Notes under the pieces: model-generated
What the model saw: the letters and a program-made list of their open reading frames with translations, nothing else
What the model was told of the DNA's origin: nothing
Database searches by the model: none
Position numbers and translations under genes: made by a program
Shown: positions 1 through 44,261 of the stretch, one piece after another
Layout of the letters: every line of letters starts with the position of its first letter
Position numbering within the stretch: the stretch's first letter is position 1
Sequence record: PQ433351.1
Reading direction: 5' to 3' (one strand)
Length of the DNA: 44,261 bases
Origin: Escherichia phage vB_Ec-G9

Positions 1-1988
1 TGGCTATTATTCAGAATGTACCGTGTCCTGCCTGTCAAAAGAATGGACATGATGTTACCGGCAACCATCTCATGATCTTTGATGATGGTGCTGGCTATTG
101 CAACCGTGGTCACTTCCACGATAACGGAAAGCCATACTACCATAAGCCCGAAGGTGGCATCGAGATAACCGAGTTGCCTATTACTGGCAATATCAAATAT
201 ACACCTTCTCAGTTCAAAGAGATGGAGAAGGAAGGGAAGATAAGCGACCTTAAGCTACGCGCCATCGCACTAGGTGGTATGCGTATGAAAGACCGTTGGG
301 AGGTTATGAATGAGCAAGAAAGGGCAGACCAAGAAGCAGATTGGAAACTTGATGTTGAATGGTTCCTCACGCTTAAGCGTAAGAACCTTGTATCCCGACA
401 CATTCGCGGCGACATCGCAGCACTATATGATGTGCGAGTGGGCCATGATGAGGAAGGAAGAGTCAATCGTCACTACTACCCCCGCTTCGAGAAAGGTGAG
501 CTAGTAGGCGCTAAGTGCCGTACCTTACCTAAAGACTTTAAGTTTGGTCATTTAGGTAAACTATTTGGTATGCAAGATCTTTTCGGTATGAATACTTTGT
601 CTCACGTGTTAGACAAGGGAAGACGAAAGGATTGCTTGCTTATTGTAGGCGGCGAACTTGATGCACTAGCAGCCCAGCAGATGCTTCTTGATTCCGCCAA
701 GGGCACTAAGTGGGAAGGACAACCATATCATGTGTGGTCTGTCAACAAGGGTGAGTCTTGCCTTGAAGAGATAGTGCAGAACCGTGAACACATCGCTCAA
801 TTCAAGAAGATTATATGGGGCTTTGATGGTGATGAGGTTGGGCAGAAGCAGAACCAACAAGCGGCTCGCCTGTTTCCTGGTAAATCCTATATCCTTGAGT
901 ATCCTTCTGGGTGCAAAGATGCTAACAAGGCATTGATGGCTGGCAAGGCTAAAGAATTTGTGGATGCTTGGTTTAATGCAAAGTCATCTGATGAAGTCTT
1001 TGGTAGCCAGATTAAATCTATCGCATCTCAAAGGGATAAGCTCAAGGCTGCACGTCCAGAGCAAGGACTATCATGGCCTTGGCCTAAGCTGAACAAGGTA
1101 ACGCTAGGTATTCGTAAGAACCAACTTATCATTGTAGGCGCAGGCTCTGGTGTAGGTAAGACTGAGTTCCTTCGTGAAGTAGTTAAGCACCTCATTGAAG
1201 AACACGGTGAATCTGTAGGCATCATTTCTACAGAAGACCCGATGGTCAAGGTGTCCCGTGCTTTTATCGGCAAGTGGATTGATAAGCGTATTGAGTTACC
1301 GCCAACCAACGACCCGAAAGAAGATGGATACCGTGAGGTGTTCGACTACACCGAGGAAGAGGCTAACGCCGCCATTGATTATGTAGCTGATACAGGTAAG
1401 CTGTTTGTAGCTGACCTAGAGGGTGACTATTCGATGGAAAAGGTAGAGCAAACTTGCCTAGAGTTTGAGGCTATGGGCATTTCTAATATCATCATTGATA
1501 ACTTAACGGGGATTAAATTAGATGAGCGTGCTTTTGGTGGGAAGGTTGGTGCACTTGATGAATGCGTCAAGCGGATTGGTACTATCAAAGACCGACACCC
1601 GGTTACTATATTCCTTGTATCACACCTTACACGTCCTCCGGCAAACCGTACCCAACACGAAGAAGGTGGCGAGGTTATCCTTTCTGACTTCCGAGGTTCA
1701 GGCGCTATCGGATTCTGGGCATCTTACGCCTTGGGGATTGAGCGTAATACAAGAGCTGAAACGCTTGACGAAAGGACTACCACGTACATCTCATGTGTCA
1801 AAGACCGCGACCAAGGAATCTGGACTGGAACCAAGGTCATGCTTAAGGGTGACATTCAAACCGGACGTTTAATGGAACCACAAGCCCGTACTAAGTCATT
1901 TGATACAGGTGAAGCAAGGCAACAAGAGGTGCCGGATTTACCGGACACTATAGAAGAGACAACCTTTGACGATGAACAGGAGTTTTAA
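1..1988 (+). CDS. DNA primase/helicase (T7 gp4-like); 5' end runs off the window start, the ATG is formed by pos 44261 + pos 1-2
   Basis: Open in frame from pos 3 with no stop; N-terminal Cys zinc ribbon CPAC...CNRGH typical of primases; Walker A GAGSGVGKT in helicase half; acidic C-terminus ending DDEQEF. Confidence 0.85.
   Translation, partial: AIIQNVPCPACQKNGHDVTGNHLMIFDDGAGYCNRGHFHDNGKPYYHKPEGGIEITELPITGNIKYTPSQFKEMEKEGKISDLKLRAIALGGMRMKDRWEVMNEQERADQEADWKLDVEWFLTLKRKNLVSRHIRGDIAALYDVRVGHDEEGRVNRHYYPRFEKGELVGAKCRTLPKDFKFGHLGKLFGMQDLFGMNTLSHVLDKGRRKDCLLIVGGELDALAAQQMLLDSAKGTKWEGQPYHVWSVNKGESCLEEIVQNREHIAQFKKIIWGFDGDEVGQKQNQQAARLFPGKSYILEYPSGCKDANKALMAGKAKEFVDAWFNAKSSDEVFGSQIKSIASQRDKLKAARPEQGLSWPWPKLNKVTLGIRKNQLIIVGAGSGVGKTEFLREVVKHLIEEHGESVGIISTEDPMVKVSRAFIGKWIDKRIELPPTNDPKEDGYREVFDYTEEEANAAIDYVADTGKLFVADLEGDYSMEKVEQTCLEFEAMGISNIIIDNLTGIKLDERAFGGKVGALDECVKRIGTIKDRHPVTIFLVSHLTRPPANRTQHEEGGEVILSDFRGSGAIGFWASYALGIERNTRAETLDERTTTYISCVKDRDQGIWTGTKVMLKGDIQTGRLMEPQARTKSFDTGEARQQEVPDLPDTIEETTFDDEQEF
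1935..1958 (+). promoter_or_regulatory. phage RNAP promoter embedded in primase/helicase 3' coding region
   Basis: GATTTACCGGACACTATAGAAGAG matches the window's promoter consensus; encodes PDTIEE in frame. Confidence 0.7.
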
Positions 1989-2149
1989 TGGAAATTATTA
2001 AACCAGTATTGAATATCGGTATTGAGATCCTATTCATGCTTGTGATCGCAGATTATGCTGCACGATATGGCTTCAAGAAAGCAGTGAAACTTATCGTTGC
2101 ATCTGGTTTTATGATGTCAATGTTCTTTATTGTAACACGCCTTATCTAG
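1988..2149 (+). CDS. small hydrophobic protein (53 aa)
   Basis: ATG overlaps upstream stop (TAATG); hydrophobic sequence; below ORF-track size cutoff, found by reading. Confidence 0.35.
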   Translation: MEIIKPVLNIGIEILFMLVIADYAARYGFKKAVKLIVASGFMMSMFFIVTRLI

Positions 2150-2166
2150 TGTATTTATCAGGGCTT

Positions 2167-2182
2167 GTCTCACATGTGAGAC
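2167..2182. repeat. 16-bp perfect palindrome GTCTCACATGTGAGAC (copy 1 of 7)
   Basis: Exact palindrome in intergenic gap, flanked by extra symmetric bases (GCTTG...CAGGC). Confidence 0.9.
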
Positions 2183-2221
2183 AGGCTCTTATTAAGTACA
2201 TTAAATAACTGGAGATTGATT

Positions 2222-2905
2222 ATGTATAAATTAGTATTGAATGTAGGTGATTATGTTCGTAACATCAATGAAGCCTCACGTCGTTATCGTTGCCGTGGTG
2301 TAGTGGCTCGTGTAAGTGAGAACATGTATCATGTAGAATATGATGATGGTATTAAGGCTTCTTATCACAAGAAAACCGCACATAAATATCTTGAAAAGGT
2401 TGTAGAGGTAAACAATCAATGTAAGTGCATACATGATGAGGTTTGCGATAAATGTGCTCGCCAGATGCTTAAGAATTTCCTAGCTCCTCTTTATTATGGT
2501 GCTGGTCCTCAAACACTAGCAGAGTGCATGGCAGAAAAGAAAACCACACTCAAGAAAGAGCGTCGCAATGTAATCACTGGTAAGACTCAAAGTGAGATGA
2601 TTAAGCAATGTGGCACTGCATTAGGTGTTACACAGTTCAATACTCGTGCATTGGGTAAATCCACAGGGCAAGCTATGGTGAAGATTGGCGAAGCCATGAT
2701 GCATCCGAATATACCTGTACGAATCATGGATATAGACCATGCAATCACAGAACATGGGTCTTCACGCCGTGTTATTAACACCCATTTTGCCGACACTATA
2801 GAAGGTATTATTCGTAAGCAAGGTTTGAAGGGTCTTCACATCTTAAATGGTGAAGAATTACTGTACCTACCTATCGTTACTGAAGAGACATACGTGGATA
2901 TCTAA
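2222..2905 (+). CDS. hypothetical protein (228 aa)
   Basis: ORF with RBS GGAG 7 nt upstream of ATG 2222; Cys-rich segment CKCIHDEVCDKC; no recognisable family. Confidence 0.65.
   Translation: MYKLVLNVGDYVRNINEASRRYRCRGVVARVSENMYHVEYDDGIKASYHKKTAHKYLEKVVEVNNQCKCIHDEVCDKCARQMLKNFLAPLYYGAGPQTLAECMAEKKTTLKKERRNVITGKTQSEMIKQCGTALGVTQFNTRALGKSTGQAMVKIGEAMMHPNIPVRIMDIDHAITEHGSSRRVINTHFADTIEGIIRKQGLKGLHILNGEELLYLPIVTEETYVDI
2783..2805 (+). promoter_or_regulatory. degenerate phage-promoter-like sequence inside coding region
   Basis: CATTTTGCCGACACTATAGAAGG: core GACACTATAGAAG intact, -13 to -10 deviate from consensus; encodes ADTIEG in frame. Confidence 0.35.
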
Positions 2906-2915
2906 GGAGTTAATC

Positions 2916-3134
2916 ATGACTAAGGTATTAATTTACATGCGTGGACCTCATAAATGCTATGCAGTTGTAGCACCAAATGGTGTTAAGCCCTATAGTACTT
3001 CAAAAGGATTGGCATTAATAGGTGCTAGTAGTAGTGCAAGTTTCCAAATGGAACTTTTTGGTCATTGGAATGAAAGGCAATTCCGTGAGGATTTTAAAGT
3101 CATTGGCAGCTTCATAGTGAAATATGCAGAATAA
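2916..3134 (+). CDS. hypothetical protein (72 aa)
   Basis: Strong RBS AAGGAG upstream of ATG 2916. Confidence 0.55.
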   Translation: MTKVLIYMRGPHKCYAVVAPNGVKPYSTSKGLALIGASSSASFQMELFGHWNERQFREDFKVIGSFIVKYAE

Positions 3135-3300
3135 ACATAGTCTTAAAATGTTCGATGGTCATGAAGACCTGCAAGCCAAGATTACTAACCAAGCCTTCCT
3201 GTTTGCACAGTTAACTATGGCTGAAGCAAAGAAGAATAGCCTGACGCGTGAACAGGTTATCAAGGAAAGTGAAGTGAAACGTAAGATTCGCAGTCGATAA
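3124..3300 (+). CDS. hypothetical small protein (58 aa)
   Basis: ATG 3124 overlapping upstream stop; below ORF-track cutoff; weak RBS. Confidence 0.3.
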   Translation: MQNKHSLKMFDGHEDLQAKITNQAFLFAQLTMAEAKKNSLTREQVIKESEVKRKIRSR

Positions 3301-3310
3301 GTCAAGGGTT

Positions 3311-3326
3311 GTCTCACACGTGAGAC
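3311..3326. repeat. palindrome variant GTCTCACACGTGAGAC (copy 2)
   Basis: One central base differs from the perfect palindrome; intergenic. Confidence 0.8.
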
Positions 3327-3357
3327 AGCCTTTCATCATATTGATTGGAGGTGCATT

Positions 3358-3465
3358 ATGCCACGTGATTATGATTCTGATTGGGACTATTATGACTCAA
3401 TGAATCCAAAACCCGAACGTTCAGATGATTACTACGAAACAGAGGCAATGTATGAAGACTATTGA
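3358..3465 (+). CDS. very acidic Asp/Tyr-rich micro-protein (35 aa)
   Basis: RBS GGAGG upstream of ATG 3358; sequence MPRDYDSDWDYYDSMNPKPERSDDYYETEAMYEDY; overlaps DNA polymerase start. Confidence 0.3.
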   Translation: MPRDYDSDWDYYDSMNPKPERSDDYYETEAMYEDY

Positions 3466-5998
3466 TTGGAAGAAGGAGGCAGAAGGTCGTATCCTCGTGA
3501 TGGATGCGGAAGCTAAAGGACTCCTTGACGCTATCCGATATGGACACCGTGAAGATGTGCATATCATTTGCTGCATGGATTTGCTTACTACCGAGGAGTT
3601 TCTCTTCTTTGACCCGTATGAGATGCGTGACCCTGAAGCAAGAGAACGCCTGAAGGAATGGGAAGGTCATCAAGATGGAACCTTGGTTGACGGTGTTAAC
3701 TTCCTGAAGCATTGTGAAGCTATTGTGTCACAGAACTTCCTAGGGTATGACGGCCTTCTCTTTGAGAAGGCATTCCCTGATATTTGGAAAGGCTTTAACT
3801 ATACCGAGAAGCGCGGTAAGGGCAGACTCCGTGCTGACCTGTGTCCTATCCGTGTTGTAGATACGCTGGTGATGAGTCGTCTGCTAAACCCAGATAGACG
3901 CCTTCCTCCGCAAGCATATGCCAAAGGCATGGGTAACGTCGCCCCTCACTCAATTGAGGCGCACGGCATCCGTATAGGCCGCTATAAACCAGAGAACAAG
4001 GACTGGTCTAAACTAACTGACCACATGGTTCACCGTGTACGTGAAGACGTGGCAATTGGTCGTGACTTTTTCCTATGGCTTTACAACGGAGAGTGGACGG
4101 AGCACAAACGCCGTGGCGTGAACAAACGTACTGGCCTAGGGATTGAGACAGCCTTCCACATGGAGTCCATTGTGGCGCTGGAGATGAGCCGTCAGGCAGA
4201 GCGTGGATTCCGTCTGGATATTGACAAAGCACTAGCGCGATGCGAAGAACTGGACGCTAAGATTGATGAGACAGTCGCAGCGTTCCGCCCTCACATGCCT
4301 ATGCGTATCAAGTCTAAACCTTTTAAACCGGAAGAAAAGAATGAAGTATGCCAACGCGCAAATGAGTATGGAGCTAGCAACAATATACCTACTGTCCTTG
4401 ACCCCTCACACTTTCTTCATGCCGAGAGACGAGGAGATCGCAAGACAGTATGGAGTGTCACTACTAAGTCTGGTGATTGGTCGGCTAGTGTCAAGAAAGA
4501 CTTTCCTCACCTTAGAGGAAACCGTAATGACACGCCAAGCATCAAGTGGATTGGCGCTTACTCGCCTGTTACTTTCGAAGAGATTCCCTTGGGTAACAGG
4601 GATACAGTTAAGCAAGTGCTCTATGATTATGGATGGAAAGGTGTTGAATTTAACGATACCGAGCAAGCGCATCTCGATGAGCACGGAGTGTTACCCAAAC
4701 CTTGGAGTGGTAAGATAAATGAAAAGTCCCTTACTTTATGGCAAGAAAGAGCCGCACGTGAAGGTAAAACAGTCCCTGATTGGTGCTTGGGTATCGCTGC
4801 ATGGTACATACTCGTATCCCGTCGTGGTCAGATACTCAACCGTGGTGACGTTGAAGCCTTCAACGAGAAGGGAACGTGGCCCTCGCAGGCTGGTGTACGA
4901 AAGTGTCGCGGCCTTGTACCTGTAGCATTCAACAAGGAGCTAGGAATCAATGCGCAGCAATACTACGAGAGGTACGGATGTTGGCCTACGTCTGACAAAG
5001 ATGACGGAGAGTGGCGTGTTCCAGCTGTTGCTATTAGCATTGGCACTTCTACGTTCCGTATGCGTCATCGTAACGTGGTTAATATTCCTGCCCGTGGCTT
5101 GTATCCTTTACGTGATTTATTCATAGCAGGGAAAGGCAAGCTAATCCTTGGTTGTGACGGTGCAGGTCTTGAACTGCGTGTCCTGTCTCACTTCATGAAT
5201 GACCCTGAGTACCAAGAGATTGTACTGCACGGTGATATTCATACGCATAACCAGATGAAGGCTGGTCTTCCTAAGCGTGATATGGCGAAGACGTTTATAT
5301 ACGCCTTCCTCTATGGCTCTGGTATAGCCAACCTTGCAGCAGTATGTGGTGTTACTGAGGAAGAAATGAAGGAAGTTGTGGCAAGATTCGAGATTGAACT
5401 ACCATCTCTTGCACGTCTTCGTGAGAATGTTATCGCACAAGGTAACAAGTTTGGCTACCTGCAAGCACCTGATGGACATTGGGGTCGCATCCGCATGTCT
5501 GGTGGTGAACTTAAAGAGCACACGATGCTTAACGTATTACTCCAGATGACTGGCTCTTTGTGTATGAAATATGCATTAGTCAAGGCATTTGCAGTAATGC
5601 GCAAGGAAGGTGTAGCCTTGGATGCTATGGGAAATCCTTGTGGTGTGGCTAACGTGCATGATGAAATCCAGATGGAAGTTCCTGAAGAGGAGGTCTTGTA
5701 TCTTAACTACGACCTACCTTTCACCTTAGATGGGTTCGAAACAGAGAAGGTTGCCGTGAAAGCAGTGTTCGATGCAGAGGAGAAACGTGTTCATGTGGAT
5801 TCTGAAGGACGTATGTGGTCTGCTGCAAACCTAGTTAGTGTTGATGCTGATGCTGGTGTATTGCATTGCCAGCGCCGTTATCACCGTGCAGGTCATATCA
5901 TTGCCGACGCCATGACTTGGGCAGGGCAGTATCTGAAGATGCGTTGCCCGATGGCAGGCGAATATAAGATTGGCGCAAGTTGGAAGGAAACACACTGA
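3452..5998 (+). CDS. family A DNA polymerase with 3'-5' exonuclease domain (T7 gp5-like)
   Basis: Exo motif ILVMDAEA near N-terminus; pol motifs DGAGLELRV, KTFIYAFLYGSG, VHDEIQ; start placed at ATG 3452 (RBS GAGG) rather than ORF-track 3425. Confidence 0.9.
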   Translation: MKTIDWKKEAEGRILVMDAEAKGLLDAIRYGHREDVHIICCMDLLTTEEFLFFDPYEMRDPEARERLKEWEGHQDGTLVDGVNFLKHCEAIVSQNFLGYDGLLFEKAFPDIWKGFNYTEKRGKGRLRADLCPIRVVDTLVMSRLLNPDRRLPPQAYAKGMGNVAPHSIEAHGIRIGRYKPENKDWSKLTDHMVHRVREDVAIGRDFFLWLYNGEWTEHKRRGVNKRTGLGIETAFHMESIVALEMSRQAERGFRLDIDKALARCEELDAKIDETVAAFRPHMPMRIKSKPFKPEEKNEVCQRANEYGASNNIPTVLDPSHFLHAERRGDRKTVWSVTTKSGDWSASVKKDFPHLRGNRNDTPSIKWIGAYSPVTFEEIPLGNRDTVKQVLYDYGWKGVEFNDTEQAHLDEHGVLPKPWSGKINEKSLTLWQERAAREGKTVPDWCLGIAAWYILVSRRGQILNRGDVEAFNEKGTWPSQAGVRKCRGLVPVAFNKELGINAQQYYERYGCWPTSDKDDGEWRVPAVAISIGTSTFRMRHRNVVNIPARGLYPLRDLFIAGKGKLILGCDGAGLELRVLSHFMNDPEYQEIVLHGDIHTHNQMKAGLPKRDMAKTFIYAFLYGSGIANLAAVCGVTEEEMKEVVARFEIELPSLARLRENVIAQGNKFGYLQAPDGHWGRIRMSGGELKEHTMLNVLLQMTGSLCMKYALVKAFAVMRKEGVALDAMGNPCGVANVHDEIQMEVPEEEVLYLNYDLPFTLDGFETEKVAVKAVFDAEEKRVHVDSEGRMWSAANLVSVDADAGVLHCQRRYHRAGHIIADAMTWAGQYLKMRCPMAGEYKIGASWKETH

Positions 5999-6114
5999 TG
6001 GATAGGCTTGACATTGTTTACCTATTCTTCACTTTCTTTCTTACACTCCTTATGCTTGCTTGTTATGGGAGTATGAGACTAGATATACCTGATGAAGAAG
6101 AGGGTTACGACTAA
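5998..6114 (+). CDS. small membrane protein (38 aa)
   Basis: ATG overlaps DNAP stop (TGATG); hydrophobic core. Confidence 0.25.
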   Translation: MDRLDIVYLFFTFFLTLLMLACYGSMRLDIPDEEEGYD

Positions 6115-6212
6115 TGCAAACTGCTTTTATTATTCTTGGTATCGTATTATTTATGGTAGTACTCTGGGCCTTCTCTGGCATTGACCCGGATTGTGATGGT
6201 AACTACGACTGA
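6114..6212 (+). CDS. small membrane protein (32 aa)
   Basis: ATG overlaps previous stop (TAATG); hydrophobic. Confidence 0.25.
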   Translation: MQTAFIILGIVLFMVVLWAFSGIDPDCDGNYD

Positions 6213-6269
6213 GTTATACTCAAGGTCACTTACGAGTGGCCTTTATGAATAACTTAACTGGAGAGTATT

Positions 6270-6530
6270 ATGATTAAATCACAGAAGTATTTCTCAACTA
6301 AAGATCGTAAGGTAGATTTTGAAATCAAAGTTTGGGAAGACGGACACATTACTATTATTTACGAAGGTAAAGGTTCTAATGGTATGATGCTACGTAGATG
6401 CCGTACATTCACAAAGAAAGAATGTATGCATATGTCTGAATGCATGTTTCTTTACATCATTGCTGATGATATTAAAGGTATGAAGCTAATTGTATCTCTA
6501 CCTTTAATACCTAAATCTTTGTTAGGTTGA
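6270..6530 (+). CDS. hypothetical protein (86 aa)
   Basis: ORF with RBS GGAG upstream. Confidence 0.5.
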   Translation: MIKSQKYFSTKDRKVDFEIKVWEDGHITIIYEGKGSNGMMLRRCRTFTKKECMHMSECMFLYIIADDIKGMKLIVSLPLIPKSLLG

Positions 6531-6551
6531 TTTACTGGACACTATAGAAGG
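6531..6551 (+). promoter_or_regulatory. phage RNAP promoter
   Basis: TTTACTGGACACTATAGAAGG. Confidence 0.8.
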
Positions 6552-6616
6552 AAAGCCTAGGTAATCTAGGTTTATAAGGTAGTATGGGTAATTAAGTAAA
6601 TATAGGAGATATAAAT

Positions 6617-6994
6617 ATGTCAATGGTGACTACTCTGGTATTCGTAGCTCAATACTTTCGTGGTTTGGCTAACAAGTTCAAAGCTAAGGCTATCAAAGCT
6701 ATTGAGTCTCGCATTGAAGCAGTACAGGCAGAGCAGTTTGAAGTTGAAGAACATCGTAGTTCTCAAATGATTGACTGCCACAATCGCTACTATGCATCTC
6801 GTGATGACCTTAATGCACGTCAAGTCAAAGAGGTAGAAGAGATGATGGCACGTCACCAGCAAGAGCGAGACAATCTGAAGGCAGACTTTGAAGAGAACAA
6901 AGCATCCATTGCACTGGTACATCAAGCTGCATCTGACAGCCTGAAGAAAGAGATTGTTATGCTGGAGATTGAACTGGACAATCTGACCAAATAA
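6617..6994 (+). CDS. hypothetical coiled-coil protein (125 aa)
   Basis: RBS AGGAG upstream; charged heptad-like sequence. Confidence 0.6.
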   Translation: MSMVTTLVFVAQYFRGLANKFKAKAIKAIESRIEAVQAEQFEVEEHRSSQMIDCHNRYYASRDDLNARQVKEVEEMMARHQQERDNLKADFEENKASIALVHQAASDSLKKEIVMLEIELDNLTK

Positions 6995-7014
6995 TTACTG
7001 GACACTATAGAACA
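6994..7014 (+). promoter_or_regulatory. phage RNAP promoter
   Basis: ATTACTGGACACTATAGAACA. Confidence 0.75.
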
Positions 7015-7071
7015 ATAGGTCGGCTTAGTTCGGCCTATGATTGTGTAGTGTAACAATAGGAGACTAAATCA

Positions 7072-7875
7072 ATGGCACGTAATTTTGATTTTGGCGCAGA
7101 GGTCACTAAGTCAGAAGGTAAAGTATTTAAGAACCCAGAAGTGGGCGACCATGAAGCTGTAATCTCTGGAATCATTCATGTTGGTTCCTTCCAAGATATC
7201 TTTAAGAAAGGCAATACCACTGAAGTTAAGAAGCCAGCAAACTTTGTTCTTGTTAAGATTGTCCTGATGGGTGATGATGACAAGAACGAAGATGATTCAC
7301 GCATGGAACAGTGGATGGCTGTGCCTCTGAAGTCAGGTGATAAAGCTACTCTGACTAAGTTCCTGAATGCAGTTGATCCTAAAGAACTGCTGGGTGGCTT
7401 CGATGACTTCATCGGTGAATGCCTGACTGCAACTATGGTTGGCTCTGGCGACAAGAATGATGATGGTACTTTCAAGTATGTTAACTGGAAAGGCTTTGGC
7501 GGTATGCCTGATAAGTTGAAGAAGCTTGTACTGGCTCAGGTAGAAGAGGAAGGTCTGTCTATGACAGGTCATATCACCTTCGACAAGCTGACCAAAGAAA
7601 TCCTTGATGACATCCCAGCTAACTTGGTACGTCAATACTTCCTGAACGAGACACCTCGTGGTAAGAACCTGTCTGTTGCTGGCTCTCACGTAGAAGCTAT
7701 TATCAAAGCTGCTCGTGAAGAAGACCCAGAGTGGAAGAAAGCCAAGAAGAAAGATGACGAGGATGCTACTCCAGCTAATCGTAAGTCTCTGGATACTGGC
7801 GAGTCTGTTCCACAGGAAGTACCTGAAGCAGAAGATACTCCTGCACCGGAGATGGATGAGGACGCGGAATATTAA
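7072..7875 (+). CDS. abundant protein with acidic C-terminal tail; candidate ssDNA-binding protein (267 aa)
   Basis: RBS AGGAG; highly biased (expression-type) codon usage; C-terminus EMDEDAEY; position and tail resemble T7 gp2.5 logic; sequence similarity not established. Confidence 0.6.
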   Translation: MARNFDFGAEVTKSEGKVFKNPEVGDHEAVISGIIHVGSFQDIFKKGNTTEVKKPANFVLVKIVLMGDDDKNEDDSRMEQWMAVPLKSGDKATLTKFLNAVDPKELLGGFDDFIGECLTATMVGSGDKNDDGTFKYVNWKGFGGMPDKLKKLVLAQVEEEGLSMTGHITFDKLTKEILDDIPANLVRQYFLNETPRGKNLSVAGSHVEAIIKAAREEDPEWKKAKKKDDEDATPANRKSLDTGESVPQEVPEAEDTPAPEMDEDAEY

Positions 7876-7884
7876 GGAGAAAGG

Positions 7885-8103
7885 ATGAAAGTACAAATCG
7901 TAACCCTGCACTGCAAGAAAGGTATCACAACGCTCGGAGGTGGCACTTTCCACTCTTTCTCCGAAGGGGAGATTTATGCTGACCTGCACTACATCTGGCG
8001 CGACGGACAGCACGTGGTGAACTACAGCGACCCAGCTACGGGGAAACGCCACGGCGTATCGCTTCCGGCGCATGACATTGCTCAGGTGAACACAGTTTTA
8101 TAA
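7885..8103 (+). CDS. hypothetical protein (72 aa)
   Basis: RBS AAGGAG upstream. Confidence 0.55.
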   Translation: MKVQIVTLHCKKGITTLGGGTFHSFSEGEIYADLHYIWRDGQHVVNYSDPATGKRHGVSLPAHDIAQVNTVL

Positions 8104-8104
8104 A

Positions 8105-8120
8105 GTCTCACATGTGAGAC
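8105..8120. repeat. 16-bp perfect palindrome GTCTCACATGTGAGAC (copy 3)
   Basis: Exact; lies 15 bp upstream of promoter at 8136. Confidence 0.9.
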
Positions 8121-8135
8121 AAATCGGTGTCCGGT

Positions 8136-8159
8136 ATTTACTGGACACTATAGAAGAGA
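8136..8159 (+). promoter_or_regulatory. phage RNAP promoter
   Basis: TATTTACTGGACACTATAGAAGAG. Confidence 0.8.
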
Positions 8160-8207
8160 AGAATTTTAATCGGCGATAATGCCACAACTAACAAAGGAGA
8201 ATTTAAT

Positions 8208-8585
8208 ATGTTCAAGATTGAAACTATCGTAAACCGTGTTGTTAAAGGTGCTGCTCTGGTATCCGTTGAGTCTTTCATTATCGTCGATGAAGCTGATCAA
8301 CTGGTAGCTGGTACTAAGGCTTACGATACCCGTGAAGAAGCTCAGGCTAAGATTGACAGCATGGGTAACTTCGCTGCTGGTCTGGAGTTCGCTCGCGCTT
8401 GCTTCCCTGAGCAGGCTGACAAAGCTCAGATTGGTAAGGCTAATATCGTAGCTGAATATCTGGATTGGATTGCTGCTGGTAAGCCGGTGAAAGAAGTTAA
8501 GTCTGCTGAAGAAGCTGAAGCTCAGGCGGCAGAAGAAGTAGCTGCACCGGTAGATGCTCCGGTAAGCGAAGAAGAAGAGTTTTAA
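8208..8585 (+). CDS. highly expressed small protein with acidic C-terminal tail ending EEEEF (125 aa)
   Basis: Strong RBS AAAGGAGA; codon usage like capsid gene; followed directly by terminator; function unknown. Confidence 0.7.
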   Translation: MFKIETIVNRVVKGAALVSVESFIIVDEADQLVAGTKAYDTREEAQAKIDSMGNFAAGLEFARACFPEQADKAQIGKANIVAEYLDWIAAGKPVKEVKSAEEAEAQAAEEVAAPVDAPVSEEEEF

Positions 8586-8587
8586 TT

Positions 8588-8625
8588 GATGCCCTGTCTG
8601 CCTTAGTGTAGGCAGGGTCTTTTGC
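8588..8625 (+). terminator. intrinsic terminator (conserved twin of 18032)
   Basis: ATGCCCTGTCTGCC-TTAGTGTA-GGCAGGG followed by TCTTTTG; near-identical element after capsid gene. Confidence 0.65.
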
Positions 8626-8649
8626 GTAATAGTTATTGGAGAATGAATT

Positions 8650-8955
8650 ATGCCGACTATTAAATCTCGTTTAGTAGCAGACTATGTGTATGGTCGTGAC
8701 TTAAAGTTAATGCAAGATTACTTTAAAGTAATCATCCTGCTGGATGGAGAAGTGTTTCACACTAAAACATTCACCCTTCCTGAATTGTTTGATTTAGGTT
8801 ATTGGGGTTATACATATCAGGCCATAGCAGACAAGGTGCTACTCAGTGTATTAGAGGAGTGGCCTACATGCGACCAAACTTCGACTTCGGAGCTACAGTA
8901 TCGGAAGACAATAATCTCATCTTGTGGCCAACTGAAGGTAATCGAATCGCTTTAA
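8650..8955 (+). CDS. hypothetical ORF overlapping exonuclease start (101 aa)
   Basis: ATG 8650 with upstream GGAG; overlaps next gene by 88 nt in another frame, so uncertain. Confidence 0.3.
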   Translation: MPTIKSRLVADYVYGRDLKLMQDYFKVIILLDGEVFHTKTFTLPELFDLGYWGYTYQAIADKVLLSVLEEWPTCDQTSTSELQYRKTIISSCGQLKVIESL

Positions 8956-9896
8956 TAGATGCTGATATGTTACCTTACATCGTCGGGTATACAATCAGTG
9001 ACATGACTTATGTACGAGCTACAACTCGTGTTAAGTCAGGACAAGTCCCATCAATCAAAGATACCCCTGAGTGTAAGCAAGCGTGTGACCGTGTGAACTC
9101 CTTGCTTAACTCTTGGGTGTATGCAGCAGAGTGTGATGCTGCTAAGTTATTCATGACGAAATCAGAAGCTAACTTCCGTGTCCGCCTAGCATTCACCAAG
9201 CCTTACAAGGGTCAACGTAAGACCGAGAAGCCTCCATTCTTCTATGAATTGCGAGAGCATCTCTTAGAGGTTCATGGTGCAATCTTGGCAGATGGAGAAG
9301 AGGCTGATGACCTCATGAGCATTGCACAATGGGACAGCCACCGCCGCTTCCAGCAAGATACAGGTAACGAGTTCCCTATCGGTAGTCCAGAGCATAAAGC
9401 ATTCTCTGATACTTGCATCGTTTCCTTAGATAAGGATTTGATGATTGTTCCCGGTTGGCATCTTCAGCCGGGTCAAGAGAAGAAATGGGTAGAGCCTATG
9501 GGTTGGCTTGAGTTACGCCGTAAGGCTAATGGTCAGGTTAAAGACCTTAAAGGTGCTGGCCTCATGTTTCATTATGCACAGATGATTATCGGTGATGATA
9601 TTGATAACTATGCTGGCATACCTGGACGTGGTGCTAGATACGCCTATGATCTTCTCAAAGATTGTAAGACAGAGAAAGAGTTGTACATGGCAGTGCTTGG
9701 TGCTTACAAGGCTAAGTTCGGACATGGACAAGTTAAGATTAAGAATTACCGAGGGGGTTATCGTATCGGCAAGGCTTTTGACCTGATGCTCGAATGTGGT
9801 CGCCTAGCTCACATGGCAAGATTCAAAGGTGATATATGGCGAGCCGATAAGAACCCAATCTTGTGGGGAGATGATGCGGAATGGTTAGCAAATTAA
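8868..9896 (+). CDS. 5'-3' exonuclease (T7 gp6-like, FEN family)
   Basis: N-terminal IALIDADML and YKGQRK, EEADD motifs parallel T7 gp6 ILVMDGDWL / YKANRK / EGDD; start at ATG 8868 (RBS GAGGAG). Confidence 0.8.
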   Translation: MRPNFDFGATVSEDNNLILWPTEGNRIALIDADMLPYIVGYTISDMTYVRATTRVKSGQVPSIKDTPECKQACDRVNSLLNSWVYAAECDAAKLFMTKSEANFRVRLAFTKPYKGQRKTEKPPFFYELREHLLEVHGAILADGEEADDLMSIAQWDSHRRFQQDTGNEFPIGSPEHKAFSDTCIVSLDKDLMIVPGWHLQPGQEKKWVEPMGWLELRRKANGQVKDLKGAGLMFHYAQMIIGDDIDNYAGIPGRGARYAYDLLKDCKTEKELYMAVLGAYKAKFGHGQVKIKNYRGGYRIGKAFDLMLECGRLAHMARFKGDIWRADKNPILWGDDAEWLAN

Positions 9897-10282
9897 AATC
9901 ATCTGAGGTAGCAGCTTATAAGAGGGAATTGCTAGAGAAGCAAGGATGGAAGTGCCCCCTATGTGGCGGCAGTCTCAAGGCTGTTACTCCTATAAACCGT
10001 GTACTTGACCATGACCATGAGACAGGATTCTGCCGTGCTGTTGTATGCCGAGGCTGCAATGGTGCAGAAGGAAAGATTAAGGGTGTTATCTCTGGTTACG
10101 GTAAGGCGGGTAACAACCGTTACTTCCAGCTTCAATGGTTAGAGCGACTATATGAATACTGGAAGTTACATAGTACGCCTCAGACAGATAAGTTATATCA
10201 CAAACATCAAACGGAGGCAGAGAAGCGCGAGGCTAAGAACCGTAAGGCACGCCTTGCTTATGCAAGAAAGAAAGGAGTATGA
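9881..10282 (+). CDS. endonuclease VII-type Holliday junction resolvase
   Basis: CPLCG...DHDHETG...CRGCN zinc/HxH motif pattern typical of T4 endo VII family. Confidence 0.75.
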   Translation: MVSKLKSSEVAAYKRELLEKQGWKCPLCGGSLKAVTPINRVLDHDHETGFCRAVVCRGCNGAEGKIKGVISGYGKAGNNRYFQLQWLERLYEYWKLHSTPQTDKLYHKHQTEAEKREAKNRKARLAYARKKGV

Positions 10283-10283
10283 T

Positions 10284-10715
10284 ATGGACTGTATAGACCA
10301 CGGGCATTATAAGTGCTTAAATCAATTAGGTTACTACAGGTCGTGGCATAAACCTAGTAAGAAGTTGCAATTACTTCATCGCGTGGTCTATGCAGAGCAC
10401 CACGGCCTTTCTATAGAGGATATAAAGGATGTAGTGATTAGACACACTTGTGATAATGCAAGATGTATAAACCCTGCACACTTAATATCTGGTACACAGC
10501 AGGACAACATTCAAGACATGATAGGTAGAGGCAGGCGTGCTAGCTTTGCAGGCGAAAAGAATAATCGCGCTAAACTGACTTGGGATGTTGTACGTGCTAT
10601 CAGGGCAACATATGTTGCTAATAAGAAAGGTGAGAGGTTACGACTAGCTAAGCTATATAATGTCTCACCTGCTACCATTAGTGATATTGTAAGCGGGAGG
10701 GTTTGGAAAGAATAA
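10284..10715 (+). CDS. HNH homing endonuclease
   Basis: LHRVVYAEHHG ... VIRHTCDNARCINPAHL (HNH_3-like) plus C-terminal DNA-binding tail; RBS AAAGGAG. Confidence 0.8.
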   Translation: MDCIDHGHYKCLNQLGYYRSWHKPSKKLQLLHRVVYAEHHGLSIEDIKDVVIRHTCDNARCINPAHLISGTQQDNIQDMIGRGRRASFAGEKNNRAKLTWDVVRAIRATYVANKKGERLRLAKLYNVSPATISDIVSGRVWKE

Positions 10716-11722
10716 TGGGTAAGATTAGAAACTTGTTTACTAATAAGGAGGTAGAAGAAGCAGTTGAAAGTGCAAAGCGCGATGATGGCACTATCAACTA
10801 TCGCCTGATGGCGTCTATTCTCTCAGATAACACACATGGGACTACAGTTACAAGGCAGCTTGCAAAGTATTGGGCCAAACAGTTTGAAAAGCGGAAGAAG
10901 AATGGCGAGGCGTATGAAACCTTGGCTATTGCGAACCGTGCTATCAAAGAAGAACGTAAGCTCAGGACTCCTGACCGCTACGAGGATTTGGCTATTGTAC
11001 CATTGCCTGACTCGCCTCATCGAAGTGTATTGGTAATACCTGACACCCATGCACCTTATGAGCATCCAGATACATTAGAGTTTCTGGCAGCGGTGGCAGC
11101 ACGTTACCGTCCAGACACTGTAATTCATCTTGGTGATGAGGCGGACAAGCACGCACTTTCATTCCATACGTCAGATCCTAATCTGGATTCTGCTGGTATG
11201 GAGTTAGAGAAGGCTCGTATCTTCATGCGTAAATTACATAAGATGTTCCCTGTAATGCGCATCTGCCACTCTAATCATGGCTCCTTACATTTCCGTAAGG
11301 CCAGTGCTCATGGCATCCCTGTGCAATACCTGCGCACCTACCGTGAAGTCTTCTTCCCGCAGGGAGGTGGCGACCAGTGGGATTGGCAGCATACGCACGT
11401 CCTTGAGTTGCCGAATGGTGAACAAGTGGCATTCAAGCATCAACCTGCTGGCTCTGTCCTAGCAGATGCAGCGCATGAGCGTATGAACCTTGTGTGTGGT
11501 CACTTGCACGGTAAGATGTCTGTGGAGTACGCACGTAATACACATGAACAGTATTGGGCTGTGCAAGGTGGCTGCTTAATTGATGAGTCATCCCGTGCAT
11601 TTGCCTATGGGCGTGAGTCTAAATACAAGCCAGCATTAGGTTGTGTGGTTATTCTGGAGGGTGTACCTCATATTGTCCCGATGCAAACCAATAGCGACAA
11701 CCGTTGGATTGGCAAGATTTAG
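10715..11722 (+). CDS. calcineurin-like metallophosphoesterase
   Basis: VIPDTHAPY ... HLGDEADKH ... CGHLHG: DxH / GDxxD / GHxH metallophosphatase motifs. Confidence 0.75.
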   Translation: MGKIRNLFTNKEVEEAVESAKRDDGTINYRLMASILSDNTHGTTVTRQLAKYWAKQFEKRKKNGEAYETLAIANRAIKEERKLRTPDRYEDLAIVPLPDSPHRSVLVIPDTHAPYEHPDTLEFLAAVAARYRPDTVIHLGDEADKHALSFHTSDPNLDSAGMELEKARIFMRKLHKMFPVMRICHSNHGSLHFRKASAHGIPVQYLRTYREVFFPQGGGDQWDWQHTHVLELPNGEQVAFKHQPAGSVLADAAHERMNLVCGHLHGKMSVEYARNTHEQYWAVQGGCLIDESSRAFAYGRESKYKPALGCVVILEGVPHIVPMQTNSDNRWIGKI

Positions 11723-11742
11723 TTGACACTATAGAACAAAGG
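11717..11742 (+). promoter_or_regulatory. phage RNAP promoter (variant -12 to -10 GTT)
   Basis: GATTTAGTTGACACTATAGAACAAAG. Confidence 0.7.
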
Positions 11743-11822
11743 GCTAGGTAAGACTTTATCGGCTGGTGTATCCAAATGATATTGCACTAGCCCTTGATTG
11801 TATAGTGAATGGAGGATTCAAT

Positions 11823-12326
11823 ATGTCACACTATGAATGTAAGAAGTGTCATAAGCGTTATGATTACTGTACTTGTGGTCAAGAGAAAACATCTTTTAAA
11901 GTTGGAGACAAGGTATTTCGTAATGAAAAAGATTCGATTCCTTGGAATCAATACTGCAAAGAAGCTGGTATTGACCCTGATAGCCCTGTAACCATAGATG
12001 ATATTGATGGCATTAACTTGTGCTTTCGTGAGGTGAGGGGTACAGGTTGGGATTCCAAAAAATTCAAACTTGCATCTGATAAGTTAGACAACAATATGGT
12101 AACTCAGCCTAAGCACTACGAGTTCTTTGATGGCGTAGAAGCAATTACTATCATCGCCCGTAGTATGACCGAGAAGCAATTCGCGGGGTATTGCATGGGT
12201 AATGCTTTGAAGTATCGTCTGCGTGCAGGTAAGAAGTTCAATACTGAAGAAGACCTGAAGAAAGCAGACTACTACAAAGAGTTATTCCAGAAGCATCGTC
12301 ACGAATGTATTGATGAGGATATTTGA
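11823..12326 (+). CDS. hypothetical protein with N-terminal Cys-rich zinc-ribbon-like segment (167 aa)
   Basis: RBS GGAGG before ATG 11823; CKKCHKRYDYCTC; conserved-looking C-terminal block GYCMGNALKYRLRAGKK. Confidence 0.6.
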   Translation: MSHYECKKCHKRYDYCTCGQEKTSFKVGDKVFRNEKDSIPWNQYCKEAGIDPDSPVTIDDIDGINLCFREVRGTGWDSKKFKLASDKLDNNMVTQPKHYEFFDGVEAITIIARSMTEKQFAGYCMGNALKYRLRAGKKFNTEEDLKKADYYKELFQKHRHECIDEDI

Positions 12327-12327
12327 T

Positions 12328-13275
12328 ATGAATATCTTTGAGTTCCTAGGTCTTCCAGAAGACCACCGCAATCACCCATTCATGCTGGTGAAGCATCGCG
12401 GTGAAGTTCCTGAGAAGAAATTAACTTTTCCATGTTATGCACAGGTGAAACGAGATGGAATATTCAGTGCTGTTGTGGTGCGCAATGATGGTGCTGTTGC
12501 CATCTTTGGTCGTACTGGTAAGAAGCTCGCAAATGTTGAATCCTTGGAAAAGACATTTAGTTTATTTCCTGTCGGGTTGTATCTTGGTGAGTTGCAATCT
12601 ATGGCTGTTGATGTTTATCTTGAAGCTCTGTCAGGAGTGGTAAACCCTAATCGTACAGAGCCACTTGACTTCATAGGCCAGCAGATTAAAGACAACCTGT
12701 ATATCGACTTCTTCGATATGTTAACTATTAAGGCATTCCATGATGGATTCACTGATGTTTCTTATCTCAAACGTTACGATGCTTTACATCGTCGCATCGG
12801 CGCTCATCTTAGCGGGTACAACGCTATCCTTCCTATTACTCCTTGCCATAATGAGCGAGAAGTTGAAGCGTTTGCGCAAGAGCAGATAGACGCAGGCCGA
12901 GAGGGTGCTGTATTCAAACTGGACTGCGATTATGAAGCAGGCCACAAAGGTTATCGTCAGACTAAAGAAGTCCGTAAGGTAACTTATGACCTTACTTGTA
13001 TTGGCTTTGAAGAAGGTAAAGGTAAGTACAAAGGTAAGGTAGCTAACCTCATTTTCAAATGGAAAGGAGGCAAGACAATCAAAGCTATGTTAGGTAAAGG
13101 GTGGACTCATGCAGATGCAGAACAGATGTTCCACGACATTAAACATGGTGGACGATTGAATGTCATTGGTAAAATCTTTGAAGTCAAAGGTCTTCAGGAT
13201 TCAAGCAAGGGCAACATTCGTCTGCCCAAAGCGGGAGAATTAAGACATGACAAAGATGAACCAGATTTCTTTTGA
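12328..13275 (+). CDS. ATP-dependent DNA ligase
   Basis: Motif I KRDG (AQVKRDGIFS), EGAVFK motif; size and position fit phage ligase. Confidence 0.8.
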   Translation: MNIFEFLGLPEDHRNHPFMLVKHRGEVPEKKLTFPCYAQVKRDGIFSAVVVRNDGAVAIFGRTGKKLANVESLEKTFSLFPVGLYLGELQSMAVDVYLEALSGVVNPNRTEPLDFIGQQIKDNLYIDFFDMLTIKAFHDGFTDVSYLKRYDALHRRIGAHLSGYNAILPITPCHNEREVEAFAQEQIDAGREGAVFKLDCDYEAGHKGYRQTKEVRKVTYDLTCIGFEEGKGKYKGKVANLIFKWKGGKTIKAMLGKGWTHADAEQMFHDIKHGGRLNVIGKIFEVKGLQDSSKGNIRLPKAGELRHDKDEPDFF

Positions 13276-13462
13276 TAGCATGAAGGCAACTCGTGCAGTT
13301 GAGGTAGCAGAAGCTATCTTTGAAACTTTATCCTGTGGCATGGAAGTGCCATATACTTTACTTGCTGATGCAGAAGAACTTGGTCTTTCTGTAGAAGCTA
13401 TCCAAGAGAAGGTTGACGAATTATATGGTACAGACGAAGAAGAAACCGACGATTTCATTTGA
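13247..13462 (+). CDS. small acidic protein (71 aa)
   Basis: RBS GGAGA; acidic C-terminus TDEEETDDFI. Confidence 0.5.
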   Translation: MTKMNQISFDSMKATRAVEVAEAIFETLSCGMEVPYTLLADAEELGLSVEAIQEKVDELYGTDEEETDDFI

Positions 13463-13466
13463 AGGA

Positions 13467-13595
13467 ATGGAGATGCTTGAGATGATTCTCAAGCCTTCTT
13501 CTCCGAAGGTGACTAAGACTCATGAAGAGTTAATCGTTGATGAAGTGAAGCGTTACATCATGGATTGTGTCAGAGCACAACTGGTGGTCCAATGA
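13467..13595 (+). CDS. hypothetical small protein (42 aa)
   Basis: ATG 13467 with GAAGGA upstream; stop overlaps next start. Confidence 0.3.
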   Translation: MEMLEMILKPSSPKVTKTHEELIVDEVKRYIMDCVRAQLVVQ

Positions 13596-14053
13596 TACGT
13601 CCAGCTTCCTTCCTAGATATTCCTGAGATTATAAACCTTGGGAATAAATATGTGGAAGAGGAAGTCAAGGTAGTGGCCCATCACTCAGCCTCATGGAATG
13701 TAGAACAAAGCGCGCATAACCTTTGCGCATCTCTTAGTAGAGAAGATTTATTCCTATGGGTTGCTGTAGATGAAGGGCGGATTGTAGGGTTCCTGTGGGC
13801 TGGCTATCACGAGTTGGGCCCTTGGACACCTGTAAGGGTTGCCTCTGACATTCTCTTTTATATTATACCAGAGAAGCGAGGAACCCTACTTGGTATGCGT
13901 CTCATCAAAGCCCTAAAGCAATGGGCTAGTGATAATGAATGCTCTGAGGTTCGCCTGTCTATCGCCTCTGGTATTAATGAAGAACGTGTCGGACGTATGT
14001 ATAAGCGACTTGGCTTTGAACCGTTTGGCACTGTGTACAACCTGAAGTTCTAA
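13592..14053 (+). CDS. GNAT-family N-acetyltransferase
   Basis: GNAT-like core IVGFLWAG ... EKRGTLLGMRLIKAL ... YKRLGFEPFG. Confidence 0.65.
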   Translation: MIRPASFLDIPEIINLGNKYVEEEVKVVAHHSASWNVEQSAHNLCASLSREDLFLWVAVDEGRIVGFLWAGYHELGPWTPVRVASDILFYIIPEKRGTLLGMRLIKALKQWASDNECSEVRLSIASGINEERVGRMYKRLGFEPFGTVYNLKF

Positions 14054-14062
14054 GGAGATAAT

Positions 14063-14272
14063 ATGGGTGTTGTAAAGAAAGCATTTAAGGCTATCGGTCT
14101 TGCTCAAGATGCACCACGTATTGAAGCCAAAGTCCCAGCACAGCAGCTTGAGCGTAAGCCTGAGACTGAAGCTGAAGATATTCAAATTGGTGCAGGTGGT
14201 GATGATGCGACTGCATCTGCAAAAGGTAAGCGCGGCCTTGTCCGTCCGGTAGCTTCTAGCTTGAAGGTGTAA
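14063..14272 (+). CDS. hypothetical protein (69 aa), possibly virion-associated
   Basis: Strong RBS TAAGGAG; immediately upstream of portal. Confidence 0.5.
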   Translation: MGVVKKAFKAIGLAQDAPRIEAKVPAQQLERKPETEAEDIQIGAGGDDATASAKGKRGLVRPVASSLKV

Positions 14273-14273
14273 T

Positions 14274-15824
14274 ATGAAACAGAGCACAGATTTGGAGTAT
14301 GGAGGTAAGCGGTCTAAGATACCTAAGCTATGGGAGAAGTTCTCCACTAAACGTAGCTCTTTCCTTGATAGGGCGAAGCATTACTCCAAATTAACCTTGC
14401 CCTATCTGATGAATGACAAAGGTGATAACGAGACTTCGCAGAATGGATGGCAAGGTGTAGGTGCTCAGGCAACTAATCATCTAGCCAACAAGCTAGCGCA
14501 AGTACTATTCCCTGCACAGCGTTCCTTCTTCCGTGTAGACTTAACTGCACAAGGTGAGAAGGTTCTTAATCAGCGTGGCCTGAAGAAGACAGAGCTAGCT
14601 ACCATCTTCGCTCAAGTGGAAACACGGGCAATGAAAGAGTTAGAGCAACGTCAATTCCGGCCTGCTGTAGTGGAAGCATTCAAGCATCTTATTGTTGCTG
14701 GTAGCTGTATGCTATACAAGCCGAGCAAAGGTGCAATCAGTGCTATCCCAATGCATCACTATGTAGTTAACCGTGATACCAATGGCGACCTGTTAGACAT
14801 TATCTTACTGCAAGAGAAAGCCTTACGCACCTTTGACCCAGCTACACGTGCTGTAGTAGAGGTTGGCCTGAAAGGTAAGAAGTGCAAGGAAGATGACAGC
14901 GTTAAGCTGTACACACATGCTAAGTATCTTGGTGATGGATTTTGGGAACTCAAGCAATCTGCTGATGATATCCCTGTGGGTAAGGTGAGTAAAATCAAAT
15001 CAGAAAAGCTACCTTTCATCCCATTAACTTGGAAGCGAAGCTATGGTGAGGATTGGGGTCGCCCTCTTGCAGAGGATTACTCCGGTGATTTATTCGTTAT
15101 CCAATTCTTATCTGAAGCGGTTGCCCGTGGTGCTGCGCTGATGGCAGATATCAAGTACCTGATTCGTCCGGGTGCTCAAACTGATGTTGACCACTTTGTT
15201 AACTCTGGCACTGGTGAGGTTGTCACTGGTGTAGAAGAAGACATCCATATTGTACAGTTAGGTAAGTACGCAGACCTCACACCTATTAGCGCGGTTCTAG
15301 AGGTATACACTCGCCGTATCGGTGTTGTCTTCATGATGGAGACAATGACACGCCGTGACGCCGAACGTGTTACTGCTGTAGAAATCCAGCGAGATGCGTT
15401 AGAGATTGAGCAGAACATGGGTGGTGTATACTCCCTCTTTGCTACTACTATGCAATCGCCAGTAGCGATGTGGGGTCTGCTGGAGGCAGGGGAGTCCTTC
15501 ACTAGTGACTTAGTGGACCCTGTGATTATCACAGGTATTGAAGCTTTAGGACGCATGGCTGAGTTGGATAAACTGGCTAACTTTGCTCAGTATATGTCAC
15601 TGCCATTACAATGGCCTGAGCCTGTCCTAGCTGCTGTGAAATGGCCTGACTATATGGATTGGGTGCGTGGTCAAATCTCTGCTGAACTGCCGTTCCTTAA
15701 ATCGGCTGAAGAGATGGCACAAGAACAGGAAGCGCAGATGCAAGCACAGCAAGCACAGATGCTTGAAGAAGGTGTGGCTAAGGCCGTGCCGGGTGTAATT
15801 CAACAAGAACTTAAGGAGGCGTAA
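14274..15824 (+). CDS. portal (head-tail connector) protein
   Basis: Size, position before scaffold/capsid and sequence parallels to T7 gp8 (e.g. WQGVGAQATNHLANKL vs WQAVGARGLNNLASKL). Confidence 0.9.
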   Translation: MKQSTDLEYGGKRSKIPKLWEKFSTKRSSFLDRAKHYSKLTLPYLMNDKGDNETSQNGWQGVGAQATNHLANKLAQVLFPAQRSFFRVDLTAQGEKVLNQRGLKKTELATIFAQVETRAMKELEQRQFRPAVVEAFKHLIVAGSCMLYKPSKGAISAIPMHHYVVNRDTNGDLLDIILLQEKALRTFDPATRAVVEVGLKGKKCKEDDSVKLYTHAKYLGDGFWELKQSADDIPVGKVSKIKSEKLPFIPLTWKRSYGEDWGRPLAEDYSGDLFVIQFLSEAVARGAALMADIKYLIRPGAQTDVDHFVNSGTGEVVTGVEEDIHIVQLGKYADLTPISAVLEVYTRRIGVVFMMETMTRRDAERVTAVEIQRDALEIEQNMGGVYSLFATTMQSPVAMWGLLEAGESFTSDLVDPVIITGIEALGRMAELDKLANFAQYMSLPLQWPEPVLAAVKWPDYMDWVRGQISAELPFLKSAEEMAQEQEAQMQAQQAQMLEEGVAKAVPGVIQQELKEA

Positions 15825-16744
15825 TGTCTTTCTCATTTACTGAACCGTCAACCACTCACCCTACTGCTGAAGAGGGTCCGGTAGAAACCAAGGAGGTAAC
15901 AACTGATGCTGCTACTACTGATGCTCCTGCTGACGCTGGCACTGCTGTACAAGATGACAATGCTGGTGCACAACCTACTGAAGACACCGGAGGAGAAGCT
16001 TCTGGACAGCCTTCAGAAAAAGGAGACAATGGCGGAGAGAATGGTGAACCTAAGCCAGATGATACCGCGACCGACACTGAGGAAGTGCAATACTTCTTCG
16101 GAGAACATGAAGTAACAGTAGACATCCCACAGGATGTAACTGACAGCCTTAAAGAGAAAGGCATTGATGCCAAGCAGGTTGCCAAGGAACTCTATTCCAA
16201 AGGTGGCAAGTTTGAACTGTCAGATGCAACCAAGCAGAAATTGTATGATGCTTTTGGCAAGTTTGCGGTAGATGCTTACCTGTCAGGTCTTAAGGCTCAA
16301 AATGAAGCCTTCTTCCTGAAAGAAGCCAACGCAGCTAAAGAGTTGGAAGCAGCTAACACCCAACGCTTCTCTGATGTTTCTAAGGAAATTGGTGGCGAAG
16401 AAGGTTGGTCCCGTCTTGAGGAGTGGGCGCTTGAAACTCTATCCGATGACGAACTCACGGCATTCAATGCGGTGATGGAGTCTGGCAACCAATACCTTCA
16501 GCAATATGCTGTGCGTGAACTAGAAAGCCGCCGGAAATCTGCACAGGGTGATGACAAGCCAAACTTGATTGAACCCTCTGCACCTGCTGCTGCGTCTGAA
16601 GACAACGGCCCACTATCGCGTGAGCAGTACCTGCGTGAGATGATGACCCTTAGCTCTCGTTTCGGTACAGACAAGAAAGCGGCTGCTGAGTATCAGGCTA
16701 AACTGGATGCTCGCCGTCGTGCGGGGATGGCTCGCGGACTCTAA
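15824..16744 (+). CDS. scaffolding protein
   Basis: Acidic, low-complexity, between portal and capsid. Confidence 0.75.
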   Translation: MSFSFTEPSTTHPTAEEGPVETKEVTTDAATTDAPADAGTAVQDDNAGAQPTEDTGGEASGQPSEKGDNGGENGEPKPDDTATDTEEVQYFFGEHEVTVDIPQDVTDSLKEKGIDAKQVAKELYSKGGKFELSDATKQKLYDAFGKFAVDAYLSGLKAQNEAFFLKEANAAKELEAANTQRFSDVSKEIGGEEGWSRLEEWALETLSDDELTAFNAVMESGNQYLQQYAVRELESRRKSAQGDDKPNLIEPSAPAAASEDNGPLSREQYLREMMTLSSRFGTDKKAAAEYQAKLDARRRAGMARGL

Positions 16745-16748
16745 TCAG

Positions 16749-16772
16749 TATTTACTGGACACTATAGAAGGG
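16749..16772 (+). promoter_or_regulatory. phage RNAP promoter upstream of capsid gene
   Basis: TATTTACTGGACACTATAGAAGGG. Confidence 0.85.
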
Positions 16773-16820
16773 AGAAATGTCTCCCTAAAATATCACTTTG
16801 ATTTATAAGGAGGTTTATTA

Positions 16821-18026
16821 ATGTCTACACCGAATACTCTGACCAACGTTGCAGTCTCCGCTTCCGGTGAGGTAGACAGCCTGCTCATTGAGAAATTCAA
16901 TGGTAAGGTGAATGAGCAGTACCTGAAAGGTGAGAACATCATGAGCTACTTTGATGTTCAGACTGTAACTGGTACTAATACTGTAAGCAACAAATACTTG
17001 GGTGAAACCGAGTTGCAGGTTCTAGCACCGGGCCAGTCTCCGGCTGCAACCTCTACTCAGGCAGATAAAAACCAACTGGTAATTGACGCCACTGTTATTG
17101 CTCGTAACACTGTTGCTCACCTGCATGACGTACAGGGTGATATTGATAGCCTGAAGCCGAAGCTTGCTACTAACCAAGCGAAGCAGCTGAAGAAGATGGA
17201 AGATGAAATGCTGATTCAGCAGATGCTGCTGGGCGGTATTGCTAACACTCAGGCTAAGCGTACTAATCCGCGTGTTAAAGGCCATGGCTTCTCTGTCAAC
17301 GTAGAAGTTGCAGAAAGTGAAGCACTGGTCAACCCGCAGTATGTAATGGCGGCTGTAGAGTTTGCTCTGGAGCAGCAGCTTGAGCAGGAAGTAGACATCT
17401 CTGATGTAGCTATCCTGATGCCGTGGCGCTACTTCAACGTACTGCGTGATGCAGACCGTATCGTTGACAAGAGCTACACCATTAGCCAGTCTGGTGCAAC
17501 CATTCAGGGTTTTGTTCTGTCTTCTTACAACTGCCCTGTTATCCCGTCTAACCGCTTCCCTAAATTCTCTGAGGGTCAGAAACATCACCTGCTGTCAAAT
17601 GAAGACAACGGTTATCGTTATGACCCGACTGCAGAAATGAATGGCGCTATCGCGGTACTGTTCACAGCTGACGCTCTTCTTGTTGGTCGTTCAATTGATG
17701 TAACCGGTGATATCTTCTATGAGAAGAAAGAGAAGACCTATTACATTGACACCTTTATGTCTGAAGGTGCAATCCCTGACCGTTGGGAGGCAGTGTCTGT
17801 AGTTACCACCAAGCGAGAGACAAATGGCACGCCTACCACTACTGCAACTCAGGCCGCACAGCATACTCAGGTTCTGAACCGTGCACAGCGTAAAGCAGTG
17901 TATGTCAAGAATGCTGCTCAGGTTGCTGCCGCTGCTTCTAGCTTGTCTGCTGAAGACTTGGTTGCTGCTGTTCGTGCTGTAATGGCTAATGACATTAAGC
18001 CGACTGCAATGAAACCTGCTGAGTAA
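16821..18026 (+). CDS. major capsid protein
   Basis: Strong RBS AAGGAGG, expression-type codon usage, promoter upstream and terminator downstream, position. Confidence 0.9.
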   Translation: MSTPNTLTNVAVSASGEVDSLLIEKFNGKVNEQYLKGENIMSYFDVQTVTGTNTVSNKYLGETELQVLAPGQSPAATSTQADKNQLVIDATVIARNTVAHLHDVQGDIDSLKPKLATNQAKQLKKMEDEMLIQQMLLGGIANTQAKRTNPRVKGHGFSVNVEVAESEALVNPQYVMAAVEFALEQQLEQEVDISDVAILMPWRYFNVLRDADRIVDKSYTISQSGATIQGFVLSSYNCPVIPSNRFPKFSEGQKHHLLSNEDNGYRYDPTAEMNGAIAVLFTADALLVGRSIDVTGDIFYEKKEKTYYIDTFMSEGAIPDRWEAVSVVTTKRETNGTPTTTATQAAQHTQVLNRAQRKAVYVKNAAQVAAAASSLSAEDLVAAVRAVMANDIKPTAMKPAE

Positions 18027-18031
18027 TACCT

Positions 18032-18068
18032 ATGCCCTATCTACCTTGCGTAGGTAGGGTTCTTTTTG
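18032..18068 (+). terminator. intrinsic terminator after capsid gene
   Basis: ATGCCCTATCTACC-TTGCGTA-GGTAGGG followed by TTCTTTTTG. Confidence 0.7.
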
Positions 18069-18080
18069 TTAGGAGGGTTC

Positions 18081-18818
18081 ATGCCTGTAATTAAACAAAC
18101 CAGTAAAGTAGGACACATGATGGAAGATGTGGCCTTCCAGATTATTGATAGTAAACTTGAAGCGGTCAACTTATGTATGCGAGCCATTGGTCGTGAGGGT
18201 GTGGATTCTCTCGACTCCGGTGACTTGGATGCAGAAGATGCAAGCAAGATGATTGATATTGTGTCTCAGCGCTTCCAGTATAACAAAGGCGGTGGCTGGT
18301 GGTTCAACCGTGAACCTAACTGGCAAATTGCACCAGACACAAATGGTGAGGTTAACCTACCCAATAATTGCCTTGCTGTGTTGCAATGTTATGCTTTGGG
18401 TGAGAAGAAAGCCCCGATGACTATGCGCGCGGGTAAATTGTACTCTACTTGGAGTCACACCTTTGATATGCGCAAGCATGTTAATGCAAATGGTATGCTG
18501 CGACTTACCTTACTTACACTACTCCCTTATGAGCACCTCCCTACAAGTGTAATGCAAGCAATTGCATATCAAGCTGCGGCAGAGTTTATTGTATCTAAGG
18601 ATGCAGATAAAACTAAACTGGCTACAGCACAGCAGATTGCTACCCAGCTTCTTATGGATGTGCAGTCTGAACAAATGTCGCAGAAGAGGTTGAACATGTT
18701 AGTACATAACCCGACGCAGCGACAGTTTGGCATCATGGCTGGTGGCTCTCAGAATGTACCTGCTTACTCTCATTCACCTTATGATAGTTGGGCGCTCCGT
18801 CCGTGGGAGGATCGTTAA
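18081..18818 (+). CDS. tail tubular protein A
   Basis: RBS AGGAGGG; position; WWFN motif region resembles T7 gp11. Confidence 0.8.
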   Translation: MPVIKQTSKVGHMMEDVAFQIIDSKLEAVNLCMRAIGREGVDSLDSGDLDAEDASKMIDIVSQRFQYNKGGGWWFNREPNWQIAPDTNGEVNLPNNCLAVLQCYALGEKKAPMTMRAGKLYSTWSHTFDMRKHVNANGMLRLTLLTLLPYEHLPTSVMQAIAYQAAAEFIVSKDADKTKLATAQQIATQLLMDVQSEQMSQKRLNMLVHNPTQRQFGIMAGGSQNVPAYSHSPYDSWALRPWEDR

Positions 18819-21220
18819 TGGAAGTACAAGGTTCATTAGGTAGACAAATCCAAGGTATTAGCCAGCAGCCGCCAGCGGTACGCTTGGATGGTCAGTGCAC
18901 AGCCATGATTAATATGATACCAGATGTAGTGAATGGCACTCAATCACGCATGGGTACAACTCATATTGCAAAGATACTTGATGCGGGGACTGATGACATG
19001 GCTACTCATCATTATCGCAGAGGTGATGGTGATGAAGAGTATTTCTTCACGTTGAAGAAAGGACAAGTTCCTGAGATATTCGATAAGTATGGGCGCAAAT
19101 GTAATGTGACTTCACAAGATGCACCTATGGCTTACTTGGCTGAGGTGATAAACCCAAGAGAAGATGTGCAATTTATGACGATAGCTGATGTTACTTTCAT
19201 GCTTAACCGCAGGAAGGTGGTTAAAGCTAGTAATAGAAAGTCACCCAAAGTTGGAAACAAAGCCATTGTGTTTTGTGCATATGGTCAATACGGTACATCT
19301 TATTCCATTATAATTAATGGTGCTAACGCTGCTAGCTTTAAAACACCAGATGGTGGAAGGGCAGATCATGTTGAACAAATTCGAACTGAACGTATCACTT
19401 CTGAATTGTACTCTAAGTTGCAGCAATGGAGCGGTGTGAGTGACTATGAAATACAAAGAGAAGGTACTAGTATATTTATCGAGAGACGGGATGGTGCTAG
19501 CTTTACAATAACAACCACCGATGGTGCAAAAGGTAAGGATCTGGTGGCTATCAAGAATAGGGTTAGTTCTACTGACCTTCTTCCTTCTCGTGCGCCTGAA
19601 GGGTATAAAGTACAAGTGGGGCCTACTGGAAGTAAACCCGATGCCCGTTACTGGTTACAAGCGGAACCTAAAGAGGGAAACCTTGTATCTTGGCAAGAAA
19701 CAGTAGCTGCTGATGTATTACTTGGATTTGATAAAGGTACAATGCCTTACATCATTGAACGTACAGGTATCATTGACGGCATAGCTCAATTTAAGATTAG
19801 GCAAGGCGATTGGGAAGACCGCAAGGTAGGGGATGACTTGACTAACCCCATGCCATCCTTTATTGATGAAGAAGTTCCTCAGACAATCGGTGGGATGTTC
19901 ATGGTGCAGAACCGATTGTGCTTTACAGCAGGTGAAGCTGTCATTGCATCACGCACTTCCTACTTCTTTGATTTCTTCCGTTACACTGTTATCTCAGCTT
20001 TGGCTACCGACCCATTCGATATCTTCTCAGATGCGAGTGAAGTTTACCAGTTGAAACATGCAGTGACTTTAGATGGTGCTACTGTACTGTTCTCTGATAA
20101 ATCTCAATTTATCTTACCGGGAGATAAACCGCTGGAGAAGGCTAATGCCCTACTTAAGCCTGTAACTACTTTTGAAGTGAACAACAAAGTTAAGCCAGTT
20201 GCCACTGGCGAGTCTGTGATGTTAGCTACAAACGATGGTGCATATTCTGGTGTACGAGAGTTTTATACAGATTCTTATAGTGACACTAAAAAAGCTCAGG
20301 CAATCACGAGTCATGTGAATAAGCTAATCGAAGGTAATATTATAGGCATGGAAGCTAGCACCAATGTTAACCGTTTGCTTGTCACTACAGATAAGTACCG
20401 CAACATAATCTACTGCTATGATTGGTTATGGCAAGGAACAGACCGTGTACAATCTGCATGGCATGTATGGGAGTGGCCTTTGGACACAAAGGTACGAGGT
20501 ATGTTTTATTCTGGCGAATTACTTTACCTACTCCTTGAGAGAGGCAATGGTGTCTATCTGGAGAAGATGGATATGGGTGATGCATTAACCTATGGTTTAA
20601 ATGATCGCATCCGAATGGACAGACAGGCAGAGTTAATCTTCCAGCATTTCAAAGCAGAAGATGAATGGGTATCTGAACCGCTCCCTTGGGTTCCTACTAA
20701 CCCAGAACTTTTAGATTGCATCTTAATCGAGGGTTGGGATTCATATATTGGCGGCTCTTTCTTATTCAAGTACAACCATAGTGACAATACTTTGTCTACA
20801 ACCTTTGATATGTATGATGACAGCCATGTAAAAGCGAAGGTTATTGTTGGGCAAATTTACCCTCAAGAATTTGAACCTACACCTGTAGTTATCAGAGACA
20901 GGCAAGACCGTGTATCTTATATTGATGTACCTGTTGTGGGATTAGTTCACCTGAATCTTGATATGTATCCTGATTTCTCCGTGGAGGTTAAGAATGTGAA
21001 GAGTGGTAAAGTACGCAAGGTGCTAGCGTCAAACCGTATAGGTGGTGCTCTCAACAATACAGTAGGTTATGTTGAACCAAGAGAGGGTGTCTTCAGATTC
21101 CCACTGAGGGCTAAGAGTACGGATGCTGTTTATCGTATTATTGTAGAATCACCTCACACATTCCAGCTCCGCGATATTGAGTGGGAAGGGAGCTACAATC
21201 CAACCAAAAGGAGGGTCTAA
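18818..21220 (+). CDS. tail tubular protein B
   Basis: N-terminal GISQQP motif as in T7 gp12; size about 800 aa. Confidence 0.9.
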   Translation: MEVQGSLGRQIQGISQQPPAVRLDGQCTAMINMIPDVVNGTQSRMGTTHIAKILDAGTDDMATHHYRRGDGDEEYFFTLKKGQVPEIFDKYGRKCNVTSQDAPMAYLAEVINPREDVQFMTIADVTFMLNRRKVVKASNRKSPKVGNKAIVFCAYGQYGTSYSIIINGANAASFKTPDGGRADHVEQIRTERITSELYSKLQQWSGVSDYEIQREGTSIFIERRDGASFTITTTDGAKGKDLVAIKNRVSSTDLLPSRAPEGYKVQVGPTGSKPDARYWLQAEPKEGNLVSWQETVAADVLLGFDKGTMPYIIERTGIIDGIAQFKIRQGDWEDRKVGDDLTNPMPSFIDEEVPQTIGGMFMVQNRLCFTAGEAVIASRTSYFFDFFRYTVISALATDPFDIFSDASEVYQLKHAVTLDGATVLFSDKSQFILPGDKPLEKANALLKPVTTFEVNNKVKPVATGESVMLATNDGAYSGVREFYTDSYSDTKKAQAITSHVNKLIEGNIIGMEASTNVNRLLVTTDKYRNIIYCYDWLWQGTDRVQSAWHVWEWPLDTKVRGMFYSGELLYLLLERGNGVYLEKMDMGDALTYGLNDRIRMDRQAELIFQHFKAEDEWVSEPLPWVPTNPELLDCILIEGWDSYIGGSFLFKYNHSDNTLSTTFDMYDDSHVKAKVIVGQIYPQEFEPTPVVIRDRQDRVSYIDVPVVGLVHLNLDMYPDFSVEVKNVKSGKVRKVLASNRIGGALNNTVGYVEPREGVFRFPLRAKSTDAVYRIIVESPHTFQLRDIEWEGSYNPTKRRV

Positions 21221-21948
21221 TGGCTATAGGTTCTGCCGTTATGGCTGGTATGTCTTCTATTGGTAGTATGTTTACAGGCAGCGGTGCAGCAGCCGCTGCT
21301 GGAGGTTCTGCCGCAGCAGCAGGTGGTGGAGGCTTACTAGGTTCCGTGGGAGGTTTCCTAAGTGGTTCCACTGGTGGTTTCTCCAATGCAGGGCTTCTTG
21401 GTGCTGGCCTTCAAGGTTTAGGCTTAATTGGTAATCTCTTTGGCGGCAGTGATGAAGCCAAGGCAATGAAGAAAGCACAAGAAGAACAGTGGCGGCAGCA
21501 ACTTATTGCTACACAAGAAGCATACAAAACAGTAGCAGATGCAGAACGCTCTGCTGCTAAACAGTATCATGCAGATGCAATCAGTAATCAGGCTTCACTG
21601 CTACAGCAAAGAGCACAGGTTGCATTACTTGCTGGTGCTACTGGTACTGGTGGTAACTCTGTGTCTTCTATGCTGAATGACTTAGCAGCAGAAGGCGGAA
21701 GGAACCAGAGTACAATTATCGATAACTATGAGAATCAGAAGATTAACTTCACCAACCAGCTTAAGTCCATCCAACGTGGTGGTCAGATGCAGATGCGTGA
21801 GTTTAAGAAACCTTCTGCCGTGAGCACCTTGGTGCAAGGTATCCCGAGTCTGGCATCTGCCTATGTAACAGGTAGTAAGTCCGGCATGGCTTTAGGTAAA
21901 GCTTTAACTGATTCTCGTACATATTCATCTGGAACAAGAGGTATTTAA
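21220..21948 (+). CDS. internal virion protein A (Gly/Ala-rich N-terminus)
   Basis: Position after tail tube B; Gly-rich low-complexity N-terminus. Confidence 0.7.
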   Translation: MAIGSAVMAGMSSIGSMFTGSGAAAAAGGSAAAAGGGGLLGSVGGFLSGSTGGFSNAGLLGAGLQGLGLIGNLFGGSDEAKAMKKAQEEQWRQQLIATQEAYKTVADAERSAAKQYHADAISNQASLLQQRAQVALLAGATGTGGNSVSSMLNDLAAEGGRNQSTIIDNYENQKINFTNQLKSIQRGGQMQMREFKKPSAVSTLVQGIPSLASAYVTGSKSGMALGKALTDSRTYSSGTRGI

Positions 21949-24896
21949 TGGCAATTGAGCGACAAGCAGTACAAGGTCTGCCACAAGTGCAGGCCACTTC
22001 TCCTAATGTCATGACCTTTGCACCTCAGCGAGTTGGAGGTGTAGAGGCTGGCGTAGCTTCTACCTCCGGTAGTCGATTTATCGAAGATCTTATTCGAGCA
22101 GCCAGCAGTGTAGCTGATGTTACCACTGGTATCCTTAATCAGAAGATTGAGGAAGATAAGGTTGTTCAAATGGAACGGGCATATAACGGATTAATGCCTT
22201 CTGAGGATGCAACTCGTGGTGGCGCTCGTGCTAACATGCTTGTCAAAGCTCAACTGCTAGCTAATGATGAAGCAGCACGAATGAAAGACATGGCTACTCG
22301 TTTCCAAGGAACGGATGATGAGTGGACACAACTTATGGTTGACTCTCGTAATGAGATGCAGAATAAGCTGTTCCAGCAATACCCTGAGTTGCAAGGTGAC
22401 AAAGATACTATGCGTATGATCACTAATGTCTTCCAAGAACAGCAGCCTCAGATTTGGGCTACACGAACCCAGCATAAACTTGACCGTGAACAAGCAGACC
22501 GTGAGGATACCTTTGACGGGCGAGTGGCTTCTACTTGGGATTCTAATATTGACCCTGAAGCCTCTGGCTATGCTTTACAGGAACGAATCCGCGAAGGTCT
22601 TACTCAAGGATTACTACCTGAACAGATGTACAAGAAGTTAGTCCAGCGAGCAATTTCACTTGCACAAGGCGGTGATGTTAGCATGGCTGAAGCCCTGAAG
22701 TATGTGAAGGACGATAAGGGTGTTTCTGTTTATGCTAAGAATCCACAGCTTATCACAGCCATCACTAGTGGTAACGCAGTTTGGGCTAGGAATAATGTAG
22801 CTGATGTAACTCGTATGTCTTTCGAAGTTAAAGAATCCTACCTTGCAGGTGATTTAACTGATGAAGAATTGTTGGAACGAGCACAGCACATTAATAATCT
22901 GACAGGTAACTCTGTCTTCTCTAATCCAGAACTAGAGGCACTGATGCGCCAACGGGCTAAGCAGAATGCAGAGCTAGGTGCAATGCAGGATATGCGACGT
23001 GAGCTTTACTCCGACCGCCTGACTGGCTTCCAAGGTAAGACTGATAAAGAGAAGAAGGCTTACATTGATGTTATCAAACAAGATAGCCAACTTTATGCAG
23101 ACCAGCAAATCAAACAACGTGGCTTGGACCCTTACAGTCAAGAGGCTGAAGCTATTCGTGGTGCAGTGGAAGTGCAGCGCCTGCAATTCATGAACTCCAA
23201 AGGCTTAGTGGATGATACCTTTGAGTCTCGTATCAAAGCCATGGAATCTATGCTATCGCCTGAGCACTTTGCCAAGGGCGAACCACAGGAGTTGATGACT
23301 ATTCGCCAGTTGTGGGAACAGTTGCCAGAAGAGAGCCGAGGTGTCTTTGGTGACACGGTGAATGGCTACATGGATAACTACAACACTGCACTACAAATGG
23401 GAGAGACACCTTTGCAGGCTGCAAGGTTTGCGCGTGAAGCACAGCAGAAATTCTCTCGTACTGAGAAGGAAACCAAGAAGTTCAACTCAGCTATTGGAGA
23501 TGCACTGGATGAGGTATCTGGTGCTGGCTGGTTCGATGGTAAAACCGAAGTGTCAGACTTAGGTAAAGCTATTGCAGAAGAGGAGTTACGAGCTAAGGCT
23601 AATATGCTGTGGTCTAGTGGTATGCGTAACATGGATTCCATCAAGAAGGCTTTAATTACTTGGGGCAATAAACGCTACACTCAATCAGAGGATGCAAAGA
23701 CTTCCGGTGGCTATTTCATTAAAGGTGATTACACTTCTGCATCTGATATGCTTATGTCAGTTGGGAAAGGCGTAAACCCTACCGATGTACCTCTGGCGCT
23801 TGGTAGGTATGTAGAAACACAGATGCCAGAATTGAAGAAGGAACTTCAAGAGTGGGAAACTAAAGATGATATATACATTGATTACAATGAACAGAAAGGT
23901 ACTTTCGTGATTCGTGCTGGTGCAGCAGGTCGCCCTCTTTCTGGAGTAATCCCTGTAACCTCTTTAGATACCACTTCACTACTAGATTCTGCCTATCAGA
24001 AGAAAGTCGAGGAACGAGATAAAGGCGAGTATGTTCACCCTTATCGTACAGATATTGGTGCACAAGAGCCTATGCCAGCTAAACCAACTGCCAAAGATAT
24101 TGGTAAATTTGGACTAGCTAACTTCCTCATGTCTTCTGCTTTTGCTTCTGGTGAGAATCTGCCTTCTAACTTCGAGATTAACTATCGAGGTAATATGCAA
24201 CAATTCTATGACAAGCTAGCTATGGCTGAGAATAAAGATAAAGTTGGCTTTAATAAGGCAACTGGAACCTTTACTCCATATAAAGACGCTCACGGTGAGT
24301 CTATCGGTTACGGTCATTTCTTAACGGAAGAAGAGAAGCGAAACGGGTATATTAAGATTGGCGATGAACTAGTTCCCTATCGAGGGTCTATGTCTCAGCT
24401 TACAGAGAGCAAGGCTCGCGCTCTTATGGAGCAAGATGCTAAGAAGCATGTGCCTCCTACTCGTGACTGGAAGATTCCGTTTGACCAGATGCATCCTGCA
24501 CAGCAACGTGGCTTGATGGATTTAACCTACAATTTAGGTAAAGGTGGAATCCAGAACTCACCGCGTGCTCTTGCTGCATTCAAAGCTGGTAAGCTTACGG
24601 AAGGCTTTATCGAAATGCTGGGCACTGCATCAAGTGAAGGTAAGCGTATTCCTGGCCTACTGAAGCGACGCGCTGAGGCATACAATATGGCATCTGCTGG
24701 TGGTGTGCCTAAGATTACCGAAGTGGAGACTCGTGAAGATGGCTCCATGTGGGTTAGGTTTGGTGGACCTATGCCAGCAGGTTCTGTCTCGGCATGGACT
24801 CATAAACGTATTGGCGCGGATGGTTGGTATCAGGTTTATGAGGCTGCACCTACCAAGTTAGCTAAAGATTCTAAGGTAGGTAAAGTTAAGTTGTAG
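21948..24896 (+). CDS. internal virion protein B with C-terminal lysozyme-like (GH24) domain
   Basis: C-terminal PYKDAHGESIGYGHFLT and GLMDLTYNLG resemble T4 lysozyme YKDTEGYYTIGIGHLLT region. Confidence 0.8.
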   Translation: MAIERQAVQGLPQVQATSPNVMTFAPQRVGGVEAGVASTSGSRFIEDLIRAASSVADVTTGILNQKIEEDKVVQMERAYNGLMPSEDATRGGARANMLVKAQLLANDEAARMKDMATRFQGTDDEWTQLMVDSRNEMQNKLFQQYPELQGDKDTMRMITNVFQEQQPQIWATRTQHKLDREQADREDTFDGRVASTWDSNIDPEASGYALQERIREGLTQGLLPEQMYKKLVQRAISLAQGGDVSMAEALKYVKDDKGVSVYAKNPQLITAITSGNAVWARNNVADVTRMSFEVKESYLAGDLTDEELLERAQHINNLTGNSVFSNPELEALMRQRAKQNAELGAMQDMRRELYSDRLTGFQGKTDKEKKAYIDVIKQDSQLYADQQIKQRGLDPYSQEAEAIRGAVEVQRLQFMNSKGLVDDTFESRIKAMESMLSPEHFAKGEPQELMTIRQLWEQLPEESRGVFGDTVNGYMDNYNTALQMGETPLQAARFAREAQQKFSRTEKETKKFNSAIGDALDEVSGAGWFDGKTEVSDLGKAIAEEELRAKANMLWSSGMRNMDSIKKALITWGNKRYTQSEDAKTSGGYFIKGDYTSASDMLMSVGKGVNPTDVPLALGRYVETQMPELKKELQEWETKDDIYIDYNEQKGTFVIRAGAAGRPLSGVIPVTSLDTTSLLDSAYQKKVEERDKGEYVHPYRTDIGAQEPMPAKPTAKDIGKFGLANFLMSSAFASGENLPSNFEINYRGNMQQFYDKLAMAENKDKVGFNKATGTFTPYKDAHGESIGYGHFLTEEEKRNGYIKIGDELVPYRGSMSQLTESKARALMEQDAKKHVPPTRDWKIPFDQMHPAQQRGLMDLTYNLGKGGIQNSPRALAAFKAGKLTEGFIEMLGTASSEGKRIPGLLKRRAEAYNMASAGGVPKITEVETREDGSMWVRFGGPMPAGSVSAWTHKRIGADGWYQVYEAAPTKLAKDSKVGKVKL

Positions 24897-24913
24897 TACC
24901 TAACTCAAGGCTT

Positions 24914-24929
24914 GTCTCACATGTGAGAC
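24914..24929. repeat. 16-bp perfect palindrome GTCTCACATGTGAGAC (copy 4)
   Basis: Exact; flanks GCTTG...CAGGT; between the two large internal virion protein genes. Confidence 0.9.
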
Positions 24930-24960
24930 AGGTCTTTATGATAGGCACTATGGAGGATTT

Positions 24961-27900
24961 ATGGAACAAGACATTAAGACTAATTGGGCTGGATATGTCC
25001 AGTCTACTCCTGAGCCGTTTTCTATTGAGGCGGCTCCAGTATTGGCTCCTACGATACGCCAGCGTAATGAGTTACAAGAGCAAGTTCTTGAAGCTAAAGC
25101 TGACGCTGATATCTTAGGTGCTGTAGGTGCTGCCTTCCAGAATGAGTGGTTGGCATTCGGAGGCAAGCGGTGGTATGACCGTGCCACTGCTGATTTCACA
25201 CCTCAACCAGACTTTGAGATACAACCTGAGCAACGTGAAGCACTACGTTTCAAATATGGTACGGATATGATGCAGACAATCACTGAGGGTGTTCGTTCTG
25301 AGGATGAATTGAACTTCCGTATTCAGAATGCCGATGAAGACCTTGAGCGCAATAAGCGCATTGCTCAGGCTGGCTGGGTCGGCTCTGTGGCGACGATTGG
25401 CGCTGCTGTGCTTGACCCTGTGGGATGGGTTGCCTCTATTCCAACCGGTGGTGCCGCTAAAGTTGGACTCGTAGGCCGTGCTGTGCGTGGCGCTATCGCC
25501 GCTGGCGTGAGTAATGCCGCTATTGAATCCGTATTGGTCCAAGGTGACATGACTCGTGATTTAGATGACATTATGGTAGCACTAGGTTCCGGTATGGCTA
25601 TGGGTGGCGTTATTGGCGCTGTAGCGCGTGGTAGGGCCACTAAGCTCAGTGAGCAAGGGGATGACAGGGCTGCGAGCGTTGTGCGCAGTGCAGACGCAGG
25701 GGACCGCTATGTTCGTGCTGTTGCCGATGACAGTATCGGTGCGATGCGTGTTAAGGGCGCAGAGGTTCTCACTGAGGGTGTATTCGATATCTCCAGTAAG
25801 GGTGAAGACCTACTGAAAACCTTGCAACGAGAAGGTAATGCGATTGATATGACACCTCGCCGTTGGGCTGGAACTATGTCTGCCCTCGGTACTGTCGTGC
25901 ACTCATCTAAAGATGCAAGTATCCGAGGCCTTGGTGCTCGCCTGTTTGAGTCCCCGCAAGGCTTAGGTGCACAGAAGGCATCGGCTAGTCTCATGCAGAA
26001 TACTAACTTGAACCGTCTTAAATCTGCTGATATGAATCGTTTCAACGATGGGTTCGATTTATGGCTCAAAGAGAATAATATCAATCCGGTTGCAGGTCAT
26101 ACTAACTCTCACTATGTGCAGCAATATAATGAGAAGGTATGGGAAGCTGTACGCATCGGTATGGATGAGTCTACGCCTAAGTCTATCCGTATGGCAGCAG
26201 AGGGGCAGCAAGCTATGTATCGTGAAGCATTAGCATTACGGAAGCGCTCTGGTGAAGCTGGTTTTGAAAACATTAAAGCGGATGATAAGTATATGCCTGA
26301 TATCTTTGACACTATGAAAGCTCGCCGTCAGTTTGATAGGATAGGAAAGGATATAGATAAAGAAGACATCATCGAACTTTTCTCTCGTGCCTACCAGAAT
26401 GGCGCTCGTAAGATTCCAAAGGAAGCAGCAGATGAGATTGCACGAGCACAGGTAAATCGCGTTGCTGATGCTACCTTAACTGGAAAGCTTAGTTTTGAAA
26501 AGGCAATGTCAGGTCAGACTAAGGCAGAGTATGAAGCTATCATGCGTAAGGCAGGCTTCAGTGATGAAGAAATTGAAAAGATGGTAGAAGCTCTGGATAA
26601 CAAAGAAACCAGAGATAACATCTCTAACCGAGCTAAAATGAGTTTAGGATTAGATGTTACTCAAGAATACAATGGCATTCGTATGCGTGACTTCATGAAT
26701 ACCAACGTGGAAGAGCTAACAGATAACTATATGAAGGAAGCAGCAGGTGGCGCTGCATTGGCTCGCCAAGGCTTCTCTACCTATCAGGCTGCACTTAATG
26801 CAATTGACCTTGTAGAGCGAAATGCACGAAACGCGGCTAAGGATAGCAAGGCTAGTTTGGCATTAGATGAAGAGATTCGTCAGATGCGAGAAGGTCTTCG
26901 CCTGATTATGGGCAAGTCGATTGATGCAGACCCACAAGCTATATCTACTAAGATGATGCGTCGTGGTCGTGATATCACAGGTGTGCTTCGCTTAGGTCAA
27001 ATGGGCTTCGCACAGCTAGGTGAACTTGCCAACTTTATGGGTGAGTTTGGTATTGCTGCAACCACTATAGCTTTAGGTAAGCAATTCCGCTTTACATCTA
27101 AGGCTTTGCGGAGCGGTGATGGCTTCTTCCGAGATAAGAACTTGGCAGAAGTAGAGAGGATGGTAGGTTACATCGGTGAGGATAACTGGCTAACAACTAA
27201 GGGTGCACGTCCTGATGAATTTGGTGATGTAACCACAGTAAGAGGGATGATGGCTCACTTCGACCAATCCATGAACTCAATACGTCGTGCTCAAACCAAC
27301 CTATCACTCTTCCGCATGGCACAGGGTTCTCTGGAGCGAATGACTAATAGGCAAATAGCTTTGTCTTTCATTGACCACCTTGAAGGCAAGAAGATTATTC
27401 CTCAGAAGAAACTGGAGGAACTTGGTCTTACTCAGGAGGTCATGACTAACCTACAGAAGCACTATGATGCTAACTCTAAAGGTTCTGGCTTGCTTGGCTT
27501 TGATACAATGCCTTATGCCATGGGTGAAACTTTAGCTAATGCTATTCGTCGTAAGTCAGGTCTAATTATCCAACGTAACTTCATTGGTGATGAAGGTATC
27601 TGGATGAACAAAGCACTAGGTAAGACATTTGCACAGCTTAAGTCATTCTCTCTTGTATCTGGTGAGAAGCAATTTGGTCGAGGGATTCGCCACGATAAAA
27701 TTGGTCTTGCTAAGAAGACAGCTTACGGTTTTGCTTTGGGTTCAATAGTGTATGCGGCAAAAGCCTATGTGAACTCTATTGGGCGAGAAGACCAAGATGA
27801 ATATTTGGAAGAGAAGTTATCGCCTAAAGGGTTGGCCTTTGGTGCAATGGGTATGATGAGTACAACTGCTGTATTTAGTCTAGGTGGAGATTTCTTAGGT

Positions 27901-28158
27901 GGCCTAGGTGTTCTACCTTCTGAGTTAGTACAATCCCGTTATGAGGCTGGATTTCAGACTAAGGGTTTGATAGACCAAATACCACTAGTAGGTGTTGGTC
28001 AAGATGCATATCGTTTAGCAGCTTCTATAACTAAATACGCAGAGGGTGATACAGAAGGTGTAGATGTGGCACGTAGGGCTTTACGCTTAGTGCCTCTAGC
28101 TAATGTAATAGGAATCCAGAACGCATTGCGTTATGGCTTAGATGAACTGGAGGATTAA
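24961..28158 (+). CDS. internal virion protein C (ejection/core protein, 1065 aa)
   Basis: Size and position equivalent to T7 gp16; RBS GGAGG. Confidence 0.8.
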   Translation: MEQDIKTNWAGYVQSTPEPFSIEAAPVLAPTIRQRNELQEQVLEAKADADILGAVGAAFQNEWLAFGGKRWYDRATADFTPQPDFEIQPEQREALRFKYGTDMMQTITEGVRSEDELNFRIQNADEDLERNKRIAQAGWVGSVATIGAAVLDPVGWVASIPTGGAAKVGLVGRAVRGAIAAGVSNAAIESVLVQGDMTRDLDDIMVALGSGMAMGGVIGAVARGRATKLSEQGDDRAASVVRSADAGDRYVRAVADDSIGAMRVKGAEVLTEGVFDISSKGEDLLKTLQREGNAIDMTPRRWAGTMSALGTVVHSSKDASIRGLGARLFESPQGLGAQKASASLMQNTNLNRLKSADMNRFNDGFDLWLKENNINPVAGHTNSHYVQQYNEKVWEAVRIGMDESTPKSIRMAAEGQQAMYREALALRKRSGEAGFENIKADDKYMPDIFDTMKARRQFDRIGKDIDKEDIIELFSRAYQNGARKIPKEAADEIARAQVNRVADATLTGKLSFEKAMSGQTKAEYEAIMRKAGFSDEEIEKMVEALDNKETRDNISNRAKMSLGLDVTQEYNGIRMRDFMNTNVEELTDNYMKEAAGGAALARQGFSTYQAALNAIDLVERNARNAAKDSKASLALDEEIRQMREGLRLIMGKSIDADPQAISTKMMRRGRDITGVLRLGQMGFAQLGELANFMGEFGIAATTIALGKQFRFTSKALRSGDGFFRDKNLAEVERMVGYIGEDNWLTTKGARPDEFGDVTTVRGMMAHFDQSMNSIRRAQTNLSLFRMAQGSLERMTNRQIALSFIDHLEGKKIIPQKKLEELGLTQEVMTNLQKHYDANSKGSGLLGFDTMPYAMGETLANAIRRKSGLIIQRNFIGDEGIWMNKALGKTFAQLKSFSLVSGEKQFGRGIRHDKIGLAKKTAYGFALGSIVYAAKAYVNSIGREDQDEYLEEKLSPKGLAFGAMGMMSTTAVFSLGGDFLGGLGVLPSELVQSRYEAGFQTKGLIDQIPLVGVGQDAYRLAASITKYAEGDTEGVDVARRALRLVPLANVIGIQNALRYGLDELED

Positions 28159-29120
28159 TGAGTTATACTTTCACAGAACATATAGCCAACGGTACGCAAG
28201 TAACCTATCCCTTTAGCTTTGCTGGTAGGGATAAAGGTTATCTTCGTGCCTCAGATGTGATAGTGGAATCTCTTCAAGGTAACACTTGGATTGAGGTTAC
28301 ATCTGGCTGGCAACTAACTGGCACGCACCAGATTACTTTTGATGTAGCACCAGTTGCAGGTTTGAAGTTCCGTATTCGGAGGGAAGTACAAAAGGAGTAT
28401 CCATACGCTGAGTTTGACCGTGGTGTTACCTTGGATATGAAGTCTTTAAATGGTTCTTTCATTCATATACTGGAGATTACACAGGAGTTACTTGACGGGT
28501 TTTATCCAGAAGGATACTTCATTAAACAGAATGTAAGCTGGGGTGGCAATAAGATTACTGATTTGGCTGATGGCACAAACCCGGGAGATGCAGTAAATAA
28601 AGGGCAGCTTGATGCCATTGACAAGAAGCATACAAATTGGAACACCAAACAGGATATTGAGATTGCTGGCCTTAAGGCTAGTATGACTTCTGGTATTGCG
28701 CACAGAACTGTTCCTTGGTACACGATAGCCCAAGGTGGTGAGATTTCCGTAAAACCACCTTATGAATTTCAAGATGCACTAGTTTTCCTTAATGGGGTAT
28801 TGCAGCACCAAATTGTAGGCGCATACTCTATAAGCAACAACACTATCACTTTCGCAGAGCCGCTTGTGGCTGGTACAGAGGTGTATGTGCTGATTGGTAG
28901 TCGTGTGGCTACATCTGAACCTAATATTCAGTTAGAGTTGAACTTTGACTTAGTAGAAGGCCAACAAGTAGTACAGATTGGCTCTGCATTTAAGTACATT
29001 GAGGTCTACCTTGATGGATTATTACAACCTAAACTTGCTTATCAGGTAGACGGTGACATTGTTACTTTCTCAGAGGGAGTGCCAGAATGCCGGATGACTG
29101 CTAAGATTATCACAGCATAA
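28158..29120 (+). CDS. tail fibre adaptor (T7 gp17 N-terminal domain-like)
   Basis: N-terminus MSYTFTEHIANGTQVTYPFSF and GGNKITDLADGTNPGDAVNKGQL parallel T7 gp17 N-terminal domain; no long distal domain. Confidence 0.75.
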   Translation: MSYTFTEHIANGTQVTYPFSFAGRDKGYLRASDVIVESLQGNTWIEVTSGWQLTGTHQITFDVAPVAGLKFRIRREVQKEYPYAEFDRGVTLDMKSLNGSFIHILEITQELLDGFYPEGYFIKQNVSWGGNKITDLADGTNPGDAVNKGQLDAIDKKHTNWNTKQDIEIAGLKASMTSGIAHRTVPWYTIAQGGEISVKPPYEFQDALVFLNGVLQHQIVGAYSISNNTITFAEPLVAGTEVYVLIGSRVATSEPNIQLELNFDLVEGQQVVQIGSAFKYIEVYLDGLLQPKLAYQVDGDIVTFSEGVPECRMTAKIITA

Positions 29121-29129
29121 GGAGGTGGG

Positions 29130-29324
29130 ATGATTAACTCCGAACTGGTAGATAGTGGTGTGAAGCTTGCGCCACCTGCACTCGTATCAGGTGGGTACTT
29201 CCTCGGTATCAGTTGGAATAATTGGGTGTTAATAGCAACATTCATTTATACCGTGTTGCAAATTGGGGACTGGTTTTATAATAAGTTCAAGATTTGGAGG
29301 GAGAAGCGTGAGCGTACACAATAA
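29130..29324 (+). CDS. class II holin (T7 gp17.5-like)
   Basis: ELVDSGVKLAPPALVSGGYFLGIS...IYTVLQIG closely parallels T7 holin ELIKAAPIVGTGVADVSARLFFGLS...AYTVVQIG. Confidence 0.8.
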   Translation: MINSELVDSGVKLAPPALVSGGYFLGISWNNWVLIATFIYTVLQIGDWFYNKFKIWREKRERTQ

Positions 29325-29607
29325 ACATGCAGCTACAGAGGACGAGGTTGGCATTCTGCATGGTGCTATTACCAAAATCTTCAATAAGAAAGCACAGGCA
29401 ATACTGGACACTATAGAAGAAGACCCTGATGCAGCATTACATTTAGTGTCTGGTAAGGATATTGGTGCGATGTGTAAGTGGGTTCTTGATAACGGCATTA
29501 CCGCCACACCTGCTGCACAGCAGGAAGAGTCCAAGTTATCTAAGCGCCTCAAGGCTATCCGAGAGGCATCCAGTGGTAAGATAATTCAATTCACTAAGGA
29601 GGATTGA
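29308..29607 (+). CDS. terminase small subunit (positional call)
   Basis: GTG start with RBS GGAGGGAG; between holin and large terminase as in T7 gene 18. Confidence 0.55.
   Translation: MSVHNKHAATEDEVGILHGAITKIFNKKAQAILDTIEEDPDAALHLVSGKDIGAMCKWVLDNGITATPAAQQEESKLSKRLKAIREASSGKIIQFTKED
29401..29422 (+). promoter_or_regulatory. phage RNAP promoter embedded in small terminase coding region
   Basis: ATACTGGACACTATAGAAGAAG; encodes LDTIEE in frame. Confidence 0.6.
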
Positions 29608-31505
29608 TGGCTAAGGCAAGAGAATCACAAGCGGAGGCTCTTGCCAGATGGGAGATGCTACAGGAGTTACAGCAGACCTTTCCTTACACAGCGGAAGGTT
29701 TGCTTCTCTTTGCAGATACAGTTATCCATAACTTGATTGCAGGCAACCCTCATCTGATTCGTATGCAGGCTGATATCTTGAAGTTCCTATTCTACGGACA
29801 TAAGTATCGCCTCATCGAAGCGCCTCGTGGTATCGCTAAGACAACACTATCAGCAATCTATACGGTATTCCGTATTATCCATGAACCGCATAAGCGTATC
29901 ATGGTTGTATCCCAAAACGCCAAGCGAGCAGAGGAAATCGCAGGTTGGGTAGTTAAAATCTTCCGTGGCCTAGACTTTCTTGAGTTTATGCTACCAGACA
30001 TCTACGCAGGGGACCGTGCATCCGTTAAGGCGTTTGAGATTCATTACACCCTACGTGGTAGTGATAAGTCTCCTTCTGTATCCTGTTACTCAATCGAAGC
30101 AGGTATGCAGGGTGCTCGTGCTGATATTATTCTAGCGGATGACGTAGAGTCGATGCAGAATGCTCGTACGGCAGCGGGCCGTGCCTTGCTTGAGGAACTG
30201 ACTAAGGAGTTTGAATCTATCAACCAGTTTGGGGATATCATTTACCTTGGTACACCTCAGAACGTAAACTCTATCTACAACAACCTACCTGCTCGTGGTT
30301 ACTCTGTTCGTATCTGGACTGCGCGTTACCCTTCAGTAGAGCAAGAGCAATGTTATGGCGACTTCCTTGCACCTATGATTGTTCAAGATATGAAGGACAA
30401 CCCAGCACTTCGCTCAGGGTACGGGTTGGATGGTAATAGTGGTGCACCTTGTGCCCCTGAAATGTATGATGATGAAGTCCTGATTGAGAAGGAAATCTCT
30501 CAGGGTGCTGCTAAGTTCCAGCTTCAGTTCATGCTTAACACTCGCATGATGGATGCTGACAGATACCCATTACGCCTGAACAATCTAATCTTCACCTCGT
30601 TTGGTACAGAGGAAGTCCCTGTGATGCCTACGTGGAGTAATGATTCCATAAACATCATTGGTGATGCACCTAAGTATGGTAACAAGCCTACGGATTTCAT
30701 GTACAGACCTGTAGCTCGCCCATACGAATGGGGTGCTGTCTCCCGCAAGATTATGTATATTGACCCTGCGGGTGGTGGTAAGAACGGAGATGAGACGGGT
30801 GTAGCCATCGTATTCCTGCACGGCACATTCATTTATGTGTATCAGTGCTTTGGTGTACCTGGTGGATACCGAGAGTCGTCCCTGAATCGCATTGTGCAGG
30901 CCGCAAAGCAGGCGGGTGTTAAAGAGGTATTCATTGAGAAGAACTTTGGTCATGGCGCGTTTGAGGCGGTAATTAAGCCGTACTTTGAACGAGAGTGGCC
31001 TGTAACTCTGGAAGAGGATTACGCCACCGGACAGAAAGAGTTGCGTATCATTGAGACGCTGGAGCCGCTCATGGCAGCCCATAGGCTTATCTTCAATGCA
31101 GAGATGGTGAAGTCAGACTTCGAGTCGGTACAGCACTATCCGCTTGAACTACGCATGTCCTACAGTCTTTTCAATCAAATGTCGAACATAACGATTGAGA
31201 AGAACAGCCTCCGGCACGATGACCGCCTAGACGCCCTGTATGGCGCTATACGGCAATTAACTTCTCAGATAGACTATGACGAGGTTACACGGATTAATCG
31301 CCTCAGAGCGCAGGAGATGCGCGATTACATCCATGCTATGAACACACCTCATCTACGCAGGGCAATGCTATATGGAGATTACGGTACTGAGCGAAGAGTG
31401 ACCAACACTTCCGTAGCGATGCAGCAGCGAGTTTACGGGCAGAACTACCGAAATAAATCGGCAAGCAGAAATACACTTTCTGCAAGGATTTCAAGGACTT
31501 ATTAA
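29607..31505 (+). CDS. terminase large subunit
   Basis: ATPase motif region GHKYRLIEAPRGIAKTT; size about 630 aa; position. Confidence 0.9.
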   Translation: MAKARESQAEALARWEMLQELQQTFPYTAEGLLLFADTVIHNLIAGNPHLIRMQADILKFLFYGHKYRLIEAPRGIAKTTLSAIYTVFRIIHEPHKRIMVVSQNAKRAEEIAGWVVKIFRGLDFLEFMLPDIYAGDRASVKAFEIHYTLRGSDKSPSVSCYSIEAGMQGARADIILADDVESMQNARTAAGRALLEELTKEFESINQFGDIIYLGTPQNVNSIYNNLPARGYSVRIWTARYPSVEQEQCYGDFLAPMIVQDMKDNPALRSGYGLDGNSGAPCAPEMYDDEVLIEKEISQGAAKFQLQFMLNTRMMDADRYPLRLNNLIFTSFGTEEVPVMPTWSNDSINIIGDAPKYGNKPTDFMYRPVARPYEWGAVSRKIMYIDPAGGGKNGDETGVAIVFLHGTFIYVYQCFGVPGGYRESSLNRIVQAAKQAGVKEVFIEKNFGHGAFEAVIKPYFEREWPVTLEEDYATGQKELRIIETLEPLMAAHRLIFNAEMVKSDFESVQHYPLELRMSYSLFNQMSNITIEKNSLRHDDRLDALYGAIRQLTSQIDYDEVTRINRLRAQEMRDYIHAMNTPHLRRAMLYGDYGTERRVTNTSVAMQQRVYGQNYRNKSASRNTLSARISRTY

Positions 31506-31526
31506 TTACTGGACACTATAGAAGGA
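31503..31526 (+). promoter_or_regulatory. phage RNAP promoter
   Basis: TAATTACTGGACACTATAGAAGGAAGG. Confidence 0.8.
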
Positions 31527-31662
31527 AGGCCCAGATAATAAGAGAAAATAATAGGTAATATATAGGTTAACCTAGGTTATATAGGTATGCCTTAGTATGG
31601 GTGTACTCCTGTACACCCTATTCCTTACTACCTTACTATATTTACATAATAGGAGAGAGACA

Positions 31663-31938
31663 ATGGCTAATGATTATAGTAGTCAACCATTAACAGGTAA
31701 GTCTAAGAGAAAGCAGGTACAACCTGTAAGTGAAGAACTAATGCTTCCGGTACTCCCAAAAGAGGCAGCTAGTAAGAAAAGCAATGTTATTAATGATGCC
31801 ACCAAATCAGGTAAACAGAAAGGGGCCATGGTATGTCTTGAAGTGGACGGTGCATTGCAGATTGCTATCGCGGTTGATGGCAAAGAAGATTCAGAGTGGA
31901 AGTTAGTAACAGTGGGTTCCACTGTTACCCCAGTTTAA
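31663..31938 (+). CDS. hypothetical protein, paralogue 1 of tandem pair
   Basis: RBS AGGAGAG; shares SGKQKGAMV...IA(I/V)A...VTP with next gene. Confidence 0.6.
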   Translation: MANDYSSQPLTGKSKRKQVQPVSEELMLPVLPKEAASKKSNVINDATKSGKQKGAMVCLEVDGALQIAIAVDGKEDSEWKLVTVGSTVTPV

Positions 31939-31956
31939 GAGAAGGAGGAAGATTAC

Positions 31957-32247
31957 ATGGCTAAATATGGTACTACAGGTTCTGTTACGGGTCAGGCTTT
32001 TCGAGTGAAAGCAGTACAAACTATTGCAACGGCAATTCCTATGCCTGTTGTTAAGGAAGCAGACCTTAAGAAGAAAGACCACCCTATCAACATCAAACAT
32101 TTATCAGGTAAACAGAAAGGTGCAATGGTTGCTCTTGAGAAAACTGACACAACCATGCATATTGCTGTTGCACGTGGCAGTGAACCAACAGACCCTTGGG
32201 ATGTAACTGGTATGGGAGTGGACGCTGTTACTCCAGCAGGGGAATAA
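31957..32247 (+). CDS. hypothetical protein, paralogue 2 of tandem pair
   Basis: RBS GAAGGAGG; paralogous to 31663..31938. Confidence 0.6.
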   Translation: MAKYGTTGSVTGQAFRVKAVQTIATAIPMPVVKEADLKKKDHPINIKHLSGKQKGAMVALEKTDTTMHIAVARGSEPTDPWDVTGMGVDAVTPAGE

Positions 32248-32249
32248 TA

Positions 32250-32594
32250 ATGCTTAATAAATACTTCAAGCGTAAAGAGTTCGCTTGTCGTTGTGGGTGC
32301 GGTACATCCACTGTTGATGCTGAATTACTACAGGTAGTCGCAGATGTGCGTGAGCACTTTGGTTCTCCTGTAGTTATCACTTCGGGGCATCGCTGTGCTA
32401 AGCACAATGCTAATGTAGGAGGAGCTAAGAACTCCATGCATCTTACTGGTAAGGCTGCTGACATTAAGGTACGAGGCATCTTACCTTCTGATGTACATAA
32501 GTATCTTACTGATAAGTACCAAGGCAAATATGGGATTGGTAAGTATAACTCCTTTACTCATATTGATGTACGTGACGGGTGTGCACGATGGTAG
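32250..32594 (+). CDS. endolysin, zinc peptidase M15-type (L-alanyl-D-glutamate or D-Ala-D-Ala peptidase fold)
   Basis: SGHRCAKHNANVGGAKNSMHLTGKAADI: H-x-H / D zinc-binding pattern of VanY/M15 peptidases. Confidence 0.75.
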   Translation: MLNKYFKRKEFACRCGCGTSTVDAELLQVVADVREHFGSPVVITSGHRCAKHNANVGGAKNSMHLTGKAADIKVRGILPSDVHKYLTDKYQGKYGIGKYNSFTHIDVRDGCARW

Positions 32595-32702
32595 GTTGTG
32601 TTGCATGGTGTGAACGCATGGTTGCTAAGGCTTCAGAGGAAGGCAACTATGAAGATTGGCAGAACTACTCAACTTTATTAGCTCAATGGAAAGGGAGATG
32701 CA

Positions 32703-32852
32703 ATGAAAAAGCTGTTCAAATCTAAGAAGGTTGTAGGTGCACTAGTTGCATTGGCAATTGCTCTTGTTTCTGTAGGTCTTGGTGTAGACCTTGGCTCTGG
32801 CACGGAATCCTCTGTGACAGATGTGGTATGCCAAGTGATCACCTGTGAATAA
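32703..32852 (+). CDS. small membrane protein (49 aa), lysis-cassette associated
   Basis: RBS GGAG; N-terminal TM VVGALVALAIALVSVGLGV. Confidence 0.4.
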   Translation: MKKLFKSKKVVGALVALAIALVSVGLGVDLGSGTESSVTDVVCQVITCE

Positions 32853-33063
32853 GTTTCTAGAAGTTCTGGCAGGTCTTATTGGCCTGCTTGTCTCTGCTAA
32901 GAAGAAACAAGAAGAGAAGGAGGCACAAAGTGAAGCGAATCATGTTAGTGACAACCCTTCTGATTGGTTCGCTGACCACTTCCGGGTGTCAGCAGGCGTT
33001 ACCAGAGAAAGCAATGGTGAAACCTCTGAGGCCGACGCTGACGGAAGTTTACGAGGTAGATGA
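32845..33063 (+). CDS. candidate i-spanin (Rz-like), GTG start
   Basis: N-terminal TM FLEVLAGLIGLLVSA then charged periplasmic part; contains embedded +1 frame lipoprotein ORF; weak start signals. Confidence 0.35.
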   Translation: MNKFLEVLAGLIGLLVSAKKKQEEKEAQSEANHVSDNPSDWFADHFRVSAGVTRESNGETSEADADGSLRGR

Positions 33064-33139
33064 TAAGGTCTGCTTTAGTAAGCCTGACGCTACAAAATTA
33101 GGTTTGTATATTCTTTCGCTAGAACGCGGATATAATTAA
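32942..33139 (+). CDS. candidate o-spanin (Rz1-like outer membrane lipoprotein)
   Basis: Lipobox-like LTTSGC after hydrophobic signal; starts inside Rz-like ORF in another frame and extends past it. Confidence 0.45.
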   Translation: MLVTTLLIGSLTTSGCQQALPEKAMVKPLRPTLTEVYEVDDKVCFSKPDATKLGLYILSLERGYN

Positions 33140-33167
33140 TACATAGCTTTATGTATCAGTGTCTTAC

Positions 33168-33192
33168 GATTTACTGGACACTATAGAAGAGG
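33168..33192 (+). promoter_or_regulatory. phage RNAP promoter upstream of tailspike genes
   Basis: GATTTACTGGACACTATAGAAGAGG. Confidence 0.8.
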
Positions 33193-33270
33193 TAAGATAG
33201 CGCCGTTCTTTTGAGCGGCCTATTACTAGCCAATCTTCATAGGGAGGGTTGGAAAGTAATAGGAGATAGC

Positions 33271-35169
33271 ATGGCTAAATTAACCAAACCTAATACTGAA
33301 GGAATCTTGCATAAAGGACAATCGTTGTATGAGTACCTTGATGCGAGAGTTTTAACATCAAAGCCGTTTGGTGCTGCAGGTGACGCCACTACTGATGATA
33401 CGGAGGTTATAGTTGCTTCATTAAACTCTCAGAAAGCTGTCACAGTCTCAGATGGTGTATTCTCTAGCTCTGGTATTAATAGTAATTACTGTAACTTAGA
33501 CGGTAGGGGTAGTGGCGTGCTAAGTCACCGTTCCAGTACAGGTAACTACTTAGTATTTAACAATCTACGTGCAGGTCGCTTAAGTAATATTACGGTAGAA
33601 AGTAATAAGGCGACTGATACAACTCAGGGACAGCAGGTATCTCTTGCTGGTGGAAGTGATGTTACTGTAAGTGACGTTAACTTCTCAAACGTTAAAGGTA
33701 CTGGTTTCAGTTTAATCGCATACCCTAATGATGCGCCACCTGATGGACTTATGATTAAAGGCATTCGAGGTAGCTATTCCGGCTATGCTACTAATAAGGC
33801 AGCCGGGTGTGTACTTGCTGACTCCTCAGTTAACTCCCTCATAGATAACGTCATTGCTAAGAACTACCCTCAGTTCGGAGCAGTAGAGCTGAAAGGTACA
33901 GCCAGTTATAACATAGTCAGCAATGTTATAGGGGCAGACTGCCAGCATGTAACTTACAACGGTACAGTAGGGTCAATAGCTCCCTCTAACAACCTTATCA
34001 ATGGGGTAGTGGCTAATAATCCTAAATATGCAGCGGTTGTTGCAGGCAAAGGTAGTACCAACTTAATCTCAGATGTGCTTGTAGATTTCTCAATCTCTGA
34101 TGCTAGTCAGGCTCACGGTGTTACAGTAGAAGGCTCTGATAACGTAATAAGCAATGTGCTTATGTCAGGATGTGATGGTACTAACTCTTCAGGACAAGCT
34201 CAAACTGCTACAATTGCGCGCTTTATAGGTACAGCTAATAACAACTATGCGTCTGTATTTCCTAGCTACAGTGCTACAGGTGTTATTACTTTCGAATCAG
34301 GTTCTACCCGTAACTTCGTAGAGGTAAAGCATCCGGGAAGGAGAAACGACCTTCTCAGTACTGCTAGTGCTATTGACGGTGCAGCTACTATTGACGGCAC
34401 TAGTAATAGTAACGTAGTGCACGCACCTGCCTTAGGGCAGTACATAGGTAGTATGTCAGGTAGGTTCGAATGGCGGATTAAGTCCATGTCACTCCCTTCA
34501 GGCGTTCTTACTTCTGCTGATAAGTACAGAATGCTTGGGGATGGTGCTGTGTCATTAGCTTTAGGTGGTGGCACTTCTTCTCAAGTTCGCCTATTTACTT
34601 CTGATGGTACTTCTCGGACAGTGTCCCTCACCAACGGTAACGTGCGTCTTTCTACCAGTAGCACAGGCTTTTTGCAGTTAGGTGCTGATGCAATGACCCC
34701 AGATAGTACTGGTACATACGCATTAGGTTCCGCCAGTCGAGCATGGTCTGGCGGTTTTACTCAAGCAGCATTCACTGTTACCTCAGATGCTCGGTGTAAA
34801 ACAGAACCTCTTACTATCTCAGATGCCTTACTGGATGCTTGGTCTGAAGTTGACTTTGTGCAGTTTCAGTATTTGGATCGTGTTGAGGAGAAGGGTGCAG
34901 ACTCAGCTAGATGGCACTTTGGCATCATAGCTCAGCGAGCTAAGGAGGCTTTCGAACGACACGGTATAGATGCACATCGCTATGGCTTCTTGTGCTTCGA
35001 CAGTTGGGATGATGTATACGAGGAAGATGCCAATGGCTCTCGTAAACTGATTACACCAGCAGGTTCCCGCTACGGTATTCGTTACGAGGAAGTACTGATA
35101 TTAGAGGCTGCGTTGATGCGGCGGACTATTAAGCGTATGCAGGAGGCACTAGCTTCCCTGCCTAAGTAA
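33271..35169 (+). CDS. tailspike 1 with beta-helix body and C-terminal intramolecular chaperone (peptidase S74-like) domain
   Basis: RBS AGGAG before ATG 33271; repetitive Ser/Thr/Asn/Gly-rich beta-helix-like body; C-terminal ~110 aa block (DARCKTEP...WHFGIIAQRAKEAF...GIRYEEVLILEAA) resembles the auto-cleaving chaperone domain of endosialidase/K5-lyase tailspikes, from memory. Confidence 0.7.
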   Translation: MAKLTKPNTEGILHKGQSLYEYLDARVLTSKPFGAAGDATTDDTEVIVASLNSQKAVTVSDGVFSSSGINSNYCNLDGRGSGVLSHRSSTGNYLVFNNLRAGRLSNITVESNKATDTTQGQQVSLAGGSDVTVSDVNFSNVKGTGFSLIAYPNDAPPDGLMIKGIRGSYSGYATNKAAGCVLADSSVNSLIDNVIAKNYPQFGAVELKGTASYNIVSNVIGADCQHVTYNGTVGSIAPSNNLINGVVANNPKYAAVVAGKGSTNLISDVLVDFSISDASQAHGVTVEGSDNVISNVLMSGCDGTNSSGQAQTATIARFIGTANNNYASVFPSYSATGVITFESGSTRNFVEVKHPGRRNDLLSTASAIDGAATIDGTSNSNVVHAPALGQYIGSMSGRFEWRIKSMSLPSGVLTSADKYRMLGDGAVSLALGGGTSSQVRLFTSDGTSRTVSLTNGNVRLSTSSTGFLQLGADAMTPDSTGTYALGSASRAWSGGFTQAAFTVTSDARCKTEPLTISDALLDAWSEVDFVQFQYLDRVEEKGADSARWHFGIIAQRAKEAFERHGIDAHRYGFLCFDSWDDVYEEDANGSRKLITPAGSRYGIRYEEVLILEAALMRRTIKRMQEALASLPK

Positions 35170-35175
35170 GCAACA

Positions 35176-35199
35176 GGCAGTGCGTAAGCACTGCTTTTC
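35176..35199 (+). terminator. intrinsic terminator between the two tailspike genes
   Basis: GGCAGTGC-GTAA-GCACTGC stem with tetraloop followed by TTTT. Confidence 0.6.
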
Positions 35200-35254
35200 A
35201 CGCAACTTTTCTTAAAGGTTATCATGGTGGTAGCCTTTCAGAAAAGGAGGTTAC

Positions 35255-36967
35255 ATGCTTCAAAGATTAAGTGCTTACTTGGTGAAGTACAAGAGTAAAC
35301 TAACAGGTACTATTGAGCGCCTGCTATCTGATAAACTATCGGATACAATAGATGTTGCGGATTTTGGAGTTAATCCATCCTCTAATGACAACAGGCAAGC
35401 CCTTCAAGCTGCATTCAATGCGGTCAGACTGCTAGGCGGTGGTACTGTAGCAGTCACTAAAGCTGGCGAATATAAACTCAGTGGTACTGTTGAGATATTT
35501 GCTAATACACACTTCAAGGTTGCTAAAGGTGTAACATTTGTACGTGACTACGAAACAGGAGATACTCTATTCAGATTATCACAAGGGCAAGCTAGTAATG
35601 TAACAGTCAGTGGAGGTATCTATGAAGGCAATGGTCACACTAAGGGAGATACACCTTTTGTAGTATTTGCATCTACTAGTAATAATGATTTGAAGTTTGA
35701 AGGCATAACAGTTAACAATGTAGTGGACTACCACGCCATAGATTTAGCAGATTGGAACAACGTAGTTATTCGTGATTGTAAATTCCTAGGGTTTAAGAAT
35801 ACAGGCAGTCGTAACTTCTCAGAGGCTATACAGTTAGACCCAGGACTTATTACAGTAGGTCGCTATGTGCAGTCTAGTGGTTTACTGGTAGAGAATTGCT
35901 ATGCTGGCCCAAACCTTGATTCTGGATTTGGCGGGTATGGTGCTCTAGTAGGGAATCATGCATCAGCTTATGGTGTTCAAGATAACAACATTAGAATCCT
36001 AAATTGCACTACAGATGGTGCGCTCTTTGCAGGTGTACGTGTATTTAACTGGAAAAACTGGACAGTACGTGGTTGCACCTTTAGAAACTCTAATGCAAGA
36101 GGTGTTCATGTTACACCTGTCTCCTCTCAAACTAAACCGCAAGGAACTCGACAAGGTAGTGTTGTAGATTGTACTTTTGATGGCGTAAGAACACCAGTGC
36201 TAATTGCTGCACCATCTTGGCCTTTTACCGATATTAGTGACATTTGGCATGACCATATTGAAATTTCTAATAATATTATGATCCTCACAGAGGATGTATC
36301 CTATGGTGTAGATGCAAGGTGGTGTAAGAATTTAATTGTAAAAGGTAATACAGGCTCTGGTGGCTTAGGGTTAATCGGTTTACGCTTTGGGACAAAGTAC
36401 CACATCGAAGGTAATACTTGGGAAAACGGAAGAGGTAGTGGGATTTGGTTAAGTGAGTCTGATGCTACTACATTCATTGGTACTGGTTTATCAGGAGAAG
36501 GTATACTTAGTCGTAATATCTTCTCTAAATTAGGGCAACATGGTATTCATGTAAACTGCAAGGTTGGCGGTCTAGTGATTAAGGCTAATAATATGAAGGA
36601 AGTATCTACAGCTGAAGCAGGTAGGCACTTCATTAGCATAGACACAGGAGCTAACAACATCCTAGTAGAGGGTAATATTGGAGTAGATGGAGAAAGCCCT
36701 AACAAGCCAAGCCTTGGTATTAGTGTTACTTCTTCTTGCTCCAATATTAAACTAATTGGCAATGATTGCTATGGTACGCAAGCACCTCAGGATAACCAAG
36801 GAGTCGGTTCTAGTACGGTGATTGTTTATGGACTAAATGGCAATCCTACAACTTTAGGCGTAGGTGCACCTGTAGGCTCTTTAGCAACTAATATCAATGG
36901 GTCTGGTGGTAGTGCATTGTACGTTAAAAAATCTGGTACTTCTGCTAAAGGCTGGGTTGCAAAGTAG
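35255..36967 (+). CDS. tailspike 2, right-handed beta-helix (pectate-lyase-like depolymerase fold)
   Basis: Strong RBS AAAGGAGG; repeated NxxV / GNxG beta-helix-like motifs; no chaperone domain. Confidence 0.75.
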   Translation: MLQRLSAYLVKYKSKLTGTIERLLSDKLSDTIDVADFGVNPSSNDNRQALQAAFNAVRLLGGGTVAVTKAGEYKLSGTVEIFANTHFKVAKGVTFVRDYETGDTLFRLSQGQASNVTVSGGIYEGNGHTKGDTPFVVFASTSNNDLKFEGITVNNVVDYHAIDLADWNNVVIRDCKFLGFKNTGSRNFSEAIQLDPGLITVGRYVQSSGLLVENCYAGPNLDSGFGGYGALVGNHASAYGVQDNNIRILNCTTDGALFAGVRVFNWKNWTVRGCTFRNSNARGVHVTPVSSQTKPQGTRQGSVVDCTFDGVRTPVLIAAPSWPFTDISDIWHDHIEISNNIMILTEDVSYGVDARWCKNLIVKGNTGSGGLGLIGLRFGTKYHIEGNTWENGRGSGIWLSESDATTFIGTGLSGEGILSRNIFSKLGQHGIHVNCKVGGLVIKANNMKEVSTAEAGRHFISIDTGANNILVEGNIGVDGESPNKPSLGISVTSSCSNIKLIGNDCYGTQAPQDNQGVGSSTVIVYGLNGNPTTLGVGAPVGSLATNINGSGGSALYVKKSGTSAKGWVAK

Positions 36968-36978
36968 TAGGAGGTTGA

Positions 36979-37128
36979 ATGCCATTAATCAAATCAGTCA
37001 AGCAAAGTGCTGTACGCCAGAACACAGAAGAGCTTATTCAATCAGGACGTGACCATAAGCAAGCTTATGCGATTGCCAAGGATGTACAACGTCGTGCTAT
37101 GAAGAAACCTTCTGCATCTTCTGCGTAA
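36979..37128 (+). CDS. hypothetical small basic protein (49 aa)
   Basis: Strong RBS AGGAGG; below ORF-track cutoff. Confidence 0.4.
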   Translation: MPLIKSVKQSAVRQNTEELIQSGRDHKQAYAIAKDVQRRAMKKPSASSA

Positions 37129-37154
37129 GCAGGTTAATATCTTAGGAGGTAATT

Positions 37155-37616
37155 ATGGAAGTTTGGAGGCCTATTGCTGGTATACCAGATTACATGGTTT
37201 CCTCCTTTGGTCGTGTTAGATCTCATAAAAGAGGTAAGGTTACTATACTAAACCCTCCGCACGACAAAGGAGGTTATCGTAATGTTGTGCTACGTGTTAA
37301 TGGTGAAAAGATAAATCGCAAGGTACATAGGCTTGTGGCAGAGGCTTTCTTACCTAACCCTCACGGTTTACCTCAAGTAAATCACAAGGATGAAGTAAGA
37401 GACAATAATCATGTAAGTAATCTGGAGTGGTGTGATTGTGCATACAACGTAGATTACTCTCAAGCAGCTACTTATACTGTGATGTGCCCTAAAGGTAATA
37501 TCTTAGTAGTAAGGAATGTGGCTAAGTTTTGTAGGGAAAACGGATTAAGCAGTGGTTCTTTTACAGATATGCTTAAGGGAAGACGTAAGCAACATAAGGG
37601 TTATCGCTTAGTGTAA
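37155..37616 (+). CDS. HNH homing endonuclease (NUMOD4 + HNH)
   Basis: WRPIAGIPDYMVSSFGRV (NUMOD4-like) and VNHKDEVRDNNHVSNLEW (HNH). Confidence 0.8.
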   Translation: MEVWRPIAGIPDYMVSSFGRVRSHKRGKVTILNPPHDKGGYRNVVLRVNGEKINRKVHRLVAEAFLPNPHGLPQVNHKDEVRDNNHVSNLEWCDCAYNVDYSQAATYTVMCPKGNILVVRNVAKFCRENGLSSGSFTDMLKGRRKQHKGYRLV

Positions 37617-37669
37617 TACTTAGTGAGAGGGCTATACATGCCAAGTGGAAAATTTGATATGTATATGCG

Positions 37670-37980
37670 TCAAGTGTCTCGCCCTCGCCCTCGCCGGGTT
37701 GTCCCCATAGGGTGGCCTGAGGGAATCCGTCGAAGACGGGCAGGGCTGATGTCCTCCTTGGCTAGTACAAGGGAAGACCGAGGGAACGCCTAGGACGGCC
37801 TAGGGAATGGTTTAGTGGCGGACAAGGTGATTGCCTTAGTGAAGCCTCTTAGTACATTCCTGAGGCCATTCAGGGCGTTTATGAGGCATTGACAGGGTGG
37901 GCGTGGGTGGGCTATCTGTTCGTTTCGTTCACTCCGCTTGCGCTACGTTCACTCGCTCACGTGTACCTTAGGTTGTTCCT
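37670..37980. other. GC-rich non-coding segment; candidate terminal-repeat / genome-end region
   Basis: No ORF of 60 aa or more on either strand in 37617-38418; composition unlike flanking genes; short direct repeat CGTTCACTC twice. Confidence 0.3.
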
Positions 37981-37990
37981 TGATGGATAG

Positions 37991-38093
37991 CTTAGGTTAG
38001 CCTTAGTGGACTACCTTAGTTATAACCTTAGTGCTTATCTTAGTAATAGCTTAGTAGTGTACCTTAGTAAGTCTTAGTGTCTTCTCTTAGTGA
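37991..38093. repeat. array of about 9 short [CT]CTTAG[GT] heptamer-like repeats at about 12-bp period
   Basis: GCTTAGG, CCTTAGTG, CCTTAGTT, CCTTAGTG, TCTTAGTA, GCTTAGTA, CCTTAGTA, TCTTAGTG, TCTTAGTG; further scattered copies to 38410. Confidence 0.8.
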
Positions 38094-38238
38094 TTGCACA
38101 TGCAAGCATGTAAGATGCCATTAGGTCGCGGTCGGTAGACCGCTAAAGAAAGAGAATAGTAATAAGATGCAGTAGGAGGAACACCAGAAACCTAGCCAAC
38201 CTAGCCTATCCTAGCTCTGTATCTATTGCTTTTCCTTA

Positions 38239-38254
38239 GTCTCACATGTTAGAC
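38239..38254. repeat. palindrome variant GTCTCACATGTTAGAC (copy 5)
   Basis: One half-site base changed. Confidence 0.75.
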
Positions 38255-38288
38255 AACCTAGCTTATTCTTAGTGATGATAACTTAGTG

Positions 38289-38317
38289 TTGACAAGATAA
38301 TCTTAGTGTAATACTAT
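38289..38317 (+). promoter_or_regulatory. host sigma70-type early promoter candidate
   Basis: TTGACA - 17 bp - TACTAT. Confidence 0.55.
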
Positions 38318-38389
38318 GCATCACGTAGGCGGTGCTGAGGCACCTAGTAGCCAGCTAGTAAGGCATACGAAGAGACTAGCGCTTACATT

Positions 38390-38401
38390 GCTCTTTAACA
38401 A
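38390..38401 (+). promoter_or_regulatory. boxA-like antitermination element (copy 1)
   Basis: GCTCTTTAACAA, extended TTGCTCTTTAACAATTTG, identical to E. coli rrn boxA core. Confidence 0.6.
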
Positions 38402-38460
38402 TTTGCTTAGTGTAACCTATGTATGCCGTGGTTAATTACTTATTGAATGAGGGATTAACT

Positions 38461-38640
38461 ATGACATTAAACAACCGTGAACTATCCGTTCTCTTCACTC
38501 TGTTGTGCTACATGATTCGTAACAACGAATTGCTTACAGATGACGAGTTGGCACTGTATCACCGCTTTCTTAACGAAGGTTGGACCGATACAGTTAATCA
38601 ATACCGTAACATGATAGATGAGTTGAGGGAGGGTAAATAA
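38461..38640 (+). CDS. early hypothetical protein (59 aa)
   Basis: RBS GAGGG before ATG 38461; ORF-track start 38419 lies inside an inverted repeat and lacks an RBS. Confidence 0.55.
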   Translation: MTLNNRELSVLFTLLCYMIRNNELLTDDELALYHRFLNEGWTDTVNQYRNMIDELREGK

Positions 38641-38864
38641 TGTATCAACATGAGGTATTCTTTGAATCAGCTAGCGAAGCTATTCGCTTCCGTGATGATA
38701 TGATGCAAGCTGGTGTAGGCGTTGATGTGTATCACTATTTGATAGATTACGACACTGAATATCACCGAGTTACCTTAGTATCTGAGTATGACAACCAAGT
38801 CATTACTGAGTATCTAGGCAGTGAAGATTACGATTACGATGAAGTAATCACGACAAATCTCTAA
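38640..38864 (+). CDS. early acidic Asp/Tyr-rich protein (74 aa)
   Basis: RBS GAGGGAGGG; ATG overlaps upstream stop; acidic C-terminus EDYDYDEVITTNL. Confidence 0.6.
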   Translation: MYQHEVFFESASEAIRFRDDMMQAGVGVDVYHYLIDYDTEYHRVTLVSEYDNQVITEYLGSEDYDYDEVITTNL

Positions 38865-38872
38865 ATTAACTG

Positions 38873-38901
38873 TTGACAGCCACGGCATACAAGGTTACAT
38901 T
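38873..38901 (+). promoter_or_regulatory. host sigma70-type early promoter candidate
   Basis: TTGACA - 17 bp - TACATT. Confidence 0.5.
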
Positions 38902-38934
38902 AAGCATCAAGACGGCGACGTCTTTAAACATCCC

Positions 38935-38946
38935 GCTCTTTAACAA
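38935..38946 (+). promoter_or_regulatory. boxA-like antitermination element (copy 2)
   Basis: CCGCTCTTTAACAAGATG. Confidence 0.55.
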
Positions 38947-38993
38947 GATGGCTAGTGTCTTGATAGGCTAACTGACTAACTAAGGTAATTATC

Positions 38994-39104
38994 ATGAAAG
39001 GTTTAATTTGTGTAGAACGTATGGTCAATGGTAAACTTGAAATATTACCACTGGAAAACCAATCTAGCTTCAAAGAGTGGTATGGCTGTTTCTCACTGAT
39101 TTAA
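38994..39104 (+). CDS. early hypothetical small protein (36 aa)
   Basis: ATG 38994; weak RBS; flanked by boxA copies and a short inverted repeat. Confidence 0.3.
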   Translation: MKGLICVERMVNGKLEILPLENQSSFKEWYGCFSLI

Positions 39105-39146
39105 AGTAAAGGCTGGCACTAGTCAGCCTATCAAGGCACTATCCTT

Positions 39147-39158
39147 GCTCTTTAACAA
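39147..39158 (+). promoter_or_regulatory. boxA-like antitermination element (copy 3)
   Basis: TTGCTCTTTAACAATTTG, 18/18 identical to copy 1. Confidence 0.6.
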
Positions 39159-39253
39159 TTTGGAAGGTAGCTTCTTAGTCGGGATAGGTTAGACCTAGGG
39201 CATTCTTTGAGTGCCCTATAATGTAACCTAACTAACTAATGAGGATTAATAAC

Positions 39254-39610
39254 ATGGCTATGTCTAATATGACTTACTCTCAGGTTTACAACACCGCTCA
39301 CGCTGCATTAGTTGAACGTATCTGGGATGATGCTATTGATTGTATCGATAACGCACATGATGCAATCCATGAGGTGGCGGATAGTGCTGTACCAATCTAT
39401 TATGCTGACATCTTCTCAGTGATGGCCAGTGAAGGCATCGACCACTTCTTCGAGGATTCTGGCTTAATGCCAGACACTAAGGATGTGACGGTCGTACTAC
39501 AAGCCCGTATTTATGAACAACTCACCATTGATTTATGGGAACGTGTTCAAGATATGATTGATGCGTACATCGACTCAGCCGAAGATTTAGAAGAAGAAGA
39601 GGAAGAATAA
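39254..39610 (+). CDS. ocr: Ocr-like DNA-mimic anti-restriction protein (T7 gene 0.3 homologue)
   Basis: MAMSNMTY... [18 protein letters not shown]...[13 protein letters not shown]...[15 protein letters not shown] closely matches T7 Ocr as recalled; acidic EEEEEE C-terminus; RBS GAGGA. Confidence 0.85.
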
Positions 39611-39612
39611 AG

Positions 39613-39726
39613 ATGGAAAAGCAATATAACTTTATCTTTTCTGATGGTGTAACCTTGAAATGCTCCTTACGATTCGCCCAGATTCGCGAGGAAGTGCTAG
39701 GTACTACATATAAACTATTTATCTGA
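39613..39726 (+). CDS. early hypothetical small protein (37 aa)
   Basis: ATG 3 nt after ocr stop; below ORF-track cutoff. Confidence 0.3.
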   Translation: MEKQYNFIFSDGVTLKCSLRFAQIREEVLGTTYKLFI

Positions 39727-39740
39727 CACTATAAGAGAGG
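39716..39740 (+). promoter_or_regulatory. phage-promoter-like variant (ACTATAAGAG)
   Basis: TATTTATCTGACACTATAAGAGAGG: upstream half matches, +1 region differs. Confidence 0.35.
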
Positions 39741-39805
39741 ATTTAACAGGGCGTTACTTGTTAGCGCCCGATTAAGTTTATCTCAATAAACCAAATAGGT
39801 GACTT

Positions 39806-40690
39806 ATGACTACTGAAAACACCCTCCTGTCTGTTCGTGAAGCTGCAACCGCTGAGATCAAGCAACACTTAGACAATATCGGCACTTCTTACATCAAAGT
39901 TGGCGCTTGTCTTAATGAGTTACGCGGTGACTTTGAAGGTCAAAAAGACTTTTTGGCTTATGTAGAATCAGAATTTGGAATCAAGAAAGCACAATGTTAC
40001 AAGCTGATGAGTGTAGCCCGTGTCTTTGAAGGCGATGATCGCTTTAAAGGCGTGGCGATGCGTGTAATGCTGGCACTTGTTCCTTTCGCTGATGAAAATA
40101 TCATCATGGAGAAAGCCGCAGAACTTGCCGCAGCGGGCAAGCTGGACACTAACGCCGTGAACGCCCTGATTGAGCCTAAGAAAGAGCCAAAGTCTGAGAC
40201 GGTACAATCCAAGGCTGAGCCTGTAAAACCGAAGGAGAACGCGACTGCGGCCGCAGAATTACAGGAAACGCAAGCGCCGCAGGAAGTGCCGCCAGCAAGT
40301 GAGTCGGATGACGACAAATCAGCACCGTGGGAAGAGGAAAGCAAGCCGGAAGCGCCAAAGGCCGCGCCACTGGACAACACGGCTAACACTGAAAACGCCG
40401 CTATGGCTGGCCTACTGGCACAAATTAAGGCACTGACTGAGCAATTACAGGCAGCTAACGACCGCATCGCCGCCCTAACCAGTGCACGTGAAAGCAAGAA
40501 GGCAGCCGCGCCTATGCTTCCCCAATTCAAATCTAAATGTCTCTATGCTCGCTTGGGTTTAAGCGCTGAGGAGGCAACGAAGAAAACAGCAGTTAACAAG
40601 GCACGCCGCGAACTGGTTAAGCTAGGCTATGGTGAAGGCCATGAAGCATGGGCCTTAATCTCTGAGGCAGTAGAAGAATTAACTAAGTAA
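39806..40690 (+). CDS. early protein with low-complexity Pro/Glu/Lys/Ala-rich central linker (294 aa)
   Basis: ORF immediately upstream of RNAP gene (position of T7 gene 0.7); noticeably GC-richer codon usage; no kinase motifs seen. Confidence 0.6.
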   Translation: MTTENTLLSVREAATAEIKQHLDNIGTSYIKVGACLNELRGDFEGQKDFLAYVESEFGIKKAQCYKLMSVARVFEGDDRFKGVAMRVMLALVPFADENIIMEKAAELAAAGKLDTNAVNALIEPKKEPKSETVQSKAEPVKPKENATAAAELQETQAPQEVPPASESDDDKSAPWEEESKPEAPKAAPLDNTANTENAAMAGLLAQIKALTEQLQAANDRIAALTSARESKKAAAPMLPQFKSKCLYARLGLSAEEATKKTAVNKARRELVKLGYGEGHEAWALISEAVEELTK

Positions 40691-40753
40691 CCTTATCGGT
40701 GGCATCTTCTTAGGTGTCACCTATTAAGGTTTCTTTCACTAGGAGTAAACAAG

Positions 40754-43381
40754 ATGCAAGACTTACACGCTATTCAACTTCAACTTGAAGAAGAAATGTT
40801 TAACGGCGGTATCCGTCGCTTTGAAGCGGACCAACAGCGCCAGATTGCATCCGGTAATGAATCAGACACGGCATGGAATCGCCGCTTATTGTCCGAGTTA
40901 ATTGCGCCAATGGCTGAAGGTATTCAGGCATACAAGGAAGAGTATGAAGGTAAAAGAGGCCGTGCACCGCGTGCATTAGCTTTCATTAACTGCGTAGAAA
41001 ATGAAGTGGCAGCGTATATCACGATGAAAATCGTTATGGATATGCTGAACACGGATGTAACCTTGCAGGCTATAGCCATGAATGTAGCTGACCGCATTGA
41101 GGACCAAGTACGTTTTAGCAAGCTGGAAGGTCACGCCGCCAAATACTTTGAGAAAGTTAAGAAGTCACTTAAGGCAAGTAAGACTAAATCATATCGCCAT
41201 GCGCACAACGTAGCGGTCGTGGCTGAGAAGTCAGTAGCTGACCGTGACGCTGATTTCTCTCGCTGGGAGGCGTGGCCTAAAGATACCTTGCTACAAATCG
41301 GTATGACCTTGCTAGAAATACTGGAAAATAGTGTATTCTTCAATGGTCAGCCTGTCTTTCTTCGCACCTTGCGCACTAATGGTGGCAAGCATGGCGTTTA
41401 CTACTTACAGACTAGCGAACACGTAGGTGAATGGATAACTGCATTTAAAGAGCACGTAGCTCAGCTGAGTCCAGCCTATGCACCTTGCGTTATTCCTCCG
41501 CGTCCGTGGGTTTCTCCGTTTAATGGTGGCTTTCACACCGAGAAGGTGGCGAGTCGTATTCGTCTGGTTAAAGGAAACCGCGAGCACGTCCGCAAGCTGA
41601 CCAAAAAGCAAATGCCAGCGGTTTACAAGGCTGTTAACGCTTTGCAGGCGACTAAGTGGCAGGTTAATAAAGAGGTTTTGCAGGTAGTAGAGGACGTTAT
41701 CCGTCTCGACCTTGGTTATGGTGTGCCTTCCTTTAAACCACTCATCGACCGTGAGAACAAGCCAGCTAATCCAGTGCCGTTAGAGTTCCAGCACCTGCGA
41801 GGCCGTGAACTTAAAGAGATGCTAACGCCAGAACAGTGGCAAGCTTTTATAAACTGGAAAGGAGAATGTACCAAGCTGTATACCGCTGAAACTAAGCGCG
41901 GAAGCAAGTCGGCGGCGACCGTTCGCATGGTAGGACAAGCGCGCAAGTACAGCCAGTTCGACGCGATTTATTTCGTGTATGCACTGGATAGCCGTTCACG
42001 CGTTTATGCGCAATCTAGCACGCTCTCTCCGCAATCAAACGACTTAGGCAAGGCATTGCTCCGTTTTACCGAAGGGCAGCGTCTTGATAGCGCTGAGGCG
42101 CTTAAGTGGTTTTTGGTGAACGGGGCGAATAACTGGGGTTGGGATAAGAAAACTTTTGACGTGCGCACCGCTAACGTGCTGGATAGCGAATTTCAAGACA
42201 TGTGCCGCGACATTGCAGCCGACCCGCTGACCTTCACTCAATGGGTAAATGCTGATTCCCCTTACGGCTTCCTTGCATGGTGCTTTGAATATGCGCGTTA
42301 TCTGGATGCACTGGATGAAGGCACGCAAGACCAATTCATGACGCACCTACCCGTCCATCAAGACGGTAGTTGCTCTGGTATCCAGCACTATAGCGCGATG
42401 TTACGCGATGAAGTAGGTGCGAAAGCAGTAAACCTTAAGCCTTCTGACTCCCCTCAAGATATTTATGGCGCGGTTGCGCAGGTTGTTATCCAGAAGAATT
42501 ACGCCTACATGAATGCAGATGATGCAGAGACTTTCACATCTGGAAGCGTCACACTTACAGGTGCAGAACTGCGTAGCATGGCTAGTGCGTGGGATATGAT
42601 AGGAATCACTCGCGGCCTGACCAAAAAGCCCGTAATGACACTACCTTATGGCAGCACACGTCTAACCTGCCGTGAATCAGTGATTGATTATATCGTTGAT
42701 TTGGAAGAAAAAGAGGCCCAACGAGCTATTGCCGAAGGGCGGACGGCGAATCCCGTGCACCCTTTTGATAATGACCGCAAAGACTACCTTACACCTGGTG
42801 CAGCCTACAACTATATGACGGCTTTAATTTGGCCTTCTATCTCTGAGGTTGTTAAAGCTCCTATAGTGGCGATGAAGATGATTCGCCAGCTTGCACGTTT
42901 CGCAGCTAAAAGGAATGAAGGGTTAGAATACACCTTGCCAACTGGCTTCATCTTGCAACAAAAGATAATGGCTACCGATATGCTCCGTGTATCCACTTGC
43001 TTGATGGGTGAAATCAAGATGAGTCTACAGATTGAAACTGATGTAGTGGATGAAACGGCAATGATGGGCGCTGCCGCTCCTAACTTTGTTCACGGGCACG
43101 ATGCTAGTCACCTTATATTAACGGTATGTGACCTTGTTGATAAAGGGATTACATCTATCGCAGTAATTCATGATTCTTTTGGCACTCATGCAGGCCGTAC
43201 AGCCGATCTACGCAACAGCTTAAGGGCAGAAATGGTGAAGATGTATCAAGGCCGTAATGCACTGCAAAGCCTGCTAGATGAGCACGAAGAACGCTGGTTA
43301 GTTGATACAGGAATCCAAGTACCAGAGCAAGGAGAGTTTGACCTTAACGAAATCTTAGTATCTGACTATTGCTTCGCATAA
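40754..43381 (+). CDS. single-subunit DNA-dependent RNA polymerase (T7/SP6 type)
   Basis: [39 protein letters not shown] and C-terminal SDYCFA match T7 RNAP catalytic and C-terminal motifs; 875 aa. Confidence 0.95.
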
Positions 43382-43389
43382 TATTAATA

Positions 43390-43420
43390 GGCCATTCCTT
43401 CGGGAGTGGCCTTTCTTTTA
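43390..43420 (+). terminator. strong intrinsic terminator with UUCG tetraloop after RNAP gene
   Basis: GGCCATTCC-TTCG-GGAGTGGCC (9-bp stem, one G.U) followed by TTTCTTTT. Confidence 0.8.
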
Positions 43421-43454
43421 CCTACTACCTGTAACATTTCATTAACATAAACGT

Positions 43455-43470
43455 GTCTAACATGTGAGAC
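43455..43470. repeat. palindrome variant GTCTAACATGTGAGAC (copy 6)
   Basis: Mirror-image variant of copy 5; abuts promoter at 43471. Confidence 0.75.
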
Positions 43471-43495
43471 TTATTTACCGGACACTATAGGATAG
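43471..43495 (+). promoter_or_regulatory. phage RNAP promoter
   Basis: TTATTTACCGGACACTATAGGATAG. Confidence 0.7.
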
Positions 43496-43499
43496 CCGT

Positions 43500-43630
43500 C
43501 GGAGACGGGAAAGAAAGGGAAGATAAAAGGATATAAAAGGAAGTAATAGGTATTAAAGGTTATATATAGGTTTACCTAGGAATACCTATTACCTTCTTCC
43601 TTCCTCTTATTACTACTTAGAGGAAGGGCA
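43500..43630. other. AT-rich imperfect long inverted repeat; candidate replication origin or structured leader
   Basis: Purine-rich arm GGGAAAGAAAGGGAAGATAAAAGGA and pyrimidine-rich arm CCTTCTTCCTTCCTCTT around TATATAGGTTTACCTAGG; sits between two tandem phage promoters just downstream of the RNAP gene. Confidence 0.4.
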
Positions 43631-43640
43631 GATCTAGGTT

Positions 43641-43656
43641 GTCTCACATGTGAGAC
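43641..43656. repeat. 16-bp perfect palindrome GTCTCACATGTGAGAC (copy 7)
   Basis: Exact; 4 bp upstream of promoter at 43661. Confidence 0.9.
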
Positions 43657-43660
43657 TTCG

Positions 43661-43684
43661 TATTTACCGGACAGTATAGATAAG
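43661..43684 (+). promoter_or_regulatory. phage RNAP promoter (variant -5 G)
   Basis: TATTTACCGGACAGTATAGATAAG. Confidence 0.6.
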
Positions 43685-43706
43685 ACTAACTTACTTTGGA
43701 GGTTAC

Positions 43707-44123
43707 ATGCGTAAATCATTAGCTCAAAGAGTAGAGCAAGCAGGTTATACTATACAAGACGACGGCACTATCAAAGGTAAACGAGGTAACACCTTGAAAC
43801 CCTGGCTTCAATCTTCAGGATATCCAGTTGTAAATATAGTATTCAAGAAAGGTACAAGAACAACTACCCTTGTGCATCGCATAATTGCTAGTAAGTATTG
43901 TCCTTGCTCTGACCCATTGGCTAATGATGTAAACCACAAAGACGGAAACAAGACTAATAATGCAGCTTCTAATCTTGAATGGATTACACGTAGGCAGAAC
44001 CGTAATCACTATTTAGGTTTTGAGGACTATATGATACTTACGGCAGATGATGCCCGTAAGAAGAATAATGAGCGCACTATTGCTCGACGTAAATTACTTA
44101 AACAGTTGAATAATAAGGATTAA
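43707..44123 (+). CDS. HNH homing endonuclease
   Basis: LVHRIIASKY ... VNHKDGNKTNNAASNLEW; RBS GGAGG. Confidence 0.8.
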   Translation: MRKSLAQRVEQAGYTIQDDGTIKGKRGNTLKPWLQSSGYPVVNIVFKKGTRTTTLVHRIIASKYCPCSDPLANDVNHKDGNKTNNAASNLEWITRRQNRNHYLGFEDYMILTADDARKKNNERTIARRKLLKQLNNKD

Positions 44124-44125
44124 TT

Positions 44126-44257
44126 ATGCGTACTAACTTTGAGAAGATGACCCGTAAAGCTAACCGTTTTGACATGGAAGAAGGGCAGAAGAAAGGCAAG
44201 AAGCTGAACAAACCTGTCCGCGACCGTGCATCTAAACGCGCTGCGTGGGAGTTCTAA
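44126..44257 (+). CDS. hypothetical small basic protein (43 aa)
   Basis: RBS AAGGA 6 nt before ATG 44126; directly upstream of primase/helicase start. Confidence 0.4.
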   Translation: MRTNFEKMTRKANRFDMEEGQKKGKKLNKPVRDRASKRAAWEF

Positions 44258-44261
44258 GTTA

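Follow-up and report, generated by a model that had tools for sequence, protein, structure and literature searches.

Why does a phage genome carry two look-alike hairpins with U-runs 9.5 kb apart, one after the gene of an acidic protein of 125 residues and the other after the major capsid gene? The stretch of DNA analysed here (the window, 44,261 nucleotides; PQ433351.1, vB_Ec-G9) comes from an SP6/K1-5-like phage (Vectrevirus) and represents its genome in circularly permuted form, with all of the genes on the + strand. This genome is a mosaic: the region of the first element shares 99% identity with the Vectrevirus phages T147P1 and VEc3, whereas the capsid region shares 99% identity with a different phage, P433.1, and only 88-92% with T147P1 and VEc3. 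The original prediction regarded the two sequences, referred to here as T1 (after gene 8208) and T2 (after the capsid gene), as conserved twin terminators. Both were indeed present, each exactly and once, on the + strand at 8589-8624 and 18032-18068, and none of 100 shuffles contained either string. The cassettes to which they belong comprise the following features.

8136..8158, + strand: phage promoter of the gene-8208 cassette, ATTTACTGGACACTATAGAAGAG; inferred +1 at 8153; no mismatches to the window consensus
8208..8585, + strand: gene 8208, encoding a 125-aa acidic protein of the SP6 gp20 / K1-5 gp18 family (phrog_4429)
8591..8618, + strand: T1 hairpin, 11-bp stem GCCCTGTCTGC / GTAGGCAGGGT, loop CTTAGT; 50.1 bits with model R1
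8619..8624, + strand: T1 U-tract, CTTTTG; read from the sequence and the terminator scan
16750..16772, + strand: phage promoter of the capsid cassette, ATTTACTGGACACTATAGAAGGG; inferred +1 at 16767; one consensus mismatch, 35.9 bits
16769..16786, + strand: 5' stem-loop with which the capsid mRNA leader begins, AGGGAGA-AAUG-UCUCCCU; present in the minimum-free-energy and centroid folds
16821..18026, + strand: gene encoding the 401-aa major capsid protein (phrog_267 major head protein, E 7.5e-99)
18034..18060, + strand: T2 hairpin, 11-bp stem GCCCTATCTAC / GTAGGTAGGGT, loop CTTGC; 53.9 bits with model R1; ortholog of SP6 t5
18061..18069, + strand: T2 U-tract, TCTTTTTGT; read from the sequence
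18071-18076, + strand: ribosome-binding site AGGAGG of tail tubular protein A, directly after the T2 U-tract; ATG at 18081

The hairpins start 6 nt (T1) and 8 nt (T2) after the preceding stop codon, and both are intergenic and co-directional with transcription. In a terminator scan, no other terminator-like site of the window ranked as high as these two. Stretches of 53-54 nt folded with energies of -18.3 kcal/mol (z -3.5) for T1 and -17.7 kcal/mol (z -2.0) for T2, and the hairpins alone with -17.8 and -15.9 kcal/mol, respectively. The same architecture and an identity of about 80% had been claimed for the pair, and this was borne out, since 31 of the 38 aligned columns (82%) are identical and both elements consist of a hairpin followed by a U-run. 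The stems differ at three positions, all of them transitions with pairing kept, and the changed pairs include one G-C to A-U and one G.U to A-U. The similarity ends at the edges of the elements, because their flanks are unrelated. Neither element has the appearance of a bidirectional terminator: since A.C mismatches take the place of the G.U pairs on the minus strand, folding there is far weaker (-9.8 and -12.2 kcal/mol), and there is no upstream A-run.

The proposal that T1 and T2 are terminators was strengthened by their full class I anatomy, by a stem kept through compensatory changes and by the match of the T2 hairpin to the tested SP6 t5. Both have a G+C-rich stem-loop, an adjacent 3' U-tract, an intergenic site downstream of a phage promoter and a covarying stem. 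In relatives, 97.1% of the stem cells are paired and 6 of the 11 pairs have changed on both sides; none of 500 shuffles scored as high, and sliding the partners left 33-59% paired. Distant lineages carry entirely different stems at the same two positions. Conservation of the elements (0.92) also exceeds that of the coding DNA next to them (0.80-0.87), and an identical T1 occurs in SP6 as well as in at least 14 relatives, though the neighbouring gene is only 80-99% identical. Among about 20 related loci scanned for + strand terminators up to 10 kb from the capsid gene, most had their two strongest ones at the T1 and T2 positions, and this held for every locus with a capsid identity of at least 65%. 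Anatomy and covariation identify T1 and T2 as intrinsic terminators of class I (hairpin plus U-run) for the phage's own single-subunit RNA polymerase, termination at T1 being predicted.

Class II pause and termination signals are recognized by the same kind of T7-type polymerase and act without the need for a hairpin. The class II signal (HATCTGTT plus a T-run) was rejected as the basis of T1 and T2, as the HATCTGTT motif is in neither element; the window has four matches, the only + strand one at 37913 in the genome-end region. The 5' arms of T1 and T2 hold the loosely similar TGTCTGCC and TATCTACC. No third copy of the module was found in the window with the family covariance model and filters off (next best hit 11 bits), and curated Rfam families gave no match at the gathering score across the whole window. 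The terminator at 43389-43412, which follows the gene for RNA polymerase, has a sequence unrelated to T1 and T2. A link between the CTTAGTG held in the T1 loop and the array of this heptamer at the genome end (11 repeats) was also rejected: outside the array the heptamer occurs 10 times against 7.4 expected by chance, so its copy in T1 is taken as a coincidence.

Seven terminators, the 'seven SP6 terminators', are recognized in the SP6 genome. The class I terminator t5, located after the major capsid gene 32, stops SP6 RNA polymerase with an efficiency of 85% in vitro, nearly at a single site, and has also served as a terminator of this class with T7 RNA polymerase (PMC11347151). The T2 hairpin is identical to that of t5 (GCCCTATCTACCTTGCGTAGGTAGGGT; SP6-B template of PMC11347151, SP6 locus L011), and both are placed after the capsid gene and before a ribosome-binding site and the tail-tube gene; in the window this last gene was assigned by Pfam Tube and phrog_446. 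The U-tract of the window is one T longer (TTCTTTTTG, against TTCTTTTG in SP6). The capsid promoter at 16750..16772 likewise corresponds to 'P8' of SP6, the promoter employed in PMC11347151. T1, for its part, is 100% identical to a predicted site after SP6 gene 20, with the same gene family upstream and an exonuclease gene downstream. A 'putative rho-independent terminator' is annotated after the gp20 homolog in the record of Proteus phage PM 93, and in SP6 and UAB_Phi78 rho-independent terminators are reported to follow the capsid gene as well as genes of unknown function (PMC4837284). Given these correspondences of T2 with t5 and of T1 with the site after gene 20, the elements themselves were already known, and the consequence for genome annotation is small: these are known SP6-type terminators, and the T2 hairpin has been used in single-molecule termination studies. 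On the other hand, the promoter specificity region of the window, ACTGGACAC, is unlike that of SP6, AGGTGACAC, so the polymerase would be a K1-5/K1E-type enzyme.

The T7 terminator T-phi, of class I and located after gene 10, offers a second comparison. A strong promoter, a capsid gene, a leaky hairpin and tail genes that depend on read-through are common to T-phi and T2, and in both systems the capsid mRNA leader starts with a 5' stem-loop; in relatives of the window this stem-loop is kept with compensatory changes. Only T2 has the T-phi type of position (promoter at 16750, capsid gene at 16821-18026, next promoter-like site at 29399). There is no sequence similarity between T-phi and T1 or T2 (0.49-0.56, by the same identity measure as used below). 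The SP6-like group differs from T7 in having the second look-alike copy 9.5 kb upstream, and T7 is not known to have a counterpart of T1 in its DNA-metabolism region. One such terminator has been reported for T7 (PMC11347151).

Gene 8208 and the capsid gene had been considered the two most expressed genes, and high expression of both is supported indirectly by their own promoters (no and one mismatch) and by codon bias, as they rank first (0.762) and second (0.709) among 41 genes in the fraction of host-optimal codons. The promoter at 8136..8158 has the joint top position-weight-matrix score, 37.0 bits. A search of the accessible literature yielded no transcriptome of an SP6-like phage. In all lineages examined, promoters stand 52-92 nt upstream of both cassette genes, the one before the gene-8208 homolog being lineage-specific and 52-63 nt away. 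Beyond the terminators, the intervals 8624-11717 and 18068-29399 hold no promoter-like site above 12 bits, whereas real promoters score at least 27.8 bits. The next phage promoter thus lies 3.1 kb past T1 and 11.3 kb past T2 (29399), and with no phage promoter over such distances both sites must leak. The T1 cassette is not always monocistronic, since the Klebsiella FBKp16-like lineage has an additional promoter and gene between the gp20 homolog and T1.

The explanation that we consider very probable is that T1 and T2 are leaky class I terminators closing promoter-gene cassettes, a pair that is kept alike. Each would end a short unit in which a strong phage promoter is followed by a single gene and the terminator, so that most polymerases starting at 8153 or 16767 would stop after one gene and short mRNAs would accumulate, one for the capsid protein and one for the 125-aa acidic protein; both should be shielded from 3' exonucleases by the 3' hairpin. 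The minority that reads through would be the only source of mRNA driven by a phage promoter for the genes that follow. Past T1 these encode a DNA repair protein, an exonuclease, endonuclease VII, a 187-aa product and a phosphoesterase, and past T2 the tail tube and internal virion proteins. As read-through is the only such source downstream, the terminators would set the ratio of abundant to less abundant products, as T-phi does in T7 for gene 10 versus genes 11-12. The resulting map is one in which gene dosage in this phage group would be set by only two leaky stops. The 'matched attenuation' originally suggested is plausible, in view of this forced leakiness and of the co-variation of the two sites across lineages.

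How much of the likeness between T1 and T2 calls for a special explanation depends on what any two strong terminators share. If the resemblance were only that of a GCCC/GGG stem base, a pyrimidine-rich 5' arm and a U-run, the sites would be independent and there would be no module. In agreement with this idea, any T1 compared with any T2 of the phage group gives an identity of about 66-67%, simulated pairs of the same architecture give 68 +/- 6% and unrelated terminators 48-67%, all by the same measure; about 67 of the 82% are therefore generic architecture, and the excess is real but modest. Moreover, within the Vectrevirus/Zindervirus clade the T1s group with T1s and the T2s with T2s, and some lineages show no special likeness (L031 0.59, L028 0.66). 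However, an identity of 82% or more had a probability of 0.012 among the simulated pairs, and in 14 lineages identity was higher within than between genomes for the whole element (0.751 vs 0.656, p ~1e-5), for the interior only (0.642 vs 0.514, p ~1.5e-5) and for the 9-nt tails (p = 0.0017), these permutation p-values being approximate because the lineages are not fully independent. In Marinomonas phage CPG1g, T1 and T2 are identical at 43 of 44 bases, 8 nt of flank included; in Aeromonas Tola both flanks are common to the two elements; and in five lineages the 9-nt tails are identical within the genome and different between lineages. Generic likeness by itself is thus unlikely, and was already disfavoured by the probability of the window pair and by the 14-lineage excess. 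For widening the set of lineages, annotated phage records were more productive than a metagenome scan that added almost nothing; some 215 genomes of the group are available.

Other explanations accept the likeness and give it a different purpose. The 37-nt sequences might be conserved as homology patches for recombination between co-infecting relatives at module boundaries and not for termination strength, as could be expected from the mosaic genome, with different closest phages for the T1 and capsid regions, and from elements that are more conserved than the flanking genes; but this leaves the hairpin covariation, the U-runs and the measured termination at SP6 t5 unexplained, and we consider it very improbable. 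Hairpins that act mainly in RNA processing or stability (RNase III-type or 3' protective elements), and not as polymerase stop sites, have a precedent, since intergenic hairpins serve as RNase III sites in phages of the T7 group, and a 3' hairpin would stabilize the mRNAs under either reading. Nevertheless, 11-bp stems with no internal loop that lead directly into a U-run have the design of terminators and do not reach the length of a typical RNase III substrate, and in nuclease-free assays in vitro the identical hairpin of SP6 t5 stopped both SP6 and T7 RNA polymerase in purified form, which makes this the least probable of all the alternatives. In T7, G-rich abortive RNAs have been shown to pair with the T-phi stem at its C+U-rich bottom-left and to lower termination (Lee and Kang 2010; PMC2952870). 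The 5' arms could then be alike as a common target of purine-rich abortive transcripts (GAAGGG, GAAGAG) that relieve termination late in infection, in the manner suggested for phi10 and T-phi of T7, and indeed every 5' arm is C+U-rich, every initial transcribed sequence is purine-only, and AGGG complements CCCU at the bottom-left of the T1 and T2 stems. Yet the match in the window amounts to just four contiguous pairs, CCC at a stem base is generic, no consistent longer complementarity was seen across lineages and the abortive products of SP6 polymerase reach only 6 nt (PMC2952870); this mechanism is hardly credible as the cause of the likeness.

Leaky terminators kept alike as a pair remain the preferred reading, and the within-genome matching points to two sites that have not evolved independently. 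Both sites of one genome could be kept alike by copying, that is, recurrent gene conversion of ~40-nt repeats 9-10 kb apart, or by joint tuning to a narrow 'termination code' of the polymerase of each lineage. We suggest only tentatively that T1 and T2 form a truly co-evolving pair, alike within a lineage and differing between lineages in the stem base, the U-tract and sometimes the loop or flanks, by way of conversion or a polymerase-specific code; this is possible, but the odds are somewhat against it. In the accessible literature we found no earlier report of such matching across SP6-like phages, and the non-independent evolution of the two sites across the group is the sole new point, the elements themselves being known. 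The matching constitutes a testable hint of homogenized short dispersed repeats or of lineage-specific terminator preferences. Were a polymerase-specific code true, phage class I terminators would be partly specific to their polymerase, as promoters are, and such preferences would be useful for the design of orthogonal expression systems.

A further outcome of the analysis is that the conserved acidic protein of 125 residues stands out as a product that would reach capsid-like levels. Its homologs sit just ahead of the exonuclease gene in all lineages, and its C-terminal SEEEEF is invariant. Searches by fold or sequence gave no match in the PDB, and none was obtained in Pfam or NCBIfam. A first structural model was poor (pLDDT 60); a second one (pLDDT 72, ~80-86 in the folded domain) shows a beta-hairpin and helices. 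A role as a single-stranded DNA-binding protein, considered for its acidic tail ending in F, was rejected, as this predicted fold is not an OB fold. The N-terminal ~55 aa alone resemble small phage proteins of the DUF1508 type.

The two strings in which the original prediction saw twin terminators were exact and occurred once each in the window, both on the + strand, at 8589-8624 (T1, behind gene 8208; hairpin 8591-8618) and 18032-18068 (T2, behind the capsid gene; hairpin 18034-18060). Each comprises an 11-bp hairpin followed by a U-run, and the whole stretches of 53-54 nt fold with -18.3 (T1) and -17.7 kcal/mol (T2), the hairpins alone with -17.8 and -15.9 kcal/mol. On the opposite strand the G.U pairs turn into A.C mismatches, which leaves far weaker folds (-9.8 and -12.2 kcal/mol); both elements are therefore one-directional. 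T1 and T2 were the top two terminator-like sites of the entire window, and a family covariance model retrieved no further copy (T1, 50.1 bits; T2, 53.9 bits; next hit, 11 bits). The identity of about 80% also held, as 31 of 38 aligned columns match, with unrelated flanks on either side. The stems differ at three positions, all of them pairing-preserving transitions that include one full G-C to A-U swap.

Both regions match many SP6/K1-5/K1E-like phages (Autographiviridae, Molineuxvirinae, genus Vectrevirus), with identities of up to 99% to the closest records and ~87% to SP6. We fetched ~90 related loci; in most of the ~20 that were scanned, and in all of those with a capsid identity of at least 65%, the + strand terminators that ranked first and second in strength within 10 kb of the capsid gene were found at the T1 and T2 positions, one behind the gene-8208 homolog and the other behind the capsid gene. 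Several distant relatives (capsid identity ~35-45%) showed only the capsid terminator within this distance, and more distant lineages carry wholly different stems at the same two places. In an alignment of 16 distinct T1/T2 sequences, stem positions were paired in 97.1% of cells and 6 of the 11 pairs had changed on both sides; none of 500 shuffles reached these values, and slid partners were 33-59% paired. Among close relatives the elements were conserved at 0.92, versus 0.80-0.87 for the adjoining coding DNA. Six K1-5-type relatives (loci L002, L005, L006, L010, L023 and L026) have an insertion of ~53 nt, TGATAATAGCAGGTGT...CACCTCATCTA, between the stop codon and T1, placing an otherwise unchanged terminator ~55 nt past the end of the gene-8208 homolog, and Klebsiella FBKp16-like phages harbor an entire extra promoter and gene at this point.

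Both elements had been described before, and for T2 there is an experimental test of an ortholog. Song et al. (2024) used an SP6 template with "the P8 promoter and the t5 terminator of class I" (PMC11347151), and their oligonucleotide SP6-B, containing ...CCTATGCCCTATCTACCTTGCGTAGGTAGGGTTCTTTTGTTTAGGAGGATTCATGCC... (PMC11347151), corresponds to the post-capsid terminator of SP6 (locus L011), whose hairpin is identical to that of T2. On t5, SP6 RNA polymerase reached a termination efficiency of 85%, with nearly a single termination site, and T7 RNA polymerase was tested on it as well (PMC11347151). The same report, citing two genome papers, counts seven terminators for SP6 RNA polymerase in the SP6 genome (PMC11347151). 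In UAB_Phi78, terminators at the same positions as in SP6 were described after the capsid gene and genes of unknown function (PMC4837284). The SP6 sequence following gene 20 matches T1 at 100% identity, and in the PM 93 record the homologous place bears an annotated putative terminator. Together, the hairpin and U-run anatomy, the covariation and the termination reported at the identical SP6 hairpin indicate that the reading of T1 and T2 as terminators was essentially right; what remains new is the matching of the two sites across lineages.

Good matches to the phage promoter consensus ATTTACTGGACACTATAGAAGAG number 11 in the window, every one on the + strand; two of them precede the genes in question:

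8136-8158, + strand, promoter of gene 8208, a perfect consensus copy 50 nt upstream of the gene
16750-16772, + strand, promoter of the capsid gene, one mismatch to the consensus, 49 nt upstream of the gene

A promoter thus stands ahead of each single gene and a terminator behind it, so that T1 and T2 each close a promoter-gene-terminator unit; a lineage-specific promoter was found 52-92 nt upstream of both genes in every lineage examined. The proposal that these are the two most expressed genes received indirect support, since gene 8208 (0.762) and the capsid gene (0.709) rank first and second among 41 genes in their fraction of E. coli-optimal codons, which points to very high expression of both.

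The promoter scan of the window detected no promoter-like site downstream of T1 up to 11717, and none above 12 bits downstream of T2 up to 29399 (real sites reach at least 27.8 bits). Therefore five genes past T1 (encoding a DNA repair protein, an exonuclease, endonuclease VII, a 187-aa product and a phosphoesterase) and ~11 kb of genes for the tail tube and internal virion proteins past T2 rely on read-through, implying that both terminators must leak. This follows the logic of the T7 terminator T-phi, located after gene 10, which is likewise leaky and feeds genes 11-12. T1 would terminate with an efficiency similar to that of T2, the dosage of the downstream genes would be set by read-through, and both hairpins might stabilise the short mRNAs. 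In the read-through RNA, a small hairpin at 8624-8653 (-6.7 kcal/mol, z -1.9) has the ribosome-binding site of gene 8650, GGAG, in its loop and the AUG in a paired state, and might conceivably damp translation of this first gene past T1.

Whether the likeness of T1 and T2 is merely generic was addressed by a global-alignment measure. The pair scored 0.82; unrelated terminators (his, lambda tR2, phi82 t500, T7 T-phi and the window's early terminator) scored 0.48-0.67 against T1/T2, and simulated pairs matched for stem base, arm composition, lengths and tail scored 0.68 +/- 0.06. Given these high background scores, most of the "80%" is architecture (stem base GCCC/GGG, 5' arm rich in pyrimidines, 3' arm rich in G, then the U-run). 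A purely generic origin is nonetheless disfavoured by the simulation (P(>=0.82) = 0.012) and by the comparison of 14 lineages, where T1 and T2 of one genome were more alike than those from different genomes: 0.751 versus 0.656 for the whole element (p ~1e-5) and 0.642 versus 0.514 for the interior without stem base and tail (p ~1.5e-5), with within-genome likeness also in the 9-nt tail (p = 0.0017) and the last 6 nt of the 3' arm (p = 0.0004), all p-values being approximate because lineages share ancestry. Some lineages showed no excess. The pair might be kept matched through conversion or co-adaptation. At both of its sites Marinomonas CPG1g carries AGTAACAACCCCAGAGGCCA(G/T)TAGGCTTTTGGGGTTTCTTTTGT, and this identity, 43 of 44 positions, takes in 8 nt of the flank upstream; the two sites of Aeromonas Tola have TACCTAGCCC...GGGCTTTATTTTGCAGGAGGTTTNATG, those of Vibrio AS51 GGGGCTTATTTTTGT and those of Pseudomonas Njord GGGCTTTATTTTGT, and GGGCTTATTTTTGTTRGAGG occupies both in Klebsiella RCIP0089, Pectobacterium PP99 and an Edwardsiella phage, the first two having the stem base TGCCCC...GGGGC in common. 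The shared flanks of some lineages favour copying (gene conversion), and joint tuning to the cognate polymerase would fit where stem base and tail alone are shared. In the SP6/K1-5 clade each site clusters with its orthologs, so that homogenisation, if it occurred in this clade, must be old.

Other roles explain the pair less well than termination. As processing or stability elements only, the stems would be too short, and neither the U-run nor termination by purified enzyme would be expected. Abortive transcripts, proposed to target terminators in T7 (PMC2952870), find just 4 contiguous complementary bases here. A role as recombination linkers at module boundaries agrees with the mosaic genome, in which the T1 region (8000-9000) shares 99% identity with T147P1 and VEc3 of Vectrevirus and the capsid region (17600-18500) shares 99% with phage P433.1 and just 88-92% with T147P1/VEc3, but leaves the structure and the measured termination unexplained.

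The capsid-like expression signals of gene 8208 are the most intriguing point left. Its product (116-127 aa) is conserved in all lineages, always encoded directly before the exonuclease gene, and has a conserved domain of ~95 aa joined by a variable, acidic linker to an invariant tail that ends in E-x-F/Y. The 125-aa protein of the window, from the gene with the strongest codon bias of the genome, ends in the acidic tail SEEEEF, and similar tails with an aromatic last residue occur in the primase-helicase (DDEQEF) and the 267-aa product of the upstream gene at 7072-7875 (EDAEY). In T7, such tails dock gp2.5 and gp4 onto DNA polymerase, which led us to consider a single-stranded DNA-binding protein; this candidate was rejected, as the predicted fold (pLDDT 72 overall, ~80-86 in the domain) is a beta-hairpin with three helices and no OB fold. 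The product had no PDB match, and only its N-terminal ~55 residues resemble DUF1508-type small phage proteins. The capsid mRNA begins with a stem-loop (16769-16786, AGGGAGA-AAUG-UCUCCCU) that resembles the T7 phi10 leader hairpin and is kept in relatives by compensatory changes (GGGAGG/CCTCCC in SP6, GGGAAT/ATTCCC in the Klebsiella type); the leader of gene 8208 has no 5' stem-loop.

The window is the whole genome, 44,261 bases, circularly permuted relative to GenBank records, and contains a third strong terminator, unrelated in sequence to T1 and T2 and presumably an early terminator for the host polymerase:

37607-38412, genome-end region without ORFs (~37.6-38.4 kb)
40754-43381, RNA polymerase gene
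43389-43412, third strong terminator, directly after the RNA polymerase gene, UUCG loop, AGGCCATTCCTTCGGGAGTGGCCT then TTCTTTT
43473 and 43662, phage promoters downstream of this terminator

The heptamer CTTAGTG occurs 21 times in the window versus 7.4 expected, with 11 + strand copies in the genome-end region, and this array looks like a counterpart of the short repeat arrays adjoining the T7 terminal repeats; one copy sits in the T1 loop (8602-8608), probably by chance. The sole + strand match to the class II (sequence-specific) pause/termination motif (TATCTGTT), at 37913-37920, lies in the same region and may be an analogue of the T7 concatemer-junction pause site.

A perfect 16-nt palindrome, GTCTCACATGTGAGAC, has 8 copies with at most 2 mismatches in the window versus 0.23 expected:

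599, 2167, 3311, 8105, 24914, 38239, 43455 and 43641, palindrome copies

Three of them (8105, 43455 and 43641) lie 15-30 nt upstream of phage promoters and two fall in longer hairpins with weak T-runs (2160-2189 and 24908-24935). In Vibrio AS51 and Pseudomonas Njord the palindrome also appears downstream of the capsid terminator, and in SP6 and PM93 it is symmetrically replaced by GTCCAACGCGTTGGAC and GTCCAACACTGTTGGAC, respectively; it may act as a hairpin or as a binding site for a dimer.

Follow-up and report, generated by a model that had tools for sequence, protein, structure and literature searches.

Three HNH nuclease genes of Escherichia phage vB_Ec-G9 as likely free-standing homing endonuclease genes

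The window analysed here, the whole 44,261-nt stretch of Escherichia phage vB_Ec-G9, is a complete, circularly permuted genome of a Vectrevirus, a K1-5/SP6-like member of the Autographiviridae. It carries three small HNH nuclease genes, HNH1, HNH2 and HNH3, all intact and on the plus strand, with reading frames at 10284, 37155 and 43707, where the initial annotation had placed them. The three proteins exceed the curated gathering threshold (24.8 bits) of the Pfam family HNH_3 (PF13392), HNH1 with 33.1 bits, HNH3 with 35.4 bits and HNH2 marginally with 24.9 bits, and all of them match PHROG 'HNH endonuclease' families (E 1e-26 to 1e-41). In an alignment, the catalytic His and the metal-ligand Asn/His of the beta-beta-alpha core (a putative one in HNH1) are intact in each protein. 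The motif said to be common to the three (NHKD...NN...NLEW) is present in HNH2 (VNHKDEVRDNNHVSNLEW) and HNH3 (VNHKDGNKTNNAASNLEW); HNH1 has a Cys-rich core instead (HTCDN..C.NP.HL; RHTCDNARCINPAHLISGTQQDN). The GC content of the genes is 0.38-0.42, against 0.45 for the genome. A scan for sigma-70 promoters near the HNH loci was uninformative, with sites no commoner than in shuffled sequence.

HNH1 occupies the boundary between the endonuclease VII and phosphoesterase genes, in agreement with its earlier placement:

9881-10282, plus strand: endonuclease VII gene, left flank of HNH1 (Pfam Endonuclease_7, E 1.4e-12)
10284-10715, plus strand: HNH1, a free-standing nuclease of 143 aa (HNH_3/His-Me finger) whose core is Cys-rich, with a C-terminal helix-turn-helix
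10715-10955, plus strand: HNH1-linked allele of the 5' end of the metallophosphoesterase gene, ~240 nt or 80 codons (sequence comparison)
10956-11722, plus strand: remainder of the metallophosphoesterase gene, ordinary Vectrevirus sequence (Pfam Metallophos; phrog_221, E 3.5e-105)

The gene starts at the ATG at 10284, one base past the endonuclease VII stop codon and with AAAGGAG upstream; its orthologues start likewise, which rules against a longer mechanical reading frame from 10152. Within the core, H54, C56, C61, N63, H66 and N75 are invariant, with H54, N63, H66 and N75 checked across 12 homologues. The C-terminus of endonuclease VII is 3 aa shorter than that of the HNH-less K1-5 (...ARKKGV-stop versus ...ARKKEVKVG-stop), and the RBS used by HNH1 is the one serving the phosphoesterase in HNH-less genomes. 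The phosphoesterase gene itself (10715-11722) follows directly, and its 5' allele has only ~52% nucleotide and 50% amino acid identity to HNH-less Vectreviruses, while being 95-99% identical to that of every HNH1-carrying Vectrevirus. At >=95% identity this allele is found only in HNH1-carrying Vectrevirus records, a perfect linkage, and the divergent segment has a sharp edge near 10955, past which 249 of 255 amino acids (97.6%) are identical to K1-5. A flank polymorphism is thus tied to HNH1, as co-conversion or target immunity would predict. Carriers are vB_EcoP_B, C, D, K and R (the copy in vB_EcoP_B is shortened to 124 aa) plus PDP21P6 with a 72% variant; the annotated HNH endonuclease gp40 of vB_EcoP_C, at the same position, is 97.9% identical. 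In Ulipvirus (90%) and in the Drulisvirus Minorna (55%), homologues likewise immediately precede the phosphoesterase gene, in Minorna with a different upstream neighbour gene. From these comparisons, the target of HNH1 is probably the 5' end of the phosphoesterase gene, and the divergent segment may be a co-conversion or cleavage-immunity tract comparable to that of T4 mobE/nrdB.

HNH2 lies at the genome end, as had also been stated:

36980-37129, plus strand: conserved 49-aa gene, homologue of K1-5 gene 48, left flank of the HNH2 slot
37146-37642, plus strand: HNH2 cassette in the hypervariable last slot of the genome
37155-37616, plus strand: HNH2, a 153-aa I-HmuI-like endonuclease with NUMOD4, HNH and a putative C-terminal NUMOD-like HTH (Pfam, PHROG, phmmer)
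37679-37914, no strand: terminal-repeat sequence, one copy in the circular assembly, matching both bases 1-236 and the right end of K1-5

K1-5 bases 1-1120 and 44116-44385 both map to the terminal-repeat region, and because K1-5 base 1 maps to 37679, HNH2, which ends 62 bp upstream of the repeat, is the last gene before it. The NUMOD4 N-terminus ascribed to one of the genes is indeed that of HNH2 (E 1.1e-13, 51.6 bits against a Pfam cut-off of 23.4). Homology to all relatives stops at 37145, to the left of the cassette, and the slot holds other contents elsewhere: 185 bp with gp49 in K1-5, gp57 in VEc3, another short sequence in T147P1 and a 53%-identical HNH in Sem1. What had been taken as an insertion is here not a clean one but a replacement of the contents of a hypervariable slot. 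The closest counterpart is gp55 of LL11, an annotated HNH endonuclease at the same position (96.7% identity), and LL11 alone among 50,697 phage records carries HNH2 at >95% identity. Around HNH2, identity to LL11 rises weakly, a rise confounded by a tailspike module that the two phages share. HNH2 is one of a NUMOD4-HNH lineage that keeps to the final slot, ahead of the terminal repeat. This slot varies in every lineage, and therefore the presence or absence of HNH2 may reflect a general shuffling of cassettes at the genome end and not homing.

HNH3 lies between the RNA polymerase gene and gene 8/primase:

43454-43490, plus strand: first palindrome and phage RNA polymerase promoter (ATTTACCGGACACTATAG), following the RNA polymerase gene
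43640-43679, plus strand: second palindrome and phage promoter (ATTTACCGGACAGTATAG); HNH3 starts 28 nt farther downstream
43707-44123, plus strand: HNH3, a 138-aa I-HmuI-like HNH endonuclease (Pfam, PHROG; phmmer to 1U3E, E 2.5e-12)
44126-44257, plus strand: gene 8, 43 aa, homologue of T7 gene 1.1, right flank of HNH3 (Pfam Phage_T7_1_1 on the identical arrangement)

The initial annotation had put this gene inside an origin-like region. It is instead at the downstream edge of a promoter-rich intergenic region, past the second promoter and the RBS, and this promoter drives gene 8 in HNH-less genomes. The inserted block (~43705-44134) sits exactly at the gene 8 start codon; gene 8 has a new RBS (AAGGA) that comes from the 3' end of HNH3, and it carries one extra codon (MRTNFEK versus MRNFEK). 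The protein consists of an N-terminal domain, the HNH core (H77/N98) and a basic C-terminal tail; Pfam NUMOD4 gave no match to HNH3, although its N-terminus still aligns with that of I-HmuI. HNH3 has no counterpart in 84 of the 87 phage records matching the RNA polymerase-primase region. At the same position, VEc3 (gp09) and PhiNW-E1 have annotated HNH endonucleases of 96-97% identity, and orthologues in the Zindervirus UAB_Phi78 (90% amino acid identity) and the Acadevirus PM93 (71%) also lie between the RNA polymerase and gene 8/primase. The promoter/RBS/start-codon junction of gene 8 is probably the target of HNH3.

The comparison with relatives that lack the insertions, which had been proposed as a check, was run, and it revealed empty sites for all three genes; the pattern named as refuting, with every relative holding an HNH orthologue at the given position, clearly does not hold. 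K1-5 and T147P1 have none of the three and keep the empty sites; T147P1 is the closest relative (95.3% identity), and the large differences from it are essentially only the three HNH loci and one tailspike. The genes thus show same-site presence/absence polymorphism with intact empty sites among close relatives, a feature of homing endonuclease genes, and the junctions with the empty sites are exact, with the slot replacement at HNH2 noted above. The carriers of HNH1, HNH2 and HNH3 are different, scattered phages, and more than one of the three genes was not found in any other phage record of the database. Exact-protein look-ups returned HNH2 on 14 contigs, HNH1 on 4 and HNH3 on 3; scans of IMG/VR yielded a further two short metagenome contigs with HNH1 but no additional ones with HNH2 or HNH3. 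Across Vectrevirus, at least six sites are occupied by HNH genes. A literature search found no paper describing the presence/absence pattern of these orthologues.

Taken together, we consider it likely, on sequence comparison, that HNH1-3 are homing endonuclease genes of the free-standing kind within the His-Me/HNH superfamily, each wedged between two genes of a Vectrevirus genome. The empty sites, the scattered carriers, the exact junctions, the occupation of the same sites in other taxa and the divergent flank linked to HNH1 all favor the earlier reading of the genes as mobile selfish elements. The shortened HNH1 copy of vB_EcoP_B, the purifying selection on HNH1 and HNH3 (below) and the lower GC content were likewise read as life-cycle signs. 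As selfish homing genes of a phage, the three are ordinary and of a known kind. By analogy with I-HmuI and T4 MobE/Seg, from which we draw the homing mechanism, we infer cleavage, the position of the targets, nicking versus double-strand cutting and present-day mobility. In a mixed infection with a relative lacking the gene, the enzyme would nick or cut the empty allele at or near the empty site; repair by recombination off the carrier genome would then copy the gene and some flank into the recipient. The carrier genome itself would be protected, as the insertion or a linked flank polymorphism would destroy the target. The HNH1 cassette would take along the 80 divergent codons at the start of the phosphoesterase gene, and HNH3 would have taken over the promoter and RBS of gene 8 while giving gene 8 a new RBS.

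Three other explanations were weighed. First, the genes could be ancestral accessory genes of SP6-like phages, inherited vertically, often lost and immobile, with the patchiness arising by deletion or by ordinary recombination with empty alleles. It is HNH3 that lends this view its weight: its slot is filled in three genera, it matches the copies of Zindervirus at 78-87% and those of Acadevirus at 64-72% nucleotide identity, about as closely as the RNA polymerase and primase genes beside it do, with no extra similarity over the flanks as a sign of recent cross-genus transfer, and no raised-identity (co-conversion) tract was seen around it against VEc3. The HNH3 pattern fits long vertical residence with repeated loss equally well, and a recent insertion, which all three genes had been thought to mark, is not supported for this one. 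Against vertical descent stand the failure of any two of the genes to occur together in another record and the sharply bounded flank of HNH1. The identical HNH2 protein accompanies gene 48 beside at least four different tailspike genes, and HNH2 differs from its LL11 counterpart by a dS of 0.03, even though no genome compared is more distant than LL11 (89% overall). The dN/dS values (0.07 for HNH1 versus Koku, 0.04 for HNH3 versus UAB_Phi78) indicate that HNH1 and HNH3 proteins are under strong purifying selection; such selection on genes that relatives dispense with, being absent from 90-99% of them, points to selection at the level of the element. We therefore regard vertical inheritance as an unlikely account of the three genes.

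Second, the main reason for keeping the nucleases may be their use against competing phages (marker exclusion) or a domesticated role in DNA metabolism that benefits the phage, and they would then not be purely selfish. Marker exclusion by I-HmuI-like HNH enzymes is reported in Skunavirus (PMC12724721), nuclease and repair genes (exonuclease, endonuclease VII) surround HNH1, and HNH3 would be first in a phage-promoter transcript and hence expressed with DNA-metabolism genes. However, most relatives lack the genes and grow well on the same hosts, and since exclusion is the homing act itself, in which the competitor allele is cut, it would be an added benefit and not a separate mechanism; we find this explanation improbable. 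Last, a role of HNH2 as a packaging-associated nuclease that would help terminase to process concatemers, in the manner of HK97-like phages (HK97 gp74 type), is suggested by the nearby terminal repeat and is highly improbable, and we rejected it on domain type (I-HmuI-type NUMOD4-HNH), on position (the terminase genes, at 29263-31505, do not adjoin HNH2) and on distribution (HNH2 is in just one of ~110 related records, LL11, the others package normally, and unrelated short ORFs fill the slot in other lineages).

Within the preferred reading of homing endonuclease genes, we tentatively raise a further possibility: HNH1 and the divergent 80 codons might form a two-part mobile cassette, in which the common allele is cut and the divergent allele is the immunity determinant, and HNH2 might help to move host-range modules. 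If so, homing would keep a conserved gene of the replication module sharply dimorphic in several genera of Autographiviridae, and the genome-end HNH2 beside tailspike genes would help to move host-range modules between Vectreviruses. The HNH1/phosphoesterase pair would be a clean natural example, in the T7 supergroup, of a homing endonuclease whose neighbouring gene is present as a linked resistant allele, and a new site-specific nickase could come of it. In practice the findings are of modest value, and they do not challenge current understanding. Since the three loci and the one tailspike are nearly the only large differences from T147P1, they are handy strain markers, and they are likely recombination breakpoints in therapeutic K1/K5 coliphages.

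The closest known enzyme is I-HmuI of Bacillus phage SPO1 (PDB 1U3E), which phmmer aligns with HNH2 (E 2.9e-15) in two segments, residues 4-108 for the N-terminal/HNH part and residues 121-151 for the C-terminal HTH, and with HNH3 over residues 13-123, its N-terminal/HNH part; a C-terminal HTH is missing from HNH3. In I-HmuI, H75 and N96 reportedly act as the catalytic His (general base) and the metal-ligand Asn. N76, H77 and N98 of HNH2 align with D74, H75 and N96; the catalytic His and the distal Asn are kept as H77 and N98 in HNH3 as well, and in both proteins the Asp before the catalytic His is replaced by Asn. Identity to I-HmuI is just ~30-40%. I-HmuI is a nicking homing endonuclease, built of a NUMOD4-like N-terminal domain, an HNH domain and a C-terminal HTH, and is encoded in a group I intron of a DNA polymerase gene, whereas HNH2 and HNH3 are free-standing between genes. 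The IPA-HNH class has an AP2 domain where HNH1 has an HTH. T4 MobE and the Seg proteins are phage homing endonucleases, likewise free-standing, which cut a gene beside their own and co-convert flanks (PMC2790892, PMC2988022); MobE nicks the 5' region of its neighbour nrdB and co-converts the flanks (PMC2790892). The host phage family differs and the MobE target and nick are mapped, but like these genes HNH1-3 stand free between conserved genes and rely on upstream or borrowed expression signals, and the MobE tract at the 5' end of nrdB has its parallel in the HNH1 tract at the 5' end of the phosphoesterase gene. The GenBank orthologues (vB_EcoP_C, LL11, VEc3, PhiNW-E1) are the same genes at the same positions, each phage having just one of the three. 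In other phage families and hosts, the I-HmuI-like HNH genes of lactococcal Skunavirus cluster by insertion site (PMC12724721), and nuclease genes of ICP1 and other phages lie at boundaries of genetic exchange (PMC10448857); as in Vectrevirus, HNH genes there vary in number and position among close relatives, cluster by site and sit at the borders of exchanged segments.

The initial annotation placed three HNH genes at separate loci of the window, and all three are found there as intact ORFs:

10284-10715, + strand, HNH1, 143 aa, between the endonuclease VII and metallophosphoesterase (phosphoesterase) genes
37155-37616, + strand, HNH2, 153 aa, the last gene before the terminal repeat
43707-44123, + strand, HNH3, 138 aa, between the RNA polymerase (RNAP) gene and gene 8

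Each passes the Pfam HNH_3 gathering score (HNH2 barely) and matches PHROG HNH-endonuclease families, and their GC content is 0.38-0.42 versus 0.45 for the genome. The NUMOD4 N-terminus ascribed to one of them belongs to HNH2, which has a strong Pfam NUMOD4 match and a sub-threshold I-HmuI NUMOD-like match. HNH2 and HNH3 are 36% identical over the core and match the sequence of the HNH homing endonuclease I-HmuI (PDB 1U3E; E 2.9e-15 and 2.5e-12, respectively); H77 and N98 of both proteins align with its H75 and N96, and HNH2 also aligns with its C-terminal HTH. The motif NHKD..NN..NLEW, said to be common to all three, is shared by these two only; the core of HNH1, RHTCDNARCINPAHLISGTQQDN, is different. 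HNH1 has a weak Pfam zf-His_Me_endon match and a C-terminal HTH (phrog_517), and across 12 aligned homologues from a collection of 5.8 billion proteins, residues C3, H54, C56, D57, C61, N63, P64, H66, D74 and N75 do not vary. Short Logan contigs of ERR15500961, ERR15500962 and ERR15903923 encode proteins identical to HNH1 and to HNH3; they probably represent fragmented assemblies of this phage or of one very closely related to it. GenBank already has near-identical orthologues under the annotation HNH endonuclease, and HNH homing genes are a well-known phenomenon in phages. Comparative evidence supports the homing-endonuclease reading; activity and present mobility are inferred.

Every long ORF of the window lies on the + strand. 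Megablast assigns it to the genus Vectrevirus (K1-5/K1E/SP6-like; Autographiviridae, Molineuxvirinae), with many E. coli K1/K5 phages matching at 93-97% identity. The phage collection holds no record identical to it, the closest relative there being Vectrevirus T147P1 (95.3% over 40.5 kb). Base 1 of K1-5 maps to 37679, and so does the K1-5 right-end repeat; thus, the window comprises the whole genome in circular permutation and includes the terminal repeat once. With ...GTTA at its end and TGGCT... at its start, it is cut within the primase/helicase start codon (44258-44261 joined to 1-1988; cut at A/TG GCT ATT...), and a mechanical ORF list therefore begins this gene at position 72, an internal ATG. 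Three small segments (1985-2146, 6257-6527 and 8670-8854) are shared with T147P1 but missing from K1-5 and LL11 or not alignable there, and for 6257-6527 this applies to VEc3 as well; their contents include ORFs of 53 and 86 aa, and these small accessory genes are variable.

HNH3 had been placed inside an origin-like region, the elements of which are as follows:

40754-43381, + strand, RNAP gene, upstream of the HNH3 intergenic region
43389-43412, terminator-like hairpin 3' of the RNAP gene
43473 and 43662, + strand, phage promoters ATTTACCGGACA[C/G]TATAG
43537-43554 / 43581-43598, 18-nt inverted repeat in a purine-rich stretch between the two promoter repeats

The intergenic region contains two direct repeats of ~40 nt, each consisting of a 16-nt palindrome, GTCT[A/C]ACATGTGAGAC, and then a phage promoter; genome-wide there are 12 such promoters where 0.06 would be expected, and all 12 are on the + strand. 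The region (43383-43706) is kept in HNH-less relatives. Downstream of HNH3, gene 8 (43 aa) has a precomputed Pfam match to Phage_T7_1_1. The primary origin of T7 is located at gene 1, with promoters phi1.1A/B and gene 1.1. Because the promoters and gene 8 mirror this layout, "origin-like" is a fair analogy, and by that analogy 43383-43706 may correspond to the primary origin of T7; HNH3 itself, however, borders the promoter region instead of lying within it.

In the alignment, the empty site of K1-5, LL11 and T147P1 reads ...ACTTTGGAGATTTAACC-ATGCG(T/C)AACTTTGAG, and the filled site of the window and VEc3 reads ...ACTTTGGAGGTTAC-ATGCGTAAATCA...[HNH3]...AATAAGGATTAATT-ATGCGTACTAACTTTGAG, which puts HNH3 precisely at the gene 8 start codon. 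As aligned, HNH3 has taken over the promoter and RBS of gene 8; its own 3' end supplies a new RBS to gene 8, which gains one codon. The region is matched by 87 phage records, of which just three, two of VEc3 and one of PhiNW-E1, extend over HNH3. This slot is also occupied by orthologues in Zindervirus (UAB_Phi78 and pSL2, 90% aa) and Acadevirus (PM93 and PM116, 71%), and dN/dS versus UAB_Phi78 is 0.04. The nucleotide identity of HNH3 to the Zindervirus and Acadevirus copies is not above that of the flanking genes; thus, the element may be old within this phage group, and the proposal that it marks a recent insertion is not borne out.

HNH2 lies in a slot with these landmarks:

36980-37129, + strand, conserved 49-aa gene preceding the slot
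37679, start of the terminal repeat, with TCTCGCCCTCGCC

Homology with all relatives stops 5' of HNH2 at 37145 (...AATATCTTAG) and returns at ~37643 (CCAAAGT..AAAATTTGAT...), shortly 5' of the terminal repeat; the short sequence or ORF located there differs among K1-5, VEc3 and T147P1. Of the relatives, only LL11 has HNH2 itself (96.7% aa; 8 of 459 nt differ), Sem1 has a shorter NUMOD4-HNH in the slot (53% identical), and the nearest sequences after that (about 50%) belong to other genera and lie at other positions. The closest one outside Vectrevirus in the phage collection, in Erwinia phage Era103 (1501-2060, downstream of the DNA polymerase gene), is split into ORFs p16 and p17 and appears to be a decaying copy. 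In wider public assemblies, an identical HNH2 protein occurs on 14 contigs. Six places were inspected: the gene preceding HNH2 is the 49-aa one (called as 40 aa in one place), at least four different tailspike genes lie next to HNH2, and homology to the window starts right at the tailspike gene end. HNH2 is thus a cassette at the genome end, in a hypervariable slot beside the host-range module. Homing is plausible for HNH2 but has less support here than at the other two loci; a packaging role was rejected.

The tailspike genes are mosaic: 33285-35166 (K5-lyase type per the LL11 annotation) matches K1-5 and LL11 and differs from T147P1, and 35309-36975 (Beta_helix) matches T147P1 and LL11, not K1-5 or VEc3. 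Such mosaicism, directly 5' of HNH2, suggests that host-range modules have been swapped. The heptamer CTTAGTR is strongly clustered at the terminal repeat and left-end non-coding region (37600-38412), where about 800 bp hold 17 of the 36 genome copies (15 expected genome-wide), recalling the short repeat arrays beside the T7 terminal repeat; both junctions of the HNH2 cassette are at CTTAG(T) copies.

Orthologues at identical positions in all relatives, with no empty sites, would be at odds with mobility; instead, empty sites are found. Conversely, LL11 has HNH genes between gene 8 and primase and upstream of DNA polymerase, and VEc3 and AAPEc6 have one between the small and large terminase subunits, all at sites empty in the window. 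Thus, at least six HNH sites exist in the genus and their occupancy depends on the lineage, resembling the situation described in Skunavirus, ICP1 and T4-like phages (PMC12724721, PMC10448857, PMC2988022).

The linkage of HNH1 to a phosphoesterase allele stands out as the single detail that merits a simple experiment. In HNH-less genomes the endonuclease VII and phosphoesterase genes overlap. In the window, the HNH1 ATG comes one base after the endonuclease VII stop, the RBS formerly of phosphoesterase now serves HNH1, and the stop of HNH1 and the ATG of phosphoesterase overlap as TAATG. Homology to K1-5, T147P1, VEc3 and LL11 breaks at 10277 and returns only at ~10942-10955, well inside phosphoesterase: its first 240 nt (the linked allele) are ~52% identical to the HNH-less (common) allele and the remainder 92-100%, or 40/80 and then 249/255 residues in the protein. 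By blastn, the linked 240 nt occur at ≥95% in vB_EcoP_B/C/D/K/R and PDP21P6, all with an HNH1-family gene, and have no match in any other Vectrevirus record. The vB_EcoP_B copy of HNH1 is truncated (124 aa). PDP21P6 keeps the linked allele (95%) although its HNH gene, a second HNH1-family variant in the equivalent of 9880-10700, is only 72% identical (aa) and its endonuclease VII allele is different, with a divergent 3' half (48-78% nt); this arrangement suggests repeated exchange at the endonuclease VII-phosphoesterase junction. HNH1 homologues also lie directly 5' of phosphoesterase in Klebsiella Ulipvirus phages (90%; dN/dS 0.07) and in Drulisvirus Minorna (55%), which has another gene upstream of the homologue. 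HNH1 and the divergent phosphoesterase 5' end match what has been described for MobE of T4: this enzyme nicks nrdB, the gene next to its own, in the 5' region, which is co-converted (PMC2790892). By this likeness, HNH1 would have its target in the common allele of phosphoesterase, within the 5' part, and the linked allele would be resistant.

Follow-up and report, generated by a model that had tools for sequence, protein, structure and literature searches.

[quoted passage not shown] For A10ZJ24 gp48, one study reported phosphodiesterase and DNase activity as well as breakdown of the host genome, and each of the exchanges D10G, D41V and H175D inactivated the protein (PMC12287305). The nuclease activity of gp47 was weak according to its authors, who considered contamination possible, and the protein acts as recombination directionality factor (RDF) purely through protein binding (PMC11795197); in the other study, gp47 is described as being without phosphoesterase activity (PMC12287305). 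Another phage protein of the calcineurin-like type is T5 A1, a pre-early protein needed for host DNA degradation (T5 record; PMC7824862). In the Autographiviridae, K1-5 gp22 and its orthologues from Vectrevirus, Zindervirus (SP6-like), Drulisvirus (KP34-like), Pokrovskaiavirus and other genera are annotated as 'metallo-phosphoesterase' (PHROG_221), and a literature search yielded no functional study of the orthologues from SP6, K1-5 or KP34.

Here we analysed a window of 44,261 nucleotides from Escherichia phage vB_Ec-G9 (PQ433351.1), in which the orthologue of K1-5 gene 22 occupies positions 10715..11722 on the + strand. According to the list of open reading frames it encodes 335 amino acids plus stop, and the product (hereafter MPE) is 99.1% identical to its counterpart in vB_EcoP_B and 86% identical to K1-5 gp22. 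The gene is real and corresponds to the already annotated K1-5 gp22-type phage metallophosphoesterase, i.e. it is a known gene and not a new kind of system. New are the HTH-type N-terminal domain, the link to Bxb1 gp47, L5 gp54 and A10ZJ24 gp48, and the context of the promoter unit. The PHROG_221 profile matches the MPE almost over its entire length (E 8.3e-105; residues 1-334 aligned to positions 16-358 of the 367 in the profile), and Bxb1 gp47 is found in the same group (E 4.5e-116, profile positions 110-363). The Pfam clan match to PF00149 is marginal, with 22.3 bits against a gathering threshold of 21.5, and covers residues 105-189 only. A homologue is present in 646 records from phages of many hosts, where its place within the core replication module is fixed. 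Since a scan of 185,579 species genomes returned 13 loci only, mostly on phage-like MAG contigs, the family can be regarded as essentially viral. One of these 13 loci is situated on a Bdellovibrio chromosome, within an integrase/FtsK-like element, and the cellular surroundings were uninformative. The initial annotation as a calcineurin-like phosphoesterase in a DNA-metabolism module is correct.

The MPE is a two-domain protein with intact catalytic motifs. Its first 85 residues (10715..10969, +) form a tri-helical HTH-type domain (Myb/homeodomain-like) with invariant L36, Y52, W53, G64 and Y67, and the matches of this domain are DNA-binding HTH folds. Distant relatives carry other, unrelated HTH domains at the same position or no HTH at all. 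A linker (aa 86-102, PDRYEDLAIVPLPDSPH; 10970..11020, +), which is variable in the alignment and modelled without regular secondary structure, leads to the putative binuclear metallophosphoesterase catalytic domain (aa 103-335; 11021..11719, +), for which the structure model and the structure searches predict the beta-sandwich MPE fold. The DxH, GDxxD and GHxH motifs named in the initial annotation are all present as D110xH112, G140DEAD144 and G262HLH265; together with S186NHG189 and H242 they make up five motifs that do not vary among 39 homologues and reach at least 90% conservation in 141 representatives. Motif I, IPDTHAPYEH (11036..11065, +), provides the predicted metal ligands D110 and H112, and P114 and H117 are likewise invariant. 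Motif II, HLGDEAD (11126..11146, +), contains the predicted bridging ligand D141 and D144, both in invariant columns, and is followed by a family-specific conserved loop and helix start, KHALSFHTSDPNLDSAGMEL (11147..11206, +), with invariant H146, S149, H151, S153, D154, P155, G161 and E163, the latter in 141/141 representatives; the pLDDT of this loop is low (57-64) in the model. Motif III, CHSNHGS (11264..11284, +), includes N187 and H188, which are also invariant in 141/141 representatives, while motif IV, FKHQ (11432..11443, +), harbors H242. Motif V, VCGHLHG (11492..11512, +), with H263 and H265, aligns with CGHTH of gp47. Inteins usually reside in proteins of replication and nucleotide metabolism. 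In some homologues of the MPE they are found directly after GDE, inside motif II, and inteins also occur within mycobacteriophage RDF metallophosphoesterases (PMC5050341).

The comparison with the mycobacteriophage proteins goes beyond the general features of the superfamily. A family HMM, based on 140 diverse relatives, scored Bxb1 gp47 with 37.0 bits, versus 6.0 bits for lambda PP, 5.8 for SbcD, 3.5 for T5 A1, 2.9 for LpxH and -0.1 for YfcE. In hhalign, the MPE family matched gp47 with 97.4% probability (E 1.6e-11, 199 columns), whereas the control metallophosphoesterases reached at most 45%. Bxb1 gp47, L5 gp54 and A10ZJ24 gp48 are the nearest experimentally studied relatives of the MPE, and their relationship to it is a specific one. 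Moreover, the sites at which gp48 was inactivated, D10, D41 and H175, align with D110, D141 and the GHxH motif of the MPE, with D110 matching D10 in gp47 as well.

The same scores bear on the proposal that the protein might be a phosphatase acting on proteins. A Ser/Thr (or Tyr) protein phosphatase like lambda NinI/PP, directed against host or phage proteins, would share the superfamily and the metal-binding core with the MPE; some GenBank records bear the label 'phosphatase 2a-like protein', and hhalign aligned lambda PP with 44.6% probability over 73 columns. However, the MPE has PDTHA instead of GDxHG, GDEADKH instead of GDxVDRG and SNHG instead of GNHE, and lambda PP and the PPP phosphatases are placed lower in structural rank as well as in sequence score, which makes this function extremely improbable. 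A label such as 'protein phosphatase 2A-like' is not justified.

In the PDB, searches by sequence with the single sequence, a 39-sequence profile and a 141-sequence profile returned no metallophosphoesterase at E<=10. Because no solved relative was found by sequence, the subclassification had to proceed via fold comparison. The best structural matches were PolD DP1, YfcE, MJ0936 and Mre11/SbcD, ahead of the PPP phosphatases, and the UDP-2,3-diacylglucosamine hydrolase LpxH was the top Foldseek match with a query TM of only 0.33-0.38, but such a comparison of folds does not separate nucleases from small-molecule phosphodiesterases. An enzyme of the YfcE/MJ0936/LpxH type that reshapes nucleotide pools as small-molecule nucleotide phosphodiesterase or pyrophosphatase, with dNTPs, NDP-sugars or Ap4A as substrates, was considered but is quite unlikely. 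The fusion to HTH domains in several independent architectures would be hard to explain for such an enzyme, the HMM scores of LpxH and YfcE are background with hhalign probabilities below 2% (1.8% for E. coli LpxH, which was rejected as a relative), and those members of the family that have been characterised act on DNA (PMC12287305, PMC11795197).

Profile searches, which had been proposed for subclassification, led to PHROG_221 and the gp47 family but not to a characterised subfamily of DNA-repair nucleases such as Mre11/SbcD or PdeM. The only NCBIfam match, PdeM (TIGR04123), stayed far below threshold (21.7 bits vs a cut-off of 150, over 33 residues). Mre11/SbcD was likewise rejected, with an hhalign probability of 11.9% for SbcD; the MPE is much smaller, no capping domain was identified, and the annotation of the homologous 15-kb stretch of vB_EcoP_C lists no Rad50/SbcC-type partner. 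The archaeal PolD small subunit DP1 is an Mre11-like 3'-5' proofreading exonuclease. As a direct relative, PolD DP1 or a polymerase B-subunit was dismissed, as DP1 starts with an N-terminal OB fold where the MPE has a tri-helical HTH, and no sequence relationship to either was detectable with the 39- and 141-sequence profiles against the PDB. A more general proposal would see PHROG_221 as trans-acting replisome exonucleases, the phage counterparts of PolD DP1 and the eukaryotic polymerase B-subunits. We consider this proposal unlikely. The family-A DNA polymerase of the window keeps its Exo I (DxE) and Exo II (NxxxYD) motifs, which weakens the idea of a trans-acting proofreader. The B-subunits of Pol delta, alpha, epsilon and zeta rank high in both structure searches, which would also be in line with a mainly non-catalytic protein, i.e. 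a replisome accessory or scaffold comparable to the eukaryotic polymerase B-subunits with their inactive MPE domains, or a regulatory/DNA-binding factor. Such a role could make use of the HTH domain and would find a parallel in the RDF function of gp47, which is exerted by protein binding alone (PMC11795197). Nevertheless, we regard it as highly improbable: all metal-ligand and catalytic residues are invariant across very divergent relatives, unlike in the inactivated B-subunits, and the RDF role of gp47 depends on a serine integrase, while the annotation of the 15-kb vB_EcoP_C stretch homologous to the MPE region contains no integrase.

Further evidence comes from the genomic context. Promoter cores of the form ACACTATAG were detected 11 times, all on the + strand, versus 0.6 expected by chance. 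One of them, a phage (SP6-type) promoter core (ATTTACTGGACACTATAG; 8136..8153, +) with aligned flanks, heads the predicted unit that ends with the MPE gene. This unit includes the gene for a 5'-3' exonuclease (8868..9896, +), an analogue of T7 gp6 that is called 'exonuclease' in vB_EcoP_C and gives a weak Pfam match to 5_3_exonuc, and the gene for endonuclease VII (9881..10282, +; Pfam Endonuclease_7, E 1.4e-12). Between endonuclease VII and the MPE, an HNH homing-endonuclease gene (10284..10715, +; Pfam HNH_3, E 4e-8) is inserted. In K1-5, gp21 (endonuclease VII) and gp22 (MPE) overlap and there is no gene at the HNH position; the coverage of a 3-kb query falls from 89% to 78% for many Vectrevirus records. 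A variant promoter core (ATTTAGTTGACACTATAG; 11717..11734, +) overlaps the MPE stop codon and starts the next unit, with the gene for a DUF3310/T7 gp1.7-like protein (11823..12326, +; Pfam DUF3310, E 3e-25; 64% identical to the last 73 aa of T7 gp1.7), which thereby has a promoter separate from that of the MPE, and the gene for an ATP-dependent DNA ligase (12313..13275, +; Pfam DNA_ligase_A_M, DNA_ligase_OB_2). As far as can be judged from promoter sequences, the MPE gene is thus the last gene of a unit shared with exonuclease and endonuclease VII, while the ligase belongs to the other one.

The order endonuclease VII-MPE is also found in phi80-18, where the genes overlap, and in Aeromonas phage R1, and a module of DNA polymerase, exonuclease and endonuclease VII holds the MPE in three Autographiviridae subfamilies and in Bxb1. 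In contrast, the ligase is not adjacent to the MPE in other subfamilies. Because this adjacency is not conserved and a promoter lies between the genes, we dropped the idea of ligase-associated repair. An end-healing role would involve the ligase: the MPE would remove 3'-phosphate or 2',3'-cyclic-phosphate, and the ends of the broken DNA or RNA would be re-phosphorylated and sealed by a nearby kinase-like protein and the ATP-dependent ligase. The MPE domain of Pnkp from Clostridium thermocellum removes 3'-phosphate or 2',3'-cyclic-phosphate ends; for the MPE, we consider such a pathway unlikely. A tally of neighbours from single-protein scans (89 viral loci, 18 after dereplication) gave a diffuse picture with DNA polymerase, RNA polymerase, HNH endonucleases, nucleotide kinase, dNTP pyrophosphohydrolase and a T7-lysozyme-like protein, which fits a podophage DNA/nucleotide module but is uninformative on the substrate.

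The genomic position is also relevant for the suggestion of the initial annotation that the protein might degrade signalling nucleotides of the host. As a counter-defence enzyme, the MPE would hydrolyse immune signalling nucleotides such as cyclic mono-, di- or oligonucleotides or cADPR isomers, and if true, it would be the first calcineurin-fold enzyme of the Acb1/Apyc1 kind. We found no positive evidence for this suggestion. The gene occupies its fixed core replication position in the 646 records instead of lying in a variable region of early or accessory genes; its fusion to an HTH domain speaks for DNA, no specific relationship links it to T5 A1, and PADLOC gave no match. Furthermore, Acb1 (2H-phosphoesterase) and Apyc1 (metallo-beta-lactamase) have folds that differ from that of calcineurin-like metallophosphoesterases (PMC9117128). 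Counter-defence is hence very unlikely.

Taken together, the choice between a protein phosphatase and a nuclease/phosphodiesterase, which had been left open initially, falls on the latter because of the kinship with gp47/gp48, the HTH-type domain, the co-transcription with exonuclease and endonuclease VII and the best structural matches, whereas the PPP signatures are absent. As the best reading, to which we give an even chance, the MPE would be a metal-dependent DNA phosphodiesterase belonging to a module for replication/recombination or host-DNA breakdown. Our analysis establishes the ORF, its motifs, fold, family, domain architecture and transcription unit, while DNA as substrate, DNA binding by the HTH domain and the biological role are what we infer. 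The enzyme would be co-expressed with the 5'-3' exonuclease and endonuclease VII, would be held on DNA by its HTH domain and would cleave it as Mn2+/Mg2+-dependent exo- and/or endonuclease, and it may thereby serve phage DNA replication and recombination, the breakdown of the host chromosome, or both. Against this reading stands that T7, to our knowledge, has the same lifestyle and does without such a gene.

The question is of relevance beyond G9, as the MPE is conserved in hundreds of podophages that are therapeutic candidates against Klebsiella, E. coli K1, Salmonella, Pectobacterium, Aeromonas, Vibrio and Pseudomonas. The link to gp47/gp54/gp48 pinpoints residues for mutation and leads to a testable expectation: the protein should be a metal-dependent DNA nuclease, and phage DNA replication should require it or be enhanced by it, perhaps depending on the host. 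A more accurate label would be 'HTH domain-containing DNA-module metallophosphoesterase (Bxb1 gp47 family)'.

In comparison with the known systems, T5 A1 has in common with the MPE that both are phage proteins of the MPE superfamily, but it shows no specific relationship to the MPE (3.5 bits, hhalign probability 6.5%) and differs in its size of 556 aa, its pre-early timing and its genome context. The gp47 family and the MPE share PHROG_221, the order of motifs, a motif I of the type PDTxxP[FY] and a C-terminal G(C/H)LxD segment. Like the MPE, the gp47 family is encoded in a replication module, close to the genes for DNA polymerase and endonuclease VII, and has homologues with inteins in the MPE domain, and Mre11 and PolD DP1 are the best structural neighbours common to gp47 (PMC11795197) and the MPE. 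However, the identity is only about 20%, and gp47 is a protein of 255 aa without the N-terminal HTH domain, with DTQ in motif I (Q for H), with GNHD where the MPE has SNHG, and without the HAxSFHDSDPNLDSAG loop of the MPE family. Because of this low identity and the missing loop, the substrate of the MPE could differ from that of gp47. The orthologues of the K1-5 gp22 type share the length of 335 aa, the N-terminal domain and the place after endonuclease VII, and nothing substantive distinguishes G9 from them except the HNH homing endonuclease inserted before the MPE.

The window is a complete, circularly permuted Vectrevirus genome of 44,261 bp (K1-5/K1E/SP6-like; Autographiviridae, Molineuxvirinae), in which every long ORF lies on the + strand, among them the genes for a primase-helicase (72-1988), a family-A DNA polymerase (3425-5998) and a single-subunit RNA polymerase (40754-43381). 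Over a 3-kb stretch around the metallophosphoesterase (MPE) gene, the E. coli K1 phages vB_EcoP_C, D, R, B and K as well as many Vectrevirus records are 94-96% identical. The MPE ORF runs on the + strand from the ATG at 10715, which shares bases with the TAA of the preceding HNH gene (TAATG), to the TAG at 11720-11722 and encodes 335 aa, 99.1% identical to the vB_EcoP_B orthologue and 86% to K1-5 gp22. The gene is already known and annotated; RefSeq labels the orthologue 'metallophosphoesterase', and tblastn found it in 646 phage records (620 with at least 80% query coverage) from phages of Klebsiella, Escherichia, Pectobacterium, Pseudomonas, Aeromonas, Vibrio, Proteus, Salmonella and Yersinia. 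In the literature we came across no study of function for any podophage MPE orthologue.

The initial annotation, which proposed a metallophosphoesterase at 10715-11722, is confirmed by five intact motifs (D110-T-H112, G140-D-E-A-D144, S186-N-H-G189, H242 and G262-H-L-H265) and by a full-length match to the phage family PHROG_221, 'metallo-phosphoesterase' (E 8e-105); Pfam Metallophos barely passes, with 22.3 bits against a threshold of 21.5. The motif residues are invariant across 39 homologues (49-87% identity) and at least 90% conserved among 141 cluster representatives (27-53% identity), in which N187, H188 and E163 are strictly invariant. Since the catalytic residues are invariant, a mainly non-catalytic role, as might be imagined from Bxb1 gp47 acting as recombination directionality factor of the serine integrase (PMC1470463), appears very improbable. 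Least probable of all is a protein phosphatase of the PPP type, an alternative of the initial annotation, because the PPP signature motifs are absent. Several GenBank records, such as MK380014.1 and OM913599.1, label the orthologue 'protein phosphatase 2a-like protein', which for the same reason is probably wrong.

Regarding the closest relatives, the profile-based subclassification placed the protein in PHROG_221 and beside gp47 of mycobacteriophage Bxb1, but solved structures were not detectable by sequence, even with 39- or 141-sequence profiles. The link that decided the kinship at the sequence level was the PHROGs match of gp47, which falls in PHROG_221 too (E 4.5e-116). As an independent test, 140 diverse relatives of the window protein were used to build an HMM, which scored 37.0 bits on gp47, with every motif in register, against 6.0 for lambda phosphatase, 5.8 for E. 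coli SbcD, 3.5 for T5 A1, 2.9 for LpxH and -0.1 for YfcE. With hhalign, gp47 reached 97.4% probability (E 1.6e-11, 199 columns), compared to 44.6% for lambda phosphatase, 11.9% for SbcD, 6.5% for T5 A1, 1.8% for LpxH and 0.6% for YfcE. The best matches of the predicted gp47 structure are Mre11 and PolD DP1 (PMC11795197), as for the window protein. Small-molecule phosphodiesterases are structural matches as good as others. A phosphodiesterase or pyrophosphatase acting on the nucleotide pool is rather unlikely in our estimation.

The biochemical record of the gp47/gp48 family is thin and partly contradictory. Bxb1 gp47 and L5 gp54 are reported to be required for the replication of phage DNA (PMC11795197). 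Purified gp47 showed weak 3'-exonuclease activity, for which the authors did not fully exclude contamination (PMC11795197). In phage A10ZJ24 the orthologue gp48 is a toxic protein with phosphodiesterase activity that breaks down linear, plasmid and genomic DNA in vitro and, in vivo, the host chromosome; the phage requires it to replicate its DNA in M. tuberculosis, whereas in M. smegmatis replication proceeds without it (PMC12287305). The inactivating gp48 mutations D10G, D41V and H175D align with D110, D141 and the GHxH motif of the window protein. By analogy with the host-dependent gp48 phenotype, counter-defence by some other route than signalling nucleotides is conceivable. The degradation of immune signalling nucleotides itself, about which the initial annotation speculated, is quite improbable, given that it has no positive evidence and that the gene has a fixed core-module position and an HTH fusion; a PADLOC search gave no match.

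The domain architecture is informative as well. The catalytic domain (residues 103-335) is the sole part that most of the distant relatives have in common with the window protein. When 1.84 billion cluster representatives were searched with a profile, 3,051 matched at E<=1e-3 and 774 at E<=1e-30; among them are many stand-alone proteins of ~235 aa, and others have different N-terminal extensions. Residues 1-85 make up a helical domain of their own, of HTH type, which is kept in SP6-like and related clades with invariant L36, Y52, W53, G64 and Y67, and in distant relatives unrelated HTH domains occupy the equivalent position; among these homologues, P0187 exceeds the Pfam HTH_24 threshold (27.4 vs 21.9 bits), and P0129, P0136 and P0152 have recognisable HTH sequences of the 'LGIP...' type. 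Among the hints from sequence that the enzyme works on or at DNA, such repeated independent fusions of the catalytic domain to HTH modules are the strongest. The family-specific segment after motif II, K145-HALSFHTSDPNLDSAGMEL-164, is invariant and modelled with low confidence. In the homologues P0121, P0132 and P0152, an intein of ~300 aa with a LAGLIDADG-like block lies directly after 'GDE' of motif II (…GDE|C…N|CD.H…).

Our best explanation, which we hold with about even confidence, is that the MPE would be a metal-dependent enzyme cleaving DNA phosphodiesters, anchored to DNA through its HTH domain and serving together with the exonuclease and endonuclease VII in replication/recombination and/or host-chromosome degradation. 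The analysis itself establishes the ORF, its motifs and fold, the family link, the domain layout and the operon, whereas DNA as substrate, the binding to DNA and the biological role are inferred. Its transcriptional context is consistent with such a partnership. SP6-type promoter cores ACACTATAG (consensus ATTTACTGGACACTATAG) occur 11 times, all on the + strand; chance would account for 0.6. The core at 8136-8153 (listed also as 8145) heads a unit with a small gene (8208-8585), the 5'-3' exonuclease gene (8868-9896), the endonuclease VII gene (9881-10282), the HNH endonuclease gene (10284-10715) and MPE. A variant core, ATTTAGTTGACACTATAG at 11717-11734 (+), is off-consensus with ATTTAGTTG instead of ATTTACTGG; the MPE stop codon lies within its ATTTAG, which places this promoter inside the 3' end of the gene. 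The variant core starts the unit of the DUF3310/gp1.7-like gene and the ligase. Hence, MPE closes the exonuclease/endonuclease VII unit and stands outside the ligase unit. Further cores lie at 1945, 2793, 6539, 7002, 16759, 29408, 31513, 33178 and 43482 (+). Directly 3' of the small gene and upstream of the exonuclease gene, a strong hairpin (8591-8618, +; 11 bp, 6 G-C pairs) is followed by a T-run and might serve for partial termination or for RNase III-type processing within the unit.

The initial annotation placed MPE between the HNH gene and the ligase; the HNH gene lies directly upstream, and the ligase belongs to the next promoter unit. The HNH homing-endonuclease gene (10284-10715, +; Pfam HNH_3) precisely fills the space from endonuclease VII to MPE, its start and stop codons abutting or overlapping those of the two neighbours. 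In K1-5, gp21 (endonuclease VII) and gp22 (MPE) overlap, from which it follows that the HNH gene is an insertion; it looks like a mobile one confined to some Vectrevirus genomes (3-kb query coverage 89% vs 78%). A 3'-end-healing enzyme partnered by a kinase-like protein and the ligase would agree with the sub-threshold PdeM match of MPE and with the polynucleotide kinase adjoining it in Aeromonas phages, but the separate ligase promoter and the non-conserved linkage make this reading unlikely. The gene at 11823-12326 (+; Pfam DUF3310) is called 'nucleotide kinase' in related records; its product matches T7 gp1.7 in no more than 73 residues at the C terminus (64% identity), the N-terminal part differs and is rich in Cys (CKKCHKRYDYCTC), and judged from these alignments the label may be an over-transfer. 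A GNAT-family acetyltransferase gene (13592-14053, +; Pfam Acetyltransf_1, E 1e-9) marks the junction of DNA-metabolism and structural genes. Proofreading by MPE in trans is weakened as an idea, since the phage polymerase retains the Exo I (VMDAEA) and Exo II (NFLGYD) motifs in its N-terminal region, where Pfam recognised no exonuclease domain. This polymerase has 857 aa vs 704 aa in T7, and what it shares with T7 gp5 lies mostly in the C-terminal polymerase part (BLAST, 35% over 242 aa).

The MPE family is widespread, probably important in replication and essentially viral: among 185,579 prokaryotic species (one genome each), only 13 loci were found, most of them phage-like MAG contigs. The only copy in a complete cellular chromosome (locus L016, 5980-6690, Bdellovibrio sp. 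HCB209, NZ_CP178618.1) is a stand-alone protein of 236 aa among integrase-like and FtsK/SpoIIIE-like genes and probably belongs to a mobile element that has integrated or to the remnant of a prophage. Compared to the initial annotation, the present analysis adds the HTH domain, the kinship with gp47, gp54 of L5 and gp48, the corrected operon and the rejection of the protein-phosphatase label.

Compared with known systems, gp47 is merely ~20% identical to the window protein and has neither its HTH domain nor its special loop after motif II. The motif II inteins of the window-protein relatives parallel those of mycobacteriophage gp47-type MPEs, which adjoin a conserved MPE motif (PMC5050341). 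In Bxb1 the MPE gene lies between polymerase and primase, near endonuclease VII, and gp47 homologues also stand between these two genes in tyrosine-integrase phages (PMC1470463). Melnykvirinae have the same order of exonuclease, endonuclease VII and MPE, and DNA polymerase precedes MPE in Slopekvirinae; a neighbouring ligase is not a conserved feature. According to the T7 record notes, recombination and host-DNA breakdown are the joint work of gp3 (endonuclease I) and gp6 (exonuclease), and the operon partners of the window MPE are functional analogues of these two proteins.

Follow-up and report, generated by a model that had tools for sequence, protein, structure and literature searches.

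A conserved GNAT-family protein encoded two genes upstream of the portal gene in a K1E-like Vectrevirus, a candidate N-acetyltransferase of the replication-to-assembly transition

Introduction

Rac, the Gp28 protein of Pseudomonas phages LUZ19 and phiKMV (PHROG 3986; Ceyssens et al. 2020), is the only characterised occupant of the genomic slot considered here and the only experimental anchor for the protein that we describe. Rac triggers cleavage of the linker of the alpha subunit of host RNA polymerase; the effect needs the residues of its acetyl-CoA pocket, and the cleavage itself is ascribed to unidentified host proteases (PMC7552054). The phenotype is genus-specific, also within the Krylovirinae (PMC7552054), because no alpha cleavage results from the GNAT that LKA1 carries in this slot. 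AcrVA5, cited in PMC7552054 as a mobile-element GNAT that acetylates Lys635 of Cas12a, is a precedent for a small phage or mobile-element GNAT with one host-protein target; its genomic context is different, and it serves as an analogy only.

In T7, the same slot holds gene 7, whose RefSeq label is “host range and adsorption protein” and on which the PhageMaP preprint makes no statement. Mass spectrometry of phiPsa17 virions detected gp6.7, gp7.3, gp8 and gp9-12 and did not detect the slot-7 protein (PMC4517105), and slot-7 proteins are therefore regarded as non-structural. In SP6-like phages, the gene in this slot is no novelty: reference genomes carry it as an annotated, core-like gene. Its product in K1E (YP_425004.1) carries the RefSeq label “acetyltransferase”, and the SP6 counterpart is numbered Gp28 (numbering used in PMC4837284). 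In the literature that could be searched, we found no functional experiments on this SP6/K1E gp27 family.

Here we analyse gene 27 in a 44,261-nt stretch of DNA from Escherichia phage vB_Ec-G9 (PQ433351.1; “the window”), to which a sequence-only reading had drawn attention as a GNAT acetyltransferase gene in an unusual position.

Results

The window is a Vectrevirus genome of the K1E/K1-5-like type (Autographiviridae, Molineuxvirinae; SP6 group). It is complete and circularly permuted, beginning inside the primase/helicase gene, and the ~3.6 kb around gene 27 share 97–99% identity with numerous Escherichia K1 phages in that genus. The genes and landmarks referred to below are:

11717-11737, + strand: nearest SP6-type promoter upstream of gene 27, ATTTAGTTGACACTATAGAAC, 2 mismatches to the SP6 promoter
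13247-13462, + strand: gene 25, small ORF (PHROG 5860, 2.4e-41), gene 25 in K1E and K1-5
13413-13595, + strand: gene 26, 60-aa ORF (PHROG 6507, unknown function, 2.7e-37)
13592-14053, + strand: gene 27, GNAT ORF, ATG to TAA, 153 codons (153 aa)
14063-14272, + strand: gene 28, 69 aa, T7 gp7.3 class (PHROG 9033, 1.1e-12; PHROG 1320, 1.9e-11)
14274-15824, + strand: gene 29, portal (head-tail connector; Pfam PF12236 Head-tail_con, 7.7e-88)
18034-18060: strong terminator-like hairpin, 3ʹ of the capsid gene
29604-31505: terminase gene
40754-43381: RNA polymerase ORF

The start codon of gene 27 and the TGA stop of gene 26 overlap (ATGA), which suggests translational coupling of genes 26 and 27; the same type of stop-start overlap is found in phi-A318, uligo and 17A. 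A GGTGG element lies ~6 nt upstream of this ATG. An alternative, longer ORF has a TTG start at 13565. The N-terminus is MIR(P/Q)A in 24 of 28 aligned homologues, and 13592 is therefore the likely start. Gene 28 has an AAGGAG Shine-Dalgarno sequence directly upstream of its ATG. We assign its product to the class of T7 gp7.3, a virion assembly/adsorption protein: PHROG 1320 also takes in T7 gp7.3 itself (9.7e-30) and the phage 17A homologue of gp7.3 (1e-26); pairwise BLASTP between the gene 28 product and T7 gp7.3 gave no significant match. Two antisense ORFs, 13913-14347 (−; 144 aa) and 13858-14040 (−; 60 aa), overlap genes 27 and 28. They are most likely spurious, since all confirmed genes of the genome are on the + strand.

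The gene 27 product is 95% identical in amino acid sequence to that of K1E and 75% identical to its SP6 counterpart, both of equal length. The K1-5 protein (YP_654128.1) is a homologue from the same gene neighbourhood with few substitutions relative to the window. Gene 27 of K1-5 (NC_008152 19630-20157; L060:1331-1858) encodes 175 aa, versus 153 in the window; the extra 22 aa, which the window lacks, are an in-frame, partial duplication of HHSASWNAEQSA in the alpha1-alpha2 loop. In GNATs, this loop usually lines the acceptor site. Comparison with relatives gave dN/dS values of 0.06–0.10 (Nei-Gojobori; comparisons with unsaturated dS), and gene 27 is therefore under purifying selection.

The sequence-only reading of 13592-14053 as a GNAT acetyltransferase is borne out. 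The protein scores 38.8 bits against Pfam Acetyltransf_1 (PF00583; gathering cut-off 20.7), passes the Acetyltransf_7 and Acetyltransf_10 thresholds as well, and matches PHROG 1249 at full length (residues 1-151, E 5.5e-53). The predicted structure is a mixed alpha/beta fold in the canonical GNAT order, b1-a1-a2-b2-b3-b4-a3-b5-a4-b6-b7. The acetyl-CoA binding fold, on which that reading hinged, is thus present in the model, with both of the following motif regions retained:

13865-13894, + strand: motif A region, residues 92-101 (IPEKRGTLLG), beta4-alpha3 loop in the model
13976-14017, + strand: motif B region, residues 129-142 (NEERVGRMYKRLGF), alpha4 with Y137 and G141

Motif A of GNATs is a pyrophosphate-binding loop, and the corresponding loop of the model is predicted to bind the pyrophosphate of CoA. 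Its sequence, R96-G97-T-L-L-G101, is a differently spaced variant of R/Q-x-x-G-x-G/A. Motif B reads N129...Y137...G141-F142, and a tyrosine on alpha4 is the usual general-acid position in GNATs. Conservation was assessed in 145 family representatives with a median identity of 30% to the window protein:

R3: kept in 93%
D9: kept in 96%
E23: kept in 89%
G66: kept in 97%
D86: D or E in 90%
Y90: Y or F in 99%
R96: kept in 98%
G97: kept in 88%
W111: kept in 96%
Y137 (the usual general-acid position): kept in 73%, the remainder F or L
G141: kept in 97%
G146: kept in 92%

The retention of motifs A and B argues for acetyl-CoA binding. E23 and D86 could be general base or amine-binding residues, and the conserved acidic residues would fit an amine acceptor. 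Four distant representatives (P0063, P0068, P0075 and P0093; 318–385 aa) have two matched stretches each, as if GNAT domains had been fused or stood in tandem. P0093 must be cellular, since some of the contigs that carry it are as long as 2.3 Mb. The cluster names of distant representatives read only “GNAT superfamily N-acetyltransferase”.

Comparison by structure and profile, as the sequence-only reading had proposed, confirmed the GNAT fold; by sequence, no subfamily could be assigned with NCBIfam, PDB profiles or PADLOC. In NCBIfam, the weak matches (ArsN1, AAC(6') and an unspecific GNAT model) all score far under their cut-offs. The protein falls below the cut-offs for AAC(6') group E (22.9 bits versus 140), ArsN1a (25.9 versus 170) and RimI (22.1 versus 86.4), and PADLOC returned no match. 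PDB profile matches reach at most 26 bits and include DpA (4.9e-5), SSAT2/thialysine acetyltransferase, AAC(6'), phosphinothricin/ArsN acetyltransferases and YpeA. DpA, a polyamine acetyltransferase of Acinetobacter (PDB 8a9o/8a9n), is 15–19% identical to the window protein, with a score indistinguishable from those of dozens of other GNATs.

Perfect matches to the SP6-type promoter core GACACTATAGAA occur on the + strand at 1944, 2792, 6538, 7001, 8144, 11725, 16758, 29407, 31512 and 33177; a core with one mismatch is found at 43481 (+). The promoter at 16758, the next after 11725, precedes the capsid gene. The unit that starts at the 11725 promoter comprises genes 23-30: gene 23, ligase, 25, 26, the GNAT, 28, portal and scaffold. 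Since gene 27 belongs to this unit, the phage RNA polymerase would make the GNAT together with late replication and the first assembly genes. From these promoter positions we infer that gene 27 is expressed when replication gives way to assembly.

A hairpin at 13475-13494 (+), inside gene 26, consists of GCTTGAGATGATTCTCAAGC followed by a pyrimidine-rich tail. It is terminator-like and moderately stable (-17.6 kcal/mol, z -2.8, folded with flanks). The hairpin is kept across Vectrevirus and disrupted in SP6 and the Klebsiella relatives, and is therefore probably incidental to the coding sequence. We rejected it as a regulatory element because it is not conserved outside Vectrevirus.

Homologues of gene 27 were found by tblastn in 230 phage records, from phages of Escherichia, Salmonella, Klebsiella, Proteus, Erwinia, Pectobacterium, Vibrio, Pseudomonas syringae and Marinomonas; relatives at 23–28% identity occur in Roseobacter SIO1, Lentibacter and Acinetobacter phages. 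One family-specific peptide pattern, which reaches close relatives only, matched nothing in the genomes of 185,579 species of bacteria and archaea (one genome per species). K1E and K1-5 share the gene order ligase, small ORF, small ORF, GNAT, small ORF, portal, scaffold, capsid, and the same order is found in the Colwellvirinae (Vibrio phi-A318, Pseudomonas phage uligo). Among IMG/VR loci with a GNAT at least 37% identical to the window protein, the order small ORF, GNAT, gp7.3-like small ORF, portal is kept in all 31, with the portal start 220–250 bp 3ʹ of the GNAT in each. The position is thus the rule in the lineage rather than unusual, as had been thought. The gene does lie upstream of the portal gene, as also stated, but the two are not adjacent: the 69-aa gene 28 intervenes.

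More distant relatives (24–31% identity: SIO1, L045, L048, L040 and L055) are located elsewhere within morphogenesis modules. In SIO1, L045 and L048, the GNAT gene separates the gene of a tail-tube-like protein (PHROG 376) from that of an internal virion protein (PHROG 418); in L055 it stands between the large terminase and the portal, and in L040 upstream of a small ORF and the portal. In the SP6-like phage UAB_Phi78, a 95-aa homologue of K1E gp42, located after the terminase, is labelled “putative Acetyl-CoA acetyltransferase” (PMC4837284); this is a separate protein, whose counterpart in the window lies 3ʹ of the terminase gene.

Rac is a GNAT-superfamily protein of ~155 aa in the slot of window gene 27, upstream of a small virion-protein gene and the portal gene. 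The order in LUZ19 (Krylovirinae) is small gp27, GNAT gp28 (Rac), small virion protein gp29, portal, scaffold, capsid; in Ghunavirus 17A (Pseudomonas, Studiervirinae) it is gp6.5, gp6.7, a 147-aa Rac-like GNAT, gp7.3, portal. Rac is ~14% identical to the window GNAT, with no BLASTP match and no significant match using a narrow profile; the window protein is outside the profile of Rac's family (PHROG 3986, E 0.18). Profile-profile comparison of the two families gave 95.7% probability and E 8.5e-9 over 113 columns (b1-b5), a homology that reaches significance only when both families are represented by wide profiles. Each family's PHROG (1249 and 3986) is among the few weak matches of the other, PHROG 1249 being the sole non-self PHROG match of Rac. 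On the Rac-family HMM, the window GNAT scores 13.7 bits, a value reached by 0 of 3000 shuffles. The Rac family is without alpha4 and motif B and has a C-terminal HRxGEGRYxIxY hairpin, whereas both elements are present in canonical form in the window protein. We consider it unlikely, a minority case of the reading proposed below, that the window GNAT causes alpha cleavage in the manner of Rac.

T7 gp7 (133 aa, PHROG 2746) has no Pfam GNAT match, and its predicted structure is a GNAT fold. It matches the Rac-like protein of 17A by BLASTP (1e-3) and scores 10.8 bits on the Rac HMM, which 0 of 3000 shuffles reach; by sequence, it shows no significant match to the window family. The putative link between T7 gp7 and the window protein stands on the modelled fold, on genomic position and on the Rac family as an intermediate. 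T7 gp7 differs from the window GNAT in being without alpha4 and motif B, and may therefore be a pseudoenzyme. Across Autographiviridae, the conserved “gene 7 slot”, immediately before the gp7.3-like and portal genes, is occupied by a GNAT-fold protein.

Discussion

What is the function of gp27? We tentatively propose, giving the idea somewhat less than an even chance, that it is an active, non-packaged N-acetyltransferase that modifies a host or phage protein as infection passes from replication to assembly. This estimate spans host and phage protein targets alike, and overlaps with the possibility, considered below, of an enzyme of virion maturation. The protein would be a small, complete, acetyl-CoA-dependent N-acetyltransferase, probably catalytically active and not a component of the virion. 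The phage RNA polymerase would transcribe its gene from the 11725 promoter at the switch to assembly, and gp27 would then acetylate a protein amine. By analogy, the target would be a host takeover factor or a phage ejection or virion protein. We infer enzymatic activity from the retained motifs, and a protein substrate because acetylation of a protein amine is the most likely mechanism given the position of the gene and the slot analogy with Rac. Against the proposal speak the distance from Rac and the genus-specific nature of the Rac phenotype, the small-amine enzymes among the closest solved structures, and the general-acid tyrosine, which only 73% of the wide family retain.

Other substrates and roles have to be weighed against this proposal. 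Gp27 could be an acetyltransferase for small-molecule amines during late infection, acting on a polyamine, on an aminoglycoside-like or amino-acid-analogue toxin, or on another metabolite; this might, for example, adjust the polyamine pool during DNA packaging or detoxify an inhibitory compound. By sequence, the solved structures closest to it are acetyltransferases of small amines (DpA, SSAT2, AAC(6') and PAT), all at weak scores, the weak NCBIfam matches to ArsN1, AAC(6') and a generic GNAT point the same way, the acidic E23 and D86 are compatible with a cationic amine, and the protein is a minimal GNAT of 153 aa with no extra domain. We regard a small-molecule substrate as unlikely, though a substantial possibility.

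Slightly less probable is that gp27 matures virions, acetylating a structural or ejected protein (gp28, the portal or internal virion proteins) during assembly and thereby tuning infectivity or host range. The gene persists in morphogenesis modules of differing order (Autographiviridae, L055, SIO1-like), but its linkage to late genes may simply mean that it has to be expressed late. T7 gene 7, in the same slot, has a predicted GNAT fold and its “host range and adsorption protein” label; T7 gp7 and Rac, however, are without alpha4 and motif B, and T7 gp7 is possibly no enzyme. While the absence of the slot-7 protein from phiPsa17 virions fits an unpackaged enzyme acting on virions (PMC4517105), the targets of Rac are in the host (PMC7552054), and we found no published example of virion proteins modified by a phage's own GNAT. 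A doubtful extension of the same idea is that the window GNAT is the intact form of an ancestral slot-7 GNAT, of which Rac and T7 gp7 are reduced forms, with a conserved job in virion maturation. Such an enzyme would acetylate phage ejection or virion proteins (e.g., gp7.3-like proteins) or host envelope targets during assembly, and acetylation would set the infectivity and host range of the particle. The sequence-only reading had suggested a toxin-like acetylase of aminoacyl-tRNA (TacT/AtaT/ItaT type), which would arrest host translation. A small stand-alone GNAT whose start overlaps a small upstream ORF is superficially toxin-antitoxin-like. Nonetheless, Pfam searches found no RHH/DUF1778 antitoxin among the ORFs flanking gene 27 and no DUF1778 or antitoxin match for gene 26, and there is no specific similarity to the solved TacT, AtaT, ItaT or KacT toxin structures. 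The protein as a whole is acidic (pI 6.1, net charge -2), although its surface charge may differ. Together with the empty PADLOC search, these observations led us to reject a toxin-antitoxin identity, and the suggested tRNA-acetylating activity is extremely improbable.

We also considered O-acetylation of the K1 capsule. NeuO, the enzyme known to O-acetylate K1, is built on hexapeptide repeats and is no GNAT. We rejected this role by reasoning, since the gene is equally conserved in phages of Salmonella, Klebsiella, Proteus, Vibrio and Pseudomonas.

As a sequence feature, gene 27 adds nothing new, the reference genomes having annotated it already. Because its position is the rule in the lineage and the gene is annotated, the reason for interest given by the sequence-only reading fails. 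The interest lies instead in the substrate of gp27, a protein under strong purifying selection whose gene keeps to one slot across several subfamilies. Beyond gene 27, the analysis yielded as a by-product the GNAT-fold model of T7 gp7, together with the slot that these subfamilies share.

Many of the SP6-like phages that carry gene 27 are used as K1-capsule and therapeutic phages. Through Rac, in the same slot, a novel way of shutting off host transcription came to light. If gp27 is instead the intact form of an ancestral slot-7 enzyme that acts in virion maturation, it would be the first phage-encoded acetyltransferase of that kind, and would account for the “host range” phenotype long attached to T7 gene 7. 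SP6 gp27, Rac and T7 gp7 together provide one comparative frame in which action on the host and action on the virion can be set against each other.

Follow-up and report, generated by a model that had tools for sequence, protein, structure and literature searches.

Podoviruses put their wall-cutting enzyme on different ejected proteins. In T7 the muralytic activity is carried by the core protein gp16, as an N-terminal SLT lytic transglycosylase, whereas in phiKMV, as in the phage studied here, it is found at the gp15 position. The transglycosylase motif of T7 gp16 matters when the infected cells are in stationary phase or at low temperature (PMC8954989, citing Moak & Molineux 2000). phiKMV gp36 (gp36C), a solved phiKMV-like 'Internal virion protein' (PDB 28sd/9sfd/9sfn) and Ar-KM gp42 are all gp15-position ejection proteins with a T4-lysozyme-like domain near the C-terminus. 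The phiKMV-type lysozyme has been proposed to cut peptidoglycan during ejection, occupies in the phiKMV-like phage Ar-KM an ejectosome position analogous to that of the T7 gp16 SLT domain, and has been visualised in a phiKMV-like virion; a lysozyme terminates the gp15-like protein on its C-terminal side in 31 of 127 Autographivirales (bioRxiv 10.64898/2026.05.18.726046).

The systems closest to ours are K1-5 and K1E (Vectrevirus), whose gp15-like gp35 bears the lysozyme activity located on gp16 in T7 (PMC8954989), and SP6 (Zindervirus), to whose gp36 virion muralytic activity has been attributed (PMC5380687; PMC4837284). In passages of PMC5380687, which cite Moak & Molineux 2004, virion muralytic activity of SP6 and K1-5 is reported by zymogram, and Table 2 of that review includes SP6 gp36 (107 kDa) and a 109-kDa K1-5 protein among the virion lysozymes. 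Passages of PMC5380687 and PMC8954989, citing Leiman 2007, describe the gp15-type protein as a component of the virion's internal core that is ejected at infection. The gp35 lysozyme arrangement and its contrast with T7 are already known, with publications going back to about 2004; they are stated in passages of PMC3082699 (citing Lavigne 2006), PMC8954989, PMC5380687 and bioRxiv 10.64898/2026.05.18.726046. That the DNA-ejection machinery evolves as a mosaic is likewise a point already made, and no open question is changed here. The main value of the present analysis is correct annotation, with gp35 as a virion-associated lysin and not an endolysin; such virion lysins attract some interest as building blocks for enzybiotics.

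The window, meaning the whole stretch of DNA that was analysed, comprises 44,261 nucleotides from Escherichia phage vB_Ec-G9 (PQ433351.1), which we assigned to Vectrevirus as a K1-5/K1E-like coliphage. A preliminary description of this DNA had proposed a T4-lysozyme-like domain at the C-terminus of an ejected core protein. Three consecutive internal virion protein genes are concerned:

21226-21948, + strand: gp14-like internal virion protein, equivalent of K1-5 gene 34 (PF24072 T7_gp14, E 9.7e-33; phrog_805).
21948-24896, + strand: gene 35-type ORF from the ORF list, encoding a lysozyme-bearing internal virion (ejection) protein of 982 aa.
24961-28158, + strand: gp16-like internal virion protein, equivalent of K1-5 gene 36, without an N-terminal transglycosylase domain (phrog_342).

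The stop codon of the gene 34 equivalent and the ATG of gene 35 share one base (junction TAATG); the start of the gp14-like gene is at 21181 in the mechanical ORF list, and the K1-5 annotation gives a 723-nt gene. A nozzle gene lies upstream of both genes that flank gene 35. A candidate phage promoter in the gap between genes 35 and 36 was rejected, the motif being unique in the window and neither a sigma-70 nor a terminator consensus having been found. Over its full length, the gene 35 ORF has 98.9-99.0% nucleotide identity to K1-5 gene 35 and to other Vectrevirus genomes. The K1-5 and K1E products are essentially the same protein (K1-5: 982 aa, 98.9% nucleotide identity along the entire gene, flanked by the same genes), and K1-5 gp35 differs by few substitutions, such as D in place of A760, which adjoins the catalytic Glu. 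Along its entire length the ORF product matched phrog_4290 (ORF residues 1-982 against profile positions 1-969 of 969, E=0), which is called 'lysozyme domain-containing protein'; K1-5/K1E gp35 has this name in RefSeq as well. By position, the gene 35 ORF corresponds to T7 gp15, SP6 gp36 and phiKMV gp36. The name 'internal virion protein B' given to it in the preliminary description is ambiguous, as T7 nomenclature has gp14 as 'B' and gp15 as 'C'. The 'B' is the naming used in phiKMV-type annotations.

A T4-lysozyme-like domain was indeed present where it had been flagged. The + strand translation of 24228-24750 is an open frame that contains both motifs quoted in the preliminary description, PYKDAHGESIGYGHFLT (residues 777-793 of ORF 21948-24896, nt 24276-24326) and GLMDLTYNLG (residues 855-864, nt 24510-24539). 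The domain search matched PF00959 to gp35 residues 776-910 (profile positions 9-124 of 125) with an E-value of 2.2e-10 and 41.4 bits, above the gathering cut-off of 22.3 bits. Residues 777-890 aligned to residues 17-133 of T4 lysozyme (T4L) PDB chains with E 5.6e-4 from a single-sequence query, and this match rose to E 1.8e-6 with a family profile excluding phiKMV, for which the best 60 PDB matches listed were T4L variants throughout. A strong match to 28sd/9sfd/9sfn, obtained with a profile that had phiKMV gp36 inside it, arose by construction. A word-indexed search gave 3 homologous proteins and a profile query 20; the AlphaFold model, built from a 21-sequence alignment (a single-sequence run reached only pLDDT 49), predicted a two-lobed alpha+beta lysozyme fold matching solved GH24 enzymes. 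The same architecture was found across Molineuxvirinae, in SP6 and in Proteus, Klebsiella, Pectobacterium and Erwinia phages, and in a Vibrio phage. The match is far beyond chance and, by sequence and predicted fold, it is confirmed that gp35 carries a genuine T4-lysozyme-type (GH24) domain. We divided the protein as follows:

21948-24164, + strand: N-terminal part of about 739 aa, without a recognisable domain (Pfam, hhalign).
24165-24692, + strand: GH24 (T4-lysozyme-like) muramidase domain, residues ~740-915 (Pfam PF00959, T4L alignment, model).
24693-24893, + strand: conserved beta-rich tail of about 65 aa, residues ~916-982 (model, homologue conservation).

The domain is thus near the C-terminus, as had been proposed, but not at it, because residues 916-982 of the beta tail come after. 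The originally assigned span of 24228-24750 starts exactly at the E761 codon and so loses the preceding helix, and its end (residue 934) enters the separate beta tail.

The putative catalytic residues are encoded at three positions:

24228-24230, + strand: codon of E761, the putative catalytic general acid, equivalent to T4L Glu11 (alignment, model helix).
24285-24287, + strand: codon of D780, equivalent to T4L Asp20 (HMMER alignment).
24300-24302, + strand: codon of S785, equivalent to T4L Thr26 (HMMER alignment).

The putative equivalence of E761 with T4L E11 is based on alignment and on secondary-structure position in the model: in a MAFFT alignment with 17 PF00959 proteins, E761 shares a column with the Glu of their canonical 'EG' motif, and the predicted position is the C-terminal end of the first helix (fragment helix 11-32). 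E761 is invariant in 7 Molineuxvirinae-type homologues, the residue is E in 79 of 82 covered homologues, and an 'EN...G' motif is conserved around it. In the HMMER alignment, YKD of gp35 stands opposite Y18-K19-D20 of T4L, and 'SIGYGH' opposite T26-IGIGH, with Ser as a conservative replacement of Thr26. The D780 position is acidic in 84 of 140 covered homologues (D 44, E 40; ~60%), and the S785 position is T or S in 119 of 154. The catalytic Glu and Asp, on whose conservation the preliminary description had staked its claim, are therefore retained together with S785, at a non-canonical spacing. The canonical triad spacing, E-(8 aa)-D-(5 aa)-T, is absent from gp35, which has E761-(18)-D780-(4)-S785. 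This arrangement is a variant within the GH24 fold and gives no reason to exclude membership. gp35 shares its fold and catalytic residue set with T4 lysozyme (gpe) and the lysozyme domain of T4 gp5 (GH24), at about 20% identity, and T4 gp5 is likewise a virion-borne lysozyme for entry. However, gp35 differs from the T4 enzymes by some 10 extra residues ('NKDKV...NKATGT') inserted after the catalytic Glu and ahead of the first strand, by the Ser at the Thr26 position, and by being embedded in a podovirus core protein, while the T4 enzymes are found in the baseplate spike or as a free endolysin.

The contrast with T7 drawn in the preliminary description was also upheld. An SLT domain (PF01464) was sought at E<=1 in the gp16-like protein encoded at 24961-28158 and none was found, whereas the T7 gp16 control gave this domain at residues 15-127 with E 1.7e-31. 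phrog_342 covered residues 23-1064 of the gp16-like protein with profile positions 194-1227 of 1235, the first ~193 profile positions being missing, and BLASTP aligned residues 89-363 and 885-1011 to T7 gp16 residues 275-572 and 1100-1253, respectively, so that the alignment begins at about T7 residue 275. T7 gp16 and gp35 thus differ in fold family (PF01464 SLT versus PF00959), in carrier (gp16 versus the gp15-position protein) and in placement (N-terminal versus near the C-terminus). In keeping with the proposal of a hydrolase inside an ejected core protein, the gp35 domain is fused to a protein encoded between the gp14-like (PF24072) and gp16-like (phrog_342) genes.

Overall, we consider it very probable that gp35 is the middle one of three internal-core ejection proteins and carries, near its C-terminus, a GH24 muramidase domain that does the wall-cutting done in T7 by the SLT domain of gp16. 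When infection begins, the core proteins would exit the capsid via the portal and tail; the gp14-like protein would open the outer membrane, and gp35 would extend a channel across the periplasm, as has been shown in T7 for these steps. The homology to muramidases suggests that the gp35 lysozyme domain would locally cleave the MurNAc-GlcNAc bonds of peptidoglycan, allowing the channel and the gp16-like protein to reach the inner membrane. E761 may serve as the general acid, and D780 and S785 may position the water, in the manner of E11/D20/T26 in T4 lysozyme. The gp35 lysozyme would in this way take over the job of the N-terminal transglycosylase of T7 gp16, which is missing from the homologue here.

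The domain could instead act as a lytic transglycosylase, cleaving the same bond with a 1,6-anhydro-MurNAc product, as does the R protein of phage lambda, an enzyme of identical fold. We regard this as improbable, because in structure and sequence the domain is most like hydrolytic GH24 muramidases (T4L, P22 lysozyme, RrrD and PHAb11) and because the equivalents of Asp20 and Thr26 are present; in T4L, these two residues position the hydrolytic water. Still less probable is a lysozyme fold that has lost catalysis and serves the ejectosome only structurally or by binding peptidoglycan. The E-18-D-4-S spacing, the Ser in place of Thr26 and the variability of the Asp position across the wider family would fit such a loss, but E761 is nearly invariant and its surrounding motif is kept, D780 and S785 are chemically conservative, and no other muralytic domain is present on the gp16 homologue. 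Additionally, the zymogram activity reported for the SP6 and K1-5 homologues in passages of PMC5380687 (citing Moak & Molineux 2004) speaks against a dead enzyme.

A muramidase for entry, as preferred here, also has to be distinguished from an enzyme for lysis from within. The window encodes two separate candidate genes for lysis at the close of infection:

29130-29324, + strand: holin (PF10746 Phage_holin_2_2, E 1.5e-27).
32196-32594, + strand: peptidase M15 protein (PF08291 Peptidase_M15_3, E 9.7e-33).

The M15 peptidase is likely the true endolysin, and the M15 protein of SP6 (gp46), K1E and K1-5 has been suggested to be one (PMC4837284). Since there is a separate holin lysis gene, gp35 is not needed as an endolysin. 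Although the homologue goes under 'putative endolysin', 'putative soluble endolysin' or 'tail lysin' in some database entries, and weak partial matches to phrog_7 and phrog_31077 ('endolysin') were obtained, a role of the gp35 domain as a phage endolysin late in infection is the least credible reading, given that the domain occupies the C-terminal region of a 982-aa protein encoded within a gp14/gp15/gp16 core-protein operon, that a holin and an M15 peptidase are encoded separately in the genome, and that the SP6 and K1-5 proteins are classed as virion-associated in reviews (PMC5380687).

The N-terminal ~739 aa of gp35 are presumed, from gene order and the literature (PMC8954989), to be the tunnel- or core-forming part of the ejection protein. 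Pfam gave no match here even at E<=10, and NCBIfam yielded no family either. T7 gp15 homology was not detectable by hhalign with a 7-sequence profile (probability 0.25%), hmmsearch gave negative domain scores, and a gp15 chain was absent among the matches listed in PDB profile searches. As these 739 residues show no detectable sequence homology to T7 gp15, we infer the 'periplasmic tunnel' role from synteny. In published trees, the SP6-group gp15 homologues stand apart from T7 (PMC8954989). A marginal collinear match was found between residues 482-584 of gp35 and 481-605 of phiKMV gp36 (hhalign, E 0.003, probability 10%).

In overall layout, gp35 fits a long helical N-terminal part followed by a lysozyme in the last ~250-300 residues (740-915 of 982), which is configuration (ii) of bioRxiv 10.64898/2026.05.18.726046. 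SP6 gp36 has the same architecture and gene position, is 42% identical as a whole and 63% identical in its last 253 aa, and shares the EN motif, the hairpin insert and the beta tail, although SP6 belongs to a different genus and host and its gp36 is more divergent in the N-terminal part. In contrast, phiKMV gp36C has the canonical Glu-Asp spacing (FEAYRGEAYKD) and lacks both the hairpin insert and the beta tail. PF00959 was not detected by Pfam in phiKMV gp36, and one gp35 family profile (A1) scored phiKMV gp36C at 6.6 bits over 19 residues compared with 29.6 bits for T4L. By profile score, the gp35 domain is nearer to T4 lysozyme than to phiKMV gp36C. gp35 and phiKMV gp36 therefore share an architecture but probably differ in lysozyme lineage.

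Going further, we tentatively speculate that the SP6/K1-5-type lysozyme is a separate GH24 sub-lineage and not a diverged phiKMV gp36C, marked by 'E-N' in place of 'E-G', the 10-residue insertion after the Glu and an obligatory ~65-aa beta tail, and that it is a mobile module independently fused to the gp15-position protein; this fuller proposal is possible but rather doubtful. If it were true, the beta tail might be a functional partner, for example in peptidoglycan binding or in docking to the core or ejectosome. The tail matched no Pfam family at E<=10 and no NCBIfam family; it was modelled as strands with pLDDT >90, and D931, G932, G959, W960, L971 and G978 are invariant in homologues. Missing from phiKMV gp36, it is present after the same lysozyme type in short metagenomic proteins, and the idea of a mobile module comes from metagenomic phage proteins in which the gp35-type lysozyme is joined to N-terminal regions that are short and unrelated.

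A T4-type lysozyme (GH24, Pfam PF00959) is carried by gp35, the 982-aa equivalent of the K1-5 gene 35 product. The preliminary description had placed a lysozyme-like domain at 24228-24750.

Features of the window bearing on the lysozyme domain
21948-24896, + strand: gp35 ORF of 982 codons, with nucleotides 24228-24750 inside and in frame
upstream of gp35: nozzle gene (PF25675)
upstream of gp35: gp14-like gene (PF24072)
24693-24893: conserved beta-rich tail of gp35, residues ~916-982 (about 65 aa), 3' of the lysozyme domain
24961-28158: gp16-like protein, 1065 aa (phrog_342), downstream of gp35
29130-29324: holin (PF10746)
32196-32594: M15 peptidase (PF08291)

Both motifs quoted in that description were found in the gp35 translation, PYKDAHGESIGYGHFLT at residues 777-793 and GLMDLTYNLG at residues 855-864, and its start coordinate, 24228, is exactly the codon of E761. 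A Pfam search placed PF00959 (Phage_lysozyme) on residues 776-910 (E 2.2e-10), scoring 41.4 bits where the gathering cut-off is 22.3. The likeness was also borne out in the PDB, where a single-sequence query aligned residues 777-890 to residues 17-133 of T4 lysozyme (T4L; E 5.6e-4) and a 7-sequence family profile raised the match to E 1.8e-6. The AlphaFold model from the single gp35 sequence was useless (pLDDT 49); with a 21-sequence alignment, pLDDT reached 88.3 and pTM 0.82, and Foldseek matched the domain model to T4L, phage 21 R and the T4 gp5 spike. Therefore, the lysozyme resemblance exceeds chance.

The catalytic residues were recovered on alignment. HMMER aligned gp35 Y778-K779-D780 with T4L Y18-K19-D20, and S785-I-G-Y-G-H with T4L T26-I-G-I-G-H. 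The catalytic Glu was harder to spot because E761 sits 19 residues ahead of D780, compared with 9 in T4L. In the model, E761 is the final residue of the first helix, like E11 in T4L, and MAFFT, treating the extra residues as insertions, placed it opposite the canonical 'EG' Glu of 17 other PF00959 proteins. Moreover, E761 is invariant in seven Molineuxvirinae-type homologues; among the 82 homologues covering the position, 79 have Glu there and 78 have Asn after it (N762). This lysozyme sub-family carries 'E-N' where canonical GH24 enzymes carry 'E-G', and within residues 761-781 (24228-24290) about 10 residues are inserted ahead of the first strand, giving E-18-D instead of E-8-D. Together with D780 and S785, these three results on E761 argue that the triad is present with a non-canonical spacing, E-18-D-4-S.

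The gp35 ORF shares 98.9-99.0% nucleotide identity with gene 35 of Escherichia phage K1-5 and dozens of Vectrevirus genomes, the RefSeq product name being 'lysozyme domain-containing protein', and phrog_4290 matches it end to end. Since the nozzle and gp14-like genes lie upstream and the gp16-like gene downstream, gp35 is, judged by gene order, the middle one of three ejected core proteins. The label in the preliminary description, internal virion protein B, follows phiKMV-type annotations; in T7 naming, this position is 'internal virion protein C' and gp14 is 'B'. The gp14-like stop shares one base with the gene 35 ATG (TAATG, 21946-21950), which suggests translational coupling of the core-protein genes. 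In the Klebsiella phage vB_KpnP_ZK1 record (L008, 675-1319), the gp14-like gene ZK1_15, upstream of the lysozyme-bearing protein, is labelled 'peptidoglycan lytic exotransglycosylase', which looks like a mis-annotation.

For the N-terminal 739 residues of gp35, no Pfam family was found and T7 gp15 showed no detectable similarity; phiKMV gp36 gave a collinear but marginal match. Therefore, a tunnel-forming role can only be inferred, from synteny and the literature.

The contrast drawn with T7, whose muralytic domain is the N-terminal transglycosylase (SLT) of gp16, also held. T7 gp16, the positive control, gave SLT at residues 15-127 (E 1.7e-31), whereas the window's homologue gave none at E<=1. 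Its PHROG alignment starts at profile position 194, and the BLASTP match to T7 gp16 begins only at T7 residue 275; the protein lacks ~190 N-terminal residues of T7 gp16, SLT domain included. The label 'internal virion protein with endolysin domain', which several database records give to homologues, comes from the PHROG family and is misleading for this clade.

We rejected gp35 as the endolysin, given that the window has its own holin and M15 peptidase; in SP6, K1E and K1-5, the M15 protein has been suggested to be the endolysin (PMC4837284). On the best-supported reading, gp35 is packaged inside the internal core and then ejected on infection, whereupon its GH24 domain would hydrolyse peptidoglycan locally and let the trans-envelope channel reach the inner membrane. 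Ejection and wall cutting have been shown in T7 and phiKMV-like phages, and by analogy would apply to gp35. Virion muralytic activity is recorded for SP6 gp36 (107 kDa) and a 109-kDa K1-5 protein (PMC5380687 table, citing Moak & Molineux 2004). Overall, the observation was confirmed and its interpretation supported, but the finding, although correct, was already known. The lysozyme activity borne by T7 gp16 sits on gp35 in K1E and K1-5 (PMC8954989). Of 127 Autographivirales encoding a muralytic domain, 86 have a gp16-like protein with the domain N-terminal and 31 a gp15-like protein with it C-terminal; within the assembled ejectosome, the lysozyme sits in an analogous place (bioRxiv 10.64898/2026.05.18.726046).

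The domain was described as C-terminal, but it lies near the C-terminus of gp35 and not at it; the extreme end is the beta-rich tail, which was modelled at pLDDT >90, has no Pfam family and is lacking from phiKMV gp36. In metagenomic proteins of 336-436 aa (P0016, P0029, P0036, P0051), the lysozyme-plus-tail module recurs, there preceded by unrelated acidic N-terminal stretches. The family profile scored T4L at 29.6 bits and the C-terminal lysozyme of phiKMV gp36 (gp36C) at only 6.6 bits, and the Pfam search did not detect PF00959 in phiKMV gp36. These suggestive comparisons indicate that the gp35 and phiKMV gp36 lysozymes may represent different GH24 lineages, fused independently to the gp15-position protein.

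Between the gene 35 stop (24896) and the gene 36 ATG (24961), a near-perfect hairpin, CTTGTCTCA-CATG-TGAGACAGG, lies at 24911-24932, followed by TCTTTAT; the consensus terminator scan did not pick it out. Downstream, ATAGGCACTATGGAGG was rejected as a repeated phage promoter because it occurs once in the window, and its GGAGG looks like a gene 36 ribosome-binding site.

Other features of the window
33211-35169: tailspike gene with an endosialidase-chaperone (Peptidase_S74) domain
35255-36967: tailspike gene, beta-helix
37155-37616: probable homing endonuclease, 153-aa ORF with NUMOD4, HNH_3 and I-HmuI NUMOD-like domains
39239-39610: Ocr DNA-mimic family ORF, 123 aa (PF08684, E 6e-42)

The probable homing endonuclease, so called from its domains, comes after the two tailspike genes. 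The Ocr-family ORF shows the window to be circularly permuted with respect to the K1-5 record, the early genes lying at its 3' end.

Follow-up and report, generated by a model that had tools for sequence, protein, structure and literature searches.

TAGGT-core direct-repeat arrays in three promoter-proximal leaders of a K1-5-like phage as candidate T7-type origin modules

The genome of Escherichia phage vB_Ec-G9 contains, running from the transcription start at three of its promoters, a direct-repeat array of TAGG(T/A) cores at 9-10 nt spacing, and this array is the entity conserved in related phages. We tentatively favor the reading that the arrays are T7-type origin modules (promoter plus AT-rich segment), the transcripts of which would double as structured mRNA leaders. 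A role at the RNA level is nearly as likely, and the two are not exclusive. The arrays represent a conserved and apparently undescribed variant of the T7-type module of promoter and AT-rich leader. The window (the whole stretch of DNA analyzed, 44,261 nucleotides) is the circularly permuted genome of a coliphage resembling K1-5 (Vectrevirus, Molineuxvirinae, SP6 supergroup, Autographiviridae), with its whole gene set on the + strand and 12 SP6-type promoters (core GAC[AG][CG]TATAG). We refer to the three sites as A (43490-43660), which follows the RNA polymerase gene and lies between two tandem promoters, B (6547-6616), located between the DNA polymerase block and gene 17, and C (31521-31662), which follows the terminase gene and is the locus of the initial annotation of this DNA. 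Over the 1.5 kb around site C, the window is 96-97% identical to K1-5 and many Vectrevirus records, and the site C leader itself is 100% identical in three isolates. As the initial annotation had proposed, all three leaders lie downstream of promoters, which are of the SP6 type:

43471-43494, + strand: promoter A of site A, three mismatches to the consensus, +1 at 43490
6528-6551, + strand: site B promoter, perfect consensus, +1 at 6547
31503-31525, + strand: site C promoter of the SP6/K1-5 type, perfect 20-mer consensus, +1 G at 31521

The initial annotation had drawn attention to a 16-mer, TATAGGTTAACCTAGG, at 31561-31576, to its near-identical counterpart, TATAGGTTTACCTAGG, at 43565-43580, to the hairpin GGGTGTAC-TCCT-GTACACCC at 31599-31618, and to a third, CTAGGT-rich leader. 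All of these were recovered, the third as CCTAGGTAATCTAGGT downstream of the promoter at 6528-6551. When the window was searched for TATAGGTTWACCTAGG with up to two mismatches, only the two named 16-mers matched, and two such matches were reached in none of 100 shuffles, indicating that the 16-mer match is not due to chance. Leaders A, B, and C coincide exactly with the three densest clusters of TAGGT/ACCTA across the 44 kb window. The description of these elements as conserved AT-rich palindromes, however, was not upheld, as what is conserved is a direct-repeat array with a period of 9-10 nt, accompanied by a covarying hairpin. The 12-bp palindrome is broken in the close relatives L008 and L009 and missing in SP6 and the other genera, and the site A counterpart is non-palindromic in most K1-5-like phages. 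We therefore reject the palindrome, which lacks conservation in relatives, as the functional unit; it is incidental, because direct repeats in which TAGGTnnCC is followed by TAGGT produce CCTAGG/GTTAAC junctions.

The distances between successive [TCA]AGG[TAG] anchors cluster sharply at 9 and 10 nt (51 and 57 cases, respectively), with 16 further cases at 11 nt and a harmonic at 18-20 nt, and the repeat consensus is roughly wTA-TAGGTAAT-mn. Regular spacing exceeds that of dinucleotide shuffles (1000 per leader) at p <= 0.003 in 8 of 13 leaders and is weaker in phD2B. On the + strand of the window, chains of at least four anchors at 8-12 nt spacing are confined to leaders A, B, and C. Across relatives, the core positions are fixed and the spacers variable, while copy number changes by whole units over a range of 3 to 10. 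Whole-unit insertions and deletions as well as (TA)n expansion can be seen (L022, L028), and promoter and leader have been swapped as cassettes between lineages (L004, L014). The array register starts within the promoter itself, at TATAG-AAGG; in the Klebsiella phage, an uninterrupted, in-register series of ten units connects the TATAGAAGGA of the promoter with the hairpin. Arrays A, B, and C begin at, or no more than about 55 nt from, the +1 of a phage promoter and are found on the sense strand every time, inside 5' leaders. Their composition (0-9% C versus 24-27% G) reflects a strong strand asymmetry, and at sites A and C, a G-free CU-rich tract lies 3' of the array. At the DNA level, the array is the only feature common to all three sites; in the predicted RNA, most of it is paired at A, and it is single-stranded at B and C. 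Related word arrays also occur near the genome termini.

Site C is a 142-nt leader that connects its promoter, the start of which overlaps the stop codon of the terminase large-subunit gene (31503-31505), to gene 41:

31521-31598, + strand: repeat array of about eight units of 9-11 nt, in register from +1
31599-31618, + strand: GC hairpin GGGUGUAC-UCCU-GUACACCC, -14.7 kcal/mol including a short extension
31619-31649, + strand: CU-rich tract lacking G, UAUUCCUUACUACCUUACU..., which separates the hairpin from the SD
31650-31665, + strand: SD (UAGGAG) and ATG (31663) of gene 41, phrog_2725

The array (70% AT, 9% C), which includes the 16-mer at 31561-31576, has clear TAGGT cores at 31552, 31563, 31573, and 31582. 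Its first three units, upstream of 31552, are degenerate (GAAGGAAGGC, CCAGATAATA, and AGAGAAAATA), and its final unit is GCCTTAGT (31589-31596). In 11 of 11 lineages, the hairpin retains a perfect Watson-Crick stem of 5-10 bp, according to a loop-anchored pair count, and stem positions 1-5 each occur with two or three pair types, indicating compensatory change. One GenBank record carries an automatic annotation of this hairpin as a 'putative terminator'. Judged as an intrinsic terminator, it has an 8-bp stem with 5 GC pairs and a weak U-tail, UAUUCCUU, which qualifies only under a lenient 5-T-in-8 rule; in other lineages, the tails are longer and U/C-rich. The CU tract is predicted to pair either with the purine-rich 5' start of the leader or with the SD, and a comparable G-poor, CU-rich tract is present in all site C relatives examined. 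Taken as a whole, site C does not fold better than shuffles (z = -0.58), and besides the hairpin the only recurrent structure is pairing of the 5' end with the CU tract, a helix that in several lineages encloses the array as a displayed loop. RNAalifold returned no structure for the MAFFT alignment of site C, because that alignment is poor.

Site B is located about 430 bp downstream of the DNA polymerase gene and consists of a single short leader:

6547-6616, + strand: array leader, with TAGGT at 6558 and 6567, AAGGT at 6577, and TGGGT at 6586 (TAGGT in relatives)

Here, the array continues in register into the SD TAGGAG (6603-6608), with the gene 17 ATG at 6617, and the SD (UAGGAG in the transcript) resembles a terminal repeat unit. 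The leader is 72% AT and 4% C, and its predicted RNA structure is limited to a small 5' hairpin. At 6217-6252, the window also contains a clear homologue of the T7 R1.1 RNase III hairpin, the signature of which, GAGTGGCCTTTATGA (6222-6248), is found once in the window, at 12248-12262 in SP6, and in T7 only at 1456 and 5875, positions that we take to be R0.5 and R1.1. In relatives without the 86-codon ORF (6270-6530), the R1.1-like hairpin lies about 45 nt upstream of the site B promoter. Site B is thus preceded by this hairpin in these phages, and the resulting order of hairpin, promoter, and AT-rich periodic leader matches the T7 primary origin in its right half.

The promoter of site A is located 109 nt past the stop of the RNA polymerase gene (43381), beyond a terminator-like hairpin, and is followed by a leader with several structured segments:

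43496-43508, + strand: 5'-terminal stem-loop CCGUCGGAGACGG, which covaries in relatives (CCAUCGGAGAUGG, GCCCUCGGAGAGGGA, CCAUCGAAGAUGG)
43509-43598, + strand: array, a C-free purine-rich arm with seven anchors at about 10 nt spacing, including the 16-mer at 43565-43580
43599-43627, + strand: third hairpin of the leader, CCUUCCUCU...AGAGGAAGG
43641-43679, + strand: palindrome GTCTCACATGTGAGAC (43641-43656), then promoter B (+1 at 43679)

Promoter A lacks a gene of its own; promoter B drives an HNH insert and then a homologue of T7 gene 1.1 (44126-44257; Pfam PF08200, Phage_1_1). Within 43537-43598, the array arm pairs with a CU-rich arm to form a hairpin that is long and irregular (z = -3.06). 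Among seven relatives folded, z ranges from -2.4 to -3.9 in five, and the hairpin is not significant in two close K1-5-like relatives (z of -0.9 and -1.5). In every lineage examined, it comprises about 17-22 bp with bulges, and some of its stem changes are G.U-compatible (L053). With its two promoters and the gene 1.1 homologue that follows, site A shows strict synteny with the T7 primary origin; the syntenic counterpart of site C is phiOR. This positional logic had been overlooked in the initial annotation, which had offered secondary origins, RNA stability or processing elements, and regulator binding sites as possible functions. An origin and an RNA element are indeed the two leading readings after testing, but by synteny site A would not be a secondary origin. 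As for RNA processing, it is plausible for the long site A hairpin only, as an RNase III-type site, and the canonical T7-type RNase III site is the separate one at 6217-6252. Taken together, the interpretation given in the initial annotation is partly supported.

Conservation in relatives, which had been predicted at the outset, was strongly confirmed by comparing the motif across relatives and other genera. The comparison covered IMG/VR relatives at the terminase locus (27), the RNA polymerase locus (16), and the gene 17 locus (15), the complete genomes of SP6 (Zindervirus) and phD2B (Tuodvirus), and, for site C alone, the corresponding regions of PM 93 (Acadevirus) and of a Molineuxvirinae phage of Klebsiella. 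Arrays were found in at least five genera. SP6 has all three sites at homologous positions, phD2B has shorter versions of them, and site C is also present in PM93 and VR702. In Njord, a Pseudomonas phage of the Colwellvirinae, C-poor arrays of a different word, AGTAGC, occupy the post-RNAP and post-terminase positions. Between the window and its relatives, the site B leader is 83-87% identical, compared with 70% for gene 17 there and 55% for its third codon positions. The site C leader (60-72% identity) is about equal to the highly conserved 3' end of the terminase gene and exceeds both third positions and gene 41. The arrays are thus conserved at least as well as the coding DNA that flanks them. 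A similarity search with the site C leader detected it in 108 phage records, with Escherichia, Salmonella, Klebsiella, Proteus, Citrobacter, and Raoultella hosts, and no copy was found in 5,426 E. coli genomes; a site A query likewise found no copy among PLSDB plasmids. No Rfam family matched anywhere in the window at the gathering threshold, and permissive scans returned only chance matches far below threshold, the weak resemblances of site A being to miRNA precursors only, i.e., long hairpins. PHROGs, Pfam, and PDB sequence searches on the downstream genes gave nothing informative other than the gene 1.1 homologue and the HNH endonuclease. A search of the available literature found nothing direct on origin mapping, RNase III sites, or leader repeats for SP6/K1-5.

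In terms of nearest-neighbor duplex stability, leaders A, B, and C are the three least stable segments of the genome in both 40-bp and 100-bp windows. The same measure applied to T7 as a control recovers phiOL, phi1.1B, phi6.5, phi10, and phiOR. T7 replication starts at phi1.1A/B, the primary origin, with phiOR and phi6.5 as secondary origins, and each origin requires a T7 promoter (PMC8373140). However, the T7 phi10 leader is also of low stability, yet it is not among the origins named in that source (PMC8373140). When the + strand of T7 was searched for clusters of at least three CTT(T)AA(A)G words at 10-12 nt, a single one emerged, at 5930-5952, within the AT-rich segment of the primary origin. 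This segment, after phi1.1B, is both a component of the origin and the leader of gene 1.1. To our knowledge, T7-type origins do not require any sequence-specific element beyond the promoter. With respect to priming, the T7 origin contains a single primase recognition site (PMC2910064), and the SP6 primase site is 5'-GCA-3' (PMC2034472). In leaders C and A, GCA/TGC occurs in isolation (31588-31590 on the - strand and the conserved GGGCAGA at 43625-43631, respectively), and the repeat units lack GCA. An array of primase sites was consequently rejected, as the units do not contain the GCA read by SP6 primase (PMC2034472). Two further measures were not discriminating. In both SP6 and the window, the cumulative GC skew reaches its minimum 0.5-0.9 kb downstream of site A, but the T7 control fails (9.5 kb or 2.1 kb); in a change-point fit, the T7 intervals are very broad, and the signal is confounded with the boundary between early and middle genes. 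In R-loop propensity, computed as RNA:DNA minus DNA:DNA stability, neither the arrays nor the T7 origins stand out.

That the leaders occupy the positions of T7 origin promoters makes them good candidates for SP6-group replication origins or, alternatively, RNA control elements. From position, synteny, and duplex stability, we tentatively infer origin activity at A, B, and C, such that site A would match the T7 primary origin (phi1.1A/B) and sites B and C would match secondary origins, phi6.5-like and phiOR-like, respectively. In the mechanism proposed here by analogy with T7, transcription by the phage RNA polymerase would enter the repeat segment of low stability and open the DNA, which, with the 3' end of the transcript, would be handed to the phage DNA polymerase and primase-helicase, and replication would begin after this takeover. 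The origin transcripts would also function as mRNA leaders, which would account for the covarying RNA hairpins. Several observations argue for this reading: the promoter-proximal location of all arrays; their coincidence with the three least stable segments of the genome, by a measure that returns origin-associated leaders in the T7 control; the synteny of A with the T7 primary origin and of C with phiOR; the context of site B in relatives, equivalent to the right half of that origin; the periodic short word in the T7 primary-origin segment as well; the array as the sole common denominator of the three sites, at the DNA level; and the presence of the same three sites in SP6 and phD2B. Moreover, a passage in PMC4837284 credits Dobbins et al. 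with the suggestion of an SP6 origin near the DNA polymerase gene, which the location of site B fits. Other observations sit less comfortably with an origin. In T7, a promoter and AT-richness suffice, leaving the TAGG core and its 9-10 nt period unaccounted for, and the same is true of the nucleotide-level conservation (0.83-0.87 for the site B leader versus 0.55 for third codon positions). Secondary origins should be under weak selection. The strand asymmetry and compensatory hairpins suggest selection on RNA, and low duplex stability may merely reflect AU-rich 5' UTRs, as the T7 phi10 leader illustrates. In addition, the AT-rich segment of site A lies between the two promoters, unlike in T7, and the units are devoid of the SP6 primase site.

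The main competing explanation, which we regard as a serious but still tentative possibility, operates at the RNA level: a C-depleted, unstructured, multivalent UAGGU platform in the 5' UTR, framed by structured elements, that would cooperatively bind a ribosomal subunit or a host or phage protein and thereby affect downstream translation and/or mRNA stability. The invariable sense orientation of the arrays in 5' leaders and the extreme asymmetry between strands, with 0-9% C in the array followed by 0% G in the CU tract, point in this direction, as do the compensatory substitutions in neighboring hairpins and the G.U-compatible stem changes at site A (L053). At site B, the array is in register with an SD that looks like its terminal unit, and the entire leader is more conserved than gene 17. 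Whole-unit variation from 3 to 10 copies is what would be expected of a multivalent platform, and pairing of the 5' end with the CU tract would display the array as a loop in several lineages. However, no binding factor was found. Complementarity to the anti-SD amounts to only 4 nt per unit (AGGU), TAGGAG is a minority SD in SP6 (5 versus 16 AAGGAG), the CsrA core GGA is present in a minority of units, and the AGTAGC arrays of Njord are not SD-like. In-silico removal or shuffling of the array gave no consistent change in predicted SD accessibility, the overall fold of site C does not rise above shuffles, and promoter A lacks its own gene. A single RNA mechanism does not fit all sites, because the array is paired at A and unpaired at B and C. 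Two specific versions were rejected. A CsrA sponge was dismissed on inspection, given that only a minority of units contain GGA. A role of the array as an anti-anti-SD, which would release the SD from pairing with the CU tract, showed no consistent effect, with a mean P(unpaired SD) of 0.29 for the full leader versus 0.31 with the array shuffled, a calculation in which some hairpin boundaries were mis-set.

The remaining explanations are less probable. Processing by RNase III or another endonuclease, with the leaders cleaved to set mRNA ends as at T7 R1.1 between phi1.1A and phi1.1B, is improbable as a general account, and we retain it, at similarly long odds, for the site A hairpin only. That hairpin is long and bulged in all lineages examined, significant by z in most, located at the R1.1 position, and weakly similar to miRNA precursors in Rfam. 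Sites B and C, however, form no long duplex (the site C hairpin has 8 bp only), the canonical R-site is elsewhere and unlike the arrays, and the periodic TAGG core is left unexplained. It is about equally doubtful that the arrays are iteron-like DNA sites, in which phased TAGGT cores at 9-10 bp would be bound by a sequence-specific regulator, roadblock, or initiator. The regular spacing of about one helical turn, the conserved core within variable spacers, the lineage-specific word (TAGGT in Molineuxvirinae, AGTAGC in Njord, and CTTAAG in T7), and the related word arrays near the genome termini would all suit such sites. On the other hand, the period of about 9.6 is shorter than the B-DNA repeat, so that the cores drift around the helix, no Rep-like or DNA-binding family was found in the adjacent genes, and the single orientation and C-depletion suit RNA better. 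Least probable of all is a functionless by-product, in which slippage duplications of the promoter-proximal TATAGAAGG segment would hitch-hike with promoter cassettes. The register from the promoter's TATAG-AAGG, the whole-unit indels and (TA)n expansion (L022, L028), and the exchange of promoter-leader cassettes (L004, L014) are in keeping with such an origin of the repeats. Against it stand cross-genus conservation at or above that of coding DNA, with site B far above third codon positions, the retention of three sites in SP6 and phD2B and of site C in PM93 and VR702, and cores that stay fixed while spacers change. Half-promoter decoys for the phage RNAP, suggested by the likeness of TAGGT to positions -13 to -9 of SP6-type promoters, were also set aside, since K1-5-type phages with TTACTGG promoters keep TAGGT arrays.

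A further possibility, which we consider unlikely, is that the TAGGT arrays are read by a sequence-specific phage or host factor, on DNA or nascent RNA, which would license replication or coordinate expression at the three loci. If true, it would imply a lineage-specific 'leader-repeat code' in T7-supergroup phages, with TAGGT in Molineuxvirinae, AGTAGC in Njord, and CTTAAG in T7, along with the terminus-adjacent word arrays. It would also overlay sequence specificity on a replication and transcription machinery considered to depend on the promoter alone. Specific recognition of the TAGGT core would represent a requirement absent from the T7 paradigm and would offer a compact cis element with which SP6-type systems for expression or replication could be engineered. 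Both SP6 and K1-5 serve as model and therapeutic phages, and the SP6 RNA polymerase is, like its promoter, a standard tool of the laboratory. With three short, conserved, and sharply bounded candidates and the logic of T7 as a positive control, origin mapping and leader function become directly testable.

Compared with known systems, the module most closely resembles the T7 origins, in which AT-rich DNA of the lowest stability in the genome likewise follows a promoter for the phage RNAP. The tandem promoters of site A lie between the RNAP gene and gene 1.1, as in the T7 primary origin, site C is directly 3' of the terminase large-subunit gene, as is phiOR, and an R1.1 homologue accompanies site B, as in the primary origin. 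A short word repeated every 10-12 nt is also a property of the T7 origin leader; the word, however, is CTTAAG in T7 and TAGGT here, where it is present in more copies and more regularly (3-10 at 9-10 nt), and the TAGGT arrays are strongly depleted of C. Furthermore, the AT-rich segment of the T7 primary origin follows phi1.1B, whereas the array here lies between the promoters, in the position of T7's R1.1. With R1.1, site A shares a long irregular hairpin between tandem promoters at that position, but the R-site signature of R1.1 and R0.5 (...AAGGTCA...GAGTGGCCTTTATGA...) is missing from the arrays and present at 6217-6252, and, unlike T7 RNase III sites, sites B and C contain no long duplex. 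Among translational leaders, the T4 gene 32 leader is an unstructured operator with repeated UUAAA beside a structured nucleation element, and STAB-SD-type elements are SD-like 5' stabilizers. Both resemble the arrays in having a long unstructured A/U-rich leader with a short repeated word and an adjacent stable structure upstream of the RBS, and the TAGGT word is partly SD-like. They differ in that the anti-SD match here is 4 nt and that the site A copy is base-paired and away from the RBS. Finally, plasmid and phage iterons are also regularly spaced direct repeats in a candidate origin, but their units are 17-22 bp, compared with 9-10 bp here, no initiator gene was found in the present case, and the TAGGT arrays are located in transcribed leaders with a fixed sense orientation.

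Promoter and leader types have been recombined at the post-terminase loci of two relatives, one of which (L014, 3380-3560) carries a K1-5-type leader behind an SP6-type promoter (TTAGGGGACACTATAG), while the other (L004, 3380-3570) carries an SP6-type leader behind a K1-5-type promoter. Because the two types are recombined in both genomes, the conserved promoter core acts as a crossover point for module exchange. Downstream of its RNA polymerase and terminase genes, Pseudomonas phage Njord has leaders with C-poor arrays (6320-6450 and 43720-43790) of (C/T)AGTAGC, a word differing from the TAGGT core of the direct repeats at sites A, B and C. The use of this word in Njord suggests that periodic leader words extend beyond the SP6 group, with words specific to each lineage.

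Short ORFs labelled 'hypothetical protein' are placed over the repeat array or the hairpin in some database records:

KpnP_VR702 (L066), 72-212, minus strand: annotated ORF over the leader
Window, 31597-31938: annotated ORF over the leader, gene 41 (the gene after site C) being extended to an upstream ATG

Both are probably spurious calls across a non-coding leader.

The palindrome GTCTCACATGTGAGAC, placed 10-15 nt before phage promoters, is kept across subfamilies, being present in the window phage, SP6 and Njord:

Window, 43455-43470: imperfect copy
Window, 43641-43656: copy
Window, 38239-38254: copy
SP6, ~6093-6108 and ~6262-6277: compensatory version GTCCAACGTGTTGGAC
Njord, ~6267-6286, 13726-13760 and 43600-43618: AGTCTCACA..TGTGAGACT

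This element may insulate the promoters as a terminator or pause hairpin, or it may be an operator; as RNA, the window sequence folds only weakly (-4 to -9 kcal/mol, with a non-significant z).

At site A, which follows the RNA polymerase gene, an ORF for an HNH homing endonuclease (PF13392, phrog_959; 43707-44123) is inserted between the second tandem promoter (promoter B, +1 at 43679) and the gene 1.1 homologue. This ORF is missing in most relatives, and the stretch is covered by only 3 of 81 records. In its place, several relatives carry an insertion of ~745 bp within the terminase gene, which in phD2B (L062, also L025) is annotated as a homing endonuclease; L011, L020, L022, L023, L027 and L028 have an insertion of equal size.

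Upstream of site B, which precedes gene 17, positions 6217-6252 hold a hairpin that is clearly homologous to the RNase III hairpin R1.1 of T7 (ACTCAAGGTCAC..GAGTGGCCTTTATGA, z = -2.8). Its 15-mer signature recurs in both reference phages:

SP6, 12248-12262: 15-mer signature
T7, 5875-5889: 15-mer signature, inside the aligned R1.1 region

The signature matches T7 at two positions only, those of the RNase III sites R0.5 and R1.1. In relatives, the R1.1-like hairpin stands ~45 nt upstream of the site B promoter (6528-6551 in the window, +1 at 6547). An 86-codon ORF (6270-6530), for which searches of PHROG and Pfam gave no match, is inserted between the two in the window; L031, L036 and L037 are among the relatives that lack it, and there the hairpin adjoins the promoter.

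Elsewhere in the window, the duplex at 2173-2260, downstream of the promoter at 1944, ranks fourth from the bottom in stability genome-wide and is not a TAGGT array. Gene 18 (7072-7875, phrog_862, 267 aa) encodes an acidic C-terminal tail (...EMDEDAEY) resembling the C-terminus of the T7 gp2.5 SSB, and its product had no match in the PDB at the sequence level. If gene 18 encodes an SSB, site B would head the operon containing it.

Further arrays lie near the natural left genome end:

Window, 38002-38091, adjoining that end: at least eight copies of the word (A)CCTTAGT, one every ~12 bp
Window, 38235, 38268, 38282 and 38302: further (A)CCTTAGT copies
SP6, 260-346: counterpart of the (A)CCTTAGT array
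Window, 38190-38215, minus strand: TAGGT-type array of three tandem 9-bp units, ACCTAGCC-AACCTAGCC-TATCCTAGC

The minus-strand array, which sits in the early region ahead of the first genes, is kept in SP6 (~443-470). The (A)CCTTAGT word is also the final site C unit before the hairpin (GCCTTAGT), and its array is followed by a host-type promoter (TTGACA/TACTAT). This array is analogous to the ACCTAAAG arrays of the T7 terminal repeat.

Follow-up and report, generated by a model that had tools for sequence, protein, structure and literature searches.

What is the role of the two small genes that lie between the large terminase and endolysin genes of the Escherichia phage vB_Ec-G9 (PQ433351.1)? 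K1-5, K1E, and SP6-like phages serve as model phages and as therapeutic phages that target capsules, and their annotation gives both genes as hypothetical or, in error, as a metabolic enzyme. The window, i.e., the whole stretch of 44,261 nucleotides analysed here, appears to be a complete, circularly permuted K1-5-like genome. The 1.3 kb around the gene pair is 92–97% identical to the genomes of Vectrevirus, the K1-5-like coliphages of the subfamily Molineuxvirinae (Autographiviridae). The gene order is that of K1-5: tail adaptor, holin, small and large terminase, two small genes, M15 endolysin, holin, Rz-like spanin, and tailspikes. The small genes are referred to below as genes 41 and 42, and their products as gp41 and gp42. 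The features of the locus are as follows:

29604..31505: large terminase gene, upstream neighbour of the gene pair
31504..31525, + strand: predicted late promoter of the phage RNA polymerase (SP6/K1-5 type), with the motif GGACACTATAGAAG at 31511–31524 and +1 at about 31521
31599..31618, + strand: 8-bp GC-rich hairpin GGGTGTAC-TCCT-GTACACCC in the 5' leader of gene 41, a terminator-like match
31651..31656, + strand: Shine–Dalgarno sequence AGGAGA of gene 41, 6 nt 5' of the ATG, as read from the sequence
31663..31938, + strand: gene 41-type paralog, 91 aa, orthologue of K1-5 gp41 and Kp7 gp45
31942..31948, + strand: Shine–Dalgarno sequence AAGGAGG of gene 42, 8 nt 5' of the ATG, as read from the sequence
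31957..32247, + strand: gene 42-type paralog, 96 aa, orthologue of K1-5 gp42 and Kp7 gp46
32250..32594: M15 peptidase/endolysin gene, downstream neighbour of the gene pair

An earlier sequence-only reading of this DNA had described tandem paralogous small genes with strong ribosome-binding sites, placed between the terminase and endolysin genes and downstream of a promoter at 31503; this description is confirmed, the promoter being real as a motif. In a BLASTP comparison, gp41 and gp42 share 34 identities over 93 positions (37%, E = 1e-13), and the alignment takes in nearly the whole length of both proteins, including the motifs SGKQKGAMV, IA.A, and VTP. This similarity is well above chance, and the two genes are therefore true paralogs. 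Both match phrog_2725 (gp41 with E = 4e-37, gp42 with E = 6e-45) at profile positions 4–100 of 238. A word-based search returned 98 homologues for the product of gene 41 and 106 for that of gene 42, nearly all of them on contigs of 43–46 kb, which are SP6-like phage genomes. The level of identity between gp41 of the window and gp41 of K1-5 is 90%.

The start of gene 41 is assigned to the ATG at 31663 rather than to the upstream ATG at 31597, since the homologues open with MAN(D/N)YS, the AGGAGA sequence lies at 31651–31656, and the ATG at 31597 is inside the conserved hairpin. The stop codon of gene 42 is 2 nt 5' of the endolysin ATG at 32250. The dN/dS ratio is 0.4–0.5 for both genes when they are compared with the close relatives K1-5 and fTuEco01; in the comparison with Kp7 it is about 0.13, a value that refers to gene 42 only, the dS of gene 41 being saturated. 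Both are real coding genes under purifying selection that evolve moderately fast. The two genes have a common reading frame, and a read-through fusion was considered; the frame relation is not kept in Kp7 or Era103 and is due to chance.

The putative late promoter is located directly 5' of the gene pair and overlaps the end of the terminase gene. Its motif occurs at 11 sites on the + strand of the window (31511–31524 and ten others), versus 0.34 expected by chance, and the promoter is kept ahead of the gene array in K1-5 and fTuEco01; Kp7 and POP72 have genus-specific variants of it. Genes 41 and 42 are late genes that combine a phage promoter of their own with strong ribosome-binding sites. 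The hairpin at 31599..31618 is followed by a pyrimidine-rich tract, and its stem is retained with different letters in Kp7 (GGGTACTC/GAGTACCC) and POP72 (GGGAC/GTCCC). The gene 41 leader, taken as a whole, shows no better folding than shuffled sequence (z = −0.37). The hairpin may partially terminate transcripts that come from upstream, mark a site of RNA processing, or act as a stabiliser.

The K1-5 RefSeq record, phrog_2725, and many phage records name both genes "acetyl-CoA acetyltransferase". Taken literally, this would make gp41 and gp42 thiolases, and nothing speaks in favour of such a reading except the database labels themselves. Thiolases are about 390 aa long, whereas these proteins have 91–96 aa. 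Neither a single-sequence nor a profile search revealed a matching PDB sequence, the predicted fold is a small β-barrel, Pfam (E ≤ 1) gave no match for gp41 or gp42 other than a sub-threshold one to DUF6342, and NCBIfam gave none. The annotation is refuted for practical purposes by the size of the proteins, the lack of a thiolase domain match, and the lack of a PDB relative; we regard its chance of being correct as negligible.

More can be learned from the distribution of the family. The order large terminase, phrog_2725 family array, endolysin is identical in every annotated relative examined, while the copy number varies. The slot holds the family in K1-5, Kp7, POP72, PA45-9, Era103, Vp670, PM 85, and one metagenomic contig. 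There are two copies in K1-5 and in the window, three in the Pectobacterium phage POP72, three in Kp7 (two short and one with an Ig domain), four in the Klebsiella phage PA45-9 (two short, one with Ig, and one with a knob), two in Era103 (one short and one with a fibre-like region), one detected in the Vibrio phage Vp670, and two unannotated copies in the Proteus phage PM 85. On the metagenomic contig, a terminase C-terminus (a weak match, E = 0.0022) is accompanied by two triple-repeat genes that enclose two small genes.

A gene of the gp41 type always opens the array (Kp7 gp45, PA45-9 gene 1, and POP72 gp48 are its orthologues), and orthologues of the gp42 type come after it. This orthology across genera indicates that the duplication took place before the genera separated. 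In some phages with flanks that share at least 95% identity with the window, a third paralog separates gene 42 from the endolysin gene; it is 225 aa long and consists of the family domain at the N-terminus and a C-terminal domain without an assigned family. As it is present or absent among near-identical phages, this third paralog seems to be dispensable. A search for the family domain in the remaining ORFs of the window, both tailspikes and the adaptor among them, and in those of the related loci gave no further match. A possible homology with the N-termini of the window tailspike was rejected (hhalign E = 0.63).

An alignment of 34 diverse family members, A1, served as the source of the search profile. 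Its invariant positions are T11, G12, and K18 in the N-terminal arm, N45, the S-G-K-Q motif, A56, A72, and W81. An exhaustive profile HMM search among 1.84 billion representatives revealed 235 clusters (50% identity) at E ≤ 1e-3. In the majority of them the domain of about 90 aa stands alone; it also occurs twice per chain or three times per chain of 260–300 aa. Triple-repeat chains number about 25–40 (25 by a separate HMM count, the count of the search tool being higher), and some of them have N-terminal tails rich in Lys and Arg. A word-based search with the triple-repeat alignment found three proteins, on contigs of 1.6–2.4 kb, and the triple-repeat protein P0206 had no match in a scan of viral contigs.

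In the longer members, the domain is N-terminal and the C-terminal partner varies. One such partner is PF16532, the knob of the Sf6-type tail needle (E = 1.7e-30 and 5e-43). Another is an Ig-like domain, present in Kp7 gp47, the 178-aa protein of PA45-9, and P0285; the Ig domain of the 178-aa paralogs of Kp7 and PA45-9 matches Hoc-like decoration PHROGs and the PDB entries 5LXK and 8ZVI ("Decoration protein"), and that of Kp7 gp47 also matches chains named "tail protein" and "putative neck whiskers protein". The C-terminus of Era103 gp48 matches the "head fiber protein" phrog_4366 (E = 4.5e-11). Two stretches, each marginal on its own, match the phi29 head fibre (3QC7, E = 2e-4; 6QVK, E = 1.6e-3), and there is a weak match to the decoration trimer gp45 of the Shigella phage B2 (9D82, E = 0.015). 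The chains of gp41 and gp42 end after the domain of about 90 aa, with no fibre or C-terminal trimerisation region, and an Ig-like domain gave no match in either protein. Domain searches thus describe the unit of about 90 aa as a mobile domain, found in one to three copies per chain or N-terminal to Ig-like, knob, and fibre-like modules. This family-level picture, with its single, double, and triple forms, swappable distal modules, and enzyme mis-annotation, was not found in the searchable literature.

The only experimental observation comes from the Klebsiella phage Kp7. The level of identity is 47% between gp41 and Kp7 gp45 (E = 1e-23) and 50% between gp42 and Kp7 gp46 (E = 4e-21; both by BLASTP). 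In a matrix of domain identities, gp41 is closest to Kp7 gp45 among the named relatives, and gp42 to Kp7 gp46 and its PA45-9 orthologue. In the GenBank record ON148527, the three genes that separate the large terminase (gp44) from the endolysin (gp48) encode gp45 (88 aa), gp46 (88 aa), and gp47 (178 aa, "with Ig-domain"). Mass spectrometry of silver-stained SDS-PAGE bands from purified Kp7 virions identified "minor capsid proteins (gp32, gp45, gp46, and gp47)", which the T7-like phages Kp9 and Kp11 do not have (bioRxiv 10.1101/2024.05.19.594906). "Minor capsid" is the label of the authors of this 2024 preprint, and virion mass spectrometry cannot separate head from tail. The name "minor capsid protein" appears only in the Kp7 record; other members of the same 90% clusters are called "hypothetical" or "acetyl-CoA acetyltransferase".

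Judging by its structural proteins, Kp7 is a close relative of the window phage: the major capsid protein of the window matches PDB 7Y3T with E = 4.7e-175, and the tail adaptor matches 7Y22 with E = 6e-82. The entry 7Y22 includes the portal of Kp7, with a match over all 522 residues (E = 0). The BLASTP matches and the identical slot make genes 41 and 42 orthologous to proteins physically present in Kp7 virions. Sequence and profile searches of PDB chains gave no match for gp41, gp42, the family profile, or Kp7 gp45, gp47, and gp32, and a PDB sequence search with the window capsid protein matched only the major capsid protein chains of 7Y3T. If the minor proteins are on the Kp7 capsid, they are missing from the deposition and may not have been resolved; other work cites the Kp7 structures as unpublished. 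The literature searched contains no further virion proteomics or cryo-EM data for other SP6-like phages and no mention of the Kp7 minor proteins in other papers. Morganella phage MP2 is T7-like.

The sequence-only reading had taken the pair to be of unknown function and had proposed virion decoration or accessory proteins, or else modulators of lysis or defence. The premise was half right: the record of the closest relatives is a single preprint observation of virion presence and the family is barely characterised, but it is a widespread one, phrog_2725 with its 235 clusters, and carries a wrong name. Among the proposed roles, that of virion decoration or accessory proteins is favoured by the presence of Kp7 gp45 and gp46 in virions and by the fusions to decoration- and fibre-type modules. 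Nothing found here speaks directly for a lysis or defence role, and the earlier interpretation as a whole is partly supported. In our opinion, gp41 and gp42 are in all likelihood virion structural proteins.

Two other readings bear on this point. The first is that gp41 and gp42 are non-structural late proteins involved in lysis timing or counter-defence, and that their Kp7 counterparts were detected as a carry-over of abundant late proteins. The position of the genes directly 5' of the endolysin gene, with the stop codon of gene 42 only 2 nt away, would fit such a role, and small, fast-evolving paralog arrays are frequent among anti-defence genes, to which the dN/dS of 0.4–0.5 corresponds. However, three separate family members were recovered from gel bands of purified Kp7 virions, and every domain fusion is to a structural module. 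In addition, gp41 and gp42 are devoid of transmembrane segments, and the holin and spanin are encoded by separate downstream genes. We consider this explanation very improbable. According to the second reading, gp41 and gp42 are small internal or ejected head proteins similar to T7 gp6.7 and gp7.3, present in low copy and acting in assembly or early infection. A size of about 10 kDa together with virion presence agrees with this, as do the Lys/Arg-rich tails of some triple-repeat relatives, but fusions to Ig-like, knob, and head-fibre modules are sensible only on the exterior of the particle. Moreover, the Kp7 bands are visible by silver stain, and the variable presence of the third paralog in near-identical phages suggests dispensability. 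Such an internal role is likewise very improbable.

If gp41 and gp42 are structural proteins exposed on the particle, the question is where they are attached. The main competing explanation places them at the neck or tail, as whisker-like proteins, collar proteins, or anchors of accessory fibres at the portal vertex, with the domain of about 90 aa as a docking module. The Kp7 mass spectrometry gives no localisation, and the genes belong to the same right-end module as the tailspike genes. The matches of the Kp7 gp47 Ig domain to "tail protein" and "putative neck whiskers protein" chains point in the same direction, as do the Foldseek hits of the small barrel in tail fiber, SGNH esterase, and pectate lyase proteins and the fact that the Sf6-type knob PF16532 was first described from a tail needle. 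Indeed, Ig-like and knob modules occur on tail and neck proteins too, which qualifies any assignment to the head. On the other hand, the Kp7 portal–tail complex 7Y22 contains the connector and adaptor and no chain that matches the family, and none of the tailspike and adaptor ORFs examined contains the domain. Of the fusion partners, the head-fibre region of the phi29/B2 type is the most specific, and the Kp7 authors, who own the cryo-EM maps, chose the name capsid proteins. A position at the neck or tail is therefore unlikely in our estimate, and the balance tips slightly towards the full model of the head surface, in which gp41 and gp42 are small accessory proteins on the outer surface of the head.

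Structure prediction gives this model some shape. The AlphaFold2 monomer of gp42, built with A1, has a pLDDT of 72, and its N-terminal region of about 30 residues is of low confidence. In the model, a short strand and a helix follow the N-terminal arm and precede a four-strand β core at residues 57–91. The model of the triple-repeat protein P0205 (pLDDT 85, pTM 0.78) contains the gp42-type elements three times over, and this pTM for a three-domain chain indicates a defined mutual arrangement of the domains; on the strength of this value, the repeats may be packed around a three-fold axis. Foldseek found the small barrel in tailspike-like proteins (SGNH esterase, pectate lyase, and "tail fiber"), its place in those chains not being given. 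Fold similarity to lambda gpD, T4 Soc, or P22 Dec was tested and not found. A β-trefoil of the ricin or "ThreeFoil" type was considered and rejected, as the trefoil repeat had no support beyond a single pairwise match.

On the head-surface model, each unit would be a small SH3-like β-barrel preceded by a conserved extended N-terminal arm with the invariant T-G...K. Three units would be arranged around a three-fold axis, supplied by three copies, by a mix of paralogs, or by one triple-repeat chain. That the unit works as a trimer is suggested by the triple-repeat chains, the compact P0205 model, and the fact that knob and phi29-type fibre modules are fused to it. Because these modules are obligate trimers and require three identical chains, the paralogs that carry them should be homotrimers. 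The same probably applies to gp41 and gp42, which would then form separate trimers at non-equivalent sites; the existence of two conserved lineages also points to different sites, mixed trimers being the alternative. The unit is likely to be the particle-binding base, since it is always N-terminal, is conserved while the distal modules vary, and takes the position of the gp8.5 base in Era103 gp48. The surface bound would be the exterior of the T=7 head, where the trimer could decorate or cement the shell or form a base from which a head fibre extends. The window pair would then represent the bare base without a distal module, so that gp41 and gp42 would mainly stabilise or mark the capsid surface, while the third or fourth paralog of relatives would add an adhesion-type module.

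A broader generalisation is put forward more tentatively, as a possibility to which we give somewhat less than an even chance: the unit of about 90 aa may be a structurally new capsid-anchoring module, widespread in Autographiviridae, in which an SH3-like barrel with an N-terminal arm assembles three-fold and serves as a base for interchangeable surface modules. It may exist as separate paralogs (two to four genes per phage), two-domain chains, and single-chain pseudo-trimers, with Ig, Sf6-type knob, phi29-type fibre, and other domains as plug-ins. If this is true, K1-5-like therapeutic phages carry an unrecognised, engineerable head display platform, and the family is a natural series that records the fusion of an oligomer into one chain. 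A modular anchor that bears Ig, knob, and fibre modules in relatives would offer display sites to phage engineers and may influence particle stability, adhesion, and immunogenicity. Independently of this, the assignment of gp41 and gp42 to the virion corrects an annotation that is spreading in RefSeq and PHROGs and adds two more components to the particle inventory of K1-5-like phages.

When the pair is compared with known systems, the closest is Kp7 itself. The Kp7 array occupies the same terminase–endolysin slot and is preceded, as in the window, by a phage promoter and the conserved hairpin. It differs in the third paralog, gp47, with its C-terminal Ig-like domain, which has no equivalent in the window, and in the kind of evidence, as virion presence was shown in Kp7 only.

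Lambda gpD, T4 Soc, and P22/L Dec are accessory late proteins of 9–14 kDa, a size close to that of gp41 and gp42. Their presumed mode of action is trimeric, at three-fold-type sites of the expanded shell. In the phrog_2725 family, as in lambda gpD, there is a conserved N-terminal arm that has no confident fold in isolation. The Ig-bearing paralogs, Kp7 gp47 and the 178-aa protein of PA45-9, resemble T4 Hoc, T5 pb10, and Moo19 gp28 in matching Hoc-like PHROGs, and T5 pb10, like them, combines an N-terminal anchor with an outward Ig domain. However, the window has no Ig paralog, and the family anchor domain is unrelated to those of Hoc and pb10 as far as they were compared.

The phi29 gp8.5 protein forms a trimeric appendage that binds the capsid by its N-terminal base and protrudes with its C-terminal fibre (PDB 3QC7 and 6QVK; PF11133). 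In Era103 gp48, the family domain takes the position of the gp8.5 base and is followed by a gp8.5-like region. This fibre region (PF11133; phrog_4366 and phrog_14753) is found only in that relative and not in the window pair.

In the Shigella phage B2, gp45 (99 aa) is a homotrimeric capsid decoration protein located at hexamer centres, as determined by cryo-EM (PMC11654681). The decoration gene (PDB 9D82) lies beside lysis genes and is paired with a paralog-like neighbour, gp46, whose first 45 or so residues are common to gp45 and are followed by a knob homologous to that of the PA45-9 family member. B2, however, is an N4-like T=9 phage, and the parts in common are distal modules, which are absent from the window pair. 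Homology of the family domain with the 45-aa N-module of gp45 and gp46 was not supported (hhalign E = 0.29 and 0.53). With no detectable relation between the N-modules, the B2 architecture is analogous rather than homologous.

The Autographiviridae phage PhiM1 has two paralogous decoration proteins at different lattice sites, one bare and one with a fibre-like extension (PMC11440229). These are helical dimers at two-fold axes and differ from the phrog_2725 unit in having an unrelated fold. Small capsid accessory proteins are common among phages, and the orthologues already bear such a label from the Kp7 group; the finding presented here extends this familiar theme to gp41 and gp42.

Genes encoding phrog_2725-type proteins of about 90 aa, among them the pair at 31663-32247 of the window (genes 41 and 42) and gp44 and gp45 of the RefSeq K1-5 genome, carry the label "acetyl-CoA acetyltransferase". 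No domain match backing this label was found for the ~90-aa family proteins, and the name needs to be replaced. The label has spread via RefSeq, PHROGs, and many phage records. Two further family genes have no annotation at all in the GenBank record of Proteus phage PM 85 (KM819695), where they are located between the terminase and tail fiber genes:

PM 85 locus (L004), 2094-2459: family gene, HMM E=1e-28
PM 85 locus (L004), 2453-2755: family gene, HMM E=6.5e-34

In several related phages, gene 42 and the endolysin gene are separated by an additional family gene:

Escherichia phage fTuEco01 locus (L007), 1153-1830: extra family gene, ~680 bp

It is carried by fTuEco01, UTI89UKE2/3, KAW1A4500, and Phi100-A, whose flanking sequences are 95–96% identical to the window. 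Its 225-aa product, the third member of the family in these phages, comprises the family N-domain and a C-domain (phrog_32357) and is a probable surface module. The gene is missing from the equivalent point in the window (32247/32250); thus, the module is subject to presence/absence polymorphism.

Only TAA and 18 nt (31936-31959) lie between gene 41 and gene 42, and the two share a frame, so read-through of the stop codon would yield a two-domain protein comparable to the natural fusions. All three family genes of POP72 are also in a common frame; those of Kp7 and Era103 are not. The common frame of genes 41 and 42 is probably a coincidence.

A further element was noted between the promoter, whose +1 position is at ~31521, and gene 41:

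Window, 31599-31618: GC-rich hairpin with an 8-bp stem, followed by a pyrimidine-rich tract

A "terminator" is annotated within this stretch in one related record. The stems in Kp7 (GGGTACTC/GAGTACCC) and POP72 (GGGAC/GTCCC) differ from the window in sequence, while the pairing is kept. This preservation suggests a conserved RNA element, which may terminate transcripts coming from upstream, mark a processing site, or act as a stabilizer.

Several triple-repeat relatives (P0207, P0208, P0211, and P0215 in the A2 alignment) possess a Lys/Arg/Thr-rich N-terminal tail of 15–30 aa (for example, KKPRTRTTKAA), which single-domain family proteins lack. A metagenomic contig with a triple-repeat gene carries, four small genes downstream of it, an ORF with a domain of an anti-CBASS/Thoeris sponge family:

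Metagenomic contig locus (L006), 1656-1880: ORF with Acb2/Tad1-hairpin domain (PF24729)

The post-terminase region of this phage thus combines structural accessory and counter-defence genes.

Two comparisons concern the capsid:

Shigella phage B2 locus (L010), 3474-4486: neighbouring genes gp45 and gp46
Window, 16821-18026: major capsid protein ORF, 401 aa

B2 gp45 is a decoration protein verified by cryo-EM (PMC11654681); gp46, the adjoining knob protein, is not among the virion proteins given in that paper. The first ~45 residues are common to both proteins (phrog_17779 positions 1-45), which suggests that gp46 is a second capsid-anchored protein. For the window's major capsid protein, the Kp7 counterpart (PDB 7Y3T) is a close relative of 363 aa that aligns with residues 1-363; at 401 aa, the window protein thus bears a C-terminal extension of ~38 aa.
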